Source: a virus (lineage: Duplodnaviria > Caudoviricetes). Taken from it: a DNA stretch of 64,000 bases. A program made the translations under genes and the position numbers. The stretch spans positions 1 through 64,000 of the IMG/VR virus record IMGVR_UViG_3300021400_001346. The stretch is one strand, 5' to 3'. The notes under the pieces were generated by a model. The model saw only the letters and a program-made list of their open reading frames with translations, ran no database searches and was not told the origin of the DNA. Positions 1 through 64,000 of this stretch are shown here, piece by piece. Within the stretch, counting starts at the first letter, position 1, and the number at the start of each line of letters is the position of its first letter.

Positions 1-1416
1 CAAACTTTAACAGATGCTAAAAAAACACAAGCAAAAAGTAATATGGGTGCTGAACCGTCTTCATTTAGCGAAAATTATAATGATTTAACAAACAAGCCAA
101 CAATCCCAGCAACTAATGTCATCCCAGCCACTACAACAGCCAATAAAGTGTTGGTCTCTACTACAACTAGTGGAACTGCAAAATGAAGTGATTGAAGTAG
201 CGCGGGATTCTTAAAAACAAATGCAAGTGGTGTAATAAGTGTAGATACTAATACTTATATTACCAACGTCAAAACCGCCGCAGGTCCAAACATTGGTTCC
301 GTTGGAACTCCCTCTGTTACTGCAACTACAAGTGGTAATGAAACCACTCTCACCTTTAACTATTTAAAAGGTGCAACAGGTGGAACAGGATCAACTGGCC
401 CACAAGGTCCAACTGGAGCAAAGGGCGAAACTGGTGGAACTGGTTCACAAGGAAAGCAAGGTCCAACAGGGGCTACCGGTGGAACAGGTCCACAAGGTCC
501 TCAAGGTCCAACTGGTGCAAAAGGAACTGATGGAACTAATGGAAAACAAGGTCCTACAGGTGCAACTGGAGGTACTGGAAGTACTGGTCCTCAAGGACCA
601 ACAGGAAGTCAAGGTAAACAAGGTCCAACTGGTGCAACAGGCGGCACTGGAAGCACTGGCCCACAAGGTCCTACTGGTGCAAAAGGTGGAACTGGTGGAA
701 CAGGTCCTCAAGGTCCAACTGGGCAAACACCTGCCAACTATTCTATTGAAACCACTAATAATGGTATTTATATATATAACCCATCTGGACAAGCAGTTTT
801 TATTTCAACTATTGGTCCAACTGGATCAACAGGCGGCACGGGATCAACCGGTCCTCAAGGTCCAACTGGAGCAAATGGCATAAGTATTACTGGTCCTGTC
901 GGTCCTGTCGGTCCTACTGGTCCCGCAGGAGTAGCCAGTTCATCTAATACCACTTCTAAAATTTATTTAATTGGTCCTACCTATCAAGGAGGCACTACTA
1001 CTTATTCAAATAGTGGATGTTGAGAACAAAATGGTTTAGTTTTCGGTAAAAGTTTCGTATCTAATCCAAATGGTACCGCTACTGAAACTTACTCTACTTC
1101 CTATATGATGGGTTATTGTAGTAGTTCTGCGTCAACCGCAGCCAAAACAGTTATTTTACCTAATTTTACTTTGCAAACAGGTGTAGTTGTCTATGTTAAA
1201 ATGCGTTACAACAACACAGTTGCTTCCACCACTTTAAATGTAAATTCTACAGGCGCAAAAAGTATTTATAAAGTTTTTAGTAATACGGCAATGACTGCAA
1301 ATGATTCTTGAAAAGCAGGACAAGTTTGTCAATTCTATTATGATGGTTCACACTGAGTATGAATGGATTGTATCCAAGCAACTTTAAGCGGTACTACTCT
1401 TAATTTAAGAGGATAA
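1..1416 (+). CDS. Collagen-like tail fibre protein (5' truncated; TGA read as Trp)
   Basis: Frame 1 is open from base 1 to TAA 1414-1416 if TGA (184, 193, 1021, 1309 etc.) is Trp; Gly-X-Y repeat about 370-930 (GPTG/GPQG); [11 protein letters not shown] motif common in phage fibres. Confidence 0.85.
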
Positions 1417-1419
1417 TTT

Positions 1420-1911
1420 ATGCCTTTAATATATAATGGAACAACTATTACTGCAGTTACTTGGAATGGTACTGCAATAAATACTCTTACCTTTAATGGT
1501 ACAACAGTATTTACTGCAGGAGTCGCCAATATTGTTCTTAGAGATTCAAAGACTTATTGAAATAATAATATGTTATGACTTGAAGGGACCTTCTATAATC
1601 CTAATGCATCTTCAATTGAAATTAATCTCTATAACTATGCGGCTATTTTAGATACTGGTTATATCATAGAAAATGAAGATTTTGATTTCGATGGCGGTGG
1701 TCAATCTGGTTTATCATTATATATTGATGGTAGAGAGTACCCATGATATAATGGTGACACTGTCTTTACAATTCCCGCAAACTCAGAATTTTATATAGGT
1801 ATTGCTTTATACGAACAAACATTAGATTATTATAGTGCAACTAGTATTGATGAACTTGAACTACAATATGAATTAGATGGAGACCAATATAATATTTCCG
1901 TCATGCCTTAA
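1420..1911 (+). CDS. Hypothetical tail-fibre-associated protein, 163 aa (TGA=Trp)
   Basis: ATG 3 nt after fibre stop; MPLIYNGTTITAVTWNG...; open to TAA 1909-1911 with internal TGA; followed by terminator. Confidence 0.7.
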
Positions 1912-1940
1912 CCCTAGTCAACTCTAGGGTTTTTCTTTTT
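1911..1940 (+). terminator. Rho-independent terminator
   Basis: accctag-tcaact-ctagggt hairpin followed by T-tract. Confidence 0.75.
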
Positions 1941-2004
1941 CAAATTTCGTGAAACCCAAAAAACTTTAATATACTGTTACTAACTAAAGAAAGGAGATGT
2001 TACC

Positions 2005-3177
2005 ATGTCTCAACATCCTTATAAAATATGTATTTACGCTATTTGTAAAAATGAAGAACAGCATATTTTTGATTGGCTATCAAGTTTAGCAGACGCAGAC
2101 TATATATGTATTTTAGATACAGGTTCCACCGATCAAACAATCAATATCATCAAAGATTTTCAAACTAATCCAACATATACCACTCCGATTATTTTGGCAC
2201 AACAAACATTCAACCCCTTCCGTTTTGATGTGGCTCGTAATGCTGCAAGACAATTAATTCCAGACGATGCCGATATTTGTTGGTGTCTAGATATAGACGA
2301 AAGGCCAGTAGTCGCCAATTGGGCAGAATTAATTCGTAATGCTTGAACAGATGATTGCAAACAACTTAATTATAAATTCGCTTTTAGTTTAAAAGAAGAT
2401 GGCACACCTGCTTCAGTAATTTGGTATGATAAAATCACTTCAAATGCTAAAAAGGAATGGTACTGAAAGAGTCCAATTCACGAACGCCGCATTTATAATG
2501 GCACCGATCCATTTAAAGCAAAGAGTTTAAATACAGAAGAGCCATTAGTTTATCACTATCAAACACCAAACCCAGGCAATCGTGACCAATACATAAATCT
2601 CATTTTAATGCGTGCAGATGAAGAACCTAATGACCCATACGGTTTACAATTCTTACTGATTGAATATACAAACCGCTGCATGTGAAGAGAAATGGTCGAT
2701 GTAATTACTAATCGTCTTATTCCAATTATCAATAGCGACACCTGTGAATTTTCCGGCATTGGTAGAGAAGAATGCCTACAAAATGCCTATCGTTATCTAG
2801 CATTGGCTTATCGCCAACTCGGAAAAAATTTTGAATGCTACATAGCAATCGATCGCAGCATCGAATCGGACCCAACTTCACTACCATCTTATCTTGTAAA
2901 GGCCGAGTACGCCCTACAAGACCAAAAGCCAGACGTAACTATTCGAACAATTTTACAAGGCTTAGAAAAAAGTTATCGTCGTTTAAACTGGCAAGAGCAT
3001 GAAGATGATTGAAGTGCTAAACCATTTATTCTTCTCACTCAAGCCTATTACATGACTAAACAATATATGCAAGCCTATTTCGCCGCGCTAACCGCAAGAG
3101 ACTTAGGTAAACCTGAAGACACCTACCTACAACACAACGTAAAGGTCTGTAAAGCCGCAATGGATCAGGAGCATTAA
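2005..3177 (+). CDS. GT2-family glycosyltransferase with TPR-like C-terminus, paralog 1, 390 aa (TGA=Trp)
   Basis: ICKNE, LDTGSTD, FRFDVARN, LDIDE, SPIHE motifs; ORF-track fragments 2005-2346 and 2692-3012 are in one frame joined by TGA; aaggag RBS. Confidence 0.88.
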
Positions 3178-3178
3178 T

Positions 3179-4219
3179 ATGGAACGTAAACATTTTATAG
3201 TTATCTACACCATTTGCAAAAATGAAAGAGCTAATTTAACTAAGTGATTGAACAGTCACAGCGGAGCAGATTTAATTGTCTTCTGTGATAGCGGTTCAAC
3301 AGATGGCACTTATGAAATACTTTGTGGTCTTCATACTCTTGAGCCAAATAAATTCCATGTTATACAATATCAAGAGCTTCCAAACTATGATATGTTTTCT
3401 TTTAGCCATGCACGTAATCAAGCATTACATAAAGCAGAAGAATTAACCCCTCAATACAATGTTTATCATAAGCCTGTTATCTTCTGTTGTTGAGATATGG
3501 ACGAATTTATTCAAACCCGTCTTGCTATACCAGCTTATGACGTTTTAGACCAAGTATGGATTAATGATAACTCTGAACAAGTTCACATTACCTTTGAAGC
3601 AAATGGTAGTACAGGCGCAGTTGCTACAAAAGTTCATAACAATTTGCCATTTGAATGGCGTTATCCTGTTCATGAGGACTTATTCCTTTACAATCATCAT
3701 CATAGTAACTATGTTAACAATCGTGTCTTTTTACCAAATGAAATTTATTATTTACACGAACAAGATTTTACTTCGTCAAATCATCGATATGGGAAGCATT
3801 TAAGATACGCAGACAAAATAGAACCTTTAAATATACATACCTTGCGTTATTTAATGTGGGAAGACTTTTTAGATAAGGATGTAAGTGCCTGCTATAAACA
3901 TGCACTCTCTTTTATTTATCTTGCTTATTCGCAAAAAGACTCAGAGTTTTATTTAAGCTATGATATTATACAACAAGCTCTATGATATTTATATAATTGC
4001 AGTTATGGTAATGAGCAATTCGCATGACTGACACAGCTTTATAATATCAGCCGACCACCTTACAATCCTGCTCTCCGCTATATTCATAAACTTTATTATC
4101 AAGCACTCATGTCTCTTAATAAAACAGATGAAGCAGAAAAGGTATTACAAGAATATAAATCCATTACTTATACGCATCACTGGTTAGACGACCCATCTCT
4201 ATATGAAAGGAACGATTAA
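3179..4219 (+). CDS. GT2-family glycosyltransferase, paralog 2, 346 aa (TGA=Trp)
   Basis: MERKHFIVIYTICKNE, CDSGSTDG, FSHARN, DMDE, YPVHE; single frame to TAA 4217-4219. Confidence 0.85.
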
Positions 4220-4220
4220 T

Positions 4221-5372
4221 ATGTCAGATGAAAAGAAAAAATATAAAATAGCCATTTATACCATTTGTAAAAACGAAATCCATAACGTCGCCGCATGGTT
4301 AGAATCCATGAAGGATGCCGACTACATTTGCGTCCTTGACACCGGCTCTACTGACGGCACTTGGGAACAACTTCAATCTTTCGCGGCCGGCAGTTACTCG
4401 GGTAAGCTAATTATTCGACAAGCCATCATCAATCCTTGGCGTTTCGATGTGGCACGTAACGAAGGCATGAAAGATATCCCCGCCGACGCCGACATCCTCT
4501 TCAGCACCGACCTCGATGAACGTTTAGTCCCAGGTTGGTATGAAGCCACTCAAGCCGCGTGGACTGATGACACCGCGCAAGGTTGGTATCTTTACGCATG
4601 GTCACATAATTCTGATGGCACACCTGCACGTGTCTTCTGGTATAATAAAATGCACGACCGCAATTGGGAATGGCGCAGTCCAGTTCACGAAAACTTATGG
4701 CCAACCGACGGCCGCGACCCAGCTAACGTTAAGCGTATTAACATCAGCAATAAGATTATGTTACACCACTACCCAACTCAGAAAGAAGGACGTTCCAATT
4801 ACTTCCCACTTCTCAAGTTGCGCGCGCAAGAAGAATGGAACGACCTATACGGCTGTTCATACTTGGCGCACGAATATTACTATCAAGGTCCAAGTGAATA
4901 TGCCAACGGCATTGACTTCATTCATTCACATCTGCTCGCCCTCGTCAAGAATCATAAAGACGATTCGCTTTTAGAAAGCGACGCACATATGTTCTGCGGC
5001 CTCATGTACGCCGGCCTCAATCAACTTGACGAAGCCGAAGTTGAATTCCGCATGGGTATTGCCATCGCACCTACCTTTAGAGAAAATTATATTCAACTTG
5101 CTAACATCTACAACAAGCAACAACGTTGGACAGATGCTATTAATATCATTAACGAGGCGCTCATTAAAACACGTCACTACTACAGTTGGCTCGAATGGGA
5201 CAACACATGGACTTGATATCCTTATGACTTGCTCAGCCAAGCCTACTTCTATAGCGGCGCCATCGACGCGGCCTACCATTATGCCAAGTTAGCACTTGCC
5301 CTCAGCACCAATGATGAGCGACTCCGCAAAAACTGCGAACTCATTCAAAGTTACTTAAAACAAGGCAACTAA
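4221..5372 (+). CDS. GT2-family glycosyltransferase with TPR, paralog 3, 383 aa (TGA=Trp)
   Basis: ICKNE, LDTGSTDG, WRFDVARN, DLDE, SPVHE; reads through TGA 5214 to TAA 5370-5372 directly before a terminator. Confidence 0.9.
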
Positions 5373-5400
5373 AAAAGACCTCCGAGGAGGTCTTTTTATT
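5372..5400. terminator. Bidirectional Rho-independent terminator
   Basis: aaaaagacctcc-ga-ggaggtcttttt between convergent genes. Confidence 0.8.
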
Positions 5401-5450
5401 ATGGAGCGCCGCGAGGGTCAAGGTACTTGACCCGATATCGTAAGCAGTTC

Positions 5451-6209
5451 CTAGTAAGTTAATGTGCCGTTAGAACAAACTACCCTGAGAGTTCCTTGTC
5501 CGGCTTTCCAGTTGTTAGGTTTAGTGACACTATTCCATGATTGCGTAGTGCCATTATAATTTATTGTCCACGTATTATTTCTTGGAACATTGATAATTTG
5601 GCTTCCAATTTGAGTCAAAGTAGAAGGAAAATTAAAAATCATATTGTTTGGTAAGCTACAATCATAAAAGGCTCGATTGCAAATGCTTAAGTATCCTTCT
5701 GGTATTACGACTTGATTAACTTGAGAATCAACAAACCATACCCTGGTTGATTCAAAATTAACTGGTTCCGCGATGGCGGTCACTGGGCTTTGTTCCTCAC
5801 CAATATAAACATATTGAGGAAAGTATGCAGTGCCATCATTAGTGCCAAAGAGCGCCGCATTAGGTTTTAAGTCATAAGTAGTAATTGATAAACTACCATC
5901 TGCATTAACAACAATCTGAAGTTCAGTCGTTGCGCCGCTAGAACCACTATAACCATCGTCTCCGCCTTCGCCGTAATCCACCGTTGCGGGCACTTCTTCG
6001 CCGTTAACAGTAACGGTGCCGTCATTATTGATAATAACAATATCGCCAGGTTGTAAGTTTGGCAAATTAAATTGCCAAGATGGAACTACAATTGTAATTG
6101 GTGTATTGGTTTGGTAGGTATGATTAAAAGTCCACGCCGCATAAGTTGAACCAATAAGTAAAGCACTTGCTAAGAGTCCGATAATAGGAATGCACCATTT
6201 ACATTTCAT
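5451..6209 (-). CDS. Secreted protein with SipW-type signal peptide and BspA-like leucine-rich repeat
   Basis: Signal peptide ending TYA-AWTF; VVIPEGYLSICNRAFYDC...FPSTLTQIGSQ resembles TpLRR/LRR_5 repeats. Confidence 0.65.
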   Translation of the reverse strand: MKCKWCIPIIGLLASALLIGSTYAAWTFNHTYQTNTPITIVVPSWQFNLPNLQPGDIVIINNDGTVTVNGEEVPATVDYGEGGDDGYSGSSGATTELQIVVNADGSLSITTYDLKPNAALFGTNDGTAYFPQYVYIGEEQSPVTAIAEPVNFESTRVWFVDSQVNQVVIPEGYLSICNRAFYDCSLPNNMIFNFPSTLTQIGSQIINVPRNNTWTINYNGTTQSWNSVTKPNNWKAGQGTLRVVCSNGTLTY

Positions 6210-6951
6210 AATACACTCCTTTTAGTTCTAAGTCGCGTTTTTTATTGATGCCATTAATTTTATAATATACCACTTCAGTGCTAATCATAACCCCAATAAT
6301 GCCGCTCAAAGACCACAACCCAAATAAAGATTGTGCATATAAAACAAAAGCGCCAAGTCCTGGGATTTTATGACCTGTATAGTGATATACTATATTATCC
6401 ATCTGCACTAAACTATCAGCAAGGCCGCAATTATCGCCCTTAAATTTGCAATAGCCAGTGTCTTCATAAATTTCAATCAATCTGTGAGTAATAATTATGT
6501 CTTTATACTTATAGCCGTAAACTTCACCTTTGACGAGGTCTGTTCTTTCTTCAAAGAAACAAATATCACCCGCATCAAATTGCAGATGACGGTCGTGATT
6601 AAGTGATTCCGCAGTGGTATCATCAAAAAAATCTGACATAGAATCTGTTTTAATTACCAAGACCGTTTGGTCTCCAATAGTCAAATTGTCGCCGCGTGTT
6701 TTGTAAACCAGCCCGGCGATAAATAAACTAAGTAGAAGGGTTAATAAGGAGTAAGAAAGTACTGTGCTTACTACTCCTTTTCTCTTCTGTTTAATATGAT
6801 ATTCTTGGAAAATCATGCGGTCGTATTTGCCAGTTCTAACTTCAAGCTGATATGTTTTTAAACATGAACTATAGCCCAACCATGCTAAACCAAAAATAAT
6901 TACCGTCAAAAGTGCAATTACGACTATTGTAATAATCGTAATTGTAGACAT
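6199..6951 (-). CDS. sipW: Signal peptidase I, SipW/ER-type (S26B), membrane-anchored
   Basis: VIKTDSMS (catalytic Ser), IITHRLI (His), KGDN motifs; three hydrophobic segments. Confidence 0.75.
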   Translation of the reverse strand: MSTITIITIVVIALLTVIIFGLAWLGYSSCLKTYQLEVRTGKYDRMIFQEYHIKQKRKGVVSTVLSYSLLTLLLSLFIAGLVYKTRGDNLTIGDQTVLVIKTDSMSDFFDDTTAESLNHDRHLQFDAGDICFFEERTDLVKGEVYGYKYKDIIITHRLIEIYEDTGYCKFKGDNCGLADSLVQMDNIVYHYTGHKIPGLGAFVLYAQSLFGLWSLSGIIGVMISTEVVYYKINGINKKRDLELKGVYYEM

Positions 6952-6962
6952 AAAACTACTCC

Positions 6963-7568
6963 TTAGGCTTTAATACCAAAAGTGAAAGCTAAATCGATTG
7001 TTTTGCCGCTAACTGCAGCATCAAAAGCAGTTAATTCAGCTAAAGTAGTTGGTGCTGTAACATAGTCTAAAGTTGGTAAAGTATAAACTGCTTCATATTC
7101 GTTATCATTAGCAACAATGGCTTGTTCTGCATCTGCGATTGAACCAGCAGAGAAGCTAATTTGAGCAACAGGAAGATGATTGTCTTCAACTACTTTAAAT
7201 TCGACCTTTTCATTTTCATCATTATAATGTAAATCATTTTCAATGTGATCGATTTGACCAACAAGTTTTAAAGTAGTAACTTTACTACTAGAGATATTGT
7301 CAAGGTCTGTGCAATAAAAAATACCTTCACCGGCTTTTCTTGTAGCAGTAGCAGTAGTTGGTGCGTCAAAAACAACATAAACCTTTTCAATTTCTTGAGA
7401 ACCATTATAAACTTTTAAGTTGTTGGCTTCAATACCACAAGTAACTTTGCTTTCAACGACTGCAGAATCTTGAACTGTTTTTGTAAAAGTCCATGCTGCA
7501 AAACCAACACCTGCGAATGCTAAAGTAGCTGCGGCAGTGATGGCAGAGATTTTGTTTCTTAATTTCAT
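6963..7568 (-). CDS. Secreted protein with SipW-dependent-type signal peptide (TasA/camelysin-like position)
   Basis: MKLRNKISAITAAATLAFAGVGFA-AWTF; beta-rich body ending LAFTFGIKA; upstream ggagg RBS. Confidence 0.65.
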   Translation of the reverse strand: MKLRNKISAITAAATLAFAGVGFAAWTFTKTVQDSAVVESKVTCGIEANNLKVYNGSQEIEKVYVVFDAPTTATATRKAGEGIFYCTDLDNISSSKVTTLKLVGQIDHIENDLHYNDENEKVEFKVVEDNHLPVAQISFSAGSIADAEQAIVANDNEYEAVYTLPTLDYVTAPTTLAELTAFDAAVSGKTIDLAFTFGIKA

Positions 7569-7789
7569 ATGTGTACTTACCTCCGATTAAACAAAATGGC
7601 TAGTTTCCACCCTAATGAGGGACTTCATCTTGCGATGCGGAGATAAGGAAATCTTATCACTAGTTATAGATAATATAAAATATAAAAAGGGATTTGTCAA
7701 GAACAAATCCACTAGTTATTTTTATTGGCACGGGCTGTAGGACTCGAACCCACACCTACCGTTTTGGACACGGAATCTTTACGGTTTTG

Positions 7790-8355
7790 CTTACCACTAC
7801 GATTTTCATCGCCACTTCTGTTTGTGGTCTGGACTATATCTTTACCTTGCATTTCTGTTTAGGTAGAGGATTATCTAGTCTCTACGGGTGAACTTATCTT
7901 CCCTCGGTGTTACCAGTTAAGGATTCACCGATATCATCCTCTCCACTATTATCGTTTCCAATAATAGGCTCCATGAGATCAAATGCATTTTTATAAGGTT
8001 GTAATGTTGTATAACCAATCGAACTAGAATATTTATTAGAAAATTCTACAGGAACGATATAAACATCTTCAGTTTCAATATCTACTCCAACAAAGAAATC
8101 AATTACAGAGCCATCATATCTAAAAATTTTATATTGACCTTGATTATGACTAATTTTACGAACAGGCAATTGTTTAGCTTTATTTAAAATTTTAATTTGT
8201 ATTCTAACTAAAACTGGCCCTTTGATTGCAATACAATCAATTTTAGTATTTTCTAATATTGGTACGTATAAATCTCATTCTCTTTTTAACATTTGTTTTT
8301 CAAAAATATTGTATCCTAATTTTCCTTTTGCTATTGTATCCATTTTATCTCCTTA
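7790..8355 (-). mobile_element. Group I intron in tRNA anticodon (after U34), 566 nt
   Basis: Core motifs on minus strand: ATCGGTGAA, CGTAGAGACTA, AAGATATAGTCC; P1 GTCTT/GAGAT with U.G at splice site; terminal G at 7790. Confidence 0.85.
7894..8343 (-). CDS. Group I intron-encoded PD-(D/E)XK homing endonuclease (I-Ssp6803I-like), 149 aa (TGA=Trp)
   Basis: MDTIAKGKLG...KIDCIA...RIQIK...IDFFVGVD; aaggag RBS; one internal TGA; C-terminus overlaps intron core. Confidence 0.8.
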
Positions 8356-8390
8356 AAGACCGCTGTGCTGCCAATTACACTAAGCCCGCA

Positions 8391-8756
8391 TTATTTACGT
8401 CTCTTCACTGTTCTATGATAACCACCCTTGCGGCGCTTGGTGACGGCCGCCTTACGTTTATAAGGCACCCACTCCAAATTATAACCATGTGGCGCCATCG
8501 TATTCAGATGGTCAATTCAGTACTTCTCACGTTCATTGAGTTGACTGAGCGCGCAAAATTCCACCACGTCTCATCTAAAGCCGTGGCCGCCAGTTTTGTC
8601 CCAGTCGGCCTGTAGCGCCGCGTTAGGGTGCTTGCCGGAGTAAAGTGCCGAAAAGTGCTCTTTGCGGCGTTCAAAGACATTCTGGGATTGACCAACGTAA
8701 ACCTTATTATTATTTAGATTAGTAATTTTATAAATGCCGCTAGCAGGAAGCGTCAT
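8391..8756 (-). CDS. GIY-YIG endonuclease, 121 aa (TGA=Trp)
   Basis: GIYKITN...VYVGQS...R...H; LNEREKYW...GYN continues through two TGAs to TAA. Confidence 0.85.
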
Positions 8757-8758
8757 AA

Positions 8759-9049
8759 TTAATGATTAAGTTTAAGAACAACTATCCAAGCATCTGGTCT
8801 AGTTTCTTCGCCCTTTTTATTTACCTTGCCGGCTTTGAATTTTTTATCACAGCCAGCGAAACCAGCATCATTGCGGGCGTCATTAATACAAGCGTCAGCT
8901 TCTTCTTCACTTGAGAAGGTATAAGTTTCTTTGGTTTTAGTAACCCAATAGCTGCAAACTTCGTCTGGGTCACATTCTAAAGTACATTCAAATTTAGTTA
9001 GATTATCGCTACGAGCGTCAACATATTCTTTAATATCTGTGTATTTCAT
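8759..9049 (-). CDS. Hypothetical protein
   Basis: 96 aa ORF with aggag RBS and upstream sigma-A-like promoter. Confidence 0.7.
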   Translation of the reverse strand: MKYTDIKEYVDARSDNLTKFECTLECDPDEVCSYWVTKTKETYTFSSEEEADACINDARNDAGFAGCDKKFKAGKVNKKGEETRPDAWIVVLKLNH

Positions 9050-9196
9050 TTATATTATTCTCCTTATTGCTATTATTATATCTTATCACCAGCGGTTTGT
9101 CAATAAAATTTTTAAAGCCCAATTATTATAATTGTGTTTTTATGCAAAATCCGTTATATTAATTAAGTAGTTATTATAACTAACGGAGGATTCGTT

Positions 9197-9946
9197 TTGG
9201 CAATTTTAGGTATTTCTTTAAAAAACAATAAAGAACAACAAGAGCTAGTACGATTAATTAATGAGAATAATCGTCCTATAGTAATTTGCATCGGCAATGC
9301 GGGAACAGGTAAAACCTTTACCACTATTGCGGCGGCACTGCAATTGAAACAGGAGAAAAAATATAAGAATATAGTTTATGCTCGTAACCCTATTCCAATG
9401 GGCTATGATATGGGCAGTTTGCCAGGTGGACTTGATGAGAAGTATAGTCCTTATTTGGCGCCGCTTTATGACAACTTGGAAAGTATTGCGCGTGTAAGTG
9501 AAGATAAGCTTAATGTGAATGATATGGCCGCGAAGATTGAAGTTGAGCCTATTGCCTTCTTGAGGGGCCGCAGTTTTGAAAACACTGTCTTAATTATTGA
9601 TGAAGCACAAAACCTTAGCCTTACGGAATTAAAGACTATTCTTACTCGTGTTGGAGATTATAGTAAAGTAATTTTACTAGGTTCAATGAACCAAATTGAT
9701 GATTGAAGACAACGTAAACAAGACAAATGTGATTTTCAAAAGGTTATTGACAAGATTAGTGACTTGCCTTATGTCGGGTTTGTAGAACTCACTAAATCTA
9801 TGAGATCTGATTGGTGCGTTGAACTCGACAATTTATTGGGTGAAATTGATAAACCTATTAAATACACCCTTACTTTTGGTGATGGTGAAAATGAAGGCTC
9901 TATGGAAGTTACCAATGACGAGCTATATAAATATTGCAAACGTTAA
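9197..9946 (+). CDS. phoH: PhoH-like ATPase, 249 aa (TGA=Trp)
   Basis: GNAGTGKT, LRGRSF, IIDEAQN, GSMNQID; two ORF-track pieces joined at TGA 9704. Confidence 0.92.
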
Positions 9947-10028
9947 TTTGACGTCTAGCACTAATATAGATTATGCTAAATAGAGAGATAATATTATAGT
10001 ATATTGTTGCAACTATGGAGGGAAACAT

Positions 10029-11291
10029 ATGTCAACTGAAACAAAAGAATTAAATAGATTATTTAACAACATATCCGGCGGCACCGTCGATTTAAAACTA
10101 CCACAAACCAAATGGTTACAAATGATTAATGAATGGATTGAAGAAAATGGTATTGGTGGTGGCGATGGCTCTAGTTATAAAGGAATTACAGTATTAATGA
10201 CAGGGACTTATATAAATGATGGTTCAGAATTACCAACCACATATGATTTTATGATTGCATCTGATAGTCCTATTGAAGGAGCAGAAGATTATTGGGGCGA
10301 TGGTGATGAAGAAAAATCCTATTTGTTATTACATCATCTTAATAATGGAGAAGCCGTATTAACACCAGTACTTTTATTTTCTATTCCAGATAATGATTCG
10401 GAAACTGGTGGTTATATATATAAGATACAAGTACTAGGTCAATCATCTCCTATATCTTTTAGTTCAGTAGAAATACCAGAACAAAACACTCTTGTGGCCC
10501 ATCTTTATAATGAATTAGATTTTAATTTTTTAGAAAATGCTTTAAAAGCAAATAGTCTTATTCAAAGTGGTTCTGGAGATGCCATTACTGATGAACCTAT
10601 TAAATTAATTGCAGGAACTGGAATGACTAGTTCAGGCAAAACTGGTGGCGATTCTGTTAGTTCTCACTTTAGATTTTCAATCTTTATACCACGATCAATT
10701 ATAGAGTCAGACGATGAGAGTAAACTTAAATCATATCTAGAAGGCAATAAATTGTGTTTTTGGACTGATGATGCGAATGGTAATACATATCTTACACCTT
10801 TCTCTTTTTATACCAATCCTGATAAATTTGAATTTGCTAGTGGCGATTACTTAGAACCTCTTCAATCTGGAGTATCCTCACATTTTGGTGTAGTATATTT
10901 TGATTTTGACGGCAGTGCAAAAGAATTATTTATCCAAAATGCATTAAATAGTGGTGCAAGTTCAGGTGGACCAAATTATCAAGTTATAAGTACCGTCGTT
11001 GGAACTGTAGGTAATTTTCCTGGTCCTAATAATATTCATTTTCAACAATTTGAAGTCGATGAAAATTATATGTTATTAAGAGTAACTTACCAAGAAATAA
11101 CAGAAGATTACTCACCTATTGAAACAAAAGTATTTTCTATTATTAATATAGATAATGGAACATATTATGTTGTATGGAATATTGAACAAAATCATACTAT
11201 TTATAAAACCACAGAAGGAGACCCAGAACCAACCGATTCTTATTTAGAATTCTATCCAAATGTTGTAGGATTTTATGATAATGCCGAATAA
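10029..11291 (+). CDS. Hypothetical acidic, beta-rich protein, 420 aa
   Basis: Long ORF, ggagg RBS, bidirectional terminator at about 11300-11330. Confidence 0.75.
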   Translation: MSTETKELNRLFNNISGGTVDLKLPQTKWLQMINEWIEENGIGGGDGSSYKGITVLMTGTYINDGSELPTTYDFMIASDSPIEGAEDYWGDGDEEKSYLLLHHLNNGEAVLTPVLLFSIPDNDSETGGYIYKIQVLGQSSPISFSSVEIPEQNTLVAHLYNELDFNFLENALKANSLIQSGSGDAITDEPIKLIAGTGMTSSGKTGGDSVSSHFRFSIFIPRSIIESDDESKLKSYLEGNKLCFWTDDANGNTYLTPFSFYTNPDKFEFASGDYLEPLQSGVSSHFGVVYFDFDGSAKELFIQNALNSGASSGGPNYQVISTVVGTVGNFPGPNNIHFQQFEVDENYMLLRVTYQEITEDYSPIETKVFSIINIDNGTYYVVWNIEQNHTIYKTTEGDPEPTDSYLEFYPNVVGFYDNAE

Positions 11292-11534
11292 AATAAAAAC
11301 AAAAGAGTAGTTATTCACTACTCTTTTTTATATTCTTTACCGCTTCTTTATAAGCCTTAAAGTCAGTATAATTAAATATTTTACAAGGGTTTATTCTTTG
11401 AAACCTTACATAATAACATATCATAATTATTACTGCAATGATTGCAAGAATTATAGTTATACTAGCAATAATTATTGCGGCTATCATCATAATTTATTAT
11501 TTTCTCCTTTCTAGAGAATCGATTTTGATTGTCA

Positions 11535-11945
11535 TTATATCGTTATATAGGGATTCGATATGCTATTATGCAAGAGTTCAAATTCTTCTCTAGTTAACAA
11601 TTGTTTGTAAACACAGATATCAGGATCGCCTTTTGAACGCAGGCGGCCAAAATATTCACAATAGTCTTCATAACTATCTCTTTTAAGAATATCAAAGAAA
11701 ACATCTACTTTCTTCTCTTGAATAATCTTCCAAGCTGAAATTGCCGTCTCTGCCTCGATCGGACTGACCCCTGTCATTACAACTTGACTAGGCCGCGTAT
11801 AAAAGAGATCGTCCTCTTCAAGCATCTTTGCTAATTTATTCGCACCTTCTTCAGTAAGATTAACTTTTAATACTGGCGTGGAGTATAATTCCCCAATATA
11901 AGCAGAAGTTGGTGCAGTACCACTTTTATCATAGTAGGTGCTCAT
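11535..11945 (-). CDS. Hypothetical protein
   Basis: 136 aa ORF coupled to dUTPase. Confidence 0.65.
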   Translation of the reverse strand: MSTYYDKSGTAPTSAYIGELYSTPVLKVNLTEEGANKLAKMLEEDDLFYTRPSQVVMTGVSPIEAETAISAWKIIQEKKVDVFFDILKRDSYEDYCEYFGRLRSKGDPDICVYKQLLTREEFELLHNSISNPYITI

Positions 11946-11947
11946 AA

Positions 11948-12469
11948 TTACTTACCACTTGCTCCTAACTTGCCGGTGCCACGTGCACTATTATTCTTAA
12001 AGGTCTCGTTCCATAAGGTATCTACTATTTCTAAGGAAGATACTTTTGGCATCTGCACTGGAATAATTTGAGCAATTGCTTTTCTAGTTGGATAAAGGAA
12101 GACGTCTTGTCCATTTTTTGTTCCCATTCCTGCTTTTTCTACTTTATTAGTAACTAAAACTGGATAAGGATTATCATTACATAAACAAATAAAAATTCTA
12201 CCACGGTAGCCATTATCGATCACGCCGCAGTGGACATGAAGACCAATGCTGCCAGTACTGCCGCGGTCGAAAACCATTAACCAGTAGTCAGAACGATTAA
12301 GGGCTACTGCTAAGCCAGTGTCAAAACTGTACTTTGCACCTGGTTTTAATAATACTTCGTCTTCAATGGTGTAGATGTCAAAGCCGGCATCTTCATCACG
12401 CTTAGTTGGAATTATAGCGTTTTCATCTTCTCTGTGCCAAAAAATAGTAAGGCCATTTTCTGTAAACAT
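11948..12469 (-). CDS. dut: Trimeric dUTPase
   Basis: DAGFDIY, RGS, GVIDNGYRG, IAQ, RGTGKLGASG motifs. Confidence 0.95.
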   Translation of the reverse strand: MFTENGLTIFWHREDENAIIPTKRDEDAGFDIYTIEDEVLLKPGAKYSFDTGLAVALNRSDYWLMVFDRGSTGSIGLHVHCGVIDNGYRGRIFICLCNDNPYPVLVTNKVEKAGMGTKNGQDVFLYPTRKAIAQIIPVQMPKVSSLEIVDTLWNETFKNNSARGTGKLGASGK

Positions 12470-12481
12470 AAATACTCCTTT

Positions 12482-14095
12482 CTAATAATAAGTAAGTGTG
12501 TCGTCGTTCGTAATGAGCATACCTTTATAAGCGACGTAAACTTGATTGGTAAATGGTGCTACCGAATAAATGTAGTAGTTAGAATTATTGTTGCCTGTTT
12601 CACGGTCGAGTAATGTAAAAGGCTCACCATTATGTCTTTTACGCCATCTGGCAACCATAGGTCTATAGAAAGCTTCCCAGTGGTTTTCTTTAATAATCCA
12701 TTCAGCGGCAGGTAATGTTAAATATACATCATGCACCTTTTCATATAATGAAGGTGTGATTGCTCTAGTTGTATGGTCATTTAAGGTAGCATTAGGACGG
12801 AAGTATATAATGCTGTCTTGTATGAAAGTAAAGTGAATGTTGTCTTCACCTTGCGCGCCTTCAAGGGCAAATCCTTTAGAATATAAATCCTGTAATGGTG
12901 TCTTTACATCTTGCATAACTTTATCAAACAATTTATAAGAGACCTCTTGATATGCGTCAATAACTTCTGGTGGATTTAACACGGCAGTATCTAAAGGATT
13001 TGGTAGTTTAAGTGCTTTTTTATACCATGATGGTTTAAAATCATCTTTAATATTTAATGAAGACTCCCATAGTTCAGCAGGGAAGTTAAAGTTTAATTTA
13101 ATAGTAACGTCTTTTTCACCTGTAGGAGTTAAACGATTTCATAATTTCGCCGCAGTAATTTCAAGTTCACGTCTCAATCTTTTAATAATTCTTCCAATAA
13201 TTACTTCGGCATATTGGTGCATCTTGTGTCTAACCTTCTCTCTTTTTAAGTTAAGTCTTAAATTTTTAAGTTGATCAGCCATATCGGTATCACCAGTTAT
13301 TTCAATAATTGCTTCTTGCATATAACCTACATATGTAGTAAATCTTTTTTGTATCAAGTCAGAAACTTTTTCTTGCATAGCATTTGAATAAACTGCATCA
13401 ATTTGGTTAGACCCTAATGATTTAGATAAAGAAGCAATTAAATCGCTCATGAAAGGAGTATATTTTCCATCTTCTTCATGAAAGACGCCTTGAAAAAAGC
13501 TAGGCTCTCCAGTTAATATACATTGCTCAATAACTTTTGCAATTATACGAGAAAGATAATAGAGATAAGGTTGTATTAATTTAACTTCAATATTTTCATA
13601 GCTGTTAAATTTTACAATCTTGAGTTCTTTTTTAATCTTGACTTTTTCTAAATTTACTTTAATGGCATCTGCGCTCAATTTTGTTTTAAAGGCAGCAATA
13701 ATAGGGTCTAAATTTATATCTCCACCTTTTCATTGTCAGCCATTTTCACCACCTGGAATGCGGTTAGTGAAGCCGCTGTTATAATGGTCTTGGCATCACA
13801 ATGTCCATATTAATTCGGCGAAATCAATAGTATCGTCCCCTTTAAGTGGCTCTCACATTTGATGAAAACCATTTATTATCTCTTGAGGGATACCACCATT
13901 TTGTATGACATAAGTATTAATACCACTTAAACTATACTCTTGTATTAATTCTTCACTGCCGTAAAATTTGCCTGTTCTTAATCCATATGCAACTTCGGCG
14001 TGTTCAACAAGACGTGAAGTATCTTCACGCGTGGTTTGACCTACGTAAATTTTACCCTTATTACTCTTTGGTTGTATAAAATAAATGTATCCCAT
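12482..14095 (-). CDS. Large protein with N-terminal GIY-YIG-like domain, 537 aa (TGA=Trp)
   Basis: GYIY...IYVGQT...R..EH; three ORF-track pieces in one frame separated only by TGA codons. Confidence 0.75.
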
Positions 14096-14109
14096 AATAA
14101 TATAGTTTA

Positions 14110-14337
14110 TTAAAGTTGTTGGGCCGCATCAAATTTTACTCTAGTGCTTTGACCATTTTCCCACTTTAAATAACCCCAGATGTCCGTTTTGCGGTTAACA
14201 CGATGGTTGGTGTAATCGGTAAGGTATCCACTTTTAAGTTCGCAATAAACCGCCAACTTATCATTTTCATGATAGACTAAATCAATTTGAGTTATGCCTT
14301 GCTGTTTCATGCGGCTTTCAATATCTATTCTCAGCAT
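14110..14337 (-). CDS. Hypothetical protein
   Basis: 75 aa ORF overlapping the upstream gene end. Confidence 0.6.
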   Translation of the reverse strand: MLRIDIESRMKQQGITQIDLVYHENDKLAVYCELKSGYLTDYTNHRVNRKTDIWGYLKWENGQSTRVKFDAAQQL

Positions 14338-14642
14338 GTTTGATATATCTCCTCTACCTTTTCTTCATCTATAATATAGTCAATTGATGTTTCTTCTCCA
14401 TAAGCCTTTATAGTCACAGGATTTTGTGTTACCATAAATTTTTCCCAATACCAATGATTAGCTGTTGCTTCACGTTTTGAAAAAGTCTCATCTACTACAA
14501 TAACTTTCTTATTATCTAGAATTGCGGTTTCATAATAAGGTCTTGTTTTAGATACTTTTATTACAACAGTACTAATTATAACATAGCCACTAGAACAAGT
14601 CACGATACTGCGTTTAACTACTTCGCTTATCTTCTTCATCAT
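14325..14642 (-). CDS. Hypothetical protein (YETA motif)
   Basis: aggag RBS; ends TGA 14331 or, with read-through, TAG 14325. Confidence 0.65.
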
Positions 14643-14757
14643 AATTCTTATTCTCCTTATAAATCATTATACTACATATTCTTCATTAAGGCAACAAAAA
14701 AGTTCCTAACTAAGCTAGGAACTTATGTAAATGAATATTAATACTAATTATTTAAAA

Positions 14758-15009
14758 TTAGTCTTTTAAGTCGTAAGTTTTATATTCTTTTTCGACTGTG
14801 ACTGGAACGATTTTTGAACCTTTAACGACATGGATTCTGTCAACACCGGCTGCCATTGGTCTTTCATCGTTTGCTTTCTTAATTAAGGATTCGAGAACTG
14901 CTGTTGGAATTCCTAATTCTTTTGCGGAAAGGTTTTGACCTTTGCATTGTCTTAAAACTTCGATTGCTTTTAATTCATTTTCTGTGTAGCTGATTTCTGT
15001 TGCTTTCAT
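14758..15009 (-). CDS. Small winged-helix-like protein (paralog family)
   Basis: YTENELKAIEVL...LSAKELG...KTYDL resembles 33467, 37680 and 40853 proteins. Confidence 0.6.
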   Translation of the reverse strand: MKATEISYTENELKAIEVLRQCKGQNLSAKELGIPTAVLESLIKKANDERPMAAGVDRIHVVKGSKIVPVTVEKEYKTYDLKD

Positions 15010-15653
15010 GATAATTTATCCTTTCAATATAATGCCTTTATCGCTTCAAGGCTAAGCCATCACATCCTTGCGTGATTCCAATCATACTGATATTATTTTC
15101 GTAGAACCGTATGAATCATTCTACTCCATCTTTAGTTTCTACGACTTCGCCTCGAGAAGGCAGATGTGTTGAAGTCATGGTTTAATTAAGTGCGCGTCTT
15201 AATTAAAGGTGGTGTTTAGGTGGACGTCCTTGTTTCCTTTATTTATATTCTCGCCGGGGCTTTGAAACATAGTTTTCCGGCACAGTCTATCTCTCCTCAA
15301 GACAGGACGAGCTAGCTAGGCTCGATCGTTTTTTTAAGACGGGTCCTCGTCTAGCAAATAAGATAATTATTATTACCTTACTTAACTATAATTATTATAT
15401 TAATCTTTTTGGGTTTCGTCAAGAGTTTTTGCACTATTAAGTTCGATAACCCAATGACCTTCCTTAGTTAAATAAAACTGCGGAAGAAAATTTTCTTGAC
15501 CATCAATATAAATGGTCGCCGCTTTATCAAAGCGCTTTAAAATTTTGATTAATTCTTTGTTAGTCATAAAGTTTACTTATCTTATTTGTATTAATACTTT
15601 ACTAATGCTTTGGGGCTTTGTCAAGGAAAATTGCATAACCATTTTAGAAATTG

Positions 15654-16760
15654 TTAATCCTTGACAATATCGTTTCTAAGTCTAACTACGTAAGGGTGTC
15701 TCAAACGGCCCTTATCATTGGTTTGCATAGCTTTCACTACGGCATATAATTCGCCATTGGCTATCATGGCGGCCGCCTCTTTCGTAGCAAGCCATTCGCG
15801 ATCTTCATCGGTAAGTCCACTAGCGACATCGCAGGTGGTATTATTATATTCTACTGTAATGCCATTCTTCCAACCATAGAAATATGGTTTAGTGACTGGA
15901 ATACCAGGTACCATATTTCTATCGGCGTCCGCAGGCAATTCGACTAAATTATAAATTGCTTCTACTTCACCTGTATCTGGATCTGTGCGATTTTCGCCGC
16001 TAAAGACTTCCCAATAAGGCCAATTGTCAACAAAGTCTCCTTCATATTGTTTATTAGGATTAAGTGTGCCAATTACCTTCAATTCCATTTCAGGAAGTGA
16101 TTGTTTAAGCTTTAAAGTTTTCCATGCCGTACGAGTGCCTGGCATATATGGATTATCTTTTCTTTGTATTACGAGACCTTCTCCGCCTCCACTTATAATT
16201 TCATCTGCTATTGACAAAAAGTCTGCAGAATCTATATAAAATATTGTTGGATGTAAATATTCATTCCAATGGTTGATAAACCAATCACATAAAACACAGA
16301 CACGAGTATAATAATCTGTATTGCAATAATCAATGCCATTCCACATTAACATATCAAAGCAGATGGCTTTTAACTTATGTTCCTTTTGACGTTCAACGGC
16401 TTTTGCAGGTAAACATCTTAAAATTGTGCCAACTGTATTGGCATTAGTGCCTGGCTCGTCCCAGCATAACTCTGCTAACAAAACTGTATTGTCAGGCAAA
16501 GTGTCCATAAGACTGACAATATGTGGAACTTTTTCGGTATAGTTTCCATAAACTCCGGTTACCTTACTGATACTGCGGCTACGAATTAAGTTGTGTCCTT
16601 TCTCCCAATGGATTAACATTGCCCAATCGCCATCTTTCTTGATTGATGCAATGTATTCATTGTTCTTATTATAAATCATATCGTCACGTTTAGGACAGTC
16701 AGTTTCATTATTATAATATTTCATTGGCGTTAACATCGCGAAGTCATCAATTGTATACAT
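15654..16760 (-). CDS. ATP-dependent DNA ligase
   Basis: KKDG, AEL, FDML, EGLVI, KLK, SGL, LRHP motifs. Confidence 0.9.
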   Translation of the reverse strand: MYTIDDFAMLTPMKYYNNETDCPKRDDMIYNKNNEYIASIKKDGDWAMLIHWEKGHNLIRSRSISKVTGVYGNYTEKVPHIVSLMDTLPDNTVLLAELCWDEPGTNANTVGTILRCLPAKAVERQKEHKLKAICFDMLMWNGIDYCNTDYYTRVCVLCDWFINHWNEYLHPTIFYIDSADFLSIADEIISGGGEGLVIQRKDNPYMPGTRTAWKTLKLKQSLPEMELKVIGTLNPNKQYEGDFVDNWPYWEVFSGENRTDPDTGEVEAIYNLVELPADADRNMVPGIPVTKPYFYGWKNGITVEYNNTTCDVASGLTDEDREWLATKEAAAMIANGELYAVVKAMQTNDKGRLRHPYVVRLRNDIVKD

Positions 16761-16765
16761 AACTA

Positions 16766-17203
16766 TTAATCCTCCAAATCAAGTAAAATATTAATTTGCG
16801 CAACCCAATCAAGCTCTGGGTTAAAATTATATGCACCGCCAGGTATTGTATAAACATCTTTACCTTTACGATAAACCTCTATATATTCTTGTTGACCGCA
16901 ATCATCAACAAAAATAGGGCAAGAAATACCACGATAATCAAGCATACCAACTAAATCACCTTCTACAGTAAGTTCCTTTTGATATTTCTTAATCTCTTTA
17001 GGTGTGCATTCGCGGCGAGAGTAAATTTCGTCTTTATTTTTAATATAATATAACAGGCGGTTAAAATTATGAACCGTAGTAGCTAATTTTGATTGCGTCG
17101 TTTGTACCCATTCTTCATCATCTCTTTCTATAGCTCTGTCTATCATGTTTTTATACCATGAAACAGTTGCTAAATATCCATTTAATACTTCTTGGAACGT
17201 CAT
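16766..17203 (-). CDS. Hypothetical protein
   Basis: Likely start MTFQEVL behind aaggag RBS and promoter. Confidence 0.65.
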   Translation of the reverse strand: MTFQEVLNGYLATVSWYKNMIDRAIERDDEEWVQTTQSKLATTVHNFNRLLYYIKNKDEIYSRRECTPKEIKKYQKELTVEGDLVGMLDYRGISCPIFVDDCGQQEYIEVYRKGKDVYTIPGGAYNFNPELDWVAQINILLDLED

Positions 17204-17285
17204 AATGATAGTGCTCCTTTCTATCATATATATTATAGTAAATAAAAAAGACTTAGTCAACCTAAATCTCTTATTGTCAGAAAAA

Positions 17286-17450
17286 TGACCGAGCAGCCGC
17301 TTGCAGGCCGCAAAGCAATATAACAAATGTTGTGCCATCTGTATTTCTTTAGAATGTCTTGCTTGTCCACCCTGGGCGCAAGTAAGCACTCACCGCGGGC
17401 GTCGTTTCTATCCATGCTACCACACATAATAGCCCCACCCTTTTCGGTCA
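17286..17450 (-). ncRNA. Putative structured ncRNA (about 165 nt)
   Basis: GC-richer intergenic tract closed by TGACCGA/TCGGTCA, promoter-like element just upstream. Confidence 0.4.
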
Positions 17451-17536
17451 ATATTAATATAGTAAAATAAAAGGAAGATAGCAAATCTTCCTCTTGCCTG
17501 GCGTTATAGGCATTCCATAGTTGCGAACGCCGCTAA

Positions 17537-17848
17537 CTACCAGATAAGCCAGTTATCGAAGAAGTCCAAAAGATCTGGATCATCTTGTAAATCGTGTTTG
17601 ATAATAGAATGATGATATGAACCAAAGTCCTTTACAAAAGCATGAATTAACTCATGATAATGTTTTGAAGCGGCCTCTAAAGCCTTTCTAGCCTCATCAA
17701 TTTCTTTGGCTCTTGTACTTCTTTCTTCTTTTAATTTAAGTTCGTGTTGTTTTTTCTCAGCAATTTGTGTGTCGTAGTCTTTCTCTGCTTGACTACATTC
17801 TTCGGCTGATTCGAAGAGTTTATCTAATTTGTCGCTATAATATTTCAT
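17537..17848 (-). CDS. Hypothetical coiled-coil phage protein
   Basis: MKYYSDKLDKLF..., ggagg RBS. Confidence 0.7.
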   Translation of the reverse strand: MKYYSDKLDKLFESAEECSQAEKDYDTQIAEKKQHELKLKEERSTRAKEIDEARKALEAASKHYHELIHAFVKDFGSYHHSIIKHDLQDDPDLLDFFDNWLIW

Positions 17849-17905
17849 GTAAATGCCTCCTTTTGCTTTCACAATTAATTTTATTGCAACTATGGAAATT
17901 TAGTT

Positions 17906-17980
17906 TGGAGCGCGTAACGGGAATCGAACCCGTATATCTACCTTGGCAAGGTAGCATACTAGCCATTGTATTACACACGC
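17906..17980 (-). tRNA. tRNA-Gly(GCC)
   Basis: Cloverleaf, GTTCGA, CCA. Confidence 0.9.
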
Positions 17981-17983
17981 AGC

Positions 17984-18368
17984 TGGTGGACTAGCTGAGG
18001 ATCGAACTCAGGTCTTATAACACTTCCTTATAAAAATTACTTACAGCTTTAACGGAGCATAACCAGCATAAATAGTCTCCGTACTTCTTTATGCCGCCGC
18101 AACGAAATTTTTCACTTGCGTCTGCCGTTGCACACAGCCGCGGTACAGCCGATTTATGAAGGAGTCGACCTTGTCTCGGCGTCAAGGAACTCCTGAGCGG
18201 TTATCTATTAATTAATAGTTAAGAGCGAAAGCTCTACCTGCGCTTCTTCTAGTAGAAAAAGCATTTACTCTGACTTTGCTTTGTTTTGCATTTATTGCTT
18301 GTTGATAGTAAGTTATCAGCTTGCTGTATTTCATAAGCAATTATCATAATCGAAACCAATTCTAGCCC
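17984..18368 (-). ncRNA. ssrA: tmRNA; tag AKQSKVRVNAFSTRRSAGRAFALNY
   Basis: GGGCTAG/CTAGTCC-ACCA acceptor with G3.U70, 5' GGTTTCGA, T-arm GTTCGAT, ATAAAT-GCA resume site at 18289. Confidence 0.9.
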
Positions 18369-18410
18369 GTATAATATATTATATAAAAAGACTAATCTCT
18401 TGTCAAGAAA

Positions 18411-18752
18411 TTAGTCCCAAAGATAGTGAAGATTTTCTCCTAGTTTAGTCCAGAAGTCTTTATAGTATTTTTCTGCAAGCTCGTAGTTGTGTTTAGCATC
18501 AAAATAAATATATCTCCTCCATAACATTATAAGCTCTCTTAAAATGGCAATACGTTTTGGATCTTTAGGATTATCAAGTCCATGTACATTTTCACCGTTA
18601 TTATAATATTCACGCATGAACTCTAAAGAAGTAACGACAAATTTTTCAATATGTCCGTAATCCCATGGTGTAGTCTCTTTGCTTATCTTGTTAAGTTTCT
18701 TTTGATATTTCTTCATCATATCGTAATAATCTTTAGAATAACGTTTACACAT
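18411..18752 (-). CDS. Hypothetical protein
   Basis: 113 aa ORF ending in WD, aggag RBS. Confidence 0.7.
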   Translation of the reverse strand: MCKRYSKDYYDMMKKYQKKLNKISKETTPWDYGHIEKFVVTSLEFMREYYNNGENVHGLDNPKDPKRIAILRELIMLWRRYIYFDAKHNYELAEKYYKDFWTKLGENLHYLWD

Positions 18753-18763
18753 AATGTTCTCCT

Positions 18764-19129
18764 TTACATAAAATCTCTTTCACTCATGCCGACCGCACGT
18801 AATGGATGCGCGCTATCGTATTCGTCTTCAAGTGCTTCTTTATACAATTCCCAAGTATCAGGATTACTAGTACATTCTTCGAGCGCGTCGCTAAATAACC
18901 AGTCTTGACAATAACTCAAGCATAAAGATTGTGATTGAATAAAAGTTTCTAACTCATCTATGCTTAAATCACAAGCGATAACTACATTACAATCGTGGCA
19001 GAAATCTTTTACTGCCTCTCTTAATAGGGCTTCACTTGGTGTAAATTCATAATCTACCGTTATGCCATCAAAGTTTTCATCTCTATAAGCCTCTTCAAAA
19101 ATGTAATAAAAGGTTATCATACTAATCAC
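18764..19129 (-). CDS. Hypothetical acidic protein
   Basis: ORF in operon. Confidence 0.65.
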   Translation of the reverse strand: MISMITFYYIFEEAYRDENFDGITVDYEFTPSEALLREAVKDFCHDCNVVIACDLSIDELETFIQSQSLCLSYCQDWLFSDALEECTSNPDTWELYKEALEDEYDSAHPLRAVGMSERDFM

Positions 19130-19272
19130 TCTCCTTCACTACAAAAACGCTCGCTTCTACATATCTACCTTCTTCCAAACCTATACGGGCCATGTTGATT
19201 GCTACGAGTGGGAACTCTCCGCAATCGCTTTGCTTAACCTTTCCGTCTGGTGTAGAATACTGCACAATATAT

Positions 19273-19815
19273 CTAAATCGCATTATTGACCTCCTTTTCC
19301 TTTTCACATAACTCAATCACGCTGTCAAGGTTAACAGGCAGGTAGTTCCAGCGTTCAACACAAAGACAAGCGCCATTGTGTGAAATAGTTGGATAATTGT
19401 CATTGATACCTTTTGTATGAACATGCCCATAGAAGTGCAGGTCATAATGAGAGCCATCGCCTGGACGAGAAACTGGTTCATGTGAAAGATAAAGTTCAAT
19501 TCCTTTATACTTAAATTTAAAAGTGCGCGTGACGTATTGAAAGCCGCAGTCTAAATAAAATGCCTTAGATTTATTATCGTGATTACCAAGGATTAATATT
19601 TTATGTCCCTTGAGTTGTGGCACAATAGTTTTAAGTTGAGATTCCTGACCTAAGCCAACGTCACCAAGGTGAATAACAACATCGTCATCTTTAACAATTT
19701 CATTCCAATTGCGGATTAAAGCTTCGTTCATTTCTTGAACAGATGAAAAAGGTCTATTTTCATAGGCAATAATATTCTTGTGGTTGAAATGTGTATCGCT
19801 AATTAAATAAATCAT
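19273..19815 (-). CDS. Calcineurin-like metallophosphoesterase
   Basis: SDTHF, HLGD, GNHD, SHEP, GHVH. Confidence 0.92.
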   Translation of the reverse strand: MIYLISDTHFNHKNIIAYENRPFSSVQEMNEALIRNWNEIVKDDDVVIHLGDVGLGQESQLKTIVPQLKGHKILILGNHDNKSKAFYLDCGFQYVTRTFKFKYKGIELYLSHEPVSRPGDGSHYDLHFYGHVHTKGINDNYPTISHNGACLCVERWNYLPVNLDSVIELCEKEKEVNNAI

Positions 19816-19906
19816 ATCTTTTGCTACTCTCCTTGTATATTTATATTATAAAAAATAAAAAAGACTTAGTCAATATAAATTTGGCTAAGTCATGACTTTC
19901 TTTACT

Positions 19907-19993
19907 TGGCGGAGAATAGAGGTGTCGATCCCCATACGTTGCCGTACTCACTGTTTTCAAAACAGGACTGGCGGCCGCGCCAGGTTATTCTCC
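19907..19993 (-). tRNA. tRNA-Ser(TGA), non-canonical 8/4 fold
   Basis: 8-bp acceptor GGAGAATA/TATTCTCC, 6-bp D stem with 4-nt loop, long variable arm, 4-bp T stem, GCCA. Confidence 0.8.
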
Positions 19994-20200
19994 ATCTGGG
20001 TAAAAGCGATTAAGATACCAGAAAATGCCGATAACAGCAAACAATAATAATACGTAGCCGATACCTACAACAGCCACCCAATCCGTTGCGACTACTACTG
20101 GAAAGCATGTCAATAGCGCAGCGACCGCAAGGAATAGGACAATTAGCTTGACTACTATGCCGACCATTAATATCTTTCTTAAATGTTTCATATTTATATT

Positions 20201-20288
20201 TGGCGGAAGGTTAGGGATTCGAACCCTAGATATATTGCTATATGCTGGTTTTCTAGACCAGTGCCATCACCCACTCGGCCAACCTTCC
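20201..20288 (-). tRNA. tRNA-Ser(AGA)
   Basis: CTGGT-CTAGAAA-ACCAG, long variable arm, GCCA. Confidence 0.85.
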
Positions 20289-20299
20289 GTTGTTTCCTC

Positions 20300-20761
20300 C
20301 TATCCTTTTAAGCCTAGTTCTTGACAGCTGTAATGTTTTTCTAATTCCATACCTTTATACATAGTGTCTAAAGGAAAATAAGGTAAACCTTCAAGGTCTC
20401 CATCGAGTAAGTAAATTACTAAAAATCCTCTCTCGTTATCAATCTCTGAAAATTTTGCGATTTCCATCACTTTTCCTCTAAACGCAGGATTATCTATAAC
20501 ATAATGTTGTAAATATCTTCTTTCTGTATCATCGAGAATTGATGATGGTTTAATTTTTTCATAAACACAATCGTTTAATACTGTTATAGAGTTAAGTCTA
20601 TCGTTATTCTCAAATCTTAATCCAAGTCCACCGCAATATTCTCTCGTTTGTTCAACGGTGAATATGCTTGACCCTGATAATTTTAAACTTGTTTGTGTAA
20701 TTTTATATCTTTGCCCAAGTTCAACTCCATAAAAACTTAATAAATCTCCCATTGTTCTCAT
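20300..20761 (-). CDS. Hypothetical phage protein
   Basis: LDDTERRYL...LPYF...MYKGME...Y...ELGL C-terminal motif. Confidence 0.7.
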   Translation of the reverse strand: MRTMGDLLSFYGVELGQRYKITQTSLKLSGSSIFTVEQTREYCGGLGLRFENNDRLNSITVLNDCVYEKIKPSSILDDTERRYLQHYVIDNPAFRGKVMEIAKFSEIDNERGFLVIYLLDGDLEGLPYFPLDTMYKGMELEKHYSCQELGLKG

Positions 20762-20762
20762 A

Positions 20763-20948
20763 TTATCTTACCTCAATATTATTTCTTTGTGGATAGTTAA
20801 ATTTTTCTTTTGCTTTTTTATATTTTTCATAACAAGGACATTTTTTACCACCCCTAAATAATGGGTGCGTTATTTCTTGACCATTTGTATCACAAAAATA
20901 ACAGATGTCCCTGCTAAATAGATGTTTACAATTTATACACTTTTGCAT
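20763..20948 (-). CDS. Small Cys-rich (zinc-binding) protein
   Basis: CINCKH...C...C..Y. Confidence 0.6.
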   Translation of the reverse strand: MQKCINCKHLFSRDICYFCDTNGQEITHPLFRGGKKCPCYEKYKKAKEKFNYPQRNNIEVR

Positions 20949-20951
20949 AAA

Positions 20952-21470
20952 TTATCTTACCTCAATATCACATTGATACATAATTTCAAGTGCTTGCTTA
21001 TGATGTTCTTCACTTGTACCAGCACATAAATCTGAAAGAACAGTAATTTTGGCTTCTGGGAAAATTGTTCTAAGAATAATTGCATTGGAAATAACACAGA
21101 TGTCAGTACAAACACCACAGATTTCAATCTCACTTGTTATCATATATGATATACTCTTCCATTCTAATGTTCCAAAATGATTTTTATTAATTATGTTATA
21201 TCTTTTTTCTCTTAATGCTTTTAAGATTCTATCATCAATACACCATCCGGCAGTATCTTGAATGCAATGTTCAATTGGTAAATTTTGACCTTCTAGCGTA
21301 TTAAGGTAATTCCAATCATGTGTATCTCTTGTGCAAATTATATTTTCATTACTATTAAAATTTGTAATATAATCACATAATGGTTCGACGATGTTTTGAG
21401 CTGCTTCGCTTCCTAGTCCACCTGTAATAAAATCATTTTGCATATCAATAATAATTAATGTTTTAGCCAT
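20952..21470 (-). CDS. Isochorismatase/nicotinamidase-family cysteine hydrolase
   Basis: IDMQNDF, DTH, HC, GVCTDICV. Confidence 0.9.
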   Translation of the reverse strand: MAKTLIIIDMQNDFITGGLGSEAAQNIVEPLCDYITNFNSNENIICTRDTHDWNYLNTLEGQNLPIEHCIQDTAGWCIDDRILKALREKRYNIINKNHFGTLEWKSISYMITSEIEICGVCTDICVISNAIILRTIFPEAKITVLSDLCAGTSEEHHKQALEIMYQCDIEVR

Positions 21471-21472
21471 AT

Positions 21473-21763
21473 TTAATTCTCCCATATCTTCCATTTAATC
21501 TCTGGTAATAATCTTGTTATTACTTTTAAATCTTCTTGCAATATATTAAATGCGTCTTGGATACTATCTATACATTGTTGAGCACTAATAGTATCATTAA
21601 CTTCAATATATGCGCTATCTATTTCATATATGTTTTCCGTTTCATTTAATGTACTGAAATCAATAACTTGAGAAATATAACCATTGTATCTTTTATAATA
21701 TTCCCACGGATTTAATCTAGATTGTTCATATCCTAATTTTTCCATTTTATCTTTAATTTCCAT
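21473..21763 (-). CDS. Hypothetical protein
   Basis: ORF in operon with RBS. Confidence 0.65.
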   Translation of the reverse strand: MEIKDKMEKLGYEQSRLNPWEYYKRYNGYISQVIDFSTLNETENIYEIDSAYIEVNDTISAQQCIDSIQDAFNILQEDLKVITRLLPEIKWKIWEN

Positions 21764-21772
21764 ATAATACCT

Positions 21773-22093
21773 CTATATGTCTTTCTGGTCTTTTAACCTT
21801 TTCATTAACTCTTTGCCATTTTTAATGCCGCTATTCGTAAGAATAATCAGCATTTCTCGCGCGGTGCTTTCGGCATAAGGAAATGTGCTAAACAATTTCC
21901 TATCATCAGCCCATTCTTGTAATGCTTGTCTAATCAATTCGATTTCTTCAACAACAGTATCGTCTTCTGGAAGTCGCTTATATTTACATACTGCGGTATG
22001 CAATACATCAAGGGCTGCTTTAACTTGTTCTTCGTATGATAAATCACGAAACGAAGTATCTATTTCAATAGGAGGTAATTTATGTTTAGCCAT
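21773..22093 (-). CDS. Hypothetical protein
   Basis: ORF with aagga RBS. Confidence 0.65.
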   Translation of the reverse strand: MAKHKLPPIEIDTSFRDLSYEEQVKAALDVLHTAVCKYKRLPEDDTVVEEIELIRQALQEWADDRKLFSTFPYAESTAREMLIILTNSGIKNGKELMKRLKDQKDI

Positions 22094-22116
22094 AGTTAAT
22101 TCCTTTCTTTACTAAT

Positions 22117-22192
22117 TGGAGCCCCATATAGGAGTTGCACCCATGACCTTCTCGTTCGTAGCGAGGCGCTCTGTCTACTGAGCTAATGAGGC
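22117..22192 (-). tRNA. tRNA-Arg(ACG)
   Basis: Cloverleaf, loop CTACGAA, CCA. Confidence 0.85.
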
Positions 22193-22194
22193 AG

Positions 22195-22270
22195 TGGTAC
22201 CCGGTAAAGGATTCGAACCTTTAAACTACTCGTTCTAAGCGAGCATTGTATACCATTCCAGCAACCGGGC
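22195..22270 (-). tRNA. tRNA-Leu(TAG), short variable arm
   Basis: Loop CTTAGAA, 76 nt, ACCA. Confidence 0.8.
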
Positions 22271-22273
22271 AGA

Positions 22274-22360
22274 TGGTGGTCAAAGAGGGACTCGAACCCT
22301 CACGTCCTTTCGGACATCAGATTTTAAGTCTGAATTGTCTACCCGTTCCAACATTTGACC
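22274..22360 (-). tRNA. tRNA-Leu(TAA)
   Basis: Loop CTTAAAA, long variable arm. Confidence 0.9.
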
Positions 22361-22361
22361 A

Positions 22362-22446
22362 TGGTGCCCAAAATCGGACTCGAACCGATACGCCTTGCGG
22401 CATTAGCTTCTTAGACTAACGTGGCTACCAATTACACCATTCGGGC
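22362..22446 (-). tRNA. tRNA-Leu(AAG)
   Basis: Loop CTAAGAA, long variable arm. Confidence 0.85.
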
Positions 22447-22516
22447 AGTAAAATCTTTTTCTTATCTTACTAATAATATTATAGCATAGATAGTGGACTA
22501 TGTCCATAAATATTTC

Positions 22517-22593
22517 TGGTATCCCCTAAGAGATTCGAACTCTTACTTTATAAGGTTTGAGCTTATTGCCTCTACCAGTTGGGCTAAGGAGAT
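22517..22593 (-). tRNA. tRNA-Leu(CAA), short variable arm
   Basis: Loop CTCAAAC, 77 nt. Confidence 0.8.
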
Positions 22594-22594
22594 A

Positions 22595-22668
22595 TGGTCC
22601 TCCCGCAGTGAATTGCACACTGATCTAACGCTTATAAGGCGTCCGCTCTACTATTGAGCTACAGGAGA
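22595..22668 (-). tRNA. tRNA-Ile(TAT)
   Basis: GACGC-CTTATAA-GCGTT. Confidence 0.8.
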
Positions 22669-22701
22669 AAATTAAAACAATTGTATTTTTTGAATAGAAG
22701 A

Positions 22702-22773
22702 TGGTCGCCGCACTTGGAGTCAAACCAAGTCAACGCGCTTATGAGACGCATTTGGCTATCGAACCATACGGCG
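22702..22773 (-). tRNA. tRNA-Met/Ile2(CAT), shortened D arm
   Basis: Loop CTCATAA, ACCA. Confidence 0.7.
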
Positions 22774-22774
22774 A

Positions 22775-22850
22775 TGGTGGCCACGCCCAGAGTTGAACTG
22801 GGGACACATGGATTTTCAGTCCATTGCTCTACCAACTGAGCTACAAGGCC
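22775..22850 (-). tRNA. tRNA-Phe(GAA)
   Basis: Canonical cloverleaf. Confidence 0.92.
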
Positions 22851-23073
22851 AGGTTGACAGGTCAGGTTTCCACTCCCTGTCTGTATAGGCTTTTCAGTAC
22901 CTATCCCACTTCCGTTATATCACCACTTGGGCGGCAAACTAAGCTGAGGTTCTCCCAATTCTCGTAGACTCCTGTTTCACCACCGCAGGGATTGTATCTA
23001 CTACACCGTTTGCTTTTCCTTAACACATCGCGAATGTGTTTGGTTTACAGTTTTCCTTCTGATTTAGACTGTT

Positions 23074-23148
23074 TGGTACCTCCACAAGGACTCGAACCTT
23101 GAATCCACTGATTAAGAGTCAGTTGCATTACCATTGTGCTATGAAGGT
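23074..23148 (-). tRNA. tRNA-Lys(CTT)
   Basis: Loop CTCTTAA. Confidence 0.9.
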
Positions 23149-23151
23149 AAA

Positions 23152-23227
23152 TGGTGCGCCCAGAGAGACTCGAACTCTCGACCCCTTGATTAAAAGTCAA
23201 ATGCTCTACCAACTGAGCTATGGGTGC
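23152..23227 (-). tRNA. tRNA-Lys(TTT)
   Basis: Loop CTTTTAA. Confidence 0.92.
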
Positions 23228-23234
23228 ATATGAT

Positions 23235-23312
23235 TGGCAGCCGTGGTAGGATTTGAACCTACGAATGCCAGAGTCAAAGTCTGGTGCCTTAAGCCAGCTT
23301 GGCGACACGGCT
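23235..23312 (-). tRNA. tRNA-Gln(TTG)
   Basis: Loop CTTTGAC. Confidence 0.9.
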
Positions 23313-23320
23313 ATATTAAT

Positions 23321-23397
23321 TGGCATCCGCAGAAGGATTCGAACCCTCAACCTAAAGATTAGAAATCTTTTGCTCTAGTCCGTTGAGCTATGCGGAT
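23321..23397 (-). tRNA. tRNA-Arg(TCT)
   Basis: Loop TTTCTAA. Confidence 0.9.
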
Positions 23398-23402
23398 AAA
23401 AA

Positions 23403-23479
23403 TGGAGATTGCGGTCAGATTCGAACTGACGAATAACGAGGTTGCAGCTCGTCCCCTTAGGCCGCTTGGGTACACAACC
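23403..23479 (-). tRNA. tRNA-Cys(GCA)
   Basis: Loop CTGCAAC, TCCA end. Confidence 0.9.
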
Positions 23480-23891
23480 AAAATAAAAACCTAGTAGGCG
23501 TATGCCACTAGGTTTCAGAAAGGAAGGAAGGAAAGATAATGTATTATGTTAGAATGAATTATCTTTGGGTTTAGTTTGGCATACGAAAATGACATGTGTT
23601 GACACAAAATCTTTGTTTAAGTTGTAATTTTGATATCATGTTTGTCATCTGCGTACTCCTTTAGAATTGATTTAGTTAAGTGCATGGCACTCTTCGTCTT
23701 TCTCGCCGCGTAGAGGCATCAATTATGAGAAAGAGACAATAGGAGGATATTATGTTTCCTATTGCCAAAGTTTATAAGGAAAGAAGGGGTTTGTTAAAAA
23801 TGATTTCTCATCTTTAACTATAAATAGTATATACTTAATCTTGCACTTTGTCAAGAAAAAGTTGTTTCACTAGTTCTTTGATAAATTTTAT

Positions 23892-24436
23892 TTTAGCCGG
23901 CCTTCGCCATACACAACTTATTAGCATACATTCTTCACACACGTTCACTAGAGTCTGAGGGCAAGATAGCGACTCTTGCACTTCTCTAATGGCATTAGCG
24001 TAACAACGGAAGGAATCGGTCTCCTTCAACTTTCACCGAGCTTCAGAATTGAATTTGTTCTTCTAAAACCAAGGGCCGGTTTCAAGACGGCCAACAATTT
24101 TACATCATTGTATCTTGTCTTTCAGCTACTCATACTCTCTTCCTCAGTTATAGTCTATTACTAGACTTCAAGACACCGGCTTCCTTTGAGAACCGAAATA
24201 ACTGTTTCTCACGCAATTATCTCTTGGTGGGGCGTATTTCTACGTTGCCTCTTGTCACCGCTGAGTTTCGAGATTGCTTATATACTCACTAACGTTATGC
24301 TCATTCAACTCAATCCTTTGAAAGGTTTACCAATAAGTTTCCCGATTGGTTTCTTACTTACAATACAGTATCCCATATTGCTTTCATTCCTGAGTTGACA
24401 CGTGGCGGTCCGCAAGACCATCTTCACCACGCTGCA
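23892..24436 (-). ncRNA. Large ornate ncRNA, ROOL/GOLLD-like (about 550 nt)
   Basis: Non-coding, many hairpins, within a phage tRNA cluster; GAGTATGAGTAGC, GGTGAAAGTTGAAGG, AAGTGCAAGAGTC segments recall these families (from memory, not searched). Confidence 0.55.
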
Positions 24437-24619
24437 AAATAAAATTTGTCAAAGAACTAGTCTAATAGTTTGGTTTTCGGAAGTATCCTACTAAGCCTCA
24501 ACGCCACGACAAGGCACTATTAATGTTGAGGAAGGAAAGGAGTTAAAACGAGTTATTCATTTTAACTATATATATTATAGAATATTCTGTCAACTTTGTC
24601 CAGAATATTTTTCACTAAA

Positions 24620-24695
24620 TGGTGGAAGTAAAGGGGATCGAACCCTTGGCCTCCTGCTTGCAGGGCAGGCGCTCTCCCAGCTGAGCTATACCCCC
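24620..24695 (-). tRNA. tRNA-Ala(TGC)
   Basis: Canonical, G3.U70. Confidence 0.92.
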
Positions 24696-24736
24696 ATAAT
24701 GAAGCCCCACGTTATCGTGAGGCTATTAAGGTTTAA

Positions 24737-25087
24737 CTATTCGTCTTCTTCGTCAGATGCGATGCTGTCATGATCTGCGGCTTCGTCGTAATCGTCGCCT
24801 TCATCATTGTCTTCTTCATCGTCATCTGGTTCAATGCCGTCATAACCATCGACATTGTCAACTTGGAATTCGTTATCTTCTGTTAAACTAATTTCAGCAA
24901 CAGCACCAACACCATCAACGACATCATAGACGTTGAGGTCGCCGCTACTTAAATCATCAATAACCATATCATCGAGTTCGTCAGTATTGGTGACTGCTAA
25001 GCCATCATAACCAATTTCAATACCATCGACTCTGTTAACGTGAATTTCTTTAATACCGATAAGAGTATAAATCTTGCCTAATTTCAT
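24737..25087 (-). CDS. Very acidic hypothetical protein
   Basis: D/E-rich, own promoter and RBS. Confidence 0.7.
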   Translation of the reverse strand: MKLGKIYTLIGIKEIHVNRVDGIEIGYDGLAVTNTDELDDMVIDDLSSGDLNVYDVVDGVGAVAEISLTEDNEFQVDNVDGYDGIEPDDDEEDNDEGDDYDEAADHDSIASDEEDE

Positions 25088-25148
25088 ATTTTCTTCTTTC
25101 TCCTTTATATAAATATTATATTAAGTTTGTGGGGTTATGTCAACAAAA

Positions 25149-25598
25149 TTACCACCAAGAATAGTAATATATTTTGTCTCCATTTTTAGACATATCTAAT
25201 GCTGTACGAATAACTGGAATGGCGTCATTAACATCATCTCTAAACCAATCGTCAATTTCAGTGCTACCGAAGAAAAATCCAGATGTTGGTGGGAAAAATT
25301 CTTTAATTTGTTCGCAAGTATCTTCATCGTAAGAATTTGCTTCAGCGTCGTATACACCTTTTTCTAAGATGGCGGCCGCCTTTTCTAGTGTTTCTAAAAT
25401 GTCAACTAATTGTTCAGTGCTTAAATTAATTTCTTCGCAATTAGTACCTGCGTGGTCAGTTAAAACAGTAGTGATGTAATTATGAAGTGCGTTAAACTTT
25501 TGAAAATAACCTACTTCTATGTCATCTGGTTTTATATACTCACCATTTTCATCTCGAATTAATTCACTTCTTTTCATTAAATACATATCTAAACCCAT
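25149..25598 (-). CDS. Conserved phage protein (MGLDMYL...GFFFG...YYSWW)
   Basis: Recognisable motif pattern, own promoter and RBS. Confidence 0.75.
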   Translation of the reverse strand: MGLDMYLMKRSELIRDENGEYIKPDDIEVGYFQKFNALHNYITTVLTDHAGTNCEEINLSTEQLVDILETLEKAAAILEKGVYDAEANSYDEDTCEQIKEFFPPTSGFFFGSTEIDDWFRDDVNDAIPVIRTALDMSKNGDKIYYYSWW

Positions 25599-25878
25599 AG
25601 TCAATTTCTCCTTTTCTTATTATATAATTATTATATAAGGTTGTTTTGGCTTTGGCAAGAAGTTTTTGAATAATGATGGGGTGCAGTTGCAACTACACCC
25701 CTACAAATGTACTAGGCCCACTTGCATGGCTTGCAATCTTTTATGGTGGATTACATACACCAGAGAGTTTTAACGTGTACTGCACGGATGGCTGATTACG
25801 CCATCTCACTCACAAACGGCTGCTTAACGGAGGACTACAGCTTGCAGGAATCACCTCGGCCTCCAATTCAATATTGTG

Positions 25879-25952
25879 TGGTACTCTCTAGAGGAGTCGC
25901 GCCCCTGTCTTCTGCGTGTAAAACAGACATTCTCCTGTTGAACTAAGAGAGT
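25879..25952 (-). tRNA. tRNA-Val(TAC)
   Basis: Loop TTTACAC. Confidence 0.8.
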
Positions 25953-25956
25953 AGTA

Positions 25957-26031
25957 TGGCGCCCCGGAAGAATTTCGAAATCTTGACCTAACGGTTAACA
26001 GCCGTTTGCTCTGCCTCTGAGCTACCAAGGC
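25957..26031 (-). tRNA. tRNA-Asn(GTT)
   Basis: Loop CTGTTAA. Confidence 0.88.
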
Positions 26032-26032
26032 A

Positions 26033-26111
26033 TGGTCGGGAATATTGGATTCGAACCAATGCTCTTCTGTTCCCTAAACAGACGCGGTAGACCAAACTGC
26101 GCTAATTCCCG
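26033..26111 (-). tRNA. tRNA-Pro(AGG)
   Basis: TCTGT-TTAGGGA-ACAGA; CGG acceptor start typical of Pro. Confidence 0.85.
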
Positions 26112-26754
26112 GAAAGGGTTTGCACCCTACATGGTACGCATATGGCATAGACTTATATACCATACTCTTAAGAACCATATTGTAAAAGTAATCATATCTT
26201 TTCCTCCACTAGTTTTATGTCGTTGCGGACAGGAGGAAGATACAAATTAAAAACTAGTTAAAGGGCGCAACTATTACACAGAGTTAAACACCTAGTTCAG
26301 TTGAACCCATAAGCTAAGTCCTATATTATCTTAGTTTTTAACCTACTCAATCTGAAGAGCCTCCCCATTCTGTGCGTATAATATATACCACTCGGGTAGA
26401 AGATGTAAAACTATTTAGTTCGCAAGTGTTAATTCACTTCCAGTAGGTATAGTAGATGAGGTATCCAAGATTTGTTCGTAGCCTATTCTACTTTCTCCAC
26501 TTGGCTGGAGTTTGGGACGGCAACCGACGCACGCCCCATTTCGTTTAGTGATTTTCAGCCCATGACCTTATGTATGGTCGGTAATTTCTCATGGGTATCT
26601 TCCCCTAAACTTTTTGTATTTATCGTGCATGTCTTCTCAATTAAGTTAGGTCTTCATGCTCGTCTAACAGCAGTTTAATGACTTGTCGGTCAGTTCCCTT
26701 TTCAGGTTAATATATTATAAGACAATCAATACGATTAGTCAAATAATTTTGACA

Positions 26755-26843
26755 TGGCGGAAGCAGAAGGATTCGAACCTTCGCTGCCTTTCAGCACTAA
26801 CGGTTTAGCAAACCGTCCCCTTCAGCCGCTTGGGTATACTTCC
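26755..26843 (-). tRNA. tRNA-Ser(GCT)
   Basis: Loop TTGCTAA, long variable arm. Confidence 0.9.
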
Positions 26844-26848
26844 ATGAA

Positions 26849-26925
26849 TGGTAGGCAAGGACAGGATCGGACTGTCGACCTCAGCGTTATCAGCACTGCG
26901 CTCTAGCCAACTGAGCTACTTGCCT
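26849..26925 (-). tRNA. tRNA-Ile(GAT)
   Basis: Loop CTGATAA. Confidence 0.88.
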
Positions 26926-26928
26926 AAA

Positions 26929-27005
26929 TGGTCCGAACAGCAGGATTTGAACCTGCGACCTTCTGCTCCCAAAGCAGACGCGATACCAAGCTACGCTATG
27001 TCCGG
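26929..27005 (-). tRNA. tRNA-Pro(TGG)
   Basis: Loop TTTGGGA. Confidence 0.9.
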
Positions 27006-27011
27006 ATTAAT

Positions 27012-27090
27012 TGGTGGCGGAGCCTAGGAGTCGAACCTAGTATCTTCAGATTATGAGCCTGAAATGGTATATCCGTTCCACTCGCCCGCT
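27012..27090 (-). tRNA. tRNA-Met(CAT), possibly initiator-like
   Basis: Loop CTCATAA; 1-72 mismatch. Confidence 0.75.
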
Positions 27091-27228
27091 ATATAGAACT
27101 CATGTAAAGGTTTAACGGCCGGTCTTACCTTTCTCCGATAGAAAATTCTATCGCGTCCAACACTTATTCAACAGACCGTATTGTATAGGTCTTATTCGTT
27201 GTTGGCTAACCATGAGTTATAAATGAAT

Positions 27229-27303
27229 TGGAGCCGCAAGAGGGAATCGAACCCTCATTTTCTGCTTGGAAGGCAGAAGTATTAGCCGTTATACGATTGC
27301 GAC
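27229..27303 (-). tRNA. tRNA-Gly(TCC)
   Basis: Loop CTTCCAA. Confidence 0.9.
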
Positions 27304-27308
27304 ATTAC

Positions 27309-27383
27309 TGGCACCGGCTTAAGGACTCGAACCCTAATGAGCTGATTTGGAGTCAGCCATCCTGCCAATTGAATGAAGCCGAT
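27309..27383 (-). tRNA. tRNA-Trp(CCA), intron-less
   Basis: GCTGA-CTCCAAA-TCAGC, GCCA. Confidence 0.88.
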
Positions 27384-27386
27384 GTA

Positions 27387-27462
27387 TGGTGCCTTAAAAC
27401 GGACTTGAACCGCTAACCTGATGCTTACAAGGCAACTGCACTACCATTTGTGCTATTAAGGC
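27387..27462 (-). tRNA. tRNA-Thr(TGT)
   Basis: Loop CTTGTAA. Confidence 0.88.
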
Positions 27463-27463
27463 A

Positions 27464-27539
27464 TGGTGCTGATTATAGGACTTGAACCCATCACCTATTC
27501 ATTACTAGTGAATTGCTCTACCAGATGAGCTAAATCAGC
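27464..27539 (-). tRNA. tRNA-Thr(AGT)
   Basis: ATTCA-CTAGTAA-TGAAT. Confidence 0.88.
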
Positions 27540-27540
27540 A

Positions 27541-27617
27541 TGGCGATCCTGGTGGGGCTCGAACCCACAAATTCAACCTTGAAAGGGTTGTGACTATACC
27601 AATTTGTCTACAGGACC
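27541..27617 (-). tRNA. tRNA-Glu(TTC)
   Basis: Loop CTTTCAA. Confidence 0.9.
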
Positions 27618-27621
27618 AGAA

Positions 27622-27699
27622 TGGTGGGACAGATGGGACTTGCACCCACATTAACTTGTTTCACAGACAAGTGCGTTAACTATTTTCGCCACCGTCCCC
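27622..27699 (-). tRNA. tRNA-His(GTG)
   Basis: Loop CTGTGAA. Confidence 0.8.
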
Positions 27700-27704
27700 A
27701 TAAA

Positions 27705-27778
27705 TGGCGGAGAAGGTCGGTTATGCTCCGGCGACGCCTCAGTGACAGTGAGGCAGTTTACTATTAGCCTACATCTCC
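27705..27778 (-). tRNA. tRNA-Asp(GTC), divergent T loop
   Basis: Loop CTGTCAC; T loop AGCATAA. Confidence 0.75.
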
Positions 27779-27783
27779 ATGTT

Positions 27784-27869
27784 TGGTGGGAGTTGATGGA
27801 TTCAAACCACCGTAGCCGCTAGGCGACTGATTTACAGTCAGTTGCAATTGTTCACTCTGCCAAACTCCC
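27784..27869 (-). tRNA. tRNA-Tyr(GTA)
   Basis: Loop CTGTAAA, long variable arm. Confidence 0.88.
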
Positions 27870-28225
27870 AAATGTAATAAGGTAATATGATTAATTATCT
27901 TATAATATAATTATATACCTTGCTTATGACCTTGTCCATACTTTTTTCAAATAAAAAGACTAGGTCTTTTGCCCTAGTCTGATTAAGATGGTTGAATAAA
28001 GTCGCGTCTTTACTCTGTTTTCACTCCTAATCCCGCTTGGGCATAGATAAAAGGTCTATCGTCTTCGATAGCATAGTCATTAATGGCTGGTGTATGGGCA
28101 ACATAAAAACCTTCGGACCAATTGCATGGTTCGTACCAACTATTGAAATTGCTTTCGCTACTTGTGAAGGTGTTGTTGTTCTCCATAGTCTTCTCCTTTT
28201 ATCTATAAATAGTATAAGATATTAA

Positions 28226-28954
28226 TTAGTCGTTGTCAAGATTTTCTTCATCGTTATCAATGAAAAGTTCTCCGGCATCGGTTTTATAACATTCGTAAAC
28301 ATCATTTTCAATTTTAAGTAAAGCATTTTCGTCTAATGAAATGCTACTGTAATTAATAATTAATGTTTCTAAATAACTGTGAACATCACCATAACTGTAA
28401 GTGAGTTCAGTAGTTTGAGGATAGTTTGAATCGGCGTAGAAGCCATAATCATATACAACTACTCGGCCACTACTGTTTAAACCTAATTGGTCATTGTCAG
28501 GAGTTTGGCCAAAGACTTCGTCCAATGCACAAGCCGCGTACCACATTTCAGAAAGTAAAGACTCGCGGCGACTATCGCTGTAATCGCTGTAATATTCACA
28601 GATGTCGTCAAAGTTTTCTTCTATAAAACTCTCTGTGTCCCATGACTCAAGATGTTCATATCTAGGCAAAAGTGAAATTCTTTCCATAACGATAACAAAC
28701 TTGCCATAAGCAACAATGCGAGCTAATGGTAATTCATCACCGTATTCGAGCCAAGTTTTTATCTCGGCTTGGTTTTGATTGTAGCCGCCAACGCCACATC
28801 CTAACTTAACAACACATTCTACATCTGTTGCAAATGGTAAGTCAACATCAAAATAAACAGCACGAGCGGCGCCATTGTCATCGTGGTCAAGTTCTTTTAA
28901 TTGGCAAAGAATATAAAGTTCTTGTTGTTCAGTTAAGACAATTGCGTCTGCCAT
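28226..28954 (-). CDS. Protein-kinase-like fold protein
   Basis: GAARAVY, VVKL, NQAE, IVMERI, DNDQLG, VYDYG in kinase order. Confidence 0.6.
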   Translation of the reverse strand: MADAIVLTEQQELYILCQLKELDHDDNGAARAVYFDVDLPFATDVECVVKLGCGVGGYNQNQAEIKTWLEYGDELPLARIVAYGKFVIVMERISLLPRYEHLESWDTESFIEENFDDICEYYSDYSDSRRESLLSEMWYAACALDEVFGQTPDNDQLGLNSSGRVVVYDYGFYADSNYPQTTELTYSYGDVHSYLETLIINYSSISLDENALLKIENDVYECYKTDAGELFIDNDEENLDND

Positions 28955-28955
28955 A

Positions 28956-29321
28956 TTATTCGTCTCCTTCGTCCCATGTTTCTTCATAATCGTCAGCGTA
29001 ATCTTCGCATTCGACTTCGGTTTCATAGTTTCTTTCTCTAACTTCTTCGGCAATGAAATCGCCTAAAGTAGCTTGACCATACCATCTTTTTCCCATTTTA
29101 ATTTCATGGTCAGTTTCTTCACCTCTATCATAACGAACCCAAGCACCAAAAGCTTCGTCCCAAGATACATCTTTAATTTTATTATATACTTCGGCACAGT
29201 AATCGCGATCCGTATGATTTTGGTAATATTTTTTTAATTCATTCCATTCTTTTTCGCCGAATGTATTACTTCTCCATTGCCAGACTAATTCTCTTCTTTC
29301 TAATTTAATAATTTTACTCAT
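28956..29321 (-). CDS. Hypothetical protein
   Basis: Own promoter and aggag RBS. Confidence 0.7.
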   Translation of the reverse strand: MSKIIKLERRELVWQWRSNTFGEKEWNELKKYYQNHTDRDYCAEVYNKIKDVSWDEAFGAWVRYDRGEETDHEIKMGKRWYGQATLGDFIAEEVRERNYETEVECEDYADDYEETWDEGDE

Positions 29322-29397
29322 ATACTATTTCTCCTTTTTCCTTTTATCTTATATAATAATTATATATTAAAAGTCTGGCTTAAGCCAGACCTTTTTA

Positions 29398-30204
29398 CTA
29401 GTAAGTGTAATTATATAGTATAGGCGCCTCATCGTACTCACGCACGACAACATTTACGCTAGCCCCGTAAGGTGCGCCATTGGACATTCCGTCGATGAAG
29501 GTCACTGTGGTGCCGCGAGGAGAATGACAGGCATAAGCAGATGTATCAACGTGTTTAATATAACCATCGCGTCCTAATGTAAAACGGATAGTTCCACAAA
29601 GTTTAGCAATACGCCATGCATGCCAATGTCCAACAATCATATCTTTATCTGGGAAGACGTTTGCATCTCTCCACTTTAAAATACGTTCAGTGTTAGACCA
29701 AATTGCCTCTGACCAATCAAATTTATTCGCGATGCAAGTGACACCTCTTCTTGTCCCGTCATTTGTTAATGGCAACCAAGCGTGTGTGGCAATAAGGTCT
29801 TTCCATTCAGCCGCATAAACAAGTTCAGTAAAGTATTGTGCTAACAATTTGGCGGTTGCTGGTTGATACTCCTCTAGTTGACGTAAAAAGAGGAAAGGCG
29901 TATATTTTTTACTACCCATAAAAGAGGTCAAAGTCTCAAACATTCCATTACTTTTGTCGTAAGTGTCGAAAGAATCGATTTGATAAACAATCTCATAAAG
30001 ACGAAGGTCATGATTACCCCATAACAAAATACGGTTTGGGCAACTCATAAGGAACTCTAATACCTTGCGGCTATCAGGTCCGCGGTCAAAGGAGTCACCT
30101 AGGTTAACAAGGGTATCTTTTTCTTTGTCAAAGCCCGCGGCGCGCAATGCGTCAATCATCATATCGTATTGTCCGTGAACATCACTAATAAAAAAGTATT
30201 TCAT
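29398..30204 (-). CDS. Ser/Thr protein phosphatase-like metallophosphoesterase (NinI/PrpA-like)
   Basis: SDVHG, LGDSFDRGPDS, GNHD, HA, GHW. Confidence 0.9.
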   Translation of the reverse strand: MKYFFISDVHGQYDMMIDALRAAGFDKEKDTLVNLGDSFDRGPDSRKVLEFLMSCPNRILLWGNHDLRLYEIVYQIDSFDTYDKSNGMFETLTSFMGSKKYTPFLFLRQLEEYQPATAKLLAQYFTELVYAAEWKDLIATHAWLPLTNDGTRRGVTCIANKFDWSEAIWSNTERILKWRDANVFPDKDMIVGHWHAWRIAKLCGTIRFTLGRDGYIKHVDTSAYACHSPRGTTVTFIDGMSNGAPYGASVNVVVREYDEAPILYNYTY

Positions 30205-30347
30205 ATACGCTAGTGCTCTCCTTTCATATTCTTATAATATAATTATACATGGTCATATGCCCTTTGTCAATCATTTTTGCGGTGTAATGAATAATTTATC
30301 AAGAGATGAAATTCCAAGTTCAATTTACCCAAAATAAAAGGACAAAT

Positions 30348-31082
30348 TTATTCTTTGTCCTCAGATTTTTCTTCTACACCAAGGTAATCACGGAATTCCT
30401 TGCCGTGGTACTGCATAATGTATCGGCTTATTGAGTAGTACATTGAACGAAGCGCACGATCGTGAGGGTGCTTGGCTAATCGTTCCATCAAGGCGAGATA
30501 GGCATCGAAGAATGGTTCAAGTGTATCGATGTTTCCTTTTTGTTTAAGCAACTCTTCCATCGCGCGGGGCAGATGATAAATGTCATCTTGAGTTAATGGG
30601 TTCTCTGCGTTAAACATGGCAATAAGTAGTTTACTCCAACTCTTAGTATTCAATGTGCGGCCGCAAGTGAACCAACGTGTCTTGCGGAAAACAACTTCGC
30701 TATTGATAATTACTGAGGCATCTGCCTTAATGGTGTTGAAGCGCCAGTTAATGTATAAGCCAAGGCAAAAATTATTATAAGCAACGGTGATGTAAGTCTT
30801 ATCATTAAAAGTGGTAGCGGCCTGCACGGAAGGTTGCTTCTCTAATTCTTCTTCTGGAATCGCCCAGTAGTATGATGCCTGATTAATAATTTGATTAACC
30901 ACTTGGGTGCGACGTTCTGCCTCCGCGGCCAGCACGGGGTCATTCTCGCTCGTAACTATTTCGGTAGTAACTACTTCGCCGCCGACCTTCTTGAATACCA
31001 ACCGACCGATCGCCGCGAAAAGTAAAATCACAACCAGTACAATCATAAAGCCATTATCAAATTTCATTATCTGTTCCTCCAA
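30348..31082 (-). CDS. Hypothetical membrane-anchored protein
   Basis: N-terminal TM helix; overlaps upstream gene. Confidence 0.7.
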   Translation of the reverse strand: MEEQIMKFDNGFMIVLVVILLFAAIGRLVFKKVGGEVVTTEIVTSENDPVLAAEAERRTQVVNQIINQASYYWAIPEEELEKQPSVQAATTFNDKTYITVAYNNFCLGLYINWRFNTIKADASVIINSEVVFRKTRWFTCGRTLNTKSWSKLLIAMFNAENPLTQDDIYHLPRAMEELLKQKGNIDTLEPFFDAYLALMERLAKHPHDRALRSMYYSISRYIMQYHGKEFRDYLGVEEKSEDKE

Positions 31083-31638
31083 AATCTATGTCTGAAGACG
31101 ACCAGGCTGCCGGCAAGGTATAGCCATAAGCGAAAGTATCTTCATAAGAAAAATTATATGTACCTACTCGTTCCAAGAAGCCGCGCTCTATCCACCATCG
31201 TATCTTCTGACTCACTTGTTTCGTTGACATCTGTATATCTACTGAGATGGTTTCAATACTGACATGAAAGACCACGTTACGGCGCATCCCCAAATACAAG
31301 TAAAGGAATAGGCGCAGGGTACTATTGCGGCTGCGAGTCGGCAATGTAAATAAGGCCTGCTTCAACTCCTCAAATAAGGAAAGTGGCAGCAACCCAATGC
31401 TGTTTTCACTGAACTCCTCGTAACTTTCAAATTTCCGTCTGCGACTCATCTCTCTGCTCACTTGCGCCTCTGCACCTATAGCAGTGTTATCTTGGCGCAA
31501 CCATGTTTTTATAGAGATGGGTTTGGTGGTGAGTTCTATCATCTGCCCTTGTGTGTTTAACTGATAATGAAGGCAGTAATAGAAGATAGTGTTCTTGTGT
31601 TTAGATAGTATGTTTTGTGTAATAGGTATATATATCAT
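31057..31638 (-). CDS. Helix-turn-helix protein, replication-initiator-like
   Basis: LRLFLYL...VSIETISVDIQMSTKQVSQKIRWWIERGFLER; start MIYIP just after TTGACA-17-TATACT. Confidence 0.6.
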   Translation of the reverse strand: MIYIPITQNILSKHKNTIFYYCLHYQLNTQGQMIELTTKPISIKTWLRQDNTAIGAEAQVSREMSRRRKFESYEEFSENSIGLLPLSLFEELKQALFTLPTRSRNSTLRLFLYLYLGMRRNVVFHVSIETISVDIQMSTKQVSQKIRWWIERGFLERVGTYNFSYEDTFAYGYTLPAAWSSSDIDFGGTDNEI

Positions 31639-32082
31639 AAGAACAGTATATGTTAAAAAAGACACCTTGTCAACAAGATGCCCATATTTATAAATAATAT
31701 ACCGAAGTCTTGTAAACCTGTTCGGTGTTTTTGTAGTTTGTTTTTTGCTTGTGCCTTCTTCGCCCTCTCGCATGGCTACGCCAAGCTCGACCAACGCGAA
31801 GGCTTGAGATGCCTTTAGCCGCATTATTTACTAGGCTCGGGCTAATCAGGCGCGCAACAGAGTGGAGCGCCACCCGCTAGGGTACGAACGATAGTGAGTA
31901 GTAATAGCACGCCGAGCGTAGCGAGGGAAGAGCGATCCCACGTAGTGGGGAGCGGACGTACCCCCTAGAGGGGGTTGGGGGGACGGCAAGCCGCAGGCGC
32001 GCCGCAGATCGAACCACGAAGTGGTGAGATGGAGAATCAAGCCCAACTAAATAAGAAGGCTGAAGTGATGACTCCAGCCTAA

Positions 32083-32538
32083 TTATTTTAACTTATTCTT
32101 TTTACTTGCTAACTCTGCCAACTTCGCCGCGCGTTTCTTTTCCAACTCGGCCTCGTGACGTGAACGTTCCTCTGCCTTAGCAAGACGCTTTGCAGTTTTT
32201 TGGGCGCGCTCTTCATCGTAAGCAATGGCTTCAAGGAAGGGGTCAAAGTCAAGGCTTTTGATGGTGCTTTTTAACTCCCAACTAAATGTAAAACCACCAG
32301 GTTCGTTTTCAACTGCGATGACGATGCCTTCTTTGGTTTCAAGAATGTCGAAATCGTCGCCTCATAGGGCTTTGAGGTCGCTAATAAGAGCCTCAAGTCC
32401 GCGCTTACGAAGTTCATTACGAGCGCTTTGTTGAATAGTTACGGTGCCGGTGGAGGTAGTATTGGTAGCGTAGGTATTGATGGCTACTTCATGCAAGAAG
32501 TCCTTAAAGAGAGAAGAACTATTATTACTTTCGTTCAT
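32083..32538 (-). CDS. Hypothetical protein, 151 aa (TGA=Trp)
   Basis: ggagg RBS; reads through TGA 32362 to TAA 32083; charged helical C-terminus. Confidence 0.75.
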
Positions 32539-33466
32539 GTAATTTCCTCCTAACAGTATTAGTATATTTGAGAAAACTCGACTTGTCAAGCAAAAATTGG
32601 TTTGGCAAATAAAAAAGAAGGGACGATTGTCTCCCTTCTCTATTCGCAGTGGTTCATTATTTACTTTATGTTGCGTAGAACATCTGACGTAGCCGCAATG
32701 TGGGTGGGAGATGGTATCTCCTCTTCGATGGTGCAAGGCCATCACCCCGTTCGATCGTGGGTCTAGTTTAGACCTGTTGCAGTATTTTCGGGCTTATCTG
32801 ACTAGCCTTAGTAGCGAATGATGAGCGCTACGCCCACCAATAATAAGCATCGTTATTGGACTTAACCATTGACGGAGGTTGCCACCCGGAAGTTAGATAG
32901 GAACTTCGCCTTGCTATTCGTAGGGTACTAGTATAATACTAACGGGCATAACTGACCGCATTGATTGTCTTCATTCGCAGTAGAAGGTAAGAACAATGAG
33001 ACTTATGTACTGCTTTGGTTGCGATGTTCATTTGACTTCGCCGTTAACGCGGACTGTCCACGCCAGTGAGCTAATTTTTGGTCTAGAAAATTAGATGAAA
33101 AGAATAGTTTGGTTTTTAGGCGTACGCTAGGATAGGTATCTATGGACTTACATACCATTGGGTAATGCCTCACCCTAACCCGAAATGTGATTTGGTTTTA
33201 GGCGTACACTAGGATAGGTTTTCTGGACTGACGCTTTAAAGCTGCCTACACCCAACCCGGTGATAGTAATGTCGCGAGTAAAGCCTTACAAACGCACGAT
33301 AGAGGTCTTTTTTAACTTTACTATCTAATTTATTATAACAAGTTTGCCAGGCTTAGTCAAGCAATTCTTGATATAATCGAGAGAGTTATTCAATCGCGAT
33401 GAGGAAGGGTCGCTGCGCCTAGAGGGCGCGCTCCCCACTTCCTATCTTGTGTTTAGTTTAGCCTAA

Positions 33467-33982
33467 CTATTCGACTGGTGTTAAGTTAGCACTATTAACT
33501 CCGTCGCAAAGTGCGTAAGTATTAACTGTGCTGACTTTGATTGATGCTAATTCGACTTGGTCGCCTTTAGCGATATTACCTTTCTTAACGAGTCCGTTGA
33601 TACGTCCGCTAGAAAGTTTTTCAAGTTTCATGACATCTGCAAGTTCTTCAAGAGTGAAGCGACCTTCAAAACTTGCGGCTGCCTTTAAGACTTCTGCTTC
33701 ACCGTCAGTGTAGTTGTAGTTGCCTTTTCCATTTGGATTAGCGATTGGGTCAGCAGTAACGAAGGTATAAGTATTGACCTTACGTGTTGCTGGTTTGTTA
33801 ACTTCAACTGTTCCTGATGCAGCGATAAGTCCTTTTCTCATTGCGCCAACGATATGTCCAGCGACAAGTTTAAGACCTGTGCTTTCATTGAGTTGAGCAA
33901 GTGTTTGATTTGGTTGTGCTTCAAGTGCTTTAACGATAGCAATGTCATTTGCTGTGTAAACGATTTTCTTTTCTTTTGCCAT
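33467..33982 (-). CDS. Tandem winged-helix protein (paralog family)
   Basis: Two internal repeats YT...TL..L...KG.I...VNTY. Confidence 0.75.
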   Translation of the reverse strand: MAKEKKIVYTANDIAIVKALEAQPNQTLAQLNESTGLKLVAGHIVGAMRKGLIAASGTVEVNKPATRKVNTYTFVTADPIANPNGKGNYNYTDGEAEVLKAAASFEGRFTLEELADVMKLEKLSSGRINGLVKKGNIAKGDQVELASIKVSTVNTYALCDGVNSANLTPVE

Positions 33983-34143
33983 AATATTTTCTCCTTTGAT
34001 AAACCCCAACGTAGTTGTAAGGATCCCGGGGTCGGTCCTGAGAAGTAGTGAAGACTTAACTATTTCTTCTTTACTTCTTAACTATAATTATTATACGGTA
34101 GTTGCTCGGCTAATGCCAGAACAATTTTCATTTAGATGGATAA

Positions 34144-34371
34144 TTATTCCGTGCGCTGAATTGGGTGATTGCCTTGAATGACGGCGTCCTTAACCATTTC
34201 TAGCACTTGCTTCTTTGCGGTTCTCGCTGGCTGGTTAGGTATGGCGGCGGCGCTATATGAGTAGCCGTCGGCGCATTCGAAAGAGGCCGTCCAAGCATCA
34301 TTGACGTTTTTGTAATAATTAACATGCGCCTCAATATATTGCTCGTTAGTTAGTGGCTTTTTAGTTGGCAT
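34144..34371 (-). CDS. Hypothetical protein
   Basis: MPTKKPL behind gagga RBS. Confidence 0.6.
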   Translation of the reverse strand: MPTKKPLTNEQYIEAHVNYYKNVNDAWTASFECADGYSYSAAAIPNQPARTAKKQVLEMVKDAVIQGNHPIQRTE

Positions 34372-34672
34372 CGTCCTCGTCCTCCTTTGAATAGTAGAAG
34401 GCATCGTCACGCAAGTAAGCAGTTAATTCCTTGTCTTCCCATGGTGCTGGACGGACGTCTTCGAGGTCGCTATTGAACCAAATGTAGCCGCTACTTTCAT
34501 CGCAGGTAGTGTCATGAGCCTCGACGATGGTGCAATAGCCATCGCTACCAATACGGATTTCATAGCCCATGTCCATAAGAACATCGAGCAACTTGTTAAA
34601 ATTGCGGCGATCCTTCATTTCCTCTGGGGTGAATGGTATGCTTACATCTGGTCTGTGGTTATCTACTTTCAT
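34361..34672 (-). CDS. Hypothetical protein
   Basis: Coupled to sigma factor gene. Confidence 0.6.
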   Translation of the reverse strand: MKVDNHRPDVSIPFTPEEMKDRRNFNKLLDVLMDMGYEIRIGSDGYCTIVEAHDTTCDESSGYIWFNSDLEDVRPAPWEDKELTAYLRDDAFYYSKEDEDDAN

Positions 34673-34674
34673 AA

Positions 34675-35502
34675 TTATTTTCTCCTTTCCCAATTGAGTT
34701 TGATAGTTGATAAGGTTTCATTTAATATTTGACGGACACGTTCACGGGTGATGCCGAGTTCAAGTCCGATGGCTTCAAGTGTATGTTCAGAGCGCCAATC
34801 TTCTGGATCAGTAGGTTCGCCGAGTCCGAAACGCATTTTGATGATGGTTTGGACACGTGGTTTGAAGGTGCTGATGACAGACATAAGGCGGTCATGAGTT
34901 AAACTTTCTTCTGCGTAGCCGCTTGGTGTTGGTTCACTGGTATCGGCGCAAAGGTCGGACAAGGTGTCTTCACTGTCGTCGCCGAGTGGCATATCGATGC
35001 TGTAAGTGTCTGACTTCCAGCCGCGCAATGCTTCAACTTCATCTGCGGTAATACCCATGCGGGCCGCGATGGACTCGTTGGTGATGTCAACACCTTCGTT
35101 GGTGAGGTCGTTGATGGCCGCGCGATACTTTGAAAGTTTGGCGTAGATGTGGGCTGGAATACGAATATTACGACCCTTGTCGGTAATAGCTTTGGTGATG
35201 GCTTGTTTAATCCATGGAGTCGCGCAGGTGCTAAAACGATAGCCAAGGTCTGGGTTATATTTTTCTACTGCGGTGATAAGTCCGGTGTTGCCCTCCATGA
35301 TAAGGTCGAGCAAATCGAGATGTCTATTTTGATAGTTCTTCGCAATAGAAACAACTAGACGCAAGTTGCTATTGATAAGTTGTTCACGTGCGGCCGCATC
35401 GCCATTACGGTATTTATAGGCAAGGTCAAGTTCTTCCTCTGGTTTGAGAAGAGGATATTGACCGATGGTAATTAAATAATCTTTAAGTGTATTTGTGCTC
35501 AT
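34675..35502 (-). CDS. RpoD/SigA-family RNA polymerase sigma factor
   Basis: NLRLVVSIAK, DLIMEGN.GL, RFSTCATPWIKQAI, IRIP, TLEAIG...TRERVRQI. Confidence 0.95.
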   Translation of the reverse strand: MSTNTLKDYLITIGQYPLLKPEEELDLAYKYRNGDAAAREQLINSNLRLVVSIAKNYQNRHLDLLDLIMEGNTGLITAVEKYNPDLGYRFSTCATPWIKQAITKAITDKGRNIRIPAHIYAKLSKYRAAINDLTNEGVDITNESIAARMGITADEVEALRGWKSDTYSIDMPLGDDSEDTLSDLCADTSEPTPSGYAEESLTHDRLMSVISTFKPRVQTIIKMRFGLGEPTDPEDWRSEHTLEAIGLELGITRERVRQILNETLSTIKLNWERRK

Positions 35503-35711
35503 TTGCTTAAATCTCCTTTTTTAACTTTCCTTATACTAATATTATACATGATAATTTGCACTTGGTCAACAAATTTTTGCCCGGCCTGAATAACTTTTCG
35601 CGGCGAGCAACGCGCACTATCCCAATTTAATATTAGGTTTTTATTATTTATATATTAATTATATAGTAGAAGCACGGCTTCGTCAACAATTTTTGCAGCA
35701 TAATCAACAAA

Positions 35712-37400
35712 TTTCCGTCTAGCCCTGAGCAGCTGCTGAGCGCCGCGGAGTGGTAAGCCAAGTCCTGCTGCTGCCGGGAGTGAATGGCATGCCAATCGCT
35801 GCTTCTACCTAAGCCCACCCAACGTCGGGTCGGTCGGGGCAGACGGAAAAAGCCTAGTCAGTTTCGACTAGGCCAAACCCAAATAAAAAGGTCCCCTTGC
35901 AGGACCCGGTTCATAAAAAGATTGCGGCAACAATCTTACGTGGTATTGCCGTACCACGATTTACCGCTACATCTGCTGATGCTCACTTTCCGCGGCGAGA
36001 CGACCATTTCTATTTTACGCCACATGGTCGAGGAGTAGTTGGTCAATATTATTTTAGTTACTTGTTTGACTAAGCGCTTGCAACCATCGCGCTAAATCAG
36101 GGGTGCCCAATCCGCATCTGTTTTATTTTCTGTGGTACAGTCCCACGGACCATGCCGGTTTCTCTCCGGCGCCTCCGTGCCCAGGAGTCAGGGTGTCGTC
36201 AGCACATCGTTGGTCCTAGACGGTTGCGGCCGCCACAGACCATTGCCACCTGGATAGTTTTCAAGGCACTATCAATCGCCATCGGAGTTACCTTTGTCAG
36301 CGGCTCCTCAATATGACATATTCTTTCATTAGCGCTCTACCCTTACACGTCGGGTAATTAGCCGCGCTCCTCTACTACTTGCTGCGTGTCAGCTGCACCA
36401 CGTTTGGCCGAATCTCGGGACATACGTGTTACGTCTGTGCCTAACGGTAGATTACGCTCTACTGCACTGCACCGTGTTCTTCCCAGCCGAATTGGTCATG
36501 CCAATTTCTTACTCAACCTTAGTCCTGGTAGCCGAGATATACACGTCACGTTCGTGCGTCCGGCAAGTTATTGCTCTTGCTGCGCTAATTCTATACTTCA
36601 ATCGGAGTTGAACCGTCTATTCATCCTAGTCCCTTTGCTAGGCGCGCCTTTCCGCTCGGCCATTTATCATAGAATTCGGGAATTAATACTAATGTGGAGG
36701 TTGCCTCCACCCCGCATCGTCTGCGGATGCCTTAGTAGCCAATCGGAGTCGAACCGACATCTTCCTCTATCCGGTTTAGGGTGCTCTGTCCGCGGGTATT
36801 GCCCTTGAGCTATGGCACTGTATATGCTTTATAGTGCATTGGCTAGCACTTCGTTGACTTAGTGCAGTTTTGGTTGTTTAAAGGGGCGTTACTCCCTGCC
36901 AGCTAGTTTCTTGTCCACCCTCCGATCCTGTAAACCGAAGGGGCGGCGCACGACTGCCGCGTCGGAATGATTGGGGTCTATCCTACCCAGTGAGGTCTCG
37001 CTCACTTCGAGAGTCGCTTTGGCTAGATGCTATGCTCATCGTCCGGGTGTTTAGTCTCTTAAGCCCAACTACTTAACGGCTAGTTAACCGACAGCAGGCT
37101 CTTTCACGTTTTGACGTCTTAGTATTCACCCTGGTTACTGCTGCGTGGGTGTTTTGGGACCAGCCAAGGAGTTAAACCTCGGACTACCAGTCGTGCCGGC
37201 CATAGTTATCATGGGGAAGAGTTGCAGGTAATCTGCCTGCCTCTTGCTACGGGGAATTTAAGCCCGTGCTCGGCGATTTCTCTGAGGTACGTTGTCCCCG
37301 CCTTGCGGCTGCCGGTCATTGGGTTCCAACCCATGTAATAGGGTGCTCTCTTCTTTGTTTTTTAACGAGGGGTATACGCCGAGCAGGGAGATGTTCCTCA
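35712..37400 (-). ncRNA. Cluster of structured non-coding elements including tRNA-like pieces
   Basis: 1.7 kb GC-rich, no credible ORF, many hairpins, promoter at about 37421-37450. Confidence 0.55.
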
Positions 37401-37441
37401 ATTAATTTCTTACTATATTTATTATACTACTTCGTGGCGGC

Positions 37442-37639
37442 TTAGTCAACAACTTCTTCAGTAATTTCGTACATATTGTCGAAGTCGAGCCAATAATGAC
37501 CGCTCTCTTGGTCTCCAACTATGCGGTATTGATTGTAGTTGGTGGTCGCCATTTCTTTAACCCAGGCGTTGAATTGGGCTTGGTCCATGACTATGGTGGC
37601 GCCGCCGTAGCAACGTCTAACTGTATATCTTTTGTTCAT
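37442..37639 (-). CDS. Hypothetical protein
   Basis: aaggag RBS. Confidence 0.6.
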   Translation of the reverse strand: MNKRYTVRRCYGGATIVMDQAQFNAWVKEMATTNYNQYRIVGDQESGHYWLDFDNMYEITEEVVD

Positions 37640-37679
37640 CTGTAATGGTGCTCCTTCCTGGGTGGTGCGACCAGCAAGA

Positions 37680-37928
37680 CTATTCAGTCTTGCTAGTTTC
37701 TAACGCAGTGTTGCCTAAAGCATATTCGGCAACTTCAACGTAAACGGTCTTTGCGACCTTGCGGGTACCGACCTTAACTAAGATACCTGCGGCGACCATA
37801 GCATTAGTAGTGCCGGTCTTAACTTCCTTGCCGACCTTTTCGCTGATTTCGGCTAAAGTCATGCCCTTTTCGGCTCCCTTTAATGCATTAACGACTGCAA
37901 CTCTAGTTTCATTTACTTTAACGTTCAT
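37680..37928 (-). CDS. Small winged-helix protein (paralog family)
   Basis: GMTLAEISEKVGKEVKTG...GILVK...EYAL; several tandem promoters upstream. Confidence 0.75.
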   Translation of the reverse strand: MNVKVNETRVAVVNALKGAEKGMTLAEISEKVGKEVKTGTTNAMVAAGILVKVGTRKVAKTVYVEVAEYALGNTALETSKTE

Positions 37929-38829
37929 AATCTTTTCTCCTTTCCTTAATCCTTATATTAATATTATACACCTTTTATTCGGTCTAGTCAAGAGTTATTT
38001 TGACTAGGTAGTTAATTTTTTAAGATGTATCTTTTTACTTCTTATTAACTAACTACATATATATTATACACCTTTTATTGGGTTTGGTCAATTGCAAATC
38101 TTGGCTAAGTAGTTTGCATTTTTGCGACCGTAAGATGTTTTCTTTTCTTCACCACCTTACATATAATATTATACGCCAAAACTTCGACTATGTCCATTGT
38201 AAAAACTGGCTAGATAAGTTTGCATTTCTTGGCTTCCTGCTGCTTCTATGCAAGTTAGTCTTGACAAACCCGGCCCGAAGGGCAGACGGAAAATAAGCAC
38301 AACTCGGTAGAAAAGTCAAGCAAAAAATTGTGAAAGCGCTTTCTTGCTGCTGCTTCTCAAAAAACTCTTGACAAATCCGGATTTTTGGGGGCAGACGGAA
38401 ACAGACGGATCCGTCGGGCCAGACGGAACGCCGCGAAAAAAAGACGACCGAAGTGGTCATCTATCTTTTCTTTGGTTTCGTTCTTTTATTTTTGCCAGGC
38501 TTGAAATATGGATGCGGCAACAAGTCTTGACCGCTATAACTATTAGTATGGTAAGGACCTATTGACCCCAGCAAGTATAATAAGTTTCTTTGTGATGATT
38601 TCATATTTACTACCTCTCATGATATGCGGCATCAAGCCATAGGTTAGTCCAGTGCCAACCTTTAATCGTGTCTTCTACCACCGCGGCATCTGTAATTTCA
38701 TACCAGCCATAAGGTTCTCTGTCAGTAGACCTAATAACAACTACATCATTTGGATTTGCTTTGCGAAGTACACTCATTAATTCTTTTACAGTCATTGTGT
38801 GGTCAGTGGCGGAGACCGAGACCACGGCT

Positions 38830-39294
38830 TTATTTTTGGAAAGCATCATAACTTTCTCCCATCCGTCTACTTGGTCTGTCATGAGCAAACAACCATGCGC
38901 CCTTATTTTGAATATAAACAGTAAAGTTTTCATTGTTATAGGTAAAATCTATATAATCGCCGAAGCATTTACTGTGATTTCTTTCAGTAATAACTATACC
39001 TTTATAATTGTGGTATTTTTCCCACACTTTACTTTTTATTGAAGGAAGTTGTATAGCAATTTTTCCGTCTACTGGTAAATGGTTATAATCAAACCCTACA
39101 TTTGGTTTTAAATTACTGAAAACTCGGTCAAAACGATTTTCTCTGATGGCATCTAAACATCCGTCTAAGATATCTTCAGGAGTAACTGCCATTGTATAAG
39201 TATTAGTAACGGTTGTTTTTGTATGTTTTAGTTTTCCGTCTGCATCATAAGATGCGTATGTAATAGTTGTTTCTTGTCTTTCTAAGATTTTCAT
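38830..39294 (-). CDS. Hypothetical protein
   Basis: ORF in operon, start MKILERQ. Confidence 0.65.
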   Translation of the reverse strand: MKILERQETTITYASYDADGKLKHTKTTVTNTYTMAVTPEDILDGCLDAIRENRFDRVFSNLKPNVGFDYNHLPVDGKIAIQLPSIKSKVWEKYHNYKGIVITERNHSKCFGDYIDFTYNNENFTVYIQNKGAWLFAHDRPSRRMGESYDAFQK

Positions 39295-39313
39295 AACTTC
39301 CGTCTCCCTCCGT

Positions 39314-39595
39314 CTAGTCTTCACCTAATTCTAATTCTTCTTTTGCCATTGCAATGAATTGGTCTTTACTTAAATCTAACTTGGCATTAAGTATTTCTGA
39401 TACTTCATAAGGGCTTACACTTGAATATATTGCGCCGTCCATATCTACAAACTTATAATTCCAATAGATTTGTTCTAATATTTCAGTGTCGCTCCAATCT
39501 GGATAATTATCACGATACCAATCATATTCTTGGCGCAAATTTTCTTCGTCTAGGTCAATTGTAAACTCTTGATTAATACTAAAAGTCAATTGCAT
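39314..39595 (-). CDS. Hypothetical acidic protein
   Basis: ORF in operon. Confidence 0.65.
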   Translation of the reverse strand: MQLTFSINQEFTIDLDEENLRQEYDWYRDNYPDWSDTEILEQIYWNYKFVDMDGAIYSSVSPYEVSEILNAKLDLSKDQFIAMAKEELELGED

Positions 39596-39613
39596 ACCTT
39601 CTTCTCCTTCCGT

Positions 39614-40231
39614 CTAGGCGCGGGCTAATTCCCACGCCTTTAATAAAATTGCTAACTCAATTTTACTATCTTCAAGTGCCGTGTGTTCTTCCTTATAGTC
39701 CGTCTGACCAGTTAAGTATCTAAACACGGTTTCGGCTTTTGCTTGGCAACGAGGTCTTTTGTGTTTTGTCATAAAGCCGTTTTTTCTACAAAATGTTTTA
39801 TACTCTTCCGTCTCAGTGATATGTGGGTCGGTTAAACCTTTCCATATATCTTTAATTCCGTCTGCGGTTGGATTGGTTTTGCTGTTAAGTTTTTCGCAAG
39901 TCTTTGCAATCGCACGGGTATCAAAGCGTGAATTATAAGCATAAATTCCGTCTACGCCATATTTATTCATATCTCGTTTTAACATACGCAAGATATAAGA
40001 CCATTTGGTTTTCTTACAATATCCGTCTGCTAAACGTTGGTAATAAATTGGCAACTTGTTGGCATAATATGCGGTCTTCATGAGGTTGGCATTATCAAAG
40101 ATTTCGCTGGTGAGATAATCACGAGCCTTAATGATGTTGTCCGTCTCACTATCGTAAACGACATAGCCTAAGTCGTAAACTGATGGGTTGAATACCCCTA
40201 ATGTTTCAGTGTCAAGAACAATAATTTTCAT
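39614..40231 (-). CDS. DEDDh 3'-5' exonuclease
   Basis: LDTET, AYNSRFD, HTALED. Confidence 0.9.
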   Translation of the reverse strand: MKIIVLDTETLGVFNPSVYDLGYVVYDSETDNIIKARDYLTSEIFDNANLMKTAYYANKLPIYYQRLADGYCKKTKWSYILRMLKRDMNKYGVDGIYAYNSRFDTRAIAKTCEKLNSKTNPTADGIKDIWKGLTDPHITETEEYKTFCRKNGFMTKHKRPRCQAKAETVFRYLTGQTDYKEEHTALEDSKIELAILLKAWELARA

Positions 40232-40852
40232 GTCCGTCTGGTTCCCCTTTCTCTCTTTCTTTTTTCTTCTTTATGATAATATTATATCATGAATAGATAT
40301 TGCTGTCAATACCTATTTAAGAATTCCGTCTACCGCGAGGTGATAAGCCATTATCCGCAGAATAATATTAACGTATGTAATATTAGAGAGTTTTGTATCC
40401 TTGCACTATCAACTGCAAGTTGTGGCAACGAAATTCTTAAATAGATACTATTGTCAATACCTATTTAAGAATTCCGTCTGCCGCGGGCTGGCTAGTGCCA
40501 TTATTCTCACGTGCGCTTATGGATTTCCACCTCAGGAATAGAAAGATTTGCCATTCTTACCTATTTGCCCCTGTTAAGTCGTGGCACGGAACTCTTAAAT
40601 AAGTATTGTTATTTCCGTCTGGTGGAAGGTTTCACTTAGGTTAACCATCATTTTACTAGTAATAAGTGAAGACCTTCCGTCTACCCATTTCTCCTTGGGC
40701 GGCTTACCCTTACGTGCGCCTACTATACCCTACGTGTCCGTCTGGCGAAAAACTTGATAGACAATGAGACCATTTTCTCATTAAGATAGGTTCAGGCTAA
40801 GGGGTCCGTCTGAGCCCATCTTAATGAGAGGAAGGAATTACCTTCCGTCTCC

Positions 40853-41128
40853 CTATTCAGCGACTAATTTGTAAACGGTGTCGCTATAAGATTTATGACC
40901 GATGACTTCTTTATCATAGACAATGTCGGCAACAAACTCTCTCTTTCCGTCTGTGTTGACAATACCTTTTGTCTTTAAGGTATTAATAGAGCCTGTTTTA
41001 AACTCTTTGCCACTGACTTTTTTGATTTCTCTTAAAGTCATTCCGTCTGGGAATTGCTCCTTATTGTTTGATAAGATTTCAACGAATGATTTTTGAGTGT
41101 CGTTCATAACCCATTTTCTGTCTGCCAT
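40853..41128 (-). CDS. Small winged-helix protein (paralog family)
   Basis: GMTLREIKKVSGKEFKTG...KGIV...VYKL. Confidence 0.75.
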   Translation of the reverse strand: MADRKWVMNDTQKSFVEILSNNKEQFPDGMTLREIKKVSGKEFKTGSINTLKTKGIVNTDGKREFVADIVYDKEVIGHKSYSDTVYKLVAE

Positions 41129-41163
41129 AGTTATTTCTCCTTTCCTTAACTTTCTACTATATA

Positions 41164-41620
41164 ATTATAGCATACTTGAAGCAATCGTTCAAGGGTTTAT
41201 TTCAGTTTTCCGTCTGCCGTTTTTCCTTTTTATAAGTGGAACTCTTTAACTTTCTTACCTTAATATTATATCATAATATTTAAGGCTTTGCAAGAACTAT
41301 TTTTAACTTTCCGTCTGCGAACTTTTGCTCGGCTTACGATTACTAGGTTAATTAATTCTTACTACTATATTATATCATATTCTCATATGATATTCAAGCA
41401 CTAATTTTAAGTTTCCGTCTGCGCCGTTCCTTTCAACCAGCGCCAACTCAACTTTCTTCTACCTTAATATTATATCATAATATTTAAGGCTTGTAAAGAG
41501 ATAATTTTATCTTTCCGTCTACCCCAAACTTATTTGAGGCACGGCTTACTTATCTCTTGTATGTAAATATTATATCATATTTACATATAAGAAACAAGTA
41601 GTTTCTACTCATTTCCGTCT
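41164..41620 (-). promoter_or_regulatory. Five tandem sigma-A-type promoters at about 101-bp period
   Basis: TG-N-TATAAT at 41164, 41265, 41369, 41469, 41569, each 17 nt from a TTG/TTT -35 box, each with AGACGG upstream. Confidence 0.85.
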
Positions 41621-41937
41621 GAAGGTCCGCTCACGCTAACTCTACGATTTAATGTAGTCAACACCTCATAGAATTGACCTGCGACCAATTTATTCCATTT
41701 TCCGCCTGGGTTATCAATTGTGGCTTCTTCTTGAAACACAACCTTTCCGTCTGCATTTTGTCTGCCATATCTAATGTTATATTGTATAGACTTATAGTCA
41801 TCATCTGCAATTATGGTTGTGCTATCAATACAAACATAGGTTCCGTCTAGTGGCGCATATTCTTCACGCATAATGGCATTTAATTCTTTTTCTAACTTTT
41901 TTATTTGTCCGTCTGTGATTTTAATTTTGTTATTCAT
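41605..41937 (-). CDS. Hypothetical protein
   Basis: Own promoter and RBS. Confidence 0.65.
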   Translation of the reverse strand: MNNKIKITDGQIKKLEKELNAIMREEYAPLDGTYVCIDSTTIIADDDYKSIQYNIRYGRQNADGKVVFQEEATIDNPGGKWNKLVAGQFYEVLTTLNRRVSVSGPSDGNE

Positions 41938-42046
41938 AACTTTTTCCCCTTTCAATTTTTTCTTACCTATAATATTATATCATGCCTACTACGGCTTTGC
42001 AATACCCCAATTCATTCTTCCGTCTCTAAGACGGAAGGCTTAGGGC

Positions 42047-42517
42047 TCAACCTTGGAGCACCTTACCTTCGCTTCCGTCTACATCGGCATTTAATACTGT
42101 TGCAAGGATTGAGGTGTGAGGGTAAATCTTAATTGCGGTTCTTCCTCCGTCTGCCCATTGTTTGCAATTAACTCCATAGTCATCGAGTAAAATGCCTGTT
42201 TTAGTTTTTGCAAAGTCGCTCTTGTTTTGTCCATTGCGCATAATAATTACTCTACGCATAGGCAATTCAGGAAGGTATTTTTTAATCCGTCTGCGCTTAT
42301 CTTTATCGGCTTGTTTGTTTGGCGAGGCTGATAAAATACGAACGCTATAACCTAACCCAATTAAGGCTTTAATTCCGTCTAAGTGTCCTTGAATTGGTGG
42401 AAGATTTGCAAAGAAACCTTTTTCCGTCTCAAAACGATTTCTCCATCCGTCTGCGCTATAGAAATCGGCAATAACTCCGTCCATATCACAATAGATAAAC
42501 TTTTTTGTCTTTTTCAT
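42047..42517 (-). CDS. HAD-family 5'(3')-deoxyribonucleotidase-like protein
   Basis: DMDGVIADF, ILSA, K, LLDD. Confidence 0.85.
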   Translation of the reverse strand: MKKTKKFIYCDMDGVIADFYSADGWRNRFETEKGFFANLPPIQGHLDGIKALIGLGYSVRILSASPNKQADKDKRRRIKKYLPELPMRRVIIMRNGQNKSDFAKTKTGILLDDYGVNCKQWADGGRTAIKIYPHTSILATVLNADVDGSEGKVLQG

Positions 42518-42705
42518 AGTGTTTCCCCTTTCTATCTGATATAATTATATCATGCTTACATCTGCTTGTCAACCCGTCTGCCTGATATAATTATGCAGTA
42601 GTTAGGAATGTTATGGAATGCTTAGAGGAGGTTCACCCCTAACTACTCTATAATTATATCATAGTGGCGGTGGCTTGTCAATGCCACCAACCACCTTTCC
42701 GTCTG

Positions 42706-42930
42706 CTAATATTCAACTCCAAGTTGATTACAAAGCCTTCTAATCATTTGCGACCTTGTTTCGAGTTTTCTAACAACCTGTCCGTCTGGCAAAGTCTTCA
42801 TATAGATTTGCTTTTGACTGCAAGCACTATGCCGTTTTCCGTCTGCACTTTTCTCTAGTAATGATACGGTTGTCCATCCGTCTCTATCAACGACCTTATA
42901 CTTTTTAACTTTTGGTTCTTTTGTTTTCAT
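42706..42930 (-). CDS. Small basic hypothetical protein
   Basis: Own promoter and agggg RBS. Confidence 0.6.
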   Translation of the reverse strand: MKTKEPKVKKYKVVDRDGWTTVSLLEKSADGKRHSACSQKQIYMKTLPDGQVVRKLETRSQMIRRLCNQLGVEY

Positions 42931-43165
42931 ACCCCTTAATTCCTTTCTAGTAATATTATATCATACTTTTTGTGGCTTGTAAATAGCCTATTTTATTTTT
43001 CCGTCTGCCCTATTGTCTTAAAGCAATCCAAACATAGAGTTGTTCGCTCTCTTTTTGTTCCGTCTCATCCGCCTTTCCGTCTGCGACCTTTTGCTTTAAT
43101 TCTTGTAAGCGTTGTTCTAATTCTTCCATACCCCTTAACTCCTTTTCTAATAATATTATATCATA

Positions 43166-43603
43166 TCAATATACTAATTGCAATAGTTTATCTTTTAAAT
43201 CCGTCTGGATTTTTTTCGCACATACTTTTATTTTACGGCAATTTAAATTATTATAATATTGCATATCTTTTTCAAAATTTTGTATACAATCCATTAAGGC
43301 TTTTAAATTTCCGTCCGTTTTATTACGTGCCCATCTAAACATTAAGCGGGCTATCCATTCTTCTTTACTTCCGTCTGGAATAATTAGAATAAAATTTACT
43401 TTTAATTTCATAAGTGTTTCAATAACACATGGGTGGGCTGATAAGAAAACATCTTTTCCGTCTGCTTCTATTTTGCGTGCAGTATAAATATAATTAACTT
43501 GCCAATTTTTTACTTTTTTAAAAGTATTACTATCTAAATCAATACCGTCCGTCTCAGCGCACAATGTTGTTTTACCTACGCCACTATATCCACAAAATAG
43601 CAT
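43166..43603 (-). CDS. P-loop nucleotide-kinase-like protein
   Basis: GYSGVGKTT, IDLDS. Confidence 0.75.
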   Translation of the reverse strand: MLFCGYSGVGKTTLCAETDGIDLDSNTFKKVKNWQVNYIYTARKIEADGKDVFLSAHPCVIETLMKLKVNFILIIPDGSKEEWIARLMFRWARNKTDGNLKALMDCIQNFEKDMQYYNNLNCRKIKVCAKKIQTDLKDKLLQLVY

Positions 43604-43638
43604 ATTTTACCCCTTTCGCCCTTTCTCACTAGTTAGGT

Positions 43639-44124
43639 TTAAAACCTAACTAGTGTTTCTAATACTTTACTAACGCCCTTAATTTTTCCGTTTTTAGCAA
43701 AGTTGTAATATTTAGTATTTGAACGATAGACACCATAAGGGTCGACCATAATGAGTTCTTTATACTCGCCGTTTTCATAGTCTTGCAATTGTTTTTCACT
43801 AATACTTGCGTATGCGACCGAGTTCGTGTATTTAATTTCATAGTCGTGATTATTAAGTTTTAAATCTACACGACCAGCACTATATTTACTAGCACTTTTT
43901 TGATTTTTAAGTAATAATTTAATCAAGCATTCAACGACCGAGCCACGATTTAAAACTTTGCCATTTCTAGCGACCTCGCACGTAATTTGCGCTTTATTGT
44001 CTAGCATATTGCATAATGAAATTATAGCATCATTGCAAGTGTGATTTTTTGCGTTTGCTTTTGTGTCGTTGATATACATATCACGGACGGAACGAATAGA
44101 TAAAGTTTGAATTGTGTTTTCCAT
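43639..44124 (-). CDS. Hypothetical protein, possible PD-(D/E)XK fold
   Basis: GSVVE...VDL...YEIKY. Confidence 0.5.
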   Translation of the reverse strand: MENTIQTLSIRSVRDMYINDTKANAKNHTCNDAIISLCNMLDNKAQITCEVARNGKVLNRGSVVECLIKLLLKNQKSASKYSAGRVDLKLNNHDYEIKYTNSVAYASISEKQLQDYENGEYKELIMVDPYGVYRSNTKYYNFAKNGKIKGVSKVLETLVRF

Positions 44125-44434
44125 AAAATAACCCCTTAATTTATTCAACTTTTTAATAAGTCTTTTAACTTATTACACTTATAATTATAAACTTTTATTT
44201 TTTGTTGTCAATACTTTTTTTAAAAGTTTTTTAATTTTTTTTGTAATTCGTTTTTTAACTTATTACACTTATAATTATAAAGATATATTTTATAGTGTCA
44301 ATTGCAAAAACGATTTTAATATATTGCAAAAATTATTATGTGGGGGGGGGTAGTATTAATTTTTTTCACATTTTTTCAAAAATTCCGGCCCACCTCTGGT
44401 AGAAAATTTATATGCTCCATTTTTTGATGACTGC

Positions 44435-45397
44435 CTACTTCTTATTCAACCCAATCTCCGTACACCCGTACCAGTCGATCCACCATCTTTCTCTTTCATT
44501 CAACAGTCTTCTATCATTCACCCTCTCAACTACTTCTCAGTAGAAATCTTCAATCAGATGGTCCTCATACAACTTCTCACCTCCACTACTCTCCACTCCT
44601 ATCATCTTTTTAGCGTGTTGGTACCATCTCTCCTTAATATTAACTGCCTGCCCAACATAGCAAACCCTAACATCATCTTTCAACACCAATCTATAAATGC
44701 CGCAACAACCGTCGGCTTCTTCTCTCTTCACCAATCGTTGCATGGCTGGCATTCAGACCTTTCTCCATTCGATGGCCGCCAATTCACTTTTCAAATCCCC
44801 GTACTCTTCCTCGATCGTCCTAATCAGTTTCACTAACTTCATGTCTCTCCCACTCACTTCAAGCGGCCAACCATTTTCGCCACCTTCTTCCTTTCAGCCG
44901 CGCAAGACCGCTAACCTATTCTCTGTCTGTAGCCTCTCCAATTCTTCCACCAGTCTTTGAACTTCTTCTTTGCGGCGACCCAACACGCTGTCGACTTGAG
45001 TCAATTCTTCCTTGGCATGCACCAAATCGGCCGCCACCTTCTCCATTTCAGCTTGGCGTTCATTGAGAGCCGCGAGTTGTTGTCCAGCATGGGCGCTCAA
45101 GTCTTCCTGTTGACCCTTCAGAATATTCGCCCTCTCTTCTCAATAATTCACCTGGTTTTGAAGTTCATCAATGCGGCCACATTTGGCTAATAGAGCCTCA
45201 TTTGACGCTGTTACCTTCTTTAACTCCTCAGCCGCCTTATCTCGTTCCTCAATAGCCTTAGTTAACTTAACTACCAATTGCCTAACTTCATCGGCATGGT
45301 CGTCACTTTTATCCTTCTTATATTTAATTAAAACGGTTGTAACAATTAACGCCGCGATTAATACCATCGCCACGCTTACGCATATTCCTATTACCAT
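44435..45397 (-). CDS. TM-anchored coiled-coil protein with C-terminal GIY-YIG domain, 320 aa (TGA=Trp)
   Basis: Three ORF-track pieces in one frame joined by TGA; GIYRL...YVGQAVNIKERW..H...LNERERWWI. Confidence 0.8.
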
Positions 45398-45444
45398 ATT
45401 ATCTCCTTTTTCCTATTATAATAAAAAAAGTTGGCCCGCGCCAA

Positions 45445-45669
45445 CTATTTTTCCTCATCGAAGCCTAAACTTTCCGCATCGTCTCCTTCCAGAGACGCCA
45501 TGATGCGGGCTCAAGTAGCCTCATCGAGTTCGATATCATCAATCAGTTTAGTTTCGGCATCGAATAAATGCACGAAATCAACTGTTTCATCTAATTGTTC
45601 ATCTGTTAAAAATTTTTCGGCATCTAATTCTACACCCGTAGGTCCGCCATTCTTATTTTCAATTTTCAT
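45445..45669 (-). CDS. Small acidic protein, 74 aa (TGA=Trp)
   Basis: MKIENKNGG... with gagg RBS, one TGA, TAG stop. Confidence 0.6.
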
Positions 45670-45814
45670 ATAATACCTCTTGTTAATTTACTTTATAAAA
45701 GTTTCTATTAATTATCAAAAATACATTTTCAGGCTACCATTACTATGAAAAAGCATTTTTGAATTTTTCAGTTTTATTGCATTATACTGATAGAAAGGAG
45801 ATATTAGACATCCT

Positions 45815-46813
45815 ATGATAAAATATAACTATGGTACTTGCCCTAAATGCGGCCGCCATAACGTAAAGCTAGTTTATTCTAATAACCCATTAAGCGGCAC
45901 TACGATTTGTTTCAACTGTGTAAAAGATAACCTCGATTATCAAAACTTATCACATGCCGATTTTTTCTGCCGCACTTATAACATTCCATTCGATCCAGAA
46001 CTCTGGTTACAATATTGCGACGAAGTAGGCAACGACGTTTTTGAAGAATACACTTCTCTTCAACTTGAGTCTCAAGAAGACCACCAAAACCTTTATTATG
46101 GTTCGGCAACCGCCGACCTTTGGAACAAAGTTAATAAAGAATGGGAAAAATGCCGTTCTTTCTCTGAAATATTGCGCAAACTTCCAACCATCAAAGACTC
46201 TTATATGGAACGTGGCCATTTAAAATGGGGCGAGCAATATACTTTTGAAGAACTTATTAAACTCGATTCTATTTACACCCGCACTTTGCGTGCCAATAAC
46301 ATTACTAATCCGCTTCAACGTGAAGCCGTTAAGACGCTTTGCAAACTGCAAATCGAAATGGACGAAGCTATCCGCGCGAAAGACGCCAAGGCCATCCGTG
46401 ACTTTTCTAATGCATGGTCAACTTTTGCTAAACAAGCGGACCTTGAAACCATGATTAATGAAACCAAGACTGATGACATCACTACCGTCGCCGAATTATA
46501 CGACTACATGGAACGTCAAGGTTTCCAATTCAAATACTTTGATGGATTTGATCGTGATGAGGTTGACCGCACCATTCGAGATATCCAAGATGCCAACCGT
46601 CAACTCATTCTCGAATCAACTGGTCTTCAATCACTACTCGAGGAAATGCGCGATCAACGTAACCGCACCCTCGAAGAAGAAAAGACCAACCAAGTCATTA
46701 AGGAGGAAACTCCATTGGAAGACCTTCTCAACTTATCACCTGCCGACGTCGACATTGATACAGAAGACGATTCCGAAGCCATTGAAGAAGATTTTTCTGA
46801 AGGAACAAATTAA
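45815..46813 (+). CDS. Zn-finger protein upstream of TerL (possible terminase small subunit)
   Basis: CPKC...CFNC N-terminus; position. Confidence 0.6.
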   Translation: MIKYNYGTCPKCGRHNVKLVYSNNPLSGTTICFNCVKDNLDYQNLSHADFFCRTYNIPFDPELWLQYCDEVGNDVFEEYTSLQLESQEDHQNLYYGSATADLWNKVNKEWEKCRSFSEILRKLPTIKDSYMERGHLKWGEQYTFEELIKLDSIYTRTLRANNITNPLQREAVKTLCKLQIEMDEAIRAKDAKAIRDFSNAWSTFAKQADLETMINETKTDDITTVAELYDYMERQGFQFKYFDGFDRDEVDRTIRDIQDANRQLILESTGLQSLLEEMRDQRNRTLEEEKTNQVIKEETPLEDLLNLSPADVDIDTEDDSEAIEEDFSEGTN

Positions 46814-46816
46814 CAA

Positions 46817-48625
46817 ATGCTAGTAGACGATTTTTTTGATGATAGTTATATAGATCCTGAAATTGAGGACTATATTAATTTTTTAGACGCAGATGAGCAA
46901 GAAACCACCGGCTTCTTAACTAAAAAGCGCATTGACGCGCATTTTCAAGAGTGCGGCGAAATGCTCAATTTTTTCATTGCCTATCCAGACCGCTTCGTTG
47001 ACATCATTACGCCGCATGAAAGCCACTTCCACCTATTCTTCTTCCAACGTATTATGATTCGTTGCATCGCGCGTGGAATTGCAACTTTCGAGACCTTCAG
47101 CCGTGGTACTTCAAAATCCTTCCTCGCCGACCTCGAAAGATACTTGCACTGCATGTTTGTGCCGCGCCATGATACAACCATCACCGCGGGTACAAATAAA
47201 CAGGCGGCCGAAATCGCTAAACAAAAGATAGTTGATGACTTATGGGTGAAGTTCCCTCTTCTCGCTAACGAAATGCAAAAGCGTAAAGTGGCCGGAAAAA
47301 TTTTAGACGCCTATAAAATGGGTAAAGACTATGTTGAATTTAATTTTAAAAATGGCTCTTCACTCGGCCTCGGAAACGTAAGAGGTTTGCGTCGTAAATC
47401 TCTAATCTTCGAAGAAGTTATCGAACAAGATCCAGTCAAAGTTAATGAAGTCTACATTCCTTTACTTAACGAACCTCGTAAACTTTACAACGGCCTTATT
47501 AACCCTTACGAACCACAATCTCAACAAATATATATTACTACTGCGGGCTATCAAGGCACCTTTGCCTATCAAAAGCTTATCGAAATTTTATGCCGCTCTG
47601 TCTTCGAGCCCGACCATTACTTTGTCCTTTGCGGTACTTATCGTTTGCCGCTCTCCGTGGGGCTTACCTCTAAAAAGCAAATCGAAGACATTATCAACGC
47701 ACCTTCATTCAGCCGCGCGTCCTTCGAACGTGAATATGAAAGCCGCTGAAGTGATGCCCCTGCCGGCGCGGCCTTTAGCAGTAGTGTTGTTTCTTCCTTA
47801 CGTCAAGTTAAAAAGGTTGAACTTAAGGATAAACGTACGGAACTTCAAGTCTCTGAACAGTCATGCTTCTATGTCATCTGCGCCGATATGGCGAAGGATG
47901 GTAGCGCAGACACGGCAGTAGGTGTAGCCAAGGTCACTCCAAAAGACCATTACTTCACTTACAAGTTCGTCAATCTCTTTACCATTCCATCTACTGACTA
48001 CATGGTAGTCGCAAATACTTTCAAGAAAACCGTTCTAGCCTATAATGCCCGATTACTCATTTACGATGCTAATGGTATTGGCGCCGCGATGAGAGACTGA
48101 TTAAACAAAGAAACTACTGACGAATTTGGCAATTTATTAGAAGGTTTAGGTATAATTAATCCGCCAACTTCCTCAGAACGAGACTTGATAAGATATCCAA
48201 AAGATAAGACAATATGTTATGAGATAAAATCTGGAGGAAAAATTGGAGAACAAATCCATTATTTCTTCTTTTCTCGTATGAGTACAGGCGCAATTACTTA
48301 TCCAATTAAACTTAACGAAGCGTTATCTCTTTACTCAAAGAACAAAACATTTATGCAAATGAGTATGCGCAAACAACAAGAATATCTACTTCCTTTCAAA
48401 ACAATGGATTTAATGGAAGAAGAACTTAAAAACTTAGATATCGTTAATACATCTGACAATATGTCCAACTCTTTGCGTATTGTAAGACGTAACCCCAACA
48501 TTCAAAAAGACTTTTTCTCCATGGCGGAGTATTTAGTCTGGGGAGTTAATCAACATTTAGAACTTGAATATTATCGTACTAAGCGTAGTCGTTCTCAAAA
48601 ACGTATTATCGCTTTAGTAAACTAG
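46817..48625 (+). CDS. Terminase large subunit, 602 aa (TGA=Trp)
   Basis: SRGTSKS, RGLR, IFEE, ITTAG, FEREY, ADMAK, IYDANGIG, KDFFS; joined at TGA 47747 and 48098. Confidence 0.92.
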
Positions 48626-48638
48626 GAGGACGATTATT

Positions 48639-50186
48639 ATGGCGAAAAAACAAGATAAACCATTAACATCTGCTGAAGAAACTACCAACTTCAGAACCGA
48701 TCGAGCTAAAAAAATAAAAGAACTTTACGCCGATGATACGGCTGCTCGCCACAAAAGAGACGAAAGTCCTCGTAACTCCGGCTCGAACTACCTTACCGCG
48801 GCTCAAGTCAGGGAGGCGCTTTCAAAAGCCATTTCTGACCATACCAGTATTTCAGAGACCTCTAAGAAACTTTATGCTATCAATCCTATTTATGCATCTA
48901 TCATTGACTATATGGCAGATGTATACTTATGAAGATATAAAGTCATTCCTAGAAAATTATACAATAAAAGTAAAGCAAAACTTCATAAAACTAAAAAAGA
49001 AGACGACTTTACTATCATGTATAACCTCATGATTAACGTTGTAGATGGTTTAATGATTGAAACACAATTTCCAAACCTTCTTACCGCCCTCTACATTAAT
49101 GGCTCAGTTTATCTAACCACTTATTGTAACCCAGACAGCCTTACTATTGATACTCTAGTATTGCCTGACGCTTACTGCCGCAAAATTGGCGAAACACAGT
49201 ACGGAAGCGGCATTATCCAATTTGACTTTTCTTATTTTGACCAGTATACTTCTGAAGTAGATTTAAAAGACGCTTTAAAAATGTTCCCAAAAGAGTTTAC
49301 TAAACTCTATAATCGCTATAAGAAAGATAGAACTGACAAATGGCAAACTCTTGACCCACGTTTTTCTACCGGCGTCTTATTAAATGAATATGGTATTCCA
49401 ACTTACTTCTATTTATTAGGAGGCATCTTAGACTATGAACAATACCAAGATAATGAACTTGAACGTAATGAAAACTTACTTCGTTACCTTGTCGTTCACA
49501 CCATGCCACACTACGAAGATAAACTTATCTTTGAAATGGACGAAGTTAAAGCCATTCACCAATCTATTAAAAAGATTGTTGATACTGGCGACAAGGCTCG
49601 TTTAATTACTACTTTCGGTGACGTCCATGTTGACCGTATTGCCGATGAAGACACTACTGCCAACGAAGTTCTTGCTAAAGCATATGAAGCAATTTTCCAC
49701 AATGCCGGTTTCAATAGCGCTATGTTTATTAGCGACAGTGTTACCGCACTTGAAATGTCATTGATTCGTGACCGTGCAAAGGTCTGGAGATATGTTAATC
49801 AATTTTTAAATTTCTATACTATTGCAATCAATAATTGATTTGATTTTAAAGAGTACCAAGCGGATATTGATATTTTACAAATCTCTCCATATACTTATAA
49901 AGATGATATAAAATTGTTTAGAGATAATGCCACATTAGGTGTTGGAAAACTAGACTATTTTATCGCAGCCGGAATAAAGCAAAAGGACATTCCAGACCAA
50001 CTTAGTTTGGAAGACCATTTACATCTTAATGATATCACTCCAATGCAAACGTCTTATACACAAACTGCGGAAGACCGTGCGGCGGATGATAATAAATCAG
50101 ATGATACCAAATCAACTTCATCTGGGATTGAGCCATCAGACGAAGACGAAGAAACATCATCTTCTACTGCCACTAATGAGGACTAA
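48639..50186 (+). CDS. Portal protein, 515 aa (TGA=Trp)
   Basis: Follows TerL; size; joined at TGA 48930 and 49836. Confidence 0.8.
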
Positions 50187-50188
50187 AA

Positions 50189-51694
50189 ATGAAAAAGCAT
50201 CCTACTATTAATTATAGCTGGCCAGCCTTATTGTTTGATTTAAAAGCAGATCCAAGTAATGGCAACTATTCTCGTGGAAAACTTGGTGTTTTCTATAAAG
50301 GCGAGACAGCGGACCACCGTTATTTCTCAGATGCCTTTTGTGAAAAACTCATTAAAACCCTACCTTACGCACCTGTCGTAAGTCATTATGACGAAGAAAA
50401 GGACGATTTCGTAGGACACGCAACTCAACAAAACATTTATGGTATTGTTGACCCTTGTGTAGAACCAACTTTCCAAGTTATGGAAGACAACAACACTTGA
50501 GCAATCTGTGATGTCGTCCTCTATACAGATCGCCCTGACAAGGTTGGCGAAATAGCGAAAAAGATTATTGGTCATAGTCAATCTTTGGAGCTAAATCCAG
50601 ACACAGTGGATTATAAAATCAACTATGACGAAAAGAAACACTTCAAAAATATTGAATTTACCGCAGGAGACATTATTGGCGTAAGTGTATTAGGCTCTGA
50701 TCAACAGCCAGCATTTACAGGTTCCGCATTCTTCGAATACGACGAACAATTTGCCGCAAAGATGAAAATGCTTAAAGAATACTGTGAAAAGCAACATGAT
50801 CAAGATAACAGTGGAGGCAAAATAGTGAATTTACAAGAATTTATGAAGCTCTCCTGGGGTGACATTTCTCAAAAAGTCTACGAAGCAATTAGTCACGAAT
50901 ACGAAAATGACGCATTTGTTATGCCAGTTGACATGTTCGAAGACAGCGCAATTGTTCGTTTCTACTATTATGTAGAAGGTAATGTAAAACTTATGCGTGT
51001 AAAATACTCCATTAATGATAGCGGCGACGTTACATTAGGAGATGTGAACGAAGTTCATATTACATACGAAGACGTGATTGAGAATAGTGTAGGCGTTAAC
51101 AATGCCGAAGTCACAACAACAGAAGGTAGTTCTGTTGCCACACCTGAAACCAATGCAAGCGAAGGTATTTCAACCGCTAGTGAGCTTAGCACTACAACTG
51201 ACAATATCATCACCGCCGCATCTGATGTTTCAACAACTCCAACAGAAGACCCTGTTAATACTGATGAGGTAGCATCTGCTGCCGAAAATTCATCAGCAGC
51301 ACAACTTGAAAACGCTGAAGTCACCGACACAGAAAAGAAAGTGAGTGACGGTAATGAACAAAACTCAACAACAAAAGAAGAGGGTGCAAGTTCTGCCTCA
51401 TTTACTGATAGTGAAAGAGCGCAATTTGAAACCCTTAAAAGAGAAAAGAAAGTAAATCTTCTTAACTCTTACAAAGACAAAATTTCTGAAGAAGACTATA
51501 ATAACTTTTTAAATGCTATTGATACCTTCGCAGAAGAAAAAGACCTTGAGCTTGAAGTTCTTAAAGCTTACCAACGTAATCTTGAAGAAAATTCAACTCC
51601 AATACGCGGAGTTTTCTCATTGAACTCCATTATCAATCACAATGAGAACAAAGACGATTTAGCTACCTATATTCGTAGACAATTAAATCGTTAA
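50189..51694 (+). CDS. Prohead protease/scaffold, 501 aa (TGA=Trp)
   Basis: GH, QSLEL, VLG...PAF then acidic low-complexity scaffold; joined at TGA 50498. Confidence 0.8.
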
Positions 51695-51715
51695 TAGAAA
51701 TGAGGTAAAAATATT

Positions 51716-52210
51716 ATGGCAATTTATGATTACTTACCAAAATATCCATATATTGAAGCTAACAACCTTAAAGGTTTACAACCAGGTTTTGTTGTTTCTC
51801 AAATGGAAGTCGCCGCAGCTGATTTAAATGCTTTAACAGCTAAAGGTGTTACAGGTTCAATAATGCCTAATGGTGTTATTTGTTCCATTTCTGCTGATGG
51901 TATTTGCGAATGGTCAGAAGGTAAACCAATGTTTATCGTTTACAATGAACCATTAAATACTATTTATAATGCAGACGAATTCTATGCTACAAAATTAGCA
52001 AACGAAAACCCAAGACTTGTCCAATTAATCCCTGGTGATGAATGGATGGCAAGTGGTACAGTAGCAGATCACGTTGGTTTACAAGCTGCTATCACAGCAG
52101 GCTTAGTAGCAGTTGTTACTGGCACAAGTGGTATGTCAAACGATGATTGGTTCGACAGTGCTACAATGCCAAATGGCGACGCAGGCGTACATCTTGTTTA
52201 CCTTGGTTAA
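51716..52210 (+). CDS. Head decoration/structural protein
   Basis: Position between scaffold and capsid; biased codons. Confidence 0.6.
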   Translation: MAIYDYLPKYPYIEANNLKGLQPGFVVSQMEVAAADLNALTAKGVTGSIMPNGVICSISADGICEWSEGKPMFIVYNEPLNTIYNADEFYATKLANENPRLVQLIPGDEWMASGTVADHVGLQAAITAGLVAVVTGTSGMSNDDWFDSATMPNGDAGVHLVYLG

Positions 52211-52228
52211 TAGTGGAGGACGATAACA

Positions 52229-53233
52229 ATGAATGCACAATTAAGAAAAGCTTTAATCGCTGCCTATAATGGTCAAGCAGTTGCTGAATTCTCCGCAGAA
52301 GATGTCAACGCAGCAGCTATCAAAGGTATTAAAGAAGAATTAAATTTAACAGACGAATCTACATACAGAGATTTTAGAAAAGTTGAAAATGATGCATTTG
52401 CATTAATCGAAGAAACAGTTGATGAAATCTTACCAAAGAAATTAGAAAACGTTTTAGGTAACTTTGCTGAAATCAAATCTTTCCCAAGAGATGCAGAAGT
52501 AGTCTTCAATATTGAAAGAATTGGTAAAAATAGAGCAAAACTTACAATTAGTAAAGGTGCTCGTGGTGGTATTTACAGAGCAGCTAGATTAGGCAACAAA
52601 TACTTCTCACTTGATGTATCTGTCCAAACAGTTGCAGTTTATGTCACTTTAGAAGAAATTCTCTTAGGCACAATGTCCTTAGCAGAATTATTCAATAACA
52701 TTTTAGAAGGCTTCGAAGAAATCGTTTACAAAGAAGTTTTCAATGCATTAGCAACAGGTACTGCAGCAGTTGGTTCAAGAGTTCCTGGTTCAACAACAAC
52801 CACAAAAGCCGCTTTAGGTGGAGCAATTGACCAAGTTATGCCATACGTTAAACAATATGGTGTTCCAACTATCTTCGGTTCTTACGCAGCACTTAGTAAC
52901 TTATCAAATGATGCCGCTCAATATCACCCAGAACTTTTAGATTCTGCTGATAAGAGACGTTATGGCTTCATTCAAGAATATAAAGGTAGCCAAGTTGTTG
53001 AACTTCCTAACTATTTAGTTGATAGTTCCAACTCCGCATGGTTCTATGAAGAAAAATATGTCTTCGTTCTTCCAAGTGGTGCAAAACCAGTTAAAGTTGC
53101 TTTAAAAGGCGATATGACAATCATCAAAAATACACAAGCAGTTGGCTCTGAAAAATGGGAAGCTTCTAAGTTAATTGGTGTTGGTGTCGCAATGGCAAAC
53201 AACTTCGCAGTTCTTGAAGTTACAGACTTATAG
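52229..53233 (+). CDS. Major capsid protein
   Basis: Position, size, strong RBS, codon bias, downstream terminator at about 53260-53292. Confidence 0.85.
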   Translation: MNAQLRKALIAAYNGQAVAEFSAEDVNAAAIKGIKEELNLTDESTYRDFRKVENDAFALIEETVDEILPKKLENVLGNFAEIKSFPRDAEVVFNIERIGKNRAKLTISKGARGGIYRAARLGNKYFSLDVSVQTVAVYVTLEEILLGTMSLAELFNNILEGFEEIVYKEVFNALATGTAAVGSRVPGSTTTTKAALGGAIDQVMPYVKQYGVPTIFGSYAALSNLSNDAAQYHPELLDSADKRRYGFIQEYKGSQVVELPNYLVDSSNSAWFYEEKYVFVLPSGAKPVKVALKGDMTIIKNTQAVGSEKWEASKLIGVGVAMANNFAVLEVTDL

Positions 53234-53305
53234 TTTTTAACTAAACTTAATATCCACGGGAGGGGAGGGTTCCCTCCTCTCCTTTATTTTTTATAGAAAG
53301 GAGAC

Positions 53306-53809
53306 ATGTACATGTCTGACAATAAAAATTTTAAGCTTATTAAAGTTACACCAAATAATTTGTTTTTAAGAATTCGTCCACTTGGTATGAATGGAGTTGA
53401 AAGAGATTTCTTCTTAACAAATAGAAATCCAGTTCAAGTTTTGCCAATGGATTGGGCTCTTGGTATTTTCCAAGATAGCGGATTGTTTGAAATGTATCAA
53501 AAAGGTTTATTTACTTTTGACGATAATGAAGCCGCTGTTCAAGCCGCTTATGAAAAAGGTGTTTACTTTGCTGACAAATTAGAATTTACACCAGCAGATC
53601 CTAAATTAGCCGAACAAGTTTTAAATGTTTTAAAAAGCGGAAATAGAGCCGCAATTTTAGACGCTATTAAAACTCATGGTAAAACATTTGTTCAAAACGT
53701 TGCAGTTCGTAATTTAGCTGACTTAACACAAGGTGTTGTTTCTATGCTAGAAAGTACACTTAAAACTCAATTAGTAGTTGACGATTTAGCTGGAGACATC
53801 GAAGACTAA
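53306..53809 (+). CDS. Hypothetical head-completion-region protein
   Basis: Position. Confidence 0.6.
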   Translation: MYMSDNKNFKLIKVTPNNLFLRIRPLGMNGVERDFFLTNRNPVQVLPMDWALGIFQDSGLFEMYQKGLFTFDDNEAAVQAAYEKGVYFADKLEFTPADPKLAEQVLNVLKSGNRAAILDAIKTHGKTFVQNVAVRNLADLTQGVVSMLESTLKTQLVVDDLAGDIED

Positions 53810-53832
53810 TTTACTACAGGAGGTAGAGTAAT

Positions 53833-54354
53833 ATGCAAAACTGGGATGACATCCTTTATCCATCATTTAGAGCTACTATTCGTGGTGAGTATTATGGCAT
53901 TATTACTCAAGACGATATCGACGAAGAGTGTTTTTTCCTTGCGGAAAGAGCTGTCGCCGCGTTTAAATTTCCTCATATTTCTACTGACTATACAATCTTC
54001 TATGCGATAAGAGATGCCGACAATGGCTTAGAAACAGTTGACGCAGACACTGAAGGAGCAATCCCTCATGCTTACTTCAATAATGACCTTACTTATGCCG
54101 AAATCGAAATCATTATCGCATGGATGAAAGTTTATTGGGCAGAAAATCAAATCTCTAATGCCGATAACTTTGACGACATCTATACAGATGTTAATATTAA
54201 GACTTATAGCCGTGCCAACATGTTAGATAAGGCTACAAACTTATATAAAACTTATCGTGAAAATGCTCGTGAACTTGAAAATCGTTATAGTCGTGTTAAC
54301 GTTAAGAAAGCCCCAAGTATGGGCGATATTAATGAGGACGATGATAATGAATAG
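53833..54354 (+). CDS. Putative head-tail adaptor
   Basis: Position and helical pattern. Confidence 0.6.
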   Translation: MQNWDDILYPSFRATIRGEYYGIITQDDIDEECFFLAERAVAAFKFPHISTDYTIFYAIRDADNGLETVDADTEGAIPHAYFNNDLTYAEIEIIIAWMKVYWAENQISNADNFDDIYTDVNIKTYSRANMLDKATNLYKTYRENARELENRYSRVNVKKAPSMGDINEDDDNE

Positions 54355-55192
54355 TTTTGAACGTTTTCGTAATCGTCAAAAACAAAGAATAGCAGCAACT
54401 GACCAACTTAATAGTCAATTTATTTTTAAAGGTTATCCATCTATTAAAATCGAAAATCAAGACGGCATGTTAAAGCAAGCCGCGGTTGTCAACAAGCAAG
54501 AGAAAGATCAGGCTTATATTTATACACAACTTGATGACCCACTAACCATTGGTTCTGTTTGGTCCGCAAAAGGACTACATTGGTTGATTTCTGAAGAAAT
54601 TATCATTATTAAAGACGTAAAATGGCATAAGTATCTCGCCTTTTTGTGCAACGTTGAACTTGATGATATGTGGGGATATTTTGTTGGGCCTGAAAAGTCT
54701 TACATCAATATCGCATTGCGTGAGAACGTAATGATTGAATCCTTACAACATCCTCTTCTCATCTTACCATCTGATGCATTATCATACGAAGACAAAATTA
54801 TTATCAAAGGGAGACCTTGGATAATACAAGAATATGATAGCATTAGCACCGAAGGAATTACTTATTATTCTTTGCGCGCAACTACTGTTTCTAAAGAAGT
54901 CGCGGCTGAACATAAAGATGAAGAAGTTTATGTTGAAAAGCATGTTGACAACTTAATCATTCCATCTTTTGAAGATGAAGACGCATCTGATTTTAATGTT
55001 AAACCTCAACAACAAATTACTATTACAACCGTTGGTGGATATTTTAAATATTCAAACAAAAGTATTAAAGTAATTGCACATACAAGCACATCAGTTATTT
55101 TTTATCTACCTTTTGGTGTAGATAAATGTTCCATTGAAAGAAAGGACAGTGAAGGCAATATTATTGAAGAAACCTATACTGTGGTAGAATAA
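54347..55192 (+). CDS. Putative head closure/neck protein
   Basis: Start MNSFERF overlapping upstream stop; position. Confidence 0.55.
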   Translation: MNSFERFRNRQKQRIAATDQLNSQFIFKGYPSIKIENQDGMLKQAAVVNKQEKDQAYIYTQLDDPLTIGSVWSAKGLHWLISEEIIIIKDVKWHKYLAFLCNVELDDMWGYFVGPEKSYINIALRENVMIESLQHPLLILPSDALSYEDKIIIKGRPWIIQEYDSISTEGITYYSLRATTVSKEVAAEHKDEEVYVEKHVDNLIIPSFEDEDASDFNVKPQQQITITTVGGYFKYSNKSIKVIAHTSTSVIFYLPFGVDKCSIERKDSEGNIIEETYTVVE

Positions 55193-55193
55193 T

Positions 55194-55700
55194 ATGAAAA
55201 GTTTAAAAAATATTAATAAGGCGGTTTTTGAAATCGTTACTTTGCTTTTACAAAACGATAATATTAAGAAACTTTTGTTTTGGGACTCCGCCGATGCACT
55301 TAGTTTAGAGGTGCCAGACATTTCTATTCAACGTTATATTGATGATAAATACATCTGGCTTTATCCCGCCGTTGAAACTGGCATTCAAAATTTTGAACGC
55401 AATACTTTCTTAATCGTTAATTTGGAAGAAATTAATTTAAGAGGTATGGACGCAAACACTAGCGCAAGTGGAGCAATTTATGTAACAACTGATGCAAAAC
55501 ATTCTCTCCTTGATAATAATCAACTTAGATTATTAGTATTAGCAGATGAAGTTCGACAATCTTTAGATAATCATAAATTATCTGCGGCTGGTGAATTGCA
55601 AATCAATTCTATCCGTCAACAAATGATTAGTGAATTTCGTAGTGCTTATAGAATTTCTTTTAGTTTGTCAGACCAATCAACTAGAAAGGCGGAAATTTAA
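55194..55700 (+). CDS. Putative tail completion protein
   Basis: Position. Confidence 0.5.
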   Translation: MKSLKNINKAVFEIVTLLLQNDNIKKLLFWDSADALSLEVPDISIQRYIDDKYIWLYPAVETGIQNFERNTFLIVNLEEINLRGMDANTSASGAIYVTTDAKHSLLDNNQLRLLVLADEVRQSLDNHKLSAAGELQINSIRQQMISEFRSAYRISFSLSDQSTRKAEI

Positions 55701-56431
55701 TGCAAGATAATTTTGATTTATTCCGTCTTTTTTTAACTAAAGAAGTTACGATTTATAGTGACGACGGAGCGGCACTTCTTTCAATGAAATGTCCTTCTAT
55801 TCGTGATACATTAACAGAACATTATTTAAATCTTGCATATCAACTATGAACATCTGATATGGAAGAAATCACGAAGAAAACTGGATTACAAGTAAAAAGT
55901 TCTTGAGATTTGTTAACAACCATCTTATTTGATTTAGGCAAATATCGTCAATTCGCCAACTTATATTCCTGTTCTCTTCAAACACTTAAATTTCTTTTTA
56001 ATGACAAGGTATCTATCAATTTAGGTCTTCACACCCTAACCATTGGTGATGTTATTATGACAGAAGAAATTTGAGATTATGTAATTTATCTATTAAAATT
56101 ATGTTATGGGGTGAAGGTTTCAAAACCTATTCACTTTAATACAGACGAGGAACGCCAATGATATTTGGCTCAAAAGAAAAATGAAAACCGCATTCGTGCA
56201 TTAAGAGAAAAAGGCAGTAAAGATTCTCAAGATGCCATGCTTAAGATTTTTCTTAATATTACTTACGCGTTTCCTAATTTTACTTTTGATTATTTATTTG
56301 ATCAAACCATGGCTCAAATTCACTGACTCCAAAGCAAAGCCGCGGGAGCAGTGTCTTATGAAGTAAAAGCGCAAGCTTATGCGGCTGGTAATATGAAAAA
56401 GGGTTCACAACTCGATTTCTTTATTAAATAG
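55700..56431 (+). CDS. Hypothetical virion-module protein, 243 aa, absent from ORF track (five TGA=Trp)
   Basis: TAATG overlap; open to TAG 56429-56431; fills the gap exactly. Confidence 0.8.
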
Positions 56432-56443
56432 AGGTATAAAAAC

Positions 56444-57397
56444 ATGGCTTTAAATTATACAAGATTAGGCGGTAGTAGCGCTAATTTCCAACAAATGATT
56501 CAACGTTTTGGCGTCGTTACCGTTATGAACGCTAAAGTCTACGAACCATTCGAAAACGAAGAAATCAAAGATCTTCAAGCTGATGCAATTATTGCAAAAT
56601 ATGATAGCAAAACTGAACTTTGTAAATTAGATACTTTAAAAATTGCTAATGTTACAGAAGAAGGTCCAACTAAAACAGTTACTGGTGGTCAATATAACAA
56701 TCCATTAATCAAATTTGGTAAAACCGCAAGACTTGAAATGCAAGACGCTTTAGGTAATGCCGCAGCATTAGATGCTTTATGTGGTAGCGTTGCTGAAGTT
56801 GATGCATTAGTTAATGGAAAAATTGACTATAGTACAGTTTTTGCTCTTCATTTTGGTTCTGATTTCTCTGGTCCAAAATGTATTATTGGTGAGTCTTTCT
56901 TTATCGATCAAAAGAGCGGACAACAAGTTCCTGTTAAAATTATTTTCTATCAATTCCTTCCAGATTCATTATTTAATTTAACACAAGATGCTGAAGGAGA
57001 TGCAACTGTCTTCGATATGAATGGTGACTTATTAGCTACTGATATTACTATTAAAGATATTAATGGCAGCAAAATTCCTTATGGTGTTTTCTATTCAATT
57101 GTTGATGCAGAACCTAAGACTTCTTGGTTAGATAATGATTATTATACTTTAGAACAACAATCAACTGAAACTGAGGCCAATGGTATTGTAACTGTATATA
57201 GTGTCCATATCACAAACAATACTCGTAGCCTACTCTTAGATGGACAAGCAATTGCACCAGTTGAGACAGAAACGCCAACTCCAGTAGCTAGAATCCAAGA
57301 TCCAGATACTTTAGAAGACTTAGCTAGCGGAAAATTAATTATCACAGATATCAATGGTAAAAATATTAAGATGATCGTCCCACTTGTTTTTGCCTAG
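56444..57397 (+). CDS. Major tail tube protein
   Basis: TGGQYN.PLI...MQDAL...EGDATVFDM pattern; terminator at about 57421-57450. Confidence 0.75.
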   Translation: MALNYTRLGGSSANFQQMIQRFGVVTVMNAKVYEPFENEEIKDLQADAIIAKYDSKTELCKLDTLKIANVTEEGPTKTVTGGQYNNPLIKFGKTARLEMQDALGNAAALDALCGSVAEVDALVNGKIDYSTVFALHFGSDFSGPKCIIGESFFIDQKSGQQVPVKIIFYQFLPDSLFNLTQDAEGDATVFDMNGDLLATDITIKDINGSKIPYGVFYSIVDAEPKTSWLDNDYYTLEQQSTETEANGIVTVYSVHITNNTRSLLLDGQAIAPVETETPTPVARIQDPDTLEDLASGKLIITDINGKNIKMIVPLVFA

Positions 57398-57512
57398 TAA
57401 TCTTTAACATTTCCATTCAGGCTCATAGGGTAAAACCTATGAGTTTTTATTTGCCAAAATGAACAAATTTGATTATAATATATTTACACACTAGCGTGTA
57501 AAGGAGATTTAT

Positions 57513-57722
57513 ATGGACGATAGTATCAAAGTATATTCTTTGCCAACATGCGGCATGTGTAAAATGTTAAAGCGCTCTTTAGACGCACACAACATTCCTT
57601 ACACCACATGCGAAGATATAGACATCATGGCTAAAATGAATATCAAAAGCGTACCCGTCTTAAGCGTCAACGGGACACTTTACAATTTTAAAGACGCACT
57701 TGACTGAGTTAATAGGAGATAG
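57513..57722 (+). CDS. nrdH: Glutaredoxin-like NrdH (TGA=Trp near C-terminus)
   Basis: CGMC, SVPVL; ends ...ALDWVNRR. Confidence 0.85.
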
Positions 57723-57726
57723 CATC

Positions 57727-59574
57727 ATGAAACCAGACACAACTGAAAACAAAATTGCATTTATGCAAAAGTACATGGTTGCCCAAAATGCGGCGACCGG
57801 TAGTGACGTTGACTCAAATGCCAACGTTGCTAATAAAAACATCGCAACCTTATTTGCCGAACTTCCTAAAAAAGACATTATTGCACTTAATCGTGAATTA
57901 ATGCGCATTAAACTTACAGAACGTTTTGGTAAAACTCTTGCCGAACAATATGAAAAAGATTTAGCACATCATATCATTTACAAACACGATGAAACATCAA
58001 TCTATCCATATTGTTGTTCAATTTCCCTTTATCCATTCTTACTTGATGGACTTACTAAAATTGGAGGCTCTTCAACTGCACCAAAGCACTTAGATTCCTT
58101 CTGCGGCGGCTTTATTAACTTAATGTTCTTAGTTGCTGGCCAATTTGCAGGAGCAACCGCCACACCTGAATTCCTCACCTACTTCGATCACTTCGCGCGT
58201 ATCGACTATGGTGAAGATTACATTAGCCATCTTGACGATGTAGTTGAACATTTAAAGAGCGGCAAAATTACTTTGCGTGAAAAGATTTATCATTACTTTG
58301 CTCAAGTAGTTTATACAATCAATCAACCTGCGGGCGCCCGTGGCTATCAAAGCCTTTTCTGGAACATCGCATACTTTGATAAAGACTACTTTGCCTCAAT
58401 TTTTGAAAACTTCTACTTCCTAGATGGCGATGCACCAAAATGGGAAACTACAAAAGAACTTCAAAAACTCTTTATGAAATGGTTTAACCAAGAACGTTTA
58501 AAGAGTGTTCTTACCTTCCCAGTTGAAACCGCTAATATGCACACAGTTGGCGGCAAATATTCTGATACAGAAATGGCAGACTTTTTTGCTCAAATGTGGG
58601 CAGAAGGTGCATCCTTCTTCATGTATCAAAGTGATAGTGTAGATTCACTTTCATCTTGTTGCAGACTTCGTAACGGCATTGAAGATAACACCTTCTCATA
58701 TACACTTGGCGCCGGCGGCATTGAAACTGGCTCTAAAGGTGTTATTACTCTCAACCTTAATCGTATTGTTCAAGATTGGTCTAAATCTACTTCCGACGAC
58801 TTAAAAGAATATTTAACTGTCATCGTAAAACGTGTTCATCAATACCTCGATGCCTTTAATGACATCATCTGGGATTATAAGCGCGCGGGATTATTAACTA
58901 TCTATAACGCCGGATTCATCGACCTTGACAAGCAATACCTTACTATTGGTATTAATGGTTTCGTTGAAGGTGCTGAATTCTTAGGCATCCCAATTAATCC
59001 AGACGACGCCGCTTACCAAGACTATGCTAAAGCCATTCTTGAAACAATTAAAGACCTCAACATCGCGGCACGTACTGAACACTGCAAATTCAATACAGAA
59101 TTCGTTCCTGCCGAATCATTAGGTGTTAAAAATGCAAAATGGGACCGCAAAGATGGCTATGAAGTTCCAAGAGATTGTTACAACTCTTATTTCTACATCG
59201 TTGAAGACCACGATATTGACCCAGTAATTAAATTCCGCTATCAAGGAATTAAGTTCACCGGATGCTGTGATGGCGGCAGTGCCTTACACAACAACCTCGA
59301 TGAACATCTCAGCGCGGCGCAATATAGACTTCTTATGGACATTGCTATCGCCGAAGGTTGTAACTACTTCACTTACAATGTCATGAATACCATCTGTAAT
59401 CATTGCGGTCACATTAGTAAGCATACCTTTGATAAGTGTCCAAAATGTGGTTCAACAGATGTAGATTATGCAACTCGTGTTATTGGATATTTAAAACGTA
59501 TTAGTTCATTTAGCGCGGCTCGTCAAGCAGAGGCCGATCGTAGAGCATATTTGGGGTTAAAAGAAGAAAAATAG
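57727..59574 (+). CDS. nrdD: Anaerobic ribonucleoside-triphosphate reductase
   Basis: IYKHD, YC, SCCRL, PAE, CNHC/CPKC, TRVIGY. Confidence 0.95.
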   Translation: MKPDTTENKIAFMQKYMVAQNAATGSDVDSNANVANKNIATLFAELPKKDIIALNRELMRIKLTERFGKTLAEQYEKDLAHHIIYKHDETSIYPYCCSISLYPFLLDGLTKIGGSSTAPKHLDSFCGGFINLMFLVAGQFAGATATPEFLTYFDHFARIDYGEDYISHLDDVVEHLKSGKITLREKIYHYFAQVVYTINQPAGARGYQSLFWNIAYFDKDYFASIFENFYFLDGDAPKWETTKELQKLFMKWFNQERLKSVLTFPVETANMHTVGGKYSDTEMADFFAQMWAEGASFFMYQSDSVDSLSSCCRLRNGIEDNTFSYTLGAGGIETGSKGVITLNLNRIVQDWSKSTSDDLKEYLTVIVKRVHQYLDAFNDIIWDYKRAGLLTIYNAGFIDLDKQYLTIGINGFVEGAEFLGIPINPDDAAYQDYAKAILETIKDLNIAARTEHCKFNTEFVPAESLGVKNAKWDRKDGYEVPRDCYNSYFYIVEDHDIDPVIKFRYQGIKFTGCCDGGSALHNNLDEHLSAAQYRLLMDIAIAEGCNYFTYNVMNTICNHCGHISKHTFDKCPKCGSTDVDYATRVIGYLKRISSFSAARQAEADRRAYLGLKEEK

Positions 59575-59575
59575 T

Positions 59576-60040
59576 ATGTTAAAATACGATTCTACACTAG
59601 TCACTTTTACCGAAGTGCCTGATGAAATTTCTTTATGTTTTAACATTTCCAACTGCCCTTGTCATTGCCAGGATTGCTTCGAACCTTGGCTTAGAGAAGA
59701 TCGCGGCGACCCATTGACTTTAAAGGCAGTGTGCAGCGAATTGGAAAAACATCCTCATGTAACCTGTGTATGCTGGATGGGAGGAGATGCAGATTATGAT
59801 GCATTAATCAGACTATCAACTGCTTTAACATTTGTTATGCCTTCCTTAAAAATTGCTATGTATAGCGGCAGACCTGAAATGTCATTTCCTCTCGCCGATT
59901 ATCTTGACTATTATAAAATTGGCCCTTATATGCCGCAATATGGTCCGCTTAATAAAACTACCACCAATCAACGTTTTTATAAAAAGGTAAACGATAATTG
60001 AACTGATATTACTTATCGTTTCCAAGAAAAGAAGGATTAA
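59576..60040 (+). CDS. nrdG: Anaerobic RNR activating protein (TGA=Trp)
   Basis: CPCHCQDC, MGGD, KIGPY, TNQR; reads through TGA 59999. Confidence 0.92.
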
Positions 60041-60124
60041 TTCCTTCTTTTTTCTTTATGCTGGAAATTGATAATTTCGTTTTAGCTGGTTATACTATGA
60101 CTAGAATTTGAGGAATTATTTTTT

Positions 60125-60826
60125 ATGGAAACTTATAAAATCGGAAATAAAATCAAATGTACAATTAGTACATATGCGCCAATTACTATTGGGGATACGC
60201 AATTACTCTACGATCAACAACCTTACACTGTATTGAATGAAGTTGAAGCAAGATTAACTTTTGACGATATCGATACAGTAGGACGTAGTGTCTTTAATCA
60301 ACTCGTTTACAACAATGCAAATTTACGTTCAATTTCATTTTCTGATGTAACACTCAATAATAAAATTTTGAATTTAATTTTCCATAAAATTGACGCAAAA
60401 TTATGCCGCAAATCAGAAAATTGCAACTCAGAAGATAAAATTTTATATCTTTCTACTGGGGCAGACACTATTTACCAAGTATTCATTTATGACGCTGATG
60501 GTCAACTCGCGGCCGCATTTGGCTCATATGACAATCCAGATGAAGGAGTACAATTGCCTGAGGAAGTTGAAGATGGTAATTACATTATCTTTTATTCAGT
60601 ATTTAGCAATTTAAGTTATGAATTTAAAAATAATCCAAACAACTATTTTACTTTAGATTTAGAAATTACTGGAAATAAAAATGATACTACTCATACAATG
60701 TTTATACATCTTGATAAATGCGGATTACAAATAGATAAAAATATGGTCTTTAGTCGTAACGCTAATACAGTTGATTTACGCTTTACGATTATTGATAATA
60801 ACAACAATTATATTGCATTAGAATAG
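60125..60826 (+). CDS. Hypothetical tail-region protein
   Basis: Beta-rich ORF resuming the tail module. Confidence 0.6.
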   Translation: METYKIGNKIKCTISTYAPITIGDTQLLYDQQPYTVLNEVEARLTFDDIDTVGRSVFNQLVYNNANLRSISFSDVTLNNKILNLIFHKIDAKLCRKSENCNSEDKILYLSTGADTIYQVFIYDADGQLAAAFGSYDNPDEGVQLPEEVEDGNYIIFYSVFSNLSYEFKNNPNNYFTLDLEITGNKNDTTHTMFIHLDKCGLQIDKNMVFSRNANTVDLRFTIIDNNNNYIALE

Positions 60827-60840
60827 AAAGGAGTCGCAAT

Positions 60841-61185
60841 ATGAATAATCAAGAATTACAACAAGCAATTCAAGAAATTTTAGATAAAGACAACTACTTT
60901 GATGCTATTGAAGCAGCAAATGAGTTTGAAAAAGAATATAAAAATAGTGAATTTTTTAAGAAAACTAAAAAGCCTTTAAAAGAAGTTTTACGCGAAGCTA
61001 AGGTTTTCTATACATTCAACTTTAAAAAGTTAGGTGAAAAGGTTCAAACTTTTATTAATGAACTTGACGTTAGTAAACTTAACTCTTTATTTGACCAAAT
61101 CGCAGCCACTTTTGGTCAAGAAAATCAAGAAATTAATTCGCAATTAGAAAGTTTAGCAGATTTTAAAAATATTATTGGTAAATAA
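60841..61185 (+). CDS. Putative tail assembly chaperone
   Basis: Helical protein directly before tape measure. Confidence 0.5.
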   Translation: MNNQELQQAIQEILDKDNYFDAIEAANEFEKEYKNSEFFKKTKKPLKEVLREAKVFYTFNFKKLGEKVQTFINELDVSKLNSLFDQIAATFGQENQEINSQLESLADFKNIIGK

Positions 61186-61205
61186 TTTTTACCTGGAGGG
61201 AGGCT

Positions 61206-64000
61206 ATGGCTACAGACAATGAAATTAAAATTACATTAGAAGCTGCAAAATCAGTTAGAGACACCATCAAACAAGAAGGTGGTTTTTCTGGTAGAAAAGG
61301 CGAAGCCTCATTAGATAAAGTTAATAATGTTATTAAGACTATTGAAAAATTAGACCCTTCAAAAACTGACCTATTAAATAAAGAATTAAAAAACTTATCT
61401 TCTTTATTATTGAATGCATCTAAATATACTAAAGGAGTTAATTCTGACCTTGCGCAAGCAGTTACCAAATTACAAGAATTAAAAACTCAACAAAAGGATT
61501 TACAAAAAGAATTACGTGAGGCTTATAAAGCCCGTAAACAATCTATTGAACAATTAAAAGAAGATAAAGAAATTAGTAAATATACCTTTAGAAGTAAAAA
61601 AACAGGTGAAAATGTTTCTTCTTATAAAACAATTTCTGCTTTACATCAAGAAGGAAATCTACAAATTTATAATCAAGCGGGAACTCTTTTGAAAGGCGCT
61701 GCCGCAGACACTGTTTATCAAAATAGTTTTGGACAAGCAGACCTTGCCAGCCAACAAGTTGAAGCATTAAAAGAAAAACTTCAACAAAGCAAAACAAGTG
61801 CTGAACAAGTACAACTTCAAGTTGACCAATTAGAATTACAAGCAAAAGATGGAAAAGCTATTGCTGAAACACTTAAATTTGCTGGACAAATAGACAAAAT
61901 GACTGAGCCACCTGAACAAGATGTCGGTGGATTAGATACTGATGATATTAACTTACAAACTAATGCCATTGACAAACAAAATACTTCTCTTGGTAAAGCA
62001 TTTAAGCAATTTTCTATTTATGCAATTGCTTTAAGAACAGTTAAATCTGCTTTACGTGAAGCCACTCAAACTATTGCTCGTTTAGACCAATATCTTACTG
62101 AACAAGCAATGGTTACTGGTAAAACTCGTAAAGAAACTTATCAATTGCTTGAATCTTACCAAAGCATGGCAGGATCTCTTGGCACCACTACCAAAGAAGT
62201 TGCAGAAGTTACTACTCAATTCTTACGTCAAGGTAAAAGTGTTCAAGACTCTCTTAAATTAACAGAAGCCGCAATTTCTGCCGCAAAAGTTGCAGGTATT
62301 AGTGCGACTGAATCTGTTAACTATTTAACCACCGCTTTAAACGGTTTCCAATTAAGTGCGGATCAAGCTATCCGTGTTTCTGATAAATTCGCCGCAGTCG
62401 CTGCAACCGCCGCTACATCATACGACGAAATTGCTATTGCATTAAGTAAGGTTGCTGCACAAGCCAATCTTGCTGGTATGTCTATCGACTATACAACTGC
62501 CCTTTTAACAAAAGGTCTTGAAACAACTCGAGAAGCGCCAGAAACAATTGGTACTGCACTTAAAACTATTATCGCTCGTATGCGTGAGCTTTCCGATTAT
62601 GGTGAAACTCTCGGCGGCGATACTGATATCAACAACGTTGAATCACAATTGGCATATGTTGGTATTCAATTACGTGATAATAATGGAGAATTACGTTCAA
62701 CTGAAGACGTTTTAAATGATTTAGGACAAAAATGGGATACTTTAAATAGTAACCAACAAGCGGCTGTTGCAAAAGCACTTGCTGGTACACGTCAACAATC
62801 ACGTTTAATCGCTATGATGTCTGATTATGAACGTGTTCTTGAATTACAACAAATTTCTGAAAGATCTGCAGGTGCAACTGTTGCACAAATGGCAACCTAC
62901 CTTGAAGGTATGGAGGCCGCAACAAATCGTGTTCGTGTTGCATGAGAAACCATTATTACTACTGTTGCTAACAATGATTTAATTATAGGCTTAGTTAATA
63001 TTGGAGCTAATATATTAGACAGCATAAATGGTATCCTTGGAACTATGCCAGGTATGATTGCGGCCGTTACAATGTTATCTATACTTGGTTTAAATATTGT
63101 TGGTAACAAATTACGTGAATATCAAATTAGTAAAATACAAGCCAATTTAGACTTACAACGCGCTCAAGCTGACAATAAGGCTAATCAAGGACAAATTCGT
63201 GCAAATATTATTCAATTAGCACAAGAAAAGAAATTACAAAATGCTCAAGCAATAACAACAAAATTAACAGAAGCAGAAACTGCAGCTAAAATGGGAGATT
63301 TAGCCCAAGCTAAAAAATTAACTGCTGAAGCTAAACTTTTAAATACTGAAGGTGATGACCAAATTAATCAGCAATTCGAACTTTTAGAAGGTTTTCAATT
63401 ACAAGCTGATAATTTGGCTTTACAATCTTCTAATCTTTTAGGTCTTGCTGGAGCTTGAAGTGGTATTTTGACAATAGTTAATGCGATCAATACTGCATTA
63501 GGCATTGGCAATCTCCTTCAAATGGCAAGAGTTGCTTTAAAAGGTGCAGAAAATAAAGAAGATAAAAAAGCAATTGCTAACACGATGTTAAAAAATAAGG
63601 CAGAACTTAAAGGTTTACCTGGCCTTATTGCTAAAGCTTATGCTAAATCTGTTGCAAGTTTAGGACCAATTGCTGGCTCTATTGCATTTGCGTCTATTGC
63701 GGCTGCAATCACTGCCTTAGGAGTTATGGGTGGTATTGCAATCGCTGGAGGATTTAAACAAGCGGATCCATTAGACGATATTAATAAAACTTCTAATTCT
63801 ATTTACCAGCTTAATAAATCTACAACCGCTATTAAATCTACTATTTCTTCTTTTGAAAAGTTAGATGAACATATTATTAAAACTAAAAAAGATGCAGAAG
63901 ATATGGCTACCGCCCTCGAAGGTGCAGCAGATAAATTATCTTCTGATACTGAAGGTACTCTTCACAATATGTTAGGTCTTCGTGCCGGACAATCTGCACA
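61206..64000 (+). CDS. Tail tape measure protein (3' truncated; TGA=Trp)
   Basis: TP901-type core (FLRQG, TREAPETIGTALKTI, LAGTRQ); continues through TGA 62943 and 63456. Confidence 0.92.

Follow-up and report, generated by a model that had tools for sequence, protein, structure and literature searches.

In-frame TGA codons run through many genes of this phage at frequencies that differ sharply between gene classes, which raises the questions of what amino acid they encode, what reads them, and whether the altered code belongs to the host or is imposed by the phage. The window analyzed here is the first 64,000 nt of a low-GC phage genome of 116 kb, which we compared with relatives that include two complete genomes of 118–120 kb (G001 and G002). 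The host is probably a member of the Bacillota, as suggested by TerL relatives at only 29–35% identity; a megablast search of 20 kb against named phages returned no match.

Sequence evidence that TGA encodes tryptophan

Under translation table 4, ORFs average 255 aa instead of 190, greedy coding density reaches 0.87, up from 0.78, and fragmented genes are joined, as the first-pass annotation had anticipated. TGA occurs in frame inside conserved genes, and read-through recovers full-length homologs. In line with the read-through proposed there, family matches cross the TGA codons of the PhoH-like gene (9197..9946, + strand; match 10-209, one TGA at codon 170), the portal gene (48639-50186, + strand; 2 TGA/2 TGG, match 34-510 across TGA at 98 and 400), and the tape measure gene (from 61206, + strand; 3 TGA/5 TGG, match 256-896 across TGA at 580 and 751). 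A gene missing from the original ORF track (55700-56431, + strand) proved to be real: it encodes 243 aa with 5 TGA and no TGG, and has orthologs in two relatives. The label “protease” for the 501-aa ORF at 50189-51694 (+ strand; 1 TGA/2 TGG), by contrast, found no support, as no family matched it.

Each of the 108 called genes stops at TAA or TAG, and TGA shows no excess among the last three codons (2 genes versus 1.0 expected). No gene requires TGA as a stop. We rejected a mixed code with true TGA terminators in early genes, given that this terminal excess is absent. Positions 14328, 31054, 42047, and 115057 are ambiguous for TGA as a stop.

Aligned with eight relatives, TGA codons of the window face mainly TGG (30) or TGA (19), with TTT/TAT in seven cases and other codons in three; reciprocally, the relatives place TGA opposite a window TGG 44 times. 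No glycine codon lies opposite a window TGA in these alignments and TCN does so only once or twice, so that glycine (code 25) and serine were both rejected. In TerL (46817-48625, + strand; 2 TGA/2 TGG), the Geobacillus E3 and Alicyclobacillus phages, which use the standard code, have W at the position of codon 311 and F/Y at that of codon 428. Three paralogous glycosyltransferases on the + strand (2005-3177, 3179-4219, and 4203-5372, with TGA/TGG counts of 4/6, 4/4, and 1/16) can be aligned with one another, and the evidence for Trp previously drawn from them holds: TGA faces W in four columns. The family match of the third, GT3, spans 15-382 and crosses the TGA at 338. The TGA positions of a UvrD-like helicase fall outside the stretches aligned to solved structures. 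Taken together, these alignments indicate that TGA is a Trp codon in this phage.

TGA use depends on gene class

The window opens with a TGA-rich late block (1..5372, + strand) in which PHROG tail-fibre and phrog_13126 matches cross TGAs; besides the glycosyltransferases it contains the tail fibre (43-1416, + strand; 6 TGA/0 TGG) and a 163-aa ORF (+ strand; 3/1). A 537-aa ORF with no family match follows at 12482..14095 (− strand; 5/6). The early/tRNA region (14100..45700, − strand) holds 33 genes with 5 TGA and 77 TGG. Where a single clear internal TGA had been reported for 14.1-44.1 kb, we count five in-frame TGAs in 14.1-45.7 kb, one of which, at 43166-43168, falls inside a PHROG match. The ligase (15654-16760; 0/11) and phosphatase (29398-30204; 0/8) use TGG only, as first noticed, and so does the sigma-70 factor (34675-35502; 0/4), all on the − strand. 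The virion module (45815..64000, + strand) continues past the window to 76136 and includes, in addition to the genes above, a capsid-like gene (52229-53233, + strand; 0/2), NrdD (57700-59574, + strand; 0/7), and NrdG (59576-60040, + strand; 1/2).

Tabulated by class, the virion genes carry 27 TGA and 76 TGG and the fibre and glycosyltransferase genes 18/27, compared with 0/55 in the replication block, which bears out the clustering originally noted; the early block has 5/77 and the right arm 36/48. This dependence is significant for replication versus virion genes (Fisher test, p = 3e-6) and for replication plus early genes versus the rest (p = 5e-13), and was reached in 0/5000 gene-level permutations. 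It recurs in G001 (replication 0/56, virion 67/33; p = 4e-19) and G002 (2/57, 65/54; p = 6e-13). Class-dependent use of TGA is thus confirmed as real and conserved across three genomes.

The same partition is seen column by column. Orthologous Trp positions in replication genes are TGG/TGG at 74 columns and include TGA at none, although these orthologs are only 48–74% identical; in virion genes, 31 columns are TGG/TGG, 10 are TGA/TGA, and 48 (54%) are discordant. Both chance and a recent import of modules are thereby ruled out. Among Lys, Glu, Gln, and Leu(TTR) codons, a share of 0.79–0.88 ends in A in every block, whereas the TGA share of Trp codons ranges from 0 to 0.67 (0–3% in replication, 26–67% in virion genes).

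Use is also uneven within classes. Pol III alpha has 23, 26, and 25 TGG in the three genomes and no TGA, and many small early genes also lack it. The late classes are heterogeneous (0/5000 permutations), and of the lysis genes the holin has one TGA, with 3 TGA/1 TGG in the ORF beside it. Capsid and NrdD had both been described as TGA-free; this is correct here, but only the capsid is so in all three genomes, since NrdD has four TGAs in G001. The TGA-free capsid suggests that expression level is a second layer of TGA avoidance. Expression level alone, which would have undone the idea of timing, cannot account for a TGA-free Pol III alpha with 23–26 TGG. A UvrD-like helicase (3 TGA) and a 563-aa ORF (9 TGA) lie on the same strand as the replication block and upstream of it, indicating that the partition is by gene and not simply by strand block.

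A split tRNA(UCA) gene with a CCA-bearing extra arm

A tRNA array at 17906..27869 (− strand) has 31 members that together serve all 20 amino acids, including a tRNA-Trp(CCA) at 27309-27383 (− strand); the default ARAGORN run overlooked three of its members, Val-TAC (25882-25952), Met-CAT (27016-27089), and Asp-GTC (27708-27778). A UCA anticodon occurs in none of the 31. Release factor (PF00472) and TrpRS (PF00579) genes are likewise absent from this phage, G001, and G002, and the idea that the phage brings its own RF or TrpRS was rejected.

The candidate decoder is a split opal-suppressor tRNA(UCA) at 7726..8389 (− strand), whose 5′ and 3′ exons (8389..8356 and 7789..7726) join into a 98-nt tRNA with G73 and an encoded CCA that ARAGORN calls tRNA(tca). 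The intron that interrupts the anticodon is why it had escaped notice. Both G001 and G002 carry intact orthologs. Compared with the 97-nt tRNA(tca) of G001, which has no intron, the exons show 91% and 97% identity, with compensatory changes in the stems. A search through the neighboring 96-aa protein for the suppressor locus in relatives gave no matches.

The variable-arm position is occupied by an extra arm, CCGU-GUCCAAA-ACGG. In all 38 of the 38 long-arm phage tRNA(UCA) examined, the loop of this arm copies the anticodon loop of tRNA-Trp(CCA), UCCA(A/U), while about 3 of 121 bacterial long-arm UCA matches have this loop in a proper hairpin. ARAGORN drawings give an acceptor/T configuration of 7/5, which departs from the 13-bp branch of tRNA-Sec (8/5 in bacteria). 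A scan of GTDB genomes returned mostly selC-like tRNAs and about three two-armed ones, on contigs labeled Phoenicibacter and Parabacteroides; these represent a different tRNA lineage, and we make no host call from them.

The 566-nt intron (7790..8355, − strand) lies between U34 and C35 of the anticodon and is group-I-like. Rfam Intron_gpI (RF00028) matches 7990..7808 over the full model at 26.7 bits (E = 1.9e-4) and the intron of one relative at 19.8 bits; it is the top-scoring family in both searches, each below the gathering score of 50, and four intron loci searched jointly gave nothing at E ≤ 1e-3. The terminal U of the 5′ exon can pair with intron G5 in a 5-bp P1, and the last intron base is G. 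The intron encodes a 149-aa PD-(D/E)XK endonuclease (7894..8343, − strand; phrog_5018; PF11645 at 45.5 bits versus a cut-off of 26.1); codon 23 is its single in-frame TGA, and its Shine-Dalgarno sequence, AAGGAG, overlaps the proposed P1. The identical insertion site is used in 16 other phage loci or contigs, and the persistence of intron-bearing versions there, some with ORF-less introns of 341–346 nt, fits a functional gene.

Host-type promoters mark TGA-free genes

The 96-aa ORF and the split tRNA form a unit headed by a perfect sigma-70 promoter (TTGACA-17-TATAAT; 9075..9103, − strand) and ended by a terminator-like hairpin (7710..7690, − strand). The intron-less tRNA(UCA) of G001 is likewise preceded by a promoter (11/12), at a distance of 44 nt. 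Genome-wide we find 43 strong sigma-70-like sites versus 7.35 in shuffles, about 31 of them in the early region (14100..45700); almost all precede TGA-free genes, and the TGA-rich modules nearly lack them. Promoter count and TGA share per 5-kb bin are anticorrelated (Spearman −0.61, p = 0.0017), a correlation that is weak in the relatives (rho −0.27 in G001, −0.05 in G002). Given the perfect host-type promoter, the suppressor may be made from the start of infection, in which case any delay in suppression would come from accumulation and splicing.

Discussion

The alternatives originally set out were a code-4 host and a timed switch, and the evidence favors the latter: the phage probably infects a standard-code, RF2-bearing host and itself changes the meaning of UGA. 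The near absence of TGA from replication genes, its under-use everywhere, the phage’s own tRNA(UCA), and the promoters before TGA-free genes all point this way. The code of the host, the removal of the intron, the enzyme that charges the tRNA, and the timing are inferred. Host RNA polymerase would start at the consensus sigma-70 promoters, and the first transcripts would come from the early region, with its tRNA array and sigma-factor gene, from the replication genes, and from the suppressor operon. Written without TGA, the first-stage proteins would be correct products under the host code. The group-I-like intron would have to leave the suppressor precursor before a UCA anticodon exists; as the phage encodes no TrpRS, the mature tRNA would presumably be charged by that of the host and then compete with RF2. 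Only after the suppressor accumulates would full-length products come from the TGA-bearing genes, which are those for virion proteins, fibre, glycosyltransferases, lysis, and some DNA-processing functions. If suppression is less efficient than ordinary decoding, late genes would be expected to under-use TGA and the capsid, the most abundant protein, to avoid it.

It is very unlikely that the host itself uses code 4, as a Mycoplasmatales-type Bacillota would, with TGA an ordinary Trp codon whose unevenness reflects module ancestry or chance. Code-4 lineages do belong to the Bacillota, the phylum infected by the TerL relatives, and tRNA(UCA) could complete a host-matched set of tRNAs for all 20 amino acids. 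A free synonym, however, would track the 79–88% A-ending bias, and TGA falls below it in every class; the TGA-free replication columns, set against the virion discordance, also speak against such a host. Somewhat less improbable, though still unlikely, is that cost rather than time shapes the pattern, with the suppressor present early, UGA decoding inefficient, and TGA purged where truncation hurts, as in the replisome and the capsid. The perfect promoter before the suppressor, the under-use of TGA in late genes, their heterogeneity, and the conserved TGA-free capsid are all compatible with cost, but replisome proteins are not abundant and Pol III alpha nonetheless lacks TGA, as do many small early genes, and the exclusion coincides with host-type promoters. 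Cost and a timed switch are not mutually exclusive.

We consider it highly improbable that a tRNA-Trp(CCA) of phage or host reads UGA by near-cognate wobble and that the split tRNA(UCA) is a relic. The intact phage tRNA-Trp(CCA) does have a U11-A24 pair in its D stem, and in E. coli A24 marks the Hirsh suppressor, but in Bacillus the U11-A24 pair is also normal. CCA tRNAs that read UGA are documented in a 2026 NAR paper (PMC13092985); the anticodon stem of the phage tRNA is a normal 5 bp, not the 4-bp form described there. The near identity of the exons to an intact ortholog, their compensatory stem changes, and the 16 other intron-bearing contigs, ORF-less introns included, are difficult to reconcile with a relic.

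Evenly balanced, in our judgment, is the proposal that these tRNAs are an undescribed two-arm suppressor with a Trp-mimic arm for TrpRS, whose UCA anticodon is in a subset assembled by intron splicing. In this reading the normal arm reads UGA, and the extra arm (U33, CCA, A37) gives TrpRS its main identity element. Both the intron-split suppressor and the CCA-bearing extra arm appear undescribed in the papers searched.

Several known systems share parts of this arrangement. In code-4 bacteria of the Mycoplasma/Spiroplasma type and their phages, UGA is read as Trp by a UCA tRNA, as here. In those systems TGA accounts for most Trp codons throughout the genes, whereas here it is excluded or rare in early and replication genes and under-used elsewhere. 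Bacterial group I introns occupy the anticodon loops of cyanobacterial tRNA-Leu(UAA) and of tRNA-fMet, the latter encoding I-Ssp6803I. The phage intron resembles them in its anticodon-loop insertion (between U34 and N35, the tRNA-Leu(UAA) site), 5′ exon U, and terminal G, and its endonuclease belongs to the PD-(D/E)XK class of I-Ssp6803I; it differs in residing in a phage opal suppressor and in its sub-threshold Rfam scores. The UCA anticodon, long extra arm, G73, and ARAGORN label “SeC” are shared with tRNA-Sec and allo-tRNAs (Mukai et al., PMC5389517), but those have 8/5, 8/4, or 9/3 configurations rather than 7/5, and TGA positions here evolve as Trp, not Ser/Sec.

The phage matches the TGA-recoded phages of Borges et al. 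(10.1101/2021.08.26.457843, published 2022), its likeness to their Agate genomes being one of genome size, code, and gene pattern only. It is similar in size (116 versus ~127 kb) and low GC, likewise writes Trp as TGA mainly in its structural and lysis genes while its replication genes keep to the standard code, no longer uses TGA as a stop, and has an intron endonuclease with an in-frame TGA. A Firmicutes host was predicted for Agate phages, and TerL relatives suggest Bacillota here. In that study just 35% of the code-4 genomes had a detected suppressor tRNA; it mentions neither an intron-split suppressor nor an extra CCA arm.

Early/late recoding is already established in gut phages, and this genome provides a clean case in three genomes. 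Comparing TGA share with the A/G bias of other codon pairs distinguishes a code-4 host from suppression imposed by the phage, and does so even when the host is not known. If true, the two-arm suppressor would answer how a UCA tRNA remains a TrpRS substrate and would be of interest for genetic-code expansion, for which groups such as Seki et al. (PMC12636597) mine phage tRNAs. It would also answer how code-4 phages with no visible suppressor decode UGA: split genes escape tRNA finders, which would explain part of the ~65% of code-4 phages that seem to lack one.

Genome and relatives

The window is the initial 64 kb of a whole virus genome carried on one contig (115,739 bp, 37% GC), a record with a CheckV completeness of 100%. 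A DNA-level search of a named-phage collection returned no close match to this phage. Its TerL shares 29-35% identity with that of large Bacillota siphoviruses (Geobacillus E3, Alicyclobacillus, Brevibacillus, Bacillus, and Lactococcus phages), and IMG/VR holds eight relatives at 73-81% TerL identity. Two relatives were retrieved in full: G001 (118,402 bp, with terminal repeats) and G002 (119,619 bp). Beyond the window, the same contig (L002) encodes a xanthine/uracil permease-family gene (PF00860, E 1e-54; 96158-97432, minus strand) that contains one TGA and has orthologs in G002. Two large collagen-repeat proteins (93941-95773, minus strand; 107759-110734, plus strand) are paralogs of the tail fibre at 43-1416; both lack TGA but contain almost no Trp either, and one of the two genes lies at the margin of the replication block.

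Reassignment of TGA

The standard code (table 11) fragments the genes. Re-annotation with TGA as sense (table 4), as proposed in the first-pass annotation, lengthens the mean ORF from 190 to 255 aa and raises greedy coding density from 0.78 to 0.87; treating TAG or TAA as sense gives no gain in ORF length. Profile matches run through the in-frame TGAs of PhoH, the glycosyltransferases, the portal, and the tape measure. In alignments with the eight relatives, the codons opposite window TGA are TGG (30), TGA (19), TTT/TAT (7), and others (3), and window TGG lies opposite a relative's TGA 44 times. Glycine was considered as an alternative assignment and rejected, with zero glycine codons in these alignments. 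TerL codon 311 (TGA) corresponds to W in the standard-code Geobacillus E3 and Alicyclobacillus phages, and TerL codon 428 (TGA) to F or Y in the same phages. The previously noted pairing of TGA with W between glycosyltransferase paralogs holds at four columns in an alignment of the three proteins. The alignments with relatives, the paralog columns, and TerL codon 311 make a solid case that TGA is decoded as Trp, as first proposed.

The 108 called genes stop at TAA (65) or TAG (43), none needs TGA as a terminator, and TGA shows no excess over chance in their final three codons. In four ORFs (14328, 31054, 42047, and genome position 115057) TGA is the last, second-to-last, or seventh-to-last sense codon, with TAA or TAG directly after; these TGAs, whose count is not above chance, could be genuine early stops with a back-up or could encode a terminal Trp.

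Uneven use of TGA across gene blocks

Tallies from the table-4 set of 108 genes give 0 TGA and 55 TGG in the replication block (Pol III alpha, RecJ, DnaB, GyrA, and GyrB; 77.9-93.7 kb), 5 and 77 in the early/tRNA region (14.1-45.7 kb), 27 and 76 in the virion module, 18 and 27 in the fibre and glycosyltransferase block, and 36 and 48 in the right arm (holin, RuvC-like resolvase, UvrD-like helicase, and two ~560-aa ORFs with nine TGAs each). TGA use differs between the replication and virion blocks (Fisher, p = 3e-6) and between replication plus early genes and the rest (p = 5e-13), and none of 5000 permutations reached the observed gene-level heterogeneity. The same partition appears in G001 (TGA/TGG of 0/56 in replication versus 67/33 in virion genes) and G002 (2/57 versus 65/54), where both replication-block TGAs fall in an inserted 67-aa ORF without an ortholog. 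The earlier claim of uneven use between gene classes thus holds. Its list of TGA-free genes stands in part: NrdD lacks TGA in the window phage but not in G001, and freedom from TGA is only partly a gene-class property. DNA-metabolism genes with TGA are the UvrD-like helicase, the RuvC-like resolvase, an exonuclease subunit, and NrdG.

Orthologous Trp columns number 74 TGG/TGG and none with TGA in replication genes, against 31 TGG/TGG, 48 discordant, and 10 TGA/TGA in virion genes. The two codons swap readily in late genes but not once in the replisome, whose proteins are only 48-74% identical between genomes. By published description, this class-dependent use of TGA as Trp is of a kind already known from the Agate phages, TGA-recoded gut phages with predicted Firmicutes hosts; in TGA-recoded phages, TGA stops are depleted and a group I intron endonuclease is TGA-enriched, and suppressor tRNAs were detected in just 35% of code-4 genomes (Borges et al., bioRxiv 10.1101/2021.08.26.457843).

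A split suppressor tRNA

The 31 tRNAs called by ARAGORN and Rfam cover all 20 amino acids, with Trp solely as CCA, and across 115.7 kb these calls contain no UCA anticodon. G001 and G002 each carry one 97-nt tRNA(tca) outside the tRNA array. The G001 copy matches the window genome in two pieces by BLAST, 8397..8353 (91%) and 7789..7724 (97%), revealing a tRNA(UCA) gene at 7726-8389 (minus strand) with a 566-nt interruption between U34 and C35. When the exons are joined, ARAGORN reports a 98-nt tRNA(tca) that shows compensatory changes against the G001 copy, and the split unit is framed by a perfect TTGACA-17-TATAAT promoter (9103..9075) and a terminator-like hairpin (7710..7690).

Several features point to the insert being an intron. 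A 5-bp P1 can form in which the final U of the 5' exon pairs with G5 of the insert, and the terminal base of the insert is G. Its best match is the Rfam group I model, over the full model length, at 26.7 bits against a gathering score of 50. It also encodes a PD-(D/E)XK endonuclease (PF11645, 45.5 bits; 7894-8343, minus strand) with one in-frame TGA, at codon 23, so the product would need the suppressor interrupted by its own intron. The Shine-Dalgarno sequence of this gene overlaps the proposed P1 pairing.

A pattern joining the intron 3' core to the 3' exon matched 32 IMG/VR loci. Introns lie at the same site, between U34 and C35, in 16 of these, within four distinct tRNA(UCA) genes and with lengths of 341, 346 (12 contigs, 27-174 kb), 568, and 597 nt. 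Three of the four gene types yield a tRNA(tca) once their exons are joined, and the Rfam group I scores of these introns are also sub-threshold.

The phage also encodes a tmRNA (17984-18368, minus strand; RF00023, 72.2 bits against a gathering score of 47), missed by ARAGORN, which finds one in G002. A full-length ROOL RNA lies within the tRNA array (23878-24455, minus strand; RF03087, 215.5 bits).

An extra arm resembling the tRNA-Trp anticodon loop

The extra arm of the window tRNA(UCA) consists of a 4-bp stem and the loop GUCCAAA. Scanning IMG/VR with constraints only on the UCA anticodon loop, a long gap, the T-loop, and GCCA yielded 37 unique long-arm tRNA(UCA) with ARAGORN support. Their extra arms contain UCCAA (35) or UCCAU (2), mostly in a 7-nt loop (CUCCAAA, GUCCAAA, UUCCAAC, and similar) and in nine cases in a somewhat larger one. 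Counting the window gene, all 38 unique long-arm phage tRNA(UCA) have the tRNA-Trp-like loop, and the closing stems vary by lineage (17 clusters at 75% identity, 21 distinct inner stems). The same pattern gave 121 matches in bacterial genomes, mostly selC-like, with the hairpin in about three.

The anticodon loop of E. coli tRNA-Trp is CUCCAAA, and the TrpRS identity set comprises the anticodon and G73. The extra-arm loop reproduces U33, C34, C35, A36, and A37 of tRNA-Trp. We give roughly even odds that the arm is an identity mimic, which would keep the UGA-reading tRNA chargeable by host TrpRS. No description of such an arm was found in Borges et al., Seki et al. (PMC12636597), Mukai et al. 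(PMC5389517), Krahn et al. (PMC7609411), the theta-ribozyme paper (PMC10879173), or full-text searches, an incomplete coverage that leaves novelty unproven. Two-armed tRNA(UCA) also occur on two bacterially binned contigs, L122 (Phoenicibacter MAG, 6.6 kb) and L175 (Parabacteroides goldsteinii, 90 kb), which may be phage or prophage DNA; if so, they would suggest hosts for other lineages within this tRNA class.

Host code or phage-imposed switch

The first-pass annotation had offered either a code-4 host or a timed switch in a standard-code host. In the other codon pairs distinguished solely by a third-position A or G (Lys, Glu, Gln, and Leu-TTR), the A-ending form makes up 79-88%, whichever block of the three genomes is considered. 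Were TGA a plain Trp codon in the host, it should track this bias in every block, which it does not: it supplies 0-3% of Trp codons in replication genes across the three genomes, 6% in early genes, and 26%, 67%, and 55% in the respective virion genes. Promoter distribution is an independent marker in the same direction, favoring a phage-imposed switch. Strong sigma-70-type matches (at least 11 of 12 consensus positions) number 43 genome-wide, where shuffled sequence gives 7.35; the minus strand at 7.6-44.3 kb has 35 of them, five stand upstream of replication-side genes, and one upstream of NrdD, with essentially zero in the virion and fibre/lysis modules. Some minus-strand promoters are tandem (37963/38063/38168, 42544/42653, and 44184/44274). 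The genome plus strand carries 65 copies of the word CCGTCT, 50 of them inside a 4.7-kb early region (38863-43549); its reverse word has 13 copies genome-wide.

The cost of suppression alone, acting with no clock, explains part of the pattern: it accommodates the TGA-free capsid, and the consensus promoter of the suppressor, which suggests early transcription, also speaks for it. With regard to a phage-imposed switch, neither a release factor nor a TrpRS gene is encoded in the window phage, G001, or G002. A TGA-free gene for a sigma-70-family factor (34675-35502) is present, and its product could serve late promoters. The host, the splicing of the intron, the charging enzyme, and the timing of the switch are what we infer around these observations. 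Exclusion of TGA from one gene set and its mere tolerance in the other is what release-factor competition predicts.

Follow-up and report, generated by a model that had tools for sequence, protein, structure and literature searches.

A candidate phage opal-decoding tRNA gene interrupted in its anticodon by a mobile group I intron and carrying a second, CCA-looped arm

The phage genome considered here contains a split gene that is very probably the phage's own opal-decoding tRNA, with a tryptophan-like body marked by G73 and a weak 1-72 pair, and with a UCA anticodon. A mobile group I intron, whose P1 loop holds a PD-(D/E)XK endonuclease, splits the gene between U34 and C35. The window, that is, the whole stretch of DNA analysed, covers the initial 64 kb of a virus record that is 115,739 bp long and rated complete. 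The parts of the gene are as follows, in window coordinates.

8389-7726, minus strand: complete split tRNA gene, consisting of a 34-nt 5′ exon, a 566-nt intron and a 64-nt 3′ exon
8356-8389, minus strand: tRNA 5′ exon, with the acceptor strand, D arm, A26, 5′ strand of the anticodon stem, C32, U33 and U34
7790-8355, minus strand: group I intron, 566 nt, between U34 and C35, with its terminal G at 7790 (RF00028 match, covariation, empty-site allele)
7726-7789, minus strand: tRNA 3′ exon; on the anticodon side C35, A36, A37 and A38, then the 3′ strand of the anticodon stem; in the remainder a 6-nt spacer, the extra arm, AGGU, the T arm, the acceptor strand, G73 and CCA
7758-7774, minus strand: extra arm, with stem UCCGU/ACGGU (four pairs plus a U-U) and loop GUCCAAA at 7769-7763 (covariation, loop conservation)

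The spliced tRNA and the reading of UGA

The 5′ exon terminates in GCGGT-CTT and the 3′ exon opens with CAAA-ACCGT; the 3′-terminal CCA is encoded in the gene. At its default settings ARAGORN overlooks the unspliced gene, and the Rfam tRNA model recognizes only the 3′ part of the unspliced DNA (16.4 bits). When the exons are joined, ARAGORN calls a 98-nt tRNA with the anticodon tca. The joined molecule has a 7-bp acceptor stem, a D arm with GG, a 5-bp anticodon stem with a 7-nt loop containing U33, a T arm with TTCGA, a discriminator base and CCA. Its lowest-energy fold is a five-arm cloverleaf (−30.7 kcal/mol). The alignment of homologues is 95.9% paired, with changes on both sides in 20 of the 26 pairs and covariation in all five helices.

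The position of the splice junction comes from related loci. A protein-guided scan using the endonuclease found 5 viral contigs with a matching exon-intron-exon layout, and a scan with a degenerate pattern found 38 further loci, 12 of which are intronless. In intronless genes of related phage contigs, GGTCTT is followed without interruption by CAAAACCGT. The exons of one intronless locus, L018, are 100% identical to those of L004 and L028, in which the intron is 605 nt long, and this identity fixes the junction between U34 and C35 and the anticodon as UCA. With boundaries taken from the empty-site alleles, the exon ends in ...CUU before the intron, with U at −1, and the intron ends in ...AAG, with G as its last nucleotide. 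The joined-exon ARAGORN call and the empty-site alleles thus bear out the preliminary description, in which the UCA anticodon arises only upon removal of a group I intron at this point. An exact-match scan of viral contigs for the 5′ exon gave no matches. Among GenBank phage records, neither the split gene nor the five-arm tRNA had a relative of full length; the matches there were short only, some with the intron core and others with 3′ halves of tRNA-Trp.

The tRNA gene is the last in a small operon, and the GIY-YIG gene that precedes it stops 1 nt ahead of it. The neighbouring features, and the tRNA gene used for comparison, are as follows.

9075-9103, minus strand: promoter-like site with a perfect sigma-70 consensus (TTGACA, 17 nt, TATAAT; 12 of 12 matches; a consensus match only)
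8759-9049, minus strand: 96-aa ORF with no TGA, first gene of the operon, with no Pfam or PHROG family
8391-8756, minus strand: free-standing GIY-YIG endonuclease gene with two in-frame TGA codons (PF01541, 9.7e-11)
7690-7710, minus strand: terminator-like hairpin with a T run, 15 nt past the CCA
27309-27383, minus strand: ordinary tRNA-Trp(CCA), the comparison gene in the tRNA cluster (tRNA search)

The motif reported for the phage's early promoters is absent upstream of the 9103 promoter. A syntenic intronless locus, L098, retains the order 96-aa ORF, GIY-YIG gene, tRNA.

In this phage TGA stands for tryptophan, as had been supposed: codons 98 and 400 of the portal gene, both TGA, align with an invariant Trp in 20 of 20 full-length homologues. 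Coverage by open reading frames (greedy) rises from 0.728 under code 11 to 0.834 under code 4. In-frame TGA codons number 107 in the genome versus 339 TGG codons, and TGA occurs in 40 of 108 genes, including those for the portal and the tail fibre. The TGA codons are concentrated in structural and fibre genes and are rare in a long block of other genes.

Searches of the 115.7-kb genome with ARAGORN and Rfam found no other UCA tRNA. The other tRNA genes, 28 by ARAGORN and 3 more by Rfam, all lie at 17.9-27.9 kb and none has a UCA anticodon; the separate, intact tRNA-Trp(CCA) at 27309-27383 is present as first described. With no second UCA tRNA in the genome, the phage encodes no candidate for a UGA reader other than the split gene, again in agreement with the preliminary description. 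Neither a TrpRS gene nor a release factor gene was found in the phage genome. Since there is no TrpRS gene, charging of the tRNA(UCA) would have to fall to a host enzyme. Judged from the codon usage of the phage, the host would be a standard-code bacterium, since the long TGG-rich, TGA-free gene blocks argue against a host that reads UGA as Trp. Standard-code hosts are likewise found in the work of Borges et al., whose model is a delayed change of code (10.1101/2021.08.26.457843).

The intron, its endonuclease and its mobility

The elements of the intron are listed below; helices are given as pairs of strands.

7894-8343, minus strand: PD-(D/E)XK homing endonuclease ORF, 149 aa (PF11645, 45.5 bits against a cut-off of 26.1, 1e-11)
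8349-8354, minus strand: AAGGAG ribosome-binding site of the endonuclease ORF, 2 nt past the 5′ splice site
7967-7972, minus strand: probable internal guide sequence GGAGCC, the P1 3′ strand (invariant in all ORF-bearing introns, just before P2)
7947-7966, minus strand: P2 hairpin, 8 bp, with a GAAA loop (99% paired, four pairs changed on both sides)
7832-7942, minus strand: catalytic core (covariation in P3, P6, P7 and P8)
7942-7936 with 7871-7865, minus strand: P3 (both-side changes)
7931-7926 with 7909-7904, minus strand: P4 (window's subgroup only)
7903-7901 with 7888-7886, minus strand: P6 (both-side changes)
7880-7876 with 7836-7832, minus strand: P7 (both-side changes)
7864-7862 with 7846-7844, minus strand: P8 (both-side changes)
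7793-7828, minus strand: P9 (7828-7824 with 7797-7793), which encloses a GAAA-capped hairpin at 7811-7800

The group I core motifs that had been noticed in the intron are now seen as helices that are paired and covarying in 12 related introns. The fold drawn for these introns has 43 pairs, with 93.8% of cells paired; controls in which the fold was slid along the sequences are only 27-51% paired. Fourteen of the pairs have changed on both sides versus 7.7 ± 1.5 in shuffles, and none of 500 shuffles reaches 14. The covarying helices are P2, P3, P6, P7, P8 and the P9 hairpin, so that the P3/P7 pseudoknot is included. Within P9, three of the four pairs of the inner hairpin show both-side changes. 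P4 and P5 as drawn are paired in the window's subgroup only. The scan with group I models that had been recommended gave a divided answer: the Rfam model Intron_gpI (RF00028) matches 7990-7808 on the minus strand over its whole length with an E value of 1.4e-4, but the score of 26.7 bits is below the gathering score of 50. We attribute the low score to the ORF in the 5′ part and to a divergent P4-P6 region.

The probable guide sequence GGAGCC lies at the far end of the ORF, which places the endonuclease ORF in the P1 loop and its ribosome-binding site in the P1-loop region. In ORF-less introns, 341-360 nt long, which open with CGATTGGAGC, GGAGC is found 6 nt from the 5′ end. In the register that we infer, GGAGCC can supply the G of the P1 U-G pair, and P10 could form between C+1 of the 3′ exon and the G preceding GGAGCC; the best P1 pairing requires a bulged U or a C-A mismatch. 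In addition, GAGAU (8350-8346) could pair locally with exon GUCUU, a pairing that is weaker in relatives. The earlier claim that the ribosome-binding site overlaps P1 therefore needs to be divided. The site is in the P1-loop region and local pairing is possible, but the conserved P1 strand is probably GGAGCC at 7972-7967.

The endonuclease ORF spans the P1 loop, the guide sequence and P2-P5, and runs into P6. The profile match confirms its assignment to the I-Ssp6803I kind (PF11645), and the in-frame TGA that had been reported is found once, at codon 23 (8277-8275). The sole PDB match is 2OST (I-Ssp6803I), with an E value of 0.054; the residue there that aligns with the TGA is Trp, and the D of KIDCI and the QIK of the phage protein align with the D and QVK of the D...QxK motif of 2OST. 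Relatives have TGG, TAT or TTT at the position of the TGA.

Among the related tRNA(UCA) genes there are 19 distinct introns, all at one insertion site. Their ORFs encode a PD-(D/E)XK enzyme or an HNH enzyme, or are truncated or missing, and a C-terminal tail encoded by the ribozyme core is common to all. One exon sequence occurs with introns of 527, 609 and 633 nt. Given the absence of the intron from L018 and L098, and the swapped or decayed endonuclease genes on the same exons, the intron is, as far as such comparisons of sequence can tell, a selfish homing element and an optional passenger and not a conserved regulator or timer.

The choice of codon for Trp within the intron ORFs is distinctive. 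Trp is written as TGA at codon 23 in the window, at codon 4 in the L015 type and at codons 5 and 77 in the HNH type; L002 has the only intron ORF with TGG for Trp. About four of five independent Trp codons in intron ORFs are thus TGA, versus 24% genome-wide (P ~0.013). This bias agrees with the intron endonuclease family preferring TGA that was reported by Borges et al. (10.1101/2021.08.26.457843). Since TGA is favoured for Trp in intron ORFs, the endonuclease probably depends on the tRNA that its intron interrupts, and its completion would probably need a working spliced tRNA. The feedback on the endonuclease suggested in the preliminary description gains modest comparative support from these codons.

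It had further been suggested that splicing gates the code switch: slow or regulated splicing would delay the tRNA(UCA) and so time the expression of TGA-containing late genes. The idea has attractions, as no anticodon exists prior to splicing, TGA is enriched in structural and fibre genes and scarce in a long block of others, the tRNA lies downstream of a consensus host-type promoter, and a delayed code change was proposed by Borges et al. (10.1101/2021.08.26.457843). However, the exon-identical L018 and the syntenic L098 do without the intron, as do 12 of the 38 loci of the pattern scan, the endonuclease genes within the intron are swapped or decayed, and no regulatory element was found. Group I introns of phage genes are, moreover, generally regarded as neutral passengers (PMC3984707). 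An intron that is optional in relatives and follows the pattern of a homing element speaks against the gate, and we now think it unlikely.

The second arm and the identity of the tRNA

Between the anticodon and T stems of the spliced tRNA lie the 6-nt spacer, the extra hairpin and AGGU. The loop of the hairpin, GUCCAAA, copies the CCA anticodon loop of tRNA-Trp, and the extra arm together with everything 3′ of it matches the 3′ halves of real tRNA-Trp(CCA). In the stem, five of five pairs covary across 28 homologues. A class scan of phage tRNA(UCA) genes, in which only the UCA arm and the T loop were constrained, separated four-arm genes (about 17 distinct), Sec-like genes (13) and Trp-like genes (30 distinct). 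A UCCA loop in the extra arm, (C/G)UCCAAA, is found in all 30 Trp-like genes versus none of the 13 Sec-like genes. The spacers flanking the extra arm are about 3-7 nt before it and 3-5 nt after it; in Sec-like genes they are about 2 and 1. Ordinary four-arm phage tRNA(UCA) genes exist too, so opal decoding does not in general need the extra arm. An analogous decoy arm was also sought in TAG suppressors among the fetched loci, where the CUA tRNAs numbered one.

When bacterial genomes were searched for the five-arm pattern, most of the hits were true selC genes with UCCAA in the variable loop, which is, by a rough estimate, about what chance gives for this pattern. Five Trp-like genes were found in the bacterial scan, on short MAG contigs of Coriobacteriia, Oscillospiraceae, a Treponema bin and Bacilli. 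Being only five and on such contigs, they point to no firm host.

In bacteria, Trp identity resides in G73, the anticodon and the first (1-72) acceptor pair (review PMC9976931). G73 is at 7729 in the window and is found in 30 of 30 related genes of the Trp-like class, most of which have A1-U72. The Trp identity set of Bacillus is A1-U72, G2-C71, G3-C70, G4-C69 and G5-C68 (PMC9976931); the window copy has G1-U72, C2-G71, G3-C70, G4-C69 and G5-C68, and the complete acceptor set AGGGG...CCCCU is present in most relatives. The decoding arm has U34 C35 A36, not the C34 C35 A36 of Trp identity, and CCA is confined to the loop of the extra arm. Given these determinants of Trp identity in bacteria, our preferred reading is that the CCA arm would be a handle for the host TrpRS while the UCA arm decodes; we regard this as about evenly balanced between right and wrong. 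The fuller proposal, in which the CCA arm would be an internal anticodon decoy for the host TrpRS, an enzyme that normally needs C34, and the endonuclease would be translatable only after excision of its own intron, is more tentative, and we place it somewhat short of even. The second arm also affects a counter-test named in the preliminary description, namely a spliced product with a CCA anticodon: with a CCA loop in the second arm, such an outcome is ambiguous.

Alternatively, the CCA arm itself might decode. The product would then be a tRNA-Trp reading UGG, with the UCA arm and the intron as an insertion between the D and anticodon arms. ARAGORN, when introns are allowed, does call a tRNA-Trp(cca) with a 589-nt intron, and the CCA arm, 4-nt variable loop and T arm are collinear with the 3′ halves of real tRNA-Trp(CCA). 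However, this arrangement would place a 24-nt insert between positions 26 and 27 and break the stack of the D stem on the anticodon stem; a hairpin after position 43 is the normal layout of class II tRNAs. Furthermore, the phage already has a tRNA-Trp(CCA) and needs a UGA reader, and many such genes lie in locally TGA-recoded DNA. We consider decoding by the CCA arm quite improbable. The splice called by ARAGORN was itself rejected as a candidate: in L003-L006 the 5′ strand of the first arm cannot pair with the 3′ strand of the second, and intronless genes retain both complete arms.

Hardly more probable, and perhaps a shade less so, is that the gene is dead, with the intron or the tRNA defunct and a host factor reading UGA. 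The Rfam score under threshold, the weak P1, G1-U72 and the 4-bp extra arm of the window copy could be taken as signs of decay, but the core helices are all intact and covary among relatives, the exons fold like the rest of the family, and about 40 genes, the portal gene among them, need UGA to be read as Trp with no other phage-encoded reader. Finally, the label tRNA-SeC that ARAGORN gives to the joined exons reflects the UCA anticodon, long extra arm and G73, but a selenocysteine tRNA has a negligible chance of being correct: the molecule is a 7/5 acceptor/T structure with a 4-bp D stem and 8-nt loop instead of an 8/5 structure with a 6-bp D stem and 4-nt loop, the Sec-like genes of the class scan stand apart as a group with other spacers and no CCA loop, and the in-frame TGA codons of the portal and endonuclease genes align with Trp, in a genome where such codons number 107 over about 40 genes. 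On these three grounds (layout, separate class, TGA-Trp alignment), the label was rejected.

Proposed course of events and relation to known systems

For the opal-decoding tRNA(UCA), we propose the following course of events. The operon would be transcribed from the promoter at 9103, giving an RNA with the 96-aa ORF, the GIY-YIG gene and the tRNA. The ribozyme would then cut itself out and join the exons, and RNase P and 3′ trimming would yield the 98-nt five-arm tRNA. The host TrpRS would load Trp onto the spliced tRNA, which, once charged, would read the 107 in-frame UGA codons in about 40 phage genes, including those for the portal and tail fibre. The endonuclease would appear only once the spliced tRNA works, since UGA read-through is required; before then, the early UGA would halt ribosomes about 300 nt ahead of the ribozyme core that the ORF overlaps. 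The intron would spread by homing into empty tRNA(UCA) genes.

Group I introns are known in the anticodon loops of bacterial and plastid tRNAs, and the closest counterpart in insertion site among them is the intron of cyanobacterial and plastid tRNA-Leu(UAA). The classical tRNA intron types Leu.3Ug, Arg.5Ug, fMet.2Ug and Ile2.5Ug belong to subgroup IC3 (Williams 2020, 10.1101/2020.01.27.920355). The tRNA-Leu(UAA) intron (Leu.3Ug) occupies the same 3Ug position as the phage intron, after the third loop nucleotide (U34). As in the window, U stands at −1 and the intron ends in G, and the exons are able to pair into an anticodon stem around the intron. The window has the loop context CUU/.../CAAA, and tRNA-Leu has CUU/.../AAAA. 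Unlike the tRNA-Leu(UAA) intron, the window intron resides in a phage opal decoder and has an ORF in the P1 loop that reads into the core. According to a 2014 review, all group I introns known from phages at that time lay within protein-coding genes, although phage tRNA genes are many (PMC3984707), and our literature search found no later report of a group I intron in the tRNA gene of a phage.

The endonuclease I-Ssp6803I of the Synechocystis tRNA-fMet intron is of the same family (PF11645) and is likewise encoded in a group I intron of a tRNA anticodon loop. The window enzyme differs in being very distant in sequence, in having tRNA(UCA) and not tRNA-fMet as its presumed target, and in being encoded by a gene that holds a stop codon readable only by the interrupted tRNA.

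The phages described by Borges et al. from gut and rumen are also large and low in GC, read TGA as Trp mainly in structural genes, and combine a phage tRNA(UCA) with reliance on the host TrpRS (10.1101/2021.08.26.457843). Unlike for the window, that work mentions neither an intron in the suppressor tRNA nor a second arm. A suppressor tRNA was recovered there from only 35% of code-4 genomes, and the authors suspected non-canonical structures (10.1101/2021.08.26.457843). Suppressor tRNAs in recoded phages are already known, and what is new is the combination found here. Our literature search found no description of an intron-split phage suppressor tRNA or of a second anticodon-like arm within a tRNA.

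Class II tRNAs (Leu, Ser, bacterial Tyr and Sec) also have a fifth helix between the anticodon and T stems, and a 7/5 cloverleaf with a fifth helix is known to be accepted by the ribosome. Unlike these, the window tRNA has longer spacers, a 7-nt loop with UCCA(A), and features of Trp and not of Ser, Leu or Tyr. Mimics of anticodon arms have precedents in other settings. The operator of the E. coli thrS gene is such a mimic and is bound by the aminoacyl-tRNA synthetase. Another is the tRNA-like element of HIV-1 that acts with LysRS (PMC5113203). As in these, the hairpin in the phage tRNA lies outside the decoding position and copies the cognate anticodon loop, and by analogy a synthetase could read it. 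The thrS and HIV-1 mimics are located in an mRNA or a viral genome and serve regulation or packaging, whereas the mimic in the window is inside a tRNA and would serve the charging of that tRNA itself.

The finding helps to explain how phages switch a standard-code host to UGA as Trp. It sets a group I intron inside the tRNA gene of a phage, where the 2014 review knew of none (PMC3984707). An intron of 341-707 nt hides the tRNA gene from default finders and could account for part of the missing suppressor tRNAs. The five-arm design suggests a natural route by which a stop-codon-reading tRNA could be charged by an anticodon-dependent synthetase, which is relevant to engineered genetic codes. If the CCA decoy is real, it would be a new way to separate the identity of a tRNA from its decoding; and if the endonuclease does rely on the gene that its intron interrupts, the intron would be a selfish element that is translationally dependent on that gene, a dependence of parasite on host at the level of translation.

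RNA genes in and around the tRNA cluster

In the window, the following RNA features were recorded besides the split tRNA gene, the intron-containing gene for tRNA(UCA). The tmRNA and the ROOL RNA are positioned beside and inside the tRNA cluster.

17984-18368 (-), phage-borne tmRNA, 72 bits
23878-24455 (-), ROOL RNA, 215 bits
25882-25952 (-), tRNA with anticodon UAC (Val), Rfam match, not called by ARAGORN
27016-27089 (-), tRNA with anticodon CAU (Met-type), Rfam match, not called by ARAGORN
27708-27778 (-), tRNA with anticodon GUC (Asp), Rfam match, not called by ARAGORN
36734-36818 (-), weak tRNA-like match, 21.8 bits, under the cut-off

The last of these has a T arm and an oversized D region, lacks a normal anticodon loop, and lies antisense inside an ORF.

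Protein genes and their in-frame TGA codons

8391-8756 (-), GIY-YIG endonuclease gene, two in-frame TGAs
44435-45397 (-), GIY-YIG endonuclease gene, four in-frame TGAs
57700-59574 (+), anaerobic ribonucleotide reductase gene NrdD (1.6e-93), no TGA

The split tRNA gene begins 1 nt past the end of the first GIY-YIG gene, a placement similar to that of SegB in the T4 tRNA cluster. The neighbors of the TGA-free NrdD gene, downstream of the portal gene, are plus-strand genes that do contain TGA.

The UCCAA loop in bacterial selC genes

Among the bacterial genome contigs matched by the five-arm tRNA pattern (L136-L170), many genuine selC genes carry UCCAA in the variable-arm loop. They come from Caulobacteraceae, Verrucomicrobiales, Acidobacteriota, and others, and by a rough estimate their number is about the chance yield of the search pattern.

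The intron family and a possible origin of the split tRNA

Related loci on other contigs (L-numbers) include three introns of 341-360 nt without an ORF (L011, L012, and L034), inserted at the identical site between U34 and C35. With the window's intron they have two features in common, the guide sequence on the 5′ side and the P9 end on the 3′ side; their middle core differs and is larger. At one tRNA site, a single kind of intron encodes an endonuclease domain of either the HNH or the PD-(D/E)XK type (L019, L021, L038, and L042 versus L015, L016, and L035). Both versions are fused to a common C-terminal tail, whose coding sequence is the ribozyme core, and the intron ORFs of L016 and L022 are truncated. 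The comparison shows that, within one intron family, endonucleases have been swapped and have decayed.

In L003, an ordinary tRNA-Trp(CCA) (~3490-3570) directly follows the split gene, and its anticodon stem, ACGGU/ACCGU, is the same as that of the adjoining gene's UCA arm, the probable decoding arm. This adjacency and shared stem suggest that the split tRNA gene arose through duplication of a Trp tRNA.

Follow-up and report, generated by a model that had tools for sequence, protein, structure and literature searches.

A one-way heptamer carpet across the early module of a family of uncultured phages, with a subset of copies locked to promoters

KOPS (7-8-mers) and SRS orient the DNA motors FtsK and SpoIIIE, KOPS being distributed chromosome-wide at about 1 per 10 kb and tied to replication polarity; we know of nothing that links KOPS to promoters. 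The Neisseria DUS, GCCGTCTGAA, needs a G before its CC and occurs genome-wide, in both orientations, in Neisseriaceae. Class I activator and UP-element examples include CAP at -61.5, the orientation-dependent monomeric MarA/SoxS sites and phi29 p4; the upstream region at about -58 to -51 is where the alpha C-terminal domain is contacted, and to our knowledge known activator sites are never repeated dozens of times through transcribed genes. In Cluster A mycobacteriophages, the monomeric repressors (L5 gp71, TipsytheTRex) recognise over 20 asymmetric 13-mers, which make up the operators and stoperators; the orientation of stoperators tracks transcription, reversal of a site abolishes repression, and the sites number about 20-30 per ~50-kb genome (~0.5 per kb), occupy short intergenic spaces and belong to temperate immunity with a known repressor (PMC9283540). 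Phages LLS, P1 and MD8 carry Chi, their host's own over-represented octamer, in one orientation and clustered terminally at about 1 per 1.9 kb (PMC12315714), and the first-step-transfer region of T5 contains 8 DnaA boxes together with direct and inverted repeats in untranslated regions (10.1101/866236).

The window analysed here, a 64,000-nucleotide stretch of a 115,739-bp phage genome, contains one tract, at 38863-43554, that is carpeted by a single polar word. CCGTCT occurs 50 times on the + strand of this tract against about 0.49 expected (the shuffle mean scaled to the tract, 13.46/2 x 4692/64000), in agreement with a sequence-only reading that had reported about 50 same-strand copies against some 0.5 expected; over the whole window, 69 matches on both strands compare with 13.5 +/- 4.0 in shuffles, and 0 of 100 shuffles match the observed count. 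The core is T-CCGTCT, with T at -1 in 49 of the 50 tract copies and GC, not GAA, following the hexamer, and the sense (minus) strand accordingly reads AGACGGA. Genome-wide, TCCGTCT is found 54 times on the + strand versus 7 times on the - strand, with 49 of the + copies within 38862-43554, an enrichment of roughly 100-fold that is restricted to this one tract, while the remainder of the genome stays at roughly composition level by strand-specific count. The single reverse copy noted at 42029 and the hairpin with a CT bulge (arms at about 40455-40488 and 40578-40608) are likewise present. The tract lies 2-7 kb from the beginning of the portal/packaging gene block, the one pointer to the earlier suggestion that it may be the first-injected genome end. 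A 127-bp terminal repeat in the related assembly G001, considered as a physical genome end, proved to be assembly overlap only.

Carpets of 30-83 copies over 3-7 kb recur in no fewer than six further phage contigs, although most of their early DNA cannot otherwise be aligned (independent assemblies G001/G002, G004, G005, G006, G007 and G009:C249), which settles the earlier concern that the tract might be an assembly artefact. Their bearers form a family of large uncultured phages with 33-38% GC and Firmicute-type signals. Across seven of these phages, 390 sites yield the sense-strand consensus g-C-AGACGGA-A-a, exact copies outnumber one-mismatch copies by 380 to 45, and within carpets 380 sense copies stand against 8 antisense ones. 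Copy density ranges from 7 to 15 per kb, the word recurring at intervals of some 70-120 bases, and spacing is more even than chance, with coefficients of variation of 0.43-0.64 (0.52 around a mean of 96 bp in the window) versus 0.98 for random placement and few gaps below 30 or above 130 bp; the spacing analysis found no helical phasing between word sites, and the carpet analysis no tandem repeat structure. All genes are co-oriented in every carpet.

In the tract these genes lie on the minus strand, and the word, already reported to be written into them, occupies all three reading frames. The carpet opens with a P-loop kinase-like gene (43166-43603, minus strand) and includes genes for a 5'-deoxynucleotidase (NT5C, dmp-like; 42047-42517, minus strand) and a DnaQ-like exonuclease (39614-40231, minus strand), the last with six sense copies. 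Six carpet phages have 5-9 sense copies in their exonuclease gene, and the syntenic, carpet-free L003 and L125 have 0 there; these copies fall in three reading frames, at alignment columns that are similar but not identical, and bring amino-acid replacements, the orthologous genes of carpet-free relatives lacking the word and having other residues at those places. Single positions turn over while the word is conserved as a carpet, identical although early proteins are less than 25% identical between carpet phages. DNA-level selection therefore acts on the word, its orientation and its even spacing, and the earlier proposal of a polar DNA-level signal imposed on coding sequence is upheld by the relatives, both those with carpets and those without. 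The syntenic relative G008 has the module with the word wholly absent (a single TTCCGTC in 92 kb), so that the system is dispensable for that gene set.

Directly upstream of the carpet lies a PD-(D/E)xK-like nuclease gene (43639-44148, minus strand) with 0 words inside and two consensus promoters (44301, 44211), both without the word. A gene of this type occupies the same position in the five carpet phages examined and in L003; ahead of those five carpets it retains invariant E, D and E-x-K residues, and the upstream nucleases are only 17-24% identical between phages, whereas the word is identical. A GIY-YIG nuclease gene is also found just upstream of the module. The gene set as a whole (exonuclease, dNMP nucleotidase and adjoining nucleases) recalls the T5 pre-early set (10.1101/866236).

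Part of the carpet is locked to promoters. The word lies 22-25 nt upstream of the -35 start at 49 promoters in six phages, or 60 in seven when C249 is included, the distance being 22-23 nt in five phages but 24-25 nt in L120; the intervening sequence is A-rich and variable. About 47 of 56 promoter-like sites within carpets are locked in this way versus 2 of about 60 outside, both of which lie at carpet edges, and a promoter stands at the locked offset from 15.4% of word copies versus 0.9% of control positions. Most carpet promoters have a TG-extended -10, which is mostly absent from promoters of the window outside the carpet. The minus-strand promoter at 43155-43206 exemplifies the arrangement (word, 17 nt, -35 TTGCAA, 17 nt, TG-n-TATAAT), which is repeated at 42955-43006 and 42653-42704 (minus strand; word 23 nt upstream of the -35 start in each) and ahead of the exonuclease gene at 40281-40331 (minus strand; 22 nt). 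Four tandem promoters of the class follow one another about every 100 bp at 41164-41520 (minus strand); each has a word to itself, and no ORF separates them. Another, at 41974-42034 (minus strand), includes a word pair (42020-42025 on the + strand, 42029-42034 on the - strand) that makes up an inverted repeat of 8 bp immediately past the dmp-like gene. The sole exception in the window is the consensus promoter at 42544-42579 (minus strand), where the nearest word begins only 7 nt upstream of the -35 start. The word is a fixed upstream element, at about -58 to -51, of a distinct promoter class confined to carpets, and this class and its word geometry are new here.

The few reverse copies are found solely behind terminators or gene ends, in the window phage and in L119, L120, L121, L001 and C249. 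The upstream border of the carpet is a terminator-like 13-bp hairpin (43627-43655), and the downstream border an intrinsic terminator (38442-38462, minus strand) directly followed by a boundary cluster (38284-38426, minus strand) of four reverse copies with GAAGCAGCAGC boxes and a palindromic AGACGGA/TCCGTC junction at 38403-38416. Carpet and boundary-cluster AGACGGA arrows converge on this type of junction in the window phage, L119 and L121, and C249 has same-orientation reverse trios at both carpet ends, every trio following the end of a gene. Hairpins can form between sense and reverse copies, as at 42020-42034 and in terminator stems of L119 and L003, and an antisense consensus promoter in L001, L120 and L121 bears the word 3 nt past its -10 box, in an operator-like position. 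A second, smaller boundary-like element at 35715-35847 combines terminators, a reverse copy (35841-35847), a GCAGCAGC-rich spacer and a sense copy located 34 nt upstream of a promoter at 35686. In L003, every stretch from a terminator to the promoters that follow it holds 4-5 direct copies of a variant word (TTCCGTCGGGT), about 30 bp apart; such arrays occur in both orientations and, with an AT-rich stretch and promoters, resemble iteron origins. Also new here are the palindromic junction at the downstream border and the restriction of reverse copies to sites past gene ends or terminators.

The reading that we favour, with a confidence that falls somewhat short of even, is that exact putative sites (gCAGACGGAAa, sense strand) for one sequence-specific DNA-binding factor make up the carpet as an oriented array, and that this factor acts with host sigma-A RNA polymerase on the early host-takeover module. 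A promoter-bound factor would touch RNA polymerase, either like a class I activator or like an over-stabilising repressor of the phi29 p4 type, and reverse copies behind terminators would insulate neighbouring transcription units. Because the roughly 85% of copies that lie away from promoters lack promoter-likeness, a role for them can only be inferred: situated inside genes, they may keep the whole module occupied, serving as orientation-dependent, stoperator-like road signs for polymerases or providing a high local concentration of the factor. Since the word is identical where early proteins are less than 25% identical, a rapidly evolving early gene product is a less likely reader than a protein of the host or a highly conserved protein of the phage. 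The candidate readers considered, a wHTH protein, the PD-(D/E)xK protein, a sigma factor and a 151-aa protein, each fail or stay unsupported; the near-wordless G008 also encodes the wHTH protein, its recognition helix being nearly identical. Such near-absolute fidelity to a heptamer is seen more with DNA-reading enzymes, as in Chi recognition or restriction-modification, than with most transcription factors, and, all carpet genes being co-oriented, coupling to transcription is inseparable from the polarity of replication, DNA entry or packaging.

Compared with an array for a DNA-binding factor, readings of the carpet as a Chi-like signal, a translocase guide, an RNA tag or a set of nick sites are weaker. 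It is unlikely that a travelling helicase-nuclease, whether host AddAB/RecBCD or a phage early nuclease, is switched off at correctly oriented words and that the first-entering nuclease module is thereby protected during destruction of host DNA. Such a role would suit an exact, strictly polar and evenly spread heptamer with few long gaps, close to the packaging block, in a module encoding a DnaQ-like exonuclease and a dNMP nucleotidase with PD-(D/E)xK and GIY-YIG genes just upstream, a set that recalls the T5 pre-early genes (10.1101/866236), and it has a precedent in the terminally clustered, one-orientation Chi of phages LLS and MD8 (PMC12315714). The Chi-like option, already raised by the sequence-only reading, nonetheless does not account for the lock 22-25 nt upstream of the -35 box or for reverse copies that follow gene ends, and the C249 trios, which share one orientation at both carpet ends, misfit the gating of incoming nucleases. 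Moreover, the L003 variant forms bidirectional 30-bp arrays, the word is about 20 times denser than Chi in Chi-rich phages, and it is not enriched elsewhere in the genome. Among 306 sampled Bacillota-type genomes, a set that includes the MAG holding C249 and may lack the phage's host, TTCCGTCT was not enriched over its reversed control, usually standing at or below it with a maximum of about 2.5-fold. Quite unlikely, too, is a polar code of the KOPS/SRS type by which a DNA motor would be guided or stopped while the genome enters, is injected in two steps or is packaged, the palindromic boundary serving as its end point. The word is purine-rich, asymmetric and limited to one module beside the packaging genes, its arrows converge on the palindromic junction as KOPS do on dif, and the first-step-transfer DNA of T5 has conserved repeat and DnaA-box arrays proposed as injection stops (10.1101/866236); set against this are the promoter lock, the reverse copies after individual gene ends, a density about 100 times that of KOPS and the absence of any FtsK/SpoIIIE-like gene among the proteins scanned. 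Besides a translocase guide, coating by a DNA-binding protein and decoy sites had been listed earlier and may apply.

An RNA-level tag, whereby early mRNAs with many AGACGGA copies would be jointly shut off by an RNA-binding protein, an RNase or a UCCGUCU-bearing RNA, is very improbable. T4 RegB uses GGAG in such a way. The word always lies on the sense strand of co-oriented genes, and sense and reverse copies form hairpins (42020-42034) and enter terminator stems of L119 and L003, but the locked copies precede the start site and keep a constant distance, on the DNA, from the -35 box, the boundary clusters follow terminators, and in L003 each array is placed after a terminator and ahead of the promoters that come next. 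Still less credence is due to strand-specific nicking, priming or replication-initiation sites, that is, T5-like single-strand interruptions or an origin zone, possibly served by the upstream PD-(D/E)xK protein. An exact, asymmetric one-strand site is typical of nicking and restriction-type enzymes, the PD-(D/E)xK gene precedes the five carpets examined with its invariant residues, the L003 arrays are iteron origin-like, and T5 relatives are reported to have specific nicks (PMC10644984). Yet 10 nicks per kb would fragment one strand, the upstream nucleases diverge to 17-24% identity while the word is identical, and the promoter lock is not accounted for. That the carpet has no function, arising by chance, mutational bias, a spreading repeat family or an assembly artefact, is next to impossible: 7 of the 50 copies do sit in a duplicated 61-nt promoter cassette (D1), but most lie in unrelated unique sequence and within genes, with amino-acid changes and without tandem repeat structure, and the shuffles, the exonuclease comparison and the independent assemblies effectively refute it.

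A bolder possibility, which we regard as doubtful, is that the carpet serves as a one-way 'self' code carried by the DNA that acts first in the cell: the dense polar word would mark the nuclease-encoding takeover module, and some tracking machine would then handle it otherwise than host DNA. The nucleases with which the phage degrades host DNA, a helicase-nuclease of the host, or a DNA or RNA polymerase could play this part, with reverse copies as borders. If true, the carpet would combine promoter architecture with a logic like that of Chi and KOPS, borne here by a phage; we know of no system of this type described so far.

How the carpet stands to described systems can be set out one by one. 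With DUS it shares CCGTCTG, exactness and over-representation; identity with DUS was rejected, as T and not G precedes CC in 98% of copies (49 of 50) and the following bases are GC and not GAA, and the resemblance is judged coincidental. It resembles the T5 arrays in placing repeated putative protein sites in a module with pre-early nuclease and dmp-type genes and very strong host-type promoters, but as a one-word carpet running through genes; no homology to T5 was detected in this phage, and the likeness to T5-type two-step entry is by analogy only. Like KOPS and SRS, the word is purine-rich and polar, and its arrows converge on a specific palindromic point. With the Chi of LLS, P1 and MD8 it has in common a short, exact, asymmetric and over-represented word in near one orientation, clustered in one part of the genome, from which it departs in being 20 times denser, promoter-locked, represented in a relative by a bidirectional arrayed variant and not enriched in any sampled bacterial genome. 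As with class I activator sites and UP elements, it stands at a fixed distance and orientation upstream of -35 and defines a promoter class. The nearest described analogue is the mycobacteriophage stoperators. Unlike these, the carpet is confined to one 3-7 kb early module at 7-15 copies per kb, runs mostly inside coding sequence with changed amino acids, sets its word ahead of the -35 box and not over the promoter, has reverse copies behind terminators, and belongs to a phage in which an unsystematic look identified no repressor or lysogeny gene. Like stoperators, it consists of many dispersed copies of an asymmetric word, oriented with transcription and situated both at and away from promoters, for which a monomeric reader is probable.

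The hexamer CCGTCT occurs 50 times on the plus strand of the tract at 38863-43554, where about 0.5 copies are expected, and only a single reverse copy lies inside it, which confirms the roughly 50 same-strand copies claimed from inspection of the sequence alone. The window as a whole holds 69 copies on both strands, against 13.5 ± 4.0 in shuffled sequences. T precedes CC in 49 of the 50 tract copies, and the resulting heptamer TCCGTCT (the word; AGACGGA on the sense strand of the tract genes) is found 54 times on the plus and 7 times on the minus strand of the whole 115,739-bp genome, with 49 of the plus-strand copies in the tract; the scarcity elsewhere reported by the sequence-only reading thus extends genome-wide. 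The sense-strand consensus, derived from 390 sites in seven phages, is g-C-AGACGGA-A-a, and the word is remarkably exact, with 380 perfect heptamers against 45 one-mismatch forms, even though one-mismatch words are a priori 21 times more numerous. No tandem repeat origin of this carpet of words was detected, a literature search for the word returned nothing relevant, and to our knowledge the carpet has not been described previously.

The window covers the leading 64 kb of one phage contig (37% GC) that encodes 28 tRNAs, a sigma factor, nrdD and a portal protein (48639-50186, read with TGA as Trp), and whose genes run leftward from about 5 to 45.7 kb, followed by a rightward structural block from 45.8 kb. 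Short leftward genes make up the tract, which is bounded by a hairpin (43627-43655) and a minus-strand terminator (38442-38462); its distance of 2-7 kb from where the packaging/portal block begins is the sole hint that it may be the first-injected genome end, as suggested from the sequence alone. The tract includes minus-strand genes for a DnaQ-like exonuclease (39614-40231), an NT5C/dmp-like deoxynucleotidase (42047-42517) and a P-loop protein (43166-43603), while a PD-(D/E)xK-like gene (43639-44148, minus strand) and a GIY-YIG gene (44435-45397) are found just upstream. Four long ORFs emerge only with TGA read as Trp (44435-45397, 46817-48625, 48639-50186 and 50189-51694), and unlike these, which include the GIY-YIG protein, the portal and the head protease, the carpet genes are readable without such recoding. 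No confirmation was obtained that the 602-aa protein encoded upstream of the portal gene is the large terminase. Within the tract, a 540-bp untranslated and GC-richer stretch (40310-40852) separates two early genes and features a long imperfect hairpin (about 40455-40488 with 40578-40608), as well as a 148-bp direct repeat (40287-40342 and 40435-40490); it is possibly a structured RNA, and no Rfam family was matched there or anywhere in 33000-46500.

No close DNA relatives were found among GenBank phages. Among IMG/VR relatives, L001/G002 and L002/G001 (the latter a complete genome of 118,402 bp, whose direct-terminal-repeat flag is actually a 127-bp assembly overlap) carry 48-54 copies in 4.4 kb, and a pattern scan of the collection, in which (TCCGTC)n hexamer repeats with no relation to the carpet made up most matches, yielded further carpets in L076/G005 (61 copies), L047/G004 (complete, 130,018 bp; 83 copies in 6.9 kb), L017/G006 and L060/G007. 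About 70 copies in 7.1 kb form the carpet of C249, a 24.8-kb contig of a family phage that also has the exonuclease and part of a sigma factor. Its place in the bin of a 'Bacillota bacterium' metagenome-assembled genome is due to misbinning or else hints weakly at the host. The carpet family consists of uncultured gut or rumen phages of 110-130 kb that recode TGA, with a GC content of 33-38% against 30% in carpet-free kin. Apart from some short segments and the exonuclease gene, the tracts of the window and L001 can hardly be aligned, so the carpet is retained even as what it contains is replaced. The carpet is absent from L003/G003, whose exonuclease is 74% identical, and from G008/L125, in which the whole module is syntenic and which features one TTCCGTC and no substitute word in 92 kb. 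Overall, the feature is real, strongly selected and conserved across a phage family.

The exonuclease gene is where selection on the DNA can be read against the protein. The window and L001 genes each contain six copies, four at shared codons and two elsewhere, with all three reading frames in use, and the L003 gene contains none; at the four shared positions L003 encodes other residues (ADG to ASG, VDG to VEA, ADG to ACG and QTD to QVD). Among eight orthologues, each of the six from carpet phages has 5-9 copies, all of them sense, and the carpet-free L003 and L125 have none; different codons give rise to copies close to shared columns of the alignment. The earlier proposal that the word is imposed on coding sequence at the DNA level is therefore borne out. 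Spacing is also more even than random (coefficient of variation 0.43-0.64 versus 0.98; P ≤ 2e-4), with few gaps shorter than 30 or longer than 130 bp and no helical period or lattice among the sites. Selection is keeping an exact, oriented heptamer every 70-120 bp across the earliest gene block of the phage, overriding protein sequence.

The carpets are also linked to promoters. The tract contains ten consensus sigma-70/A-type promoters, and about 47 of 56 promoter-like sites within carpets have the word starting 22-25 nt upstream of the -35 start, a geometry we refer to as locked; locked promoters number 49 in six phages, and inclusion of C249 as a seventh brings them to 60. The A-rich spacer between word and -35 box varies in sequence, and the -10 box is usually TG-extended. 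Of about 60 promoters outside carpets only 2 are locked, both at carpet edges. Promoter locking accounts for about 15% of word copies versus 0.9% of control positions, and the remaining 85% or so show no promoter-likeness. These observations link the word to one promoter class, which can be written as word-N16/17-(-35)-N17-TGnTATAAT and is new. At 41129-41604 of the window, four strong promoters stand in tandem at about 100-bp spacing, with no intervening ORF, ahead of a 91-aa gene, and similar runs are seen in L003 and in the carpet phages L076, L119 and L120.

Rare reverse copies mark the ends of genes and of the module. Those within carpets that were compared with an ORF map follow gene ends, as does the one in the tract (42029), located after the dmp-like gene. 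Directly behind the downstream terminator, 3-5 reverse copies are clustered in the window (38284-38426) and in three further carpet phages (L119, L120 and L121), and these boundary clusters feature a palindromic junction of AGACGGA next to TCCGTC together with a conserved GAAGCAGCAGC box; in C249, reverse trios are found at both carpet ends, each behind a gene end. The box, as GAAGCAGCAGC(A), is a second conserved element beside the clusters of reverse copies, present at the module border of all four phages in which that border was read, and occurs in the window at 38234-38380 and 35740-35800, as well as in the L119, L120 and L121 boundary regions. A GC-rich stretch (about 49%; 35900-37420) without a convincing ORF or Rfam match is flanked by a promoter (37449) and terminators (35851-35907), and parts of it are 79-81% identical in L001. 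L001, L120 and L121 each contain an antisense consensus promoter in which the word follows the -10 box by 3 nt.

A variant word, TTCCGTCGGGT, is found in the carpet-free L003, where arrays of 4-5 direct copies at about 30-bp spacing are placed between each terminator and the following promoter cluster, with one or two copies of opposite orientation in or after the terminators. The early module of L003 (3300-9600) consists of repeated units, each made up of gene, terminator, 1-2 opposite copies, 4-5 direct copies, an extremely AT-rich stretch of 100 bp and 1-5 tandem perfect consensus promoters. Taken together, the promoter lock, the siting of reverse copies past terminators and the arrays of L003 favor the word being a double-stranded-DNA site for a putative protein working with RNA polymerase.

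Several neighboring products were considered as that reader. The winged-HTH protein (37680-37928) has a conserved recognition helix and three tandem promoters ahead of its gene and looks abundant, yet the G008 copy is 53% identical with a near-identical helix in a phage with essentially no word, and the protein is therefore rejected. Counterparts of the PD-(D/E)xK-like protein (43639-44148) are encoded at the corresponding place in L003 and in five carpet phages besides that of the window (L001, L119, L121, L076 and C249); the protein is rejected as reader at just 17-24% identity among phages with an identical word. Its residues E73, D95 and K106 are invariant and E104 nearly so, and its AF2 model (pLDDT 90.6) has weak Foldseek matches to Hjc, NaeI and HincII, which tentatively suggest the fold. 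The sigma factor gene (34675-35502) is present in G000, G001, G004 and C249 and missing at the syntenic place in G008, but is not found within 5.9 kb downstream in L120, so that its match with the carpet is not strict; nor does the word come with a second promoter element. By its distribution, a 151-aa protein (32083-32538, minus strand, TGA=Trp) is a candidate reader: it is encoded in every carpet contig reaching far enough and missing from G008 and G003, thus tracking carpets in the few genomes available. It belongs to a family of more than 140 metagenomic homologues (52-67% identity, contigs up to 127 kb), with no informative family or fold match. Given that the word is identical despite very divergent early proteins, and given the GC difference between carpet phages and carpet-free kin, an early phage protein is no likelier to be the reader than a protein that is host-encoded or highly conserved.

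A Chi-like signal, one of the options of the sequence-only reading and with precedent in phages LLS, P1 and MD8 (PMC12315714), would account for the exactness and polarity of the word and would suit the nuclease-rich, T5-pre-early-like gene content (10.1101/866236); it leaves the promoter geometry unexplained, however, and a host Chi test on 306 sampled genomes gave it no support, so that we consider it weaker than a site for a protein acting with RNA polymerase. Service of the word as a translocase guide, as an RNA tag or as a nick site is improbable in each case.

The reader of the word would be central to how these phages start infection, and the 7-bp site, its fixed promoter geometry and the natural carpet-free controls provide a testable handle on one of three processes: the control of early genes, the protection of the phage's own DNA while that of the host is destroyed, or the entry of the genome. 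Among described systems, the closest is the network of operators and stoperators in Cluster A mycobacteriophages (PMC9283540); the carpet is set apart from it by its density, its overlap with genes, its restriction to a single module and where the word sits relative to promoters. The carpet also shows that a dense DNA code can be superimposed on genes to an extent well above what is known for stoperators or Chi.

Follow-up and report, generated by a model that had tools for sequence, protein, structure and literature searches.

The region described here belongs to a 64,000-nucleotide stretch of DNA from an uncultured rumen/gut phage (the window) and consists of a block of leftward-transcribed early genes carrying a repeated short word. 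Of the 54 minus-strand copies of AGACGGA in the genome, 49 fall between 38862 and 43554, all co-oriented on the sense (minus) strand, with 31 inside open reading frames (ORFs) and 18 in intergenic DNA. The first gene of the block (43639..44124, minus strand) encodes a probable PD-(D/E)xK (restriction-endonuclease-like) protein. The block also encodes a 5′-deoxyribonucleotidase-like protein and a 91-aa winged-helix protein (40853..41128, minus strand). A search of Rfam with the 34–46 kb region gave no match, and a literature search for the word returned nothing beyond primer-type matches.

The first-pass annotation had described the motif at a constant distance from nine leftward promoters, with −35 boxes ending at 41192, 41293, 41397, 41497, 41597, 42002, 42681, 42983 and 43183 and CCGTCT (the plus-strand text) starting 18 positions higher in each case. 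We confirmed these positions: exactly 17 nt separate AGACGG from the −35 hexamer at nine σA-type promoters between 41164 and 43206. Five of the cassettes are arranged in tandem before the winged-helix gene. These are 41569..41620, where a weak −35 (TTGTTT) is combined with a TG-extended −10 and a palindrome around the −10; 41469..41520 (−35 TTTACA); 41369..41420 (TTGAAT); 41265..41316 (TTGCAA); and, last before the gene, 41164..41215 (TTGAAC). The other four lie at 41974..42034 (TTGCAA), 42653..42704 (TTGACA), 42955..43006 (TTTACA) and 43155..43206 (TTGCAA), and all nine are on the minus strand. Beyond the nucleotidase gene, the motif (42020–42025) of the 41974..42034 cassette pairs with a flipped copy (42029–42034) in a 9-bp hairpin.

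A further minus-strand cassette, 40281..40331, drives a DnaQ-like exonuclease gene (39614–40231). It has TATAAT at 40281–40286, TTGACA at 40304–40309 and the motif at 40326–40331; the earlier coordinates (40309/40326) were correct and the gap is 16 nt. Its 'AGACGGAATTCTTAAATAGGTA' cassette was found again in three relatives (L009, L024 and L025), and a TTGTTT-type cassette like that at 41569..41620 also occurs in L009, L015, L016, L018, L024 and L025.

Given a motif density of about 1 per 96 bp in 38862–43548, the binomial probability of at least 9 of 11 promoters sharing one fixed offset is 1e-16, and in 200,000 randomisations the maximum was 3 promoters at one fixed offset. The site is longer than the hexamer, reading g-C-AGACGGA-A-A, and the base preceding AGACGG is almost never adenine. 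If the −10 hexamer is numbered −12 to −7, the motif falls at approximately −58 to −51 and is centred at about −55, rather than near −60 as first proposed.

Some promoters depart from this arrangement. Within the array, a consensus promoter at 42544..42579 (minus strand) has a variant, CCCGTCT, 1 nt from its −35 (42572), and the two most upstream promoters of the block, 44211 and 44301, are without the motif; the immediate-early status proposed for the class is putative. The promoter at 35658..35720 (minus strand) had been read as a variant displaced by one helical turn. The coordinates on which this was based (35686/35715) are correct and give a gap of 28 nt, but this is a lone case, a single motif upstream of a promoter of another type (TTGACG, no TG) that is probably not a member of the locked class. 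In L009, the one relative checked, no motif was found within 80 nt upstream of the sigma-gene promoter.

The motif promoters form a distinct class, as had been suggested. A TG-extended −10 is present in 52 of 57 promoters with the motif, compared with 8 of 25 without it (Fisher P = 9e-8), and the spacer is 17 nt in 55 of the 57; TATAAT is found in all 57, a −10 that the scan itself demanded. These promoters have the sequence features of the σ70/σA type, namely a TTGnnn-like −35, a spacer of 17 ± 1 nt, TGn and TATAAT. Their −35 boxes are weaker than those of the motif-less promoters, and a weaker −35 with a TG-extended −10 resembles factor-dependent promoters. Core strength is mixed, however, since the −10 is consensus as well as TG-extended, and in L014 the same motif lies 18 nt upstream of promoters that are fully consensus (TTGACA, TG-extended −10, TATAAT). 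The L014 promoters should need no activator because their core is already consensus, yet the motif is kept. An activator, a repressor and an insulator would look alike in the sequence. The motif was also considered as an UP element, and this identity was rejected: positions −58 to −52 are the G+C-rich AGACGG, although −46 to −40 is A-rich.

We then surveyed motif–promoter distances at 12 phage loci (this phage and at least eleven relatives), comparing promoter-like sites inside and outside the motif arrays. The spacing found in this phage extends to the relatives, with 120 of 135 in-array sites having the motif at 15–19 nt and a mode of 17 nt (16 nt, 34 sites; 17 nt, 66; 18 nt, 14). Outside the arrays, none of 43 promoter-like sites had a motif at 15–19 nt. 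The orientation of the motif relative to the promoter was constant throughout the survey, and the spacing is kept among phages whose shared early proteins are just 30–64% identical. In orthologous cassettes from five phages, GCAGACGGAAA is as invariant as TGnTATAAT, while the sequence of the 17-nt gap varies. The stretch between an upstream −10 and the motif varies in length in these cassettes; hence it is the downstream promoter to which the motif is locked. When the phage collection was searched at near-identity with 38000–46000, no match was obtained, and a metagenome scan with a single protein as the query found six loci.

Fixed spacing and a distinct promoter class would be expected if a DNA-bound factor touched RNA polymerase. 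Such a factor could belong to the host: a host transcription factor, or the host polymerase itself through an unusual upstream element, would bind the motif, and the phages would have borrowed the signal for immediate-early expression. Early promoters have to work without phage proteins, contacts with distal UP elements or activators are made at the position that the motif has, and one word shared by phages with such diverged early proteins (30–64% identity) would be expected from a common host factor. To look for a host regulon, 185,579 bacterial and archaeal species genomes were scanned for the motif with a promoter (a pattern that required TTG and TGnTATAAT). Among the genomes scanned, the only multi-promoter ones were phage contigs, seven mis-binned arrays, and the remaining 87 single matches looked like chance. 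The latter show no peak at 17 nt (16 nt, 20; 17 nt, 33; 18 nt, 34), and the base preceding AGACGG is usually A or G in them, as against C or T in the phage sites. The array contigs were binned with Clostridium, Gemmiger, Ruminococcus and Parabacteroides genomes, which is too inconsistent for host assignment. The motif is also G+C-rich, unlike α-CTD sites, and close relatives use different words, so that we regard a host-read element as unlikely.

Lineage variants of the word occur in L013 and L011. In the L013 lineage the variant is GCGGTCGGGT, present in 2–3 copies spaced 20–21 bp apart and abutting the −35, and in the L011 lineage it is TTCCGTCGGGT, clustered after terminators. The word variants of these lineages are likewise tied to promoters and terminators.

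The promoter lock accounts for a minority of the copies, as about 40 of 50 (four fifths) lie away from promoters. The proposal that the motif is a promoter-class site therefore holds for the lock itself but not for promoter specificity, given the copies elsewhere, including the 31 in ORFs, and the flipped copies at terminators. All 31 ORF-internal copies in the window are co-oriented with transcription. Copies are evenly spaced (coefficient of variation 0.51), at roughly 90 bp inside genes, and no helical phasing among them was detected at periods of 9–12 bp. The motif is found in all three reading frames, motif-less relatives carry different residues at the corresponding codons, and intragenic sites have been lost in one phage and replaced nearby in another. 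These observations show selection on the DNA word itself, with the motif written into the protein sequence.

Could the motif instead have no function and be a passenger in a promoter cassette spread by duplication? One pair of cassettes, 41293 and 41497, is clearly paralogous, being the sole pair with an identity above 0.54 in the variable segment (0.63, i.e. 63%). For every other pair this value is 0.19–0.54, which bears out the earlier remark that the intervening sequence differs and amounts to background identity. A duplication artefact was rejected on these pairwise identities, the cassettes being mostly not recent duplicates. Moreover, among orthologues the sequence next to the motif varies and the motif itself does not, the same lock occurs at 12 phage loci, and the motif is also placed, with turnover, in coding sequence. 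We consider a functionless passenger extremely improbable.

A new finding is that flipped copies of the motif occur at a set distance behind intrinsic terminators. At the end of the array (38284..38462, minus strand), an intrinsic terminator at 38462–38442 is followed by four flipped motifs, at 38421–38427, 38403–38409, 38393–38399 and 38284–38290. Across the phages, ten flipped clusters, found at 8 of the 10 loci examined, start 13–27 nt (mostly 18–21 nt) after the start of the terminator T-run. A run of at least 6 T lies 10–30 nt upstream of 17 of 65 flipped copies (26%) but of only 8 of 621 forward copies (1.3%). Because the flipped copies lie beyond terminators, they are read as DNA. Their placement also means that it is the same GGAA end of the site that a polymerase encounters, whether at a promoter or at a terminator. 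This placement fits a polar roadblock terminator, with any blocking of the polymerase itself being suggested by the geometry.

The terminator data also bear on whether the word might be read in RNA. In that case AGACGGA would act in the early transcripts, perhaps being cleaved or bound so as to stabilise or destroy early mRNA, in the manner of T4 RegB with GGAG, and its promoter positions would be secondary. The sense-strand placement of every gene-internal copy (31 of 31), the excess of forward over flipped copies at the 12 loci (621 to 65) and the even spacing, as though each ∼100 nt of RNA were to have one copy, would all suit a signal of this kind. It gives no account, however, of the register of ±1 nt that the motif keeps with the next promoter's −35 when the distance to the upstream promoter varies, nor of the L013 variant sites, which abut the −35 at 20–21-bp spacing. 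Downstream of terminators, a transcript of the flipped copies would read UCCGUCU. An RNA-level signal is thus, in our view, decidedly unlikely.

A polar signal for a translocase or nuclease was likewise weighed: a Chi-like (AddAB/RecBCD) or KOPS-like (FtsK) sequence, or a self mark by which the DNA would escape the nuclease encoded by the phage's own first gene. The DNA entering first, in a two-step injection of the T5 type, would thereby be protected or steered. The strict strand polarity, the density in one block and the flip in orientation at the block end are all compatible with this, and the block contains T5-like pre-early functions (the 5′-deoxyribonucleotidase-like gene and the nuclease-like first gene). 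The first-step DNA of T5 also has an array of boxes for a host protein (10.1101/866236). But a polar signal needs no register with promoters or terminators, and both registers are nucleotide-precise. In addition, a relative flagged with terminal repeats has its array split over the contig break, which fits an arbitrary assembly cut. We therefore think it very improbable that the word is a signal of this type.

One orientation of the word is locked to promoters and the opposite one to terminators, and proteins have been re-coded to carry it, all of which points to one DNA-bound factor. On the sequence evidence, the motif most probably serves as a docking site of a protein acting on RNA polymerase. 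The promoter role is one part of a wider orientation-coded system, because there are copies elsewhere and flipped copies locked to terminators.

A phage-encoded reader of the motif is plausible, and there are two candidates. The first is the 91-aa winged-helix protein, whose gene lies within the array behind 4–6 tandem motif promoters in this phage and in L014, L015, L016 and L024, with five in this phage. Its fold match is weak (best Foldseek E-value 0.03), and a search of solved-structure sequences with the winged-helix profile gave no meaningful match. The variant-motif phage G003 has a distant paralogue of this protein only, and the recognition helix is nearly unchanged in L011, whose word has a different flank; clear co-variation of the helix with the word was not seen among the very few genomes compared. 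The second candidate is the probable PD-(D/E)xK protein (161 aa) encoded by the first gene, downstream of promoters 44211 and 44301, neither of which has the motif; its best fold match (VIA Z 5.4) is below the safe level. No AraC-family protein was found by Pfam among the ten proteins of the block.

We lean towards a reading in which AGACGGA (gCAGACGGAAA) is an asymmetric double-stranded DNA site for one sequence-specific, probably phage-encoded, protein that acts directionally on the host σA RNA polymerase. The spacing and its conservation, the orientation rules and the selection on the DNA come directly from the sequences; the reader, its identity and its effect on the polymerase are what we infer here. 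At early promoters, the protein bound to one copy at about −58 to −51 would contact the polymerase and set promoter activity, whether by activation, shut-off or autoregulation, and the 16–18-nt A-rich stretch before the usually weak −35 could hold the polymerase α C-terminal domains. Past a terminator, the protein bound to the flipped site would stall the oncoming polymerase in the U-tract as a polar roadblock. The polymerase would thus face the GGAA end of the site in both settings, and within genes the permissive orientation alone would be allowed. It can be argued against a phage-encoded activator that it cannot be strictly required, because immediate-early promoters fire before any phage protein exists; the TG-extended consensus −10 may suffice unaided. 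This model alone leaves the ∼40 further copies, at an even spacing of ∼90 bp in genes, unexplained, and their full co-orientation would also suit an RNA-level signal.

A broader version, which is possible but which we hold only tentatively, would make the early block a ‘one-way street’ spelled out by a single 9–11-bp word, which one small phage protein with a polymerase-facing side reads. The word 17 nt upstream of the −35 would recruit or hold RNA polymerase, and the flipped word after a terminator would stop it. The permissive copies every ∼90 bp would let sense transcription pass and block antisense polymerases, replication forks and nucleases entering from the ends; alternatively, the intragenic copies might serve to retain and recycle polymerases inside the block.

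Orientation-dependent sites of this sort have precedents. In Tus-Ter, RTP-Ter and the eukaryotic Pol I systems TTF-I and Reb1, a moving enzyme is let through or halted according to the orientation of an asymmetric site. TTF-I and Reb1 also have a promoter-proximal site, and TTF-I works at terminators as well as immediately before the promoter. These systems act on replisomes or Pol I, whereas a barrier role for the present word is suggested by geometry. We know of no bacterial or phage system with ∼50 permissive copies inside genes. The T4 MotA box is similar in being a phage-specific word that defines a class of promoters with a good −10 and a poor −35, but it replaces the −35 (centre at about −30) and needs AsiA, while the word described here lies 17 nt further upstream and the −35 is retained.

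The P2 Ogr-dependent late promoters have a site centred near −55, which matches the position found here. They share with CAP class I promoters a fixed upstream factor site and a contact thought to be with the α subunit. Both differ in that their sites are dyad-symmetric, are bound by dimers or zinc-finger proteins, and occur once per promoter and nowhere else; the CAP class I site is centred at −61.5 (PMC9638938). The word keeps a set distance and orientation relative to the −35, as class I and SoxS class III-type sites do. Among SoxS, MarA and Rob, the closest likeness is to SoxS at the class III fpr promoter, where monomeric SoxS occupies a flipped site, with 15 bp between it and the non-optimal −35 downstream, and two α-CTDs in the spacer bridge the activator and σ region 4 (PMC9638938). 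The asymmetric site, the fixed orientation and distance to the −35, the non-optimal −35 with a consensus −10 and the spacer (∼15 bp, against 16–18 in this phage) are all alike. The word described here is 9–11 bp in length compared with their 20-bp box, it also carpets coding DNA and follows terminators in flipped form, and any activation in this phage would be putative.

At the level of the whole module, the block resembles the host-takeover module of SPO1 and the pre-early region of T5 in being a compact set of small early genes with a 5′-deoxyribonucleotidase-like gene, in a genome of ∼116 kb with many tRNAs. To our knowledge, in neither SPO1 nor T5 is there a single word that is locked to promoters and terminators alike and also runs through genes. 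In the SPO1 module, small early genes are packed compactly and every one has strong promoters of host type (PMC6873191), and T5 has an array of protein-binding boxes in its early DNA (10.1101/866236). The T5 boxes differ in being host DnaA boxes restricted to a non-coding stretch.

The promoter class can be recognised from sequence as gCAGACGGAAA followed after 16–18 nt by a weak −35 and a TG-extended −10. The class thereby marks where the early block starts and stops in these large phages of rumen and gut, an uncultured, stop-codon-recoded clade for which there was previously no regulatory information. If the broader version is true, the block would be governed by an orientation-coded cis-language spanning the whole module, for which no counterpart has been described in bacteria or phages. 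The putative single factor would organise initiation, termination and the direction of travel over 5–7 kb; it would be a compact and portable tool, and would show a way for a phage to insulate its takeover genes.

The word AGACGGA, read on the sense (minus) strand, is concentrated in the early region of the phage. The genome's plus strand has 54 copies in the form TCCGTCT, 49 of them within 38862–43548, and the window contains the shorter CCGTCT 69 times against 13 expected. The full consensus is g-C-AGACGGA-A-A, with an A almost never preceding AGACGG. Between about 45.7 and 7 kb the genes run leftward; at 38.8–44.3 kb small genes of early type form a block that encodes a 5′-deoxyribonucleotidase-like protein (42047–42517), a DnaQ-like exonuclease (39614–40231), a P-loop protein and several small proteins without known relatives. 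The virus record is 115,739 bp long, and the window, its first 64 kb, also encodes 28 tRNAs, the phage's own sigma-70-family protein (34675–35502), an anaerobic ribonucleotide reductase and tail proteins. The nucleotidase and exonuclease genes, the 116-kb size and the 28 tRNAs recall the pre-early region of T5-like phages. A G+C-rich (46–49%), ORF-free stretch at 35900–37420, between promoters and terminators, gave no Rfam match. At 44537–44752 there is a 71-residue ORF with a GIY-YIG-like N-terminus (GIYRL...YVGQA) and an early stop, which is kept upstream of the arrays in the related loci L009, L014, L015 and L016.

The first-pass annotation had placed the word exactly 17 nt upstream of the −35 box at nine promoters (41192, 41293, 41397, 41497, 41597, 42002, 42681, 42983 and 43183). 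Our own scan for TTGACA/TATAAT-type promoters and a tool's promoter scan both agree with this. The gap is 16 nt at 40309 and 28 nt at 35686; the exception is 42572, where a variant word lies only 1 nt from the −35 box. Given the local motif density, the binomial probability of nine out of 11 at one offset is 1e-16, and the maximum seen at one offset in 200,000 randomisations was three. The variable parts of these cassettes are no more identical than background, one paralogous pair excepted. Taking the −10 box as −12 to −7, the word spans about −58 to −51. The 520-bp stretch at 40332–40852, between the gene for a putative winged-helix protein and the exonuclease promoter, has six motif copies and no credible ORF; within it, at 40441–40483, is a second 'AGACGGAATTCTTAAATAGGTATTGACA' cassette that lacks a −10 box.

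Related loci were found in IMG/VR and JGI metagenomes via proteins of the early block, and a pattern scan of species genomes gave five further array-bearing phage contigs (seven loci) binned into bacterial MAGs. The same word forms co-oriented arrays of 35–86 copies in phages whose nucleotidase is only 45–54% identical. The nine-promoter pattern extends to these relatives, and the motif-to-promoter distances form a sharp peak: the gap was 15–19 nt at 120 of 135 promoter-like sites within arrays at 12 loci (16 nt, 34 sites; 17 nt, 66; 18 nt, 14), with L014 favouring 18 nt. None of the 43 promoter-like sites outside arrays had the word at 15–19 nt. The final pair of cassettes upstream of the winged-helix gene was aligned across its orthologues in five phages, and GCAGACGGAAA, cTTG and ATGnTATAAT were invariant. 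The sequence of the 17-nt gap varies but its length changes by at most one base, while indels occur between the upstream −10 box and the word; the word is therefore locked to its downstream promoter. Contigs with the same array (L030, L042/L118, L087, L107 and L119) sit in bins labelled Clostridium sp., Parabacteroides goldsteinii, Gemmiger formicilis, Ruminococcus sp. and an unnamed bacterium, which are probably binning errors and poor evidence of host.

Promoters with the motif form a distinct class. A 17-nt spacer is found in 55 of 57 and a TG-extended −10 box in 52 of 57, and the −35 box is often poor (TTGTTT, TTGAAT or TTGCAA). In contrast, promoters without the motif in the same phages are of TTGAC(A/C/T) types and only eight of 25 have the TG (Fisher P = 9e-8). 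The two promoters lying furthest upstream in the block (44211 and 44301) have no copy of the word, nor do any promoters downstream of the array. In TTGTTT-type promoters the −10 box is also the centre of a near-perfect palindrome, such as cttatatgtaaatatgaTATAATatttacatacaag (window 41569–41600; L015 7238, 7594 and 7710; L016 7371 and 8240), a possible operator for a repressor that binds as a dimer.

Each array is closed by a cluster of three to six copies in the opposite orientation, as at window 38284–38462, L014 11040–11370 and L015 12020–12110. At eight of the ten loci examined, these flipped clusters follow a good intrinsic terminator hairpin, beginning 13–27 nt (mostly 18–21) past the T that opens its T-run. 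A run of at least six Ts starts 10–30 nt upstream of 17 of 65 flipped copies, compared with eight of 621 forward copies. The conserved boxes GAAGCAGCAGCAGC and TTTGTCAAG come after flipped clusters. The GGAA end of the word adjoins polymerase at promoters; an oncoming polymerase reaches this end first at terminators, and the opposite end first inside genes. Roadblocked polymerases halt roughly 14–18 bp ahead of an obstacle, and a protein on a flipped copy would contact the front edge of a polymerase with its active site in the U-tract. In vitro, polymerase has been shown to slide after termination and to be arrested by proteins bound to the DNA (PMC11364550), so the flipped copies might, more speculatively, also serve to confine or recycle polymerases within the block.

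No flipped copy lies inside a gene among the window ORFs. This sense-only rule would be accounted for if the word were a signal in RNA, which we consider unlikely, as such a signal explains neither the promoter lock nor the terminator lock. The 31 ORF-borne copies in the window encode x-Asp-Gly (22), (Glu/Gln)-Thr-(Asp/Glu) (seven) or Arg-Arg (two). In L011 (IMGVR_UViG_3300031992_000074), which lacks the word, the 74% identical exonuclease homologue has other residues at all six motif positions, and when the exonucleases of this phage and L009 are compared, sites that have been lost are made up by new ones nearby. The nucleotidase has word-encoding ETE and ADG tripeptides in motif phages that are absent from the three word-less phages, and some phages have added an N-terminal ADG. 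Selection acts on the word as DNA. Copies are spaced far more evenly than random (CV 0.42–0.63, few gaps below 30 bp), with no 10–11-bp periodicity. Polarity and clustering would also suit a signal of the Chi or KOPS kind, or a mark of self DNA that guards against a phage-encoded nuclease, and either fits a T5-like two-step entry (10.1101/866236); both locks are again left unexplained, and we regard this as less probable still than an RNA signal.

The word would instead be read on DNA by something that handles RNA polymerase, since the double lock at promoters and terminators is otherwise hard to explain. For its promoter side, the nearest precedent in structure is a promoter where monomeric SoxS occupies a flipped box; this lies upstream of a non-optimal −35 box, at a distance of 15 bp, and a pair of alpha-CTDs connects SoxS with sigma region 4 (PMC9638938). 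Alpha-CTDs could likewise be accommodated here, in the A-rich 17-nt gap. The first-pass annotation had proposed an activator or RNA-polymerase-contact site defining immediate-early promoters, which is partly supported. The factor may activate, shut off or autoregulate. The weak −35 boxes suggest activation; however, the promoters of L014 are already consensus and this, with the need for immediate expression, speaks against strict dependence on it.

A scan of 185,579 species genomes, a partial test of reading by the host, gave no sign of a host regulon. Multiple motif-plus-promoter matches there were confined to phage contigs, and the 87 single matches showed no 17-nt preference and usually had the wrong flanking base. 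The first candidate reader is a 91-residue protein encoded inside the array. It has no Pfam family, is predicted (pLDDT 83) to have three helices and a long beta-hairpin, and its nearest solved folds, although weak matches, are all winged-helix DNA binders. Two paralogues occur in this genome, and metagenomes contain at least 73 clusters of related proteins. Upstream of the gene for this protein, four to six promoter units stand in tandem at intervals of about 100 bp, free of intervening ORFs, in this phage (41164–41620), L014 (7951–8636), L015 (7594–8073), L016 (8240–8595) and L024 (4643–5000); L011 keeps such units (2919–3436) although its promoters lack the word. A second candidate is encoded by the gene that opens the block (43639–44124, minus strand). 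Its model (pLDDT 89.6) has weak matches whose top folds are all restriction endonucleases or resolvases and, with invariant E65, D87 and E96-x-K98, looks like a PD-(D/E)xK restriction-endonuclease-like nuclease. Four relatives have a diverged, fast-evolving copy of this gene at the upstream edge of the early block.

Two lineages carry related words. In L011 the word is TTCCGTCGGGT, with forward copies in terminator hairpins and genes and flipped copies in tandem clusters after terminators, 30 bp apart. In L013 (IMGVR_UViG_3300028886_000057) it is GCGGTCGGGT, and two or three copies, 20–21 bp apart, abut the −35 box of six promoters. Related words at the same landmarks would fit a reader diverging together with its site. 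Covariation with the winged-helix recognition helix is thin: G003, a variant-word phage, has only a distant paralogue whose recognition helix differs, yet that of L011 is similar despite the variant word.

The promoter lock would be a phage-specific upstream factor site, a known sort of element in a new form. Taken together with the lock at terminators and the carpet of one-way copies, it may be more than that.
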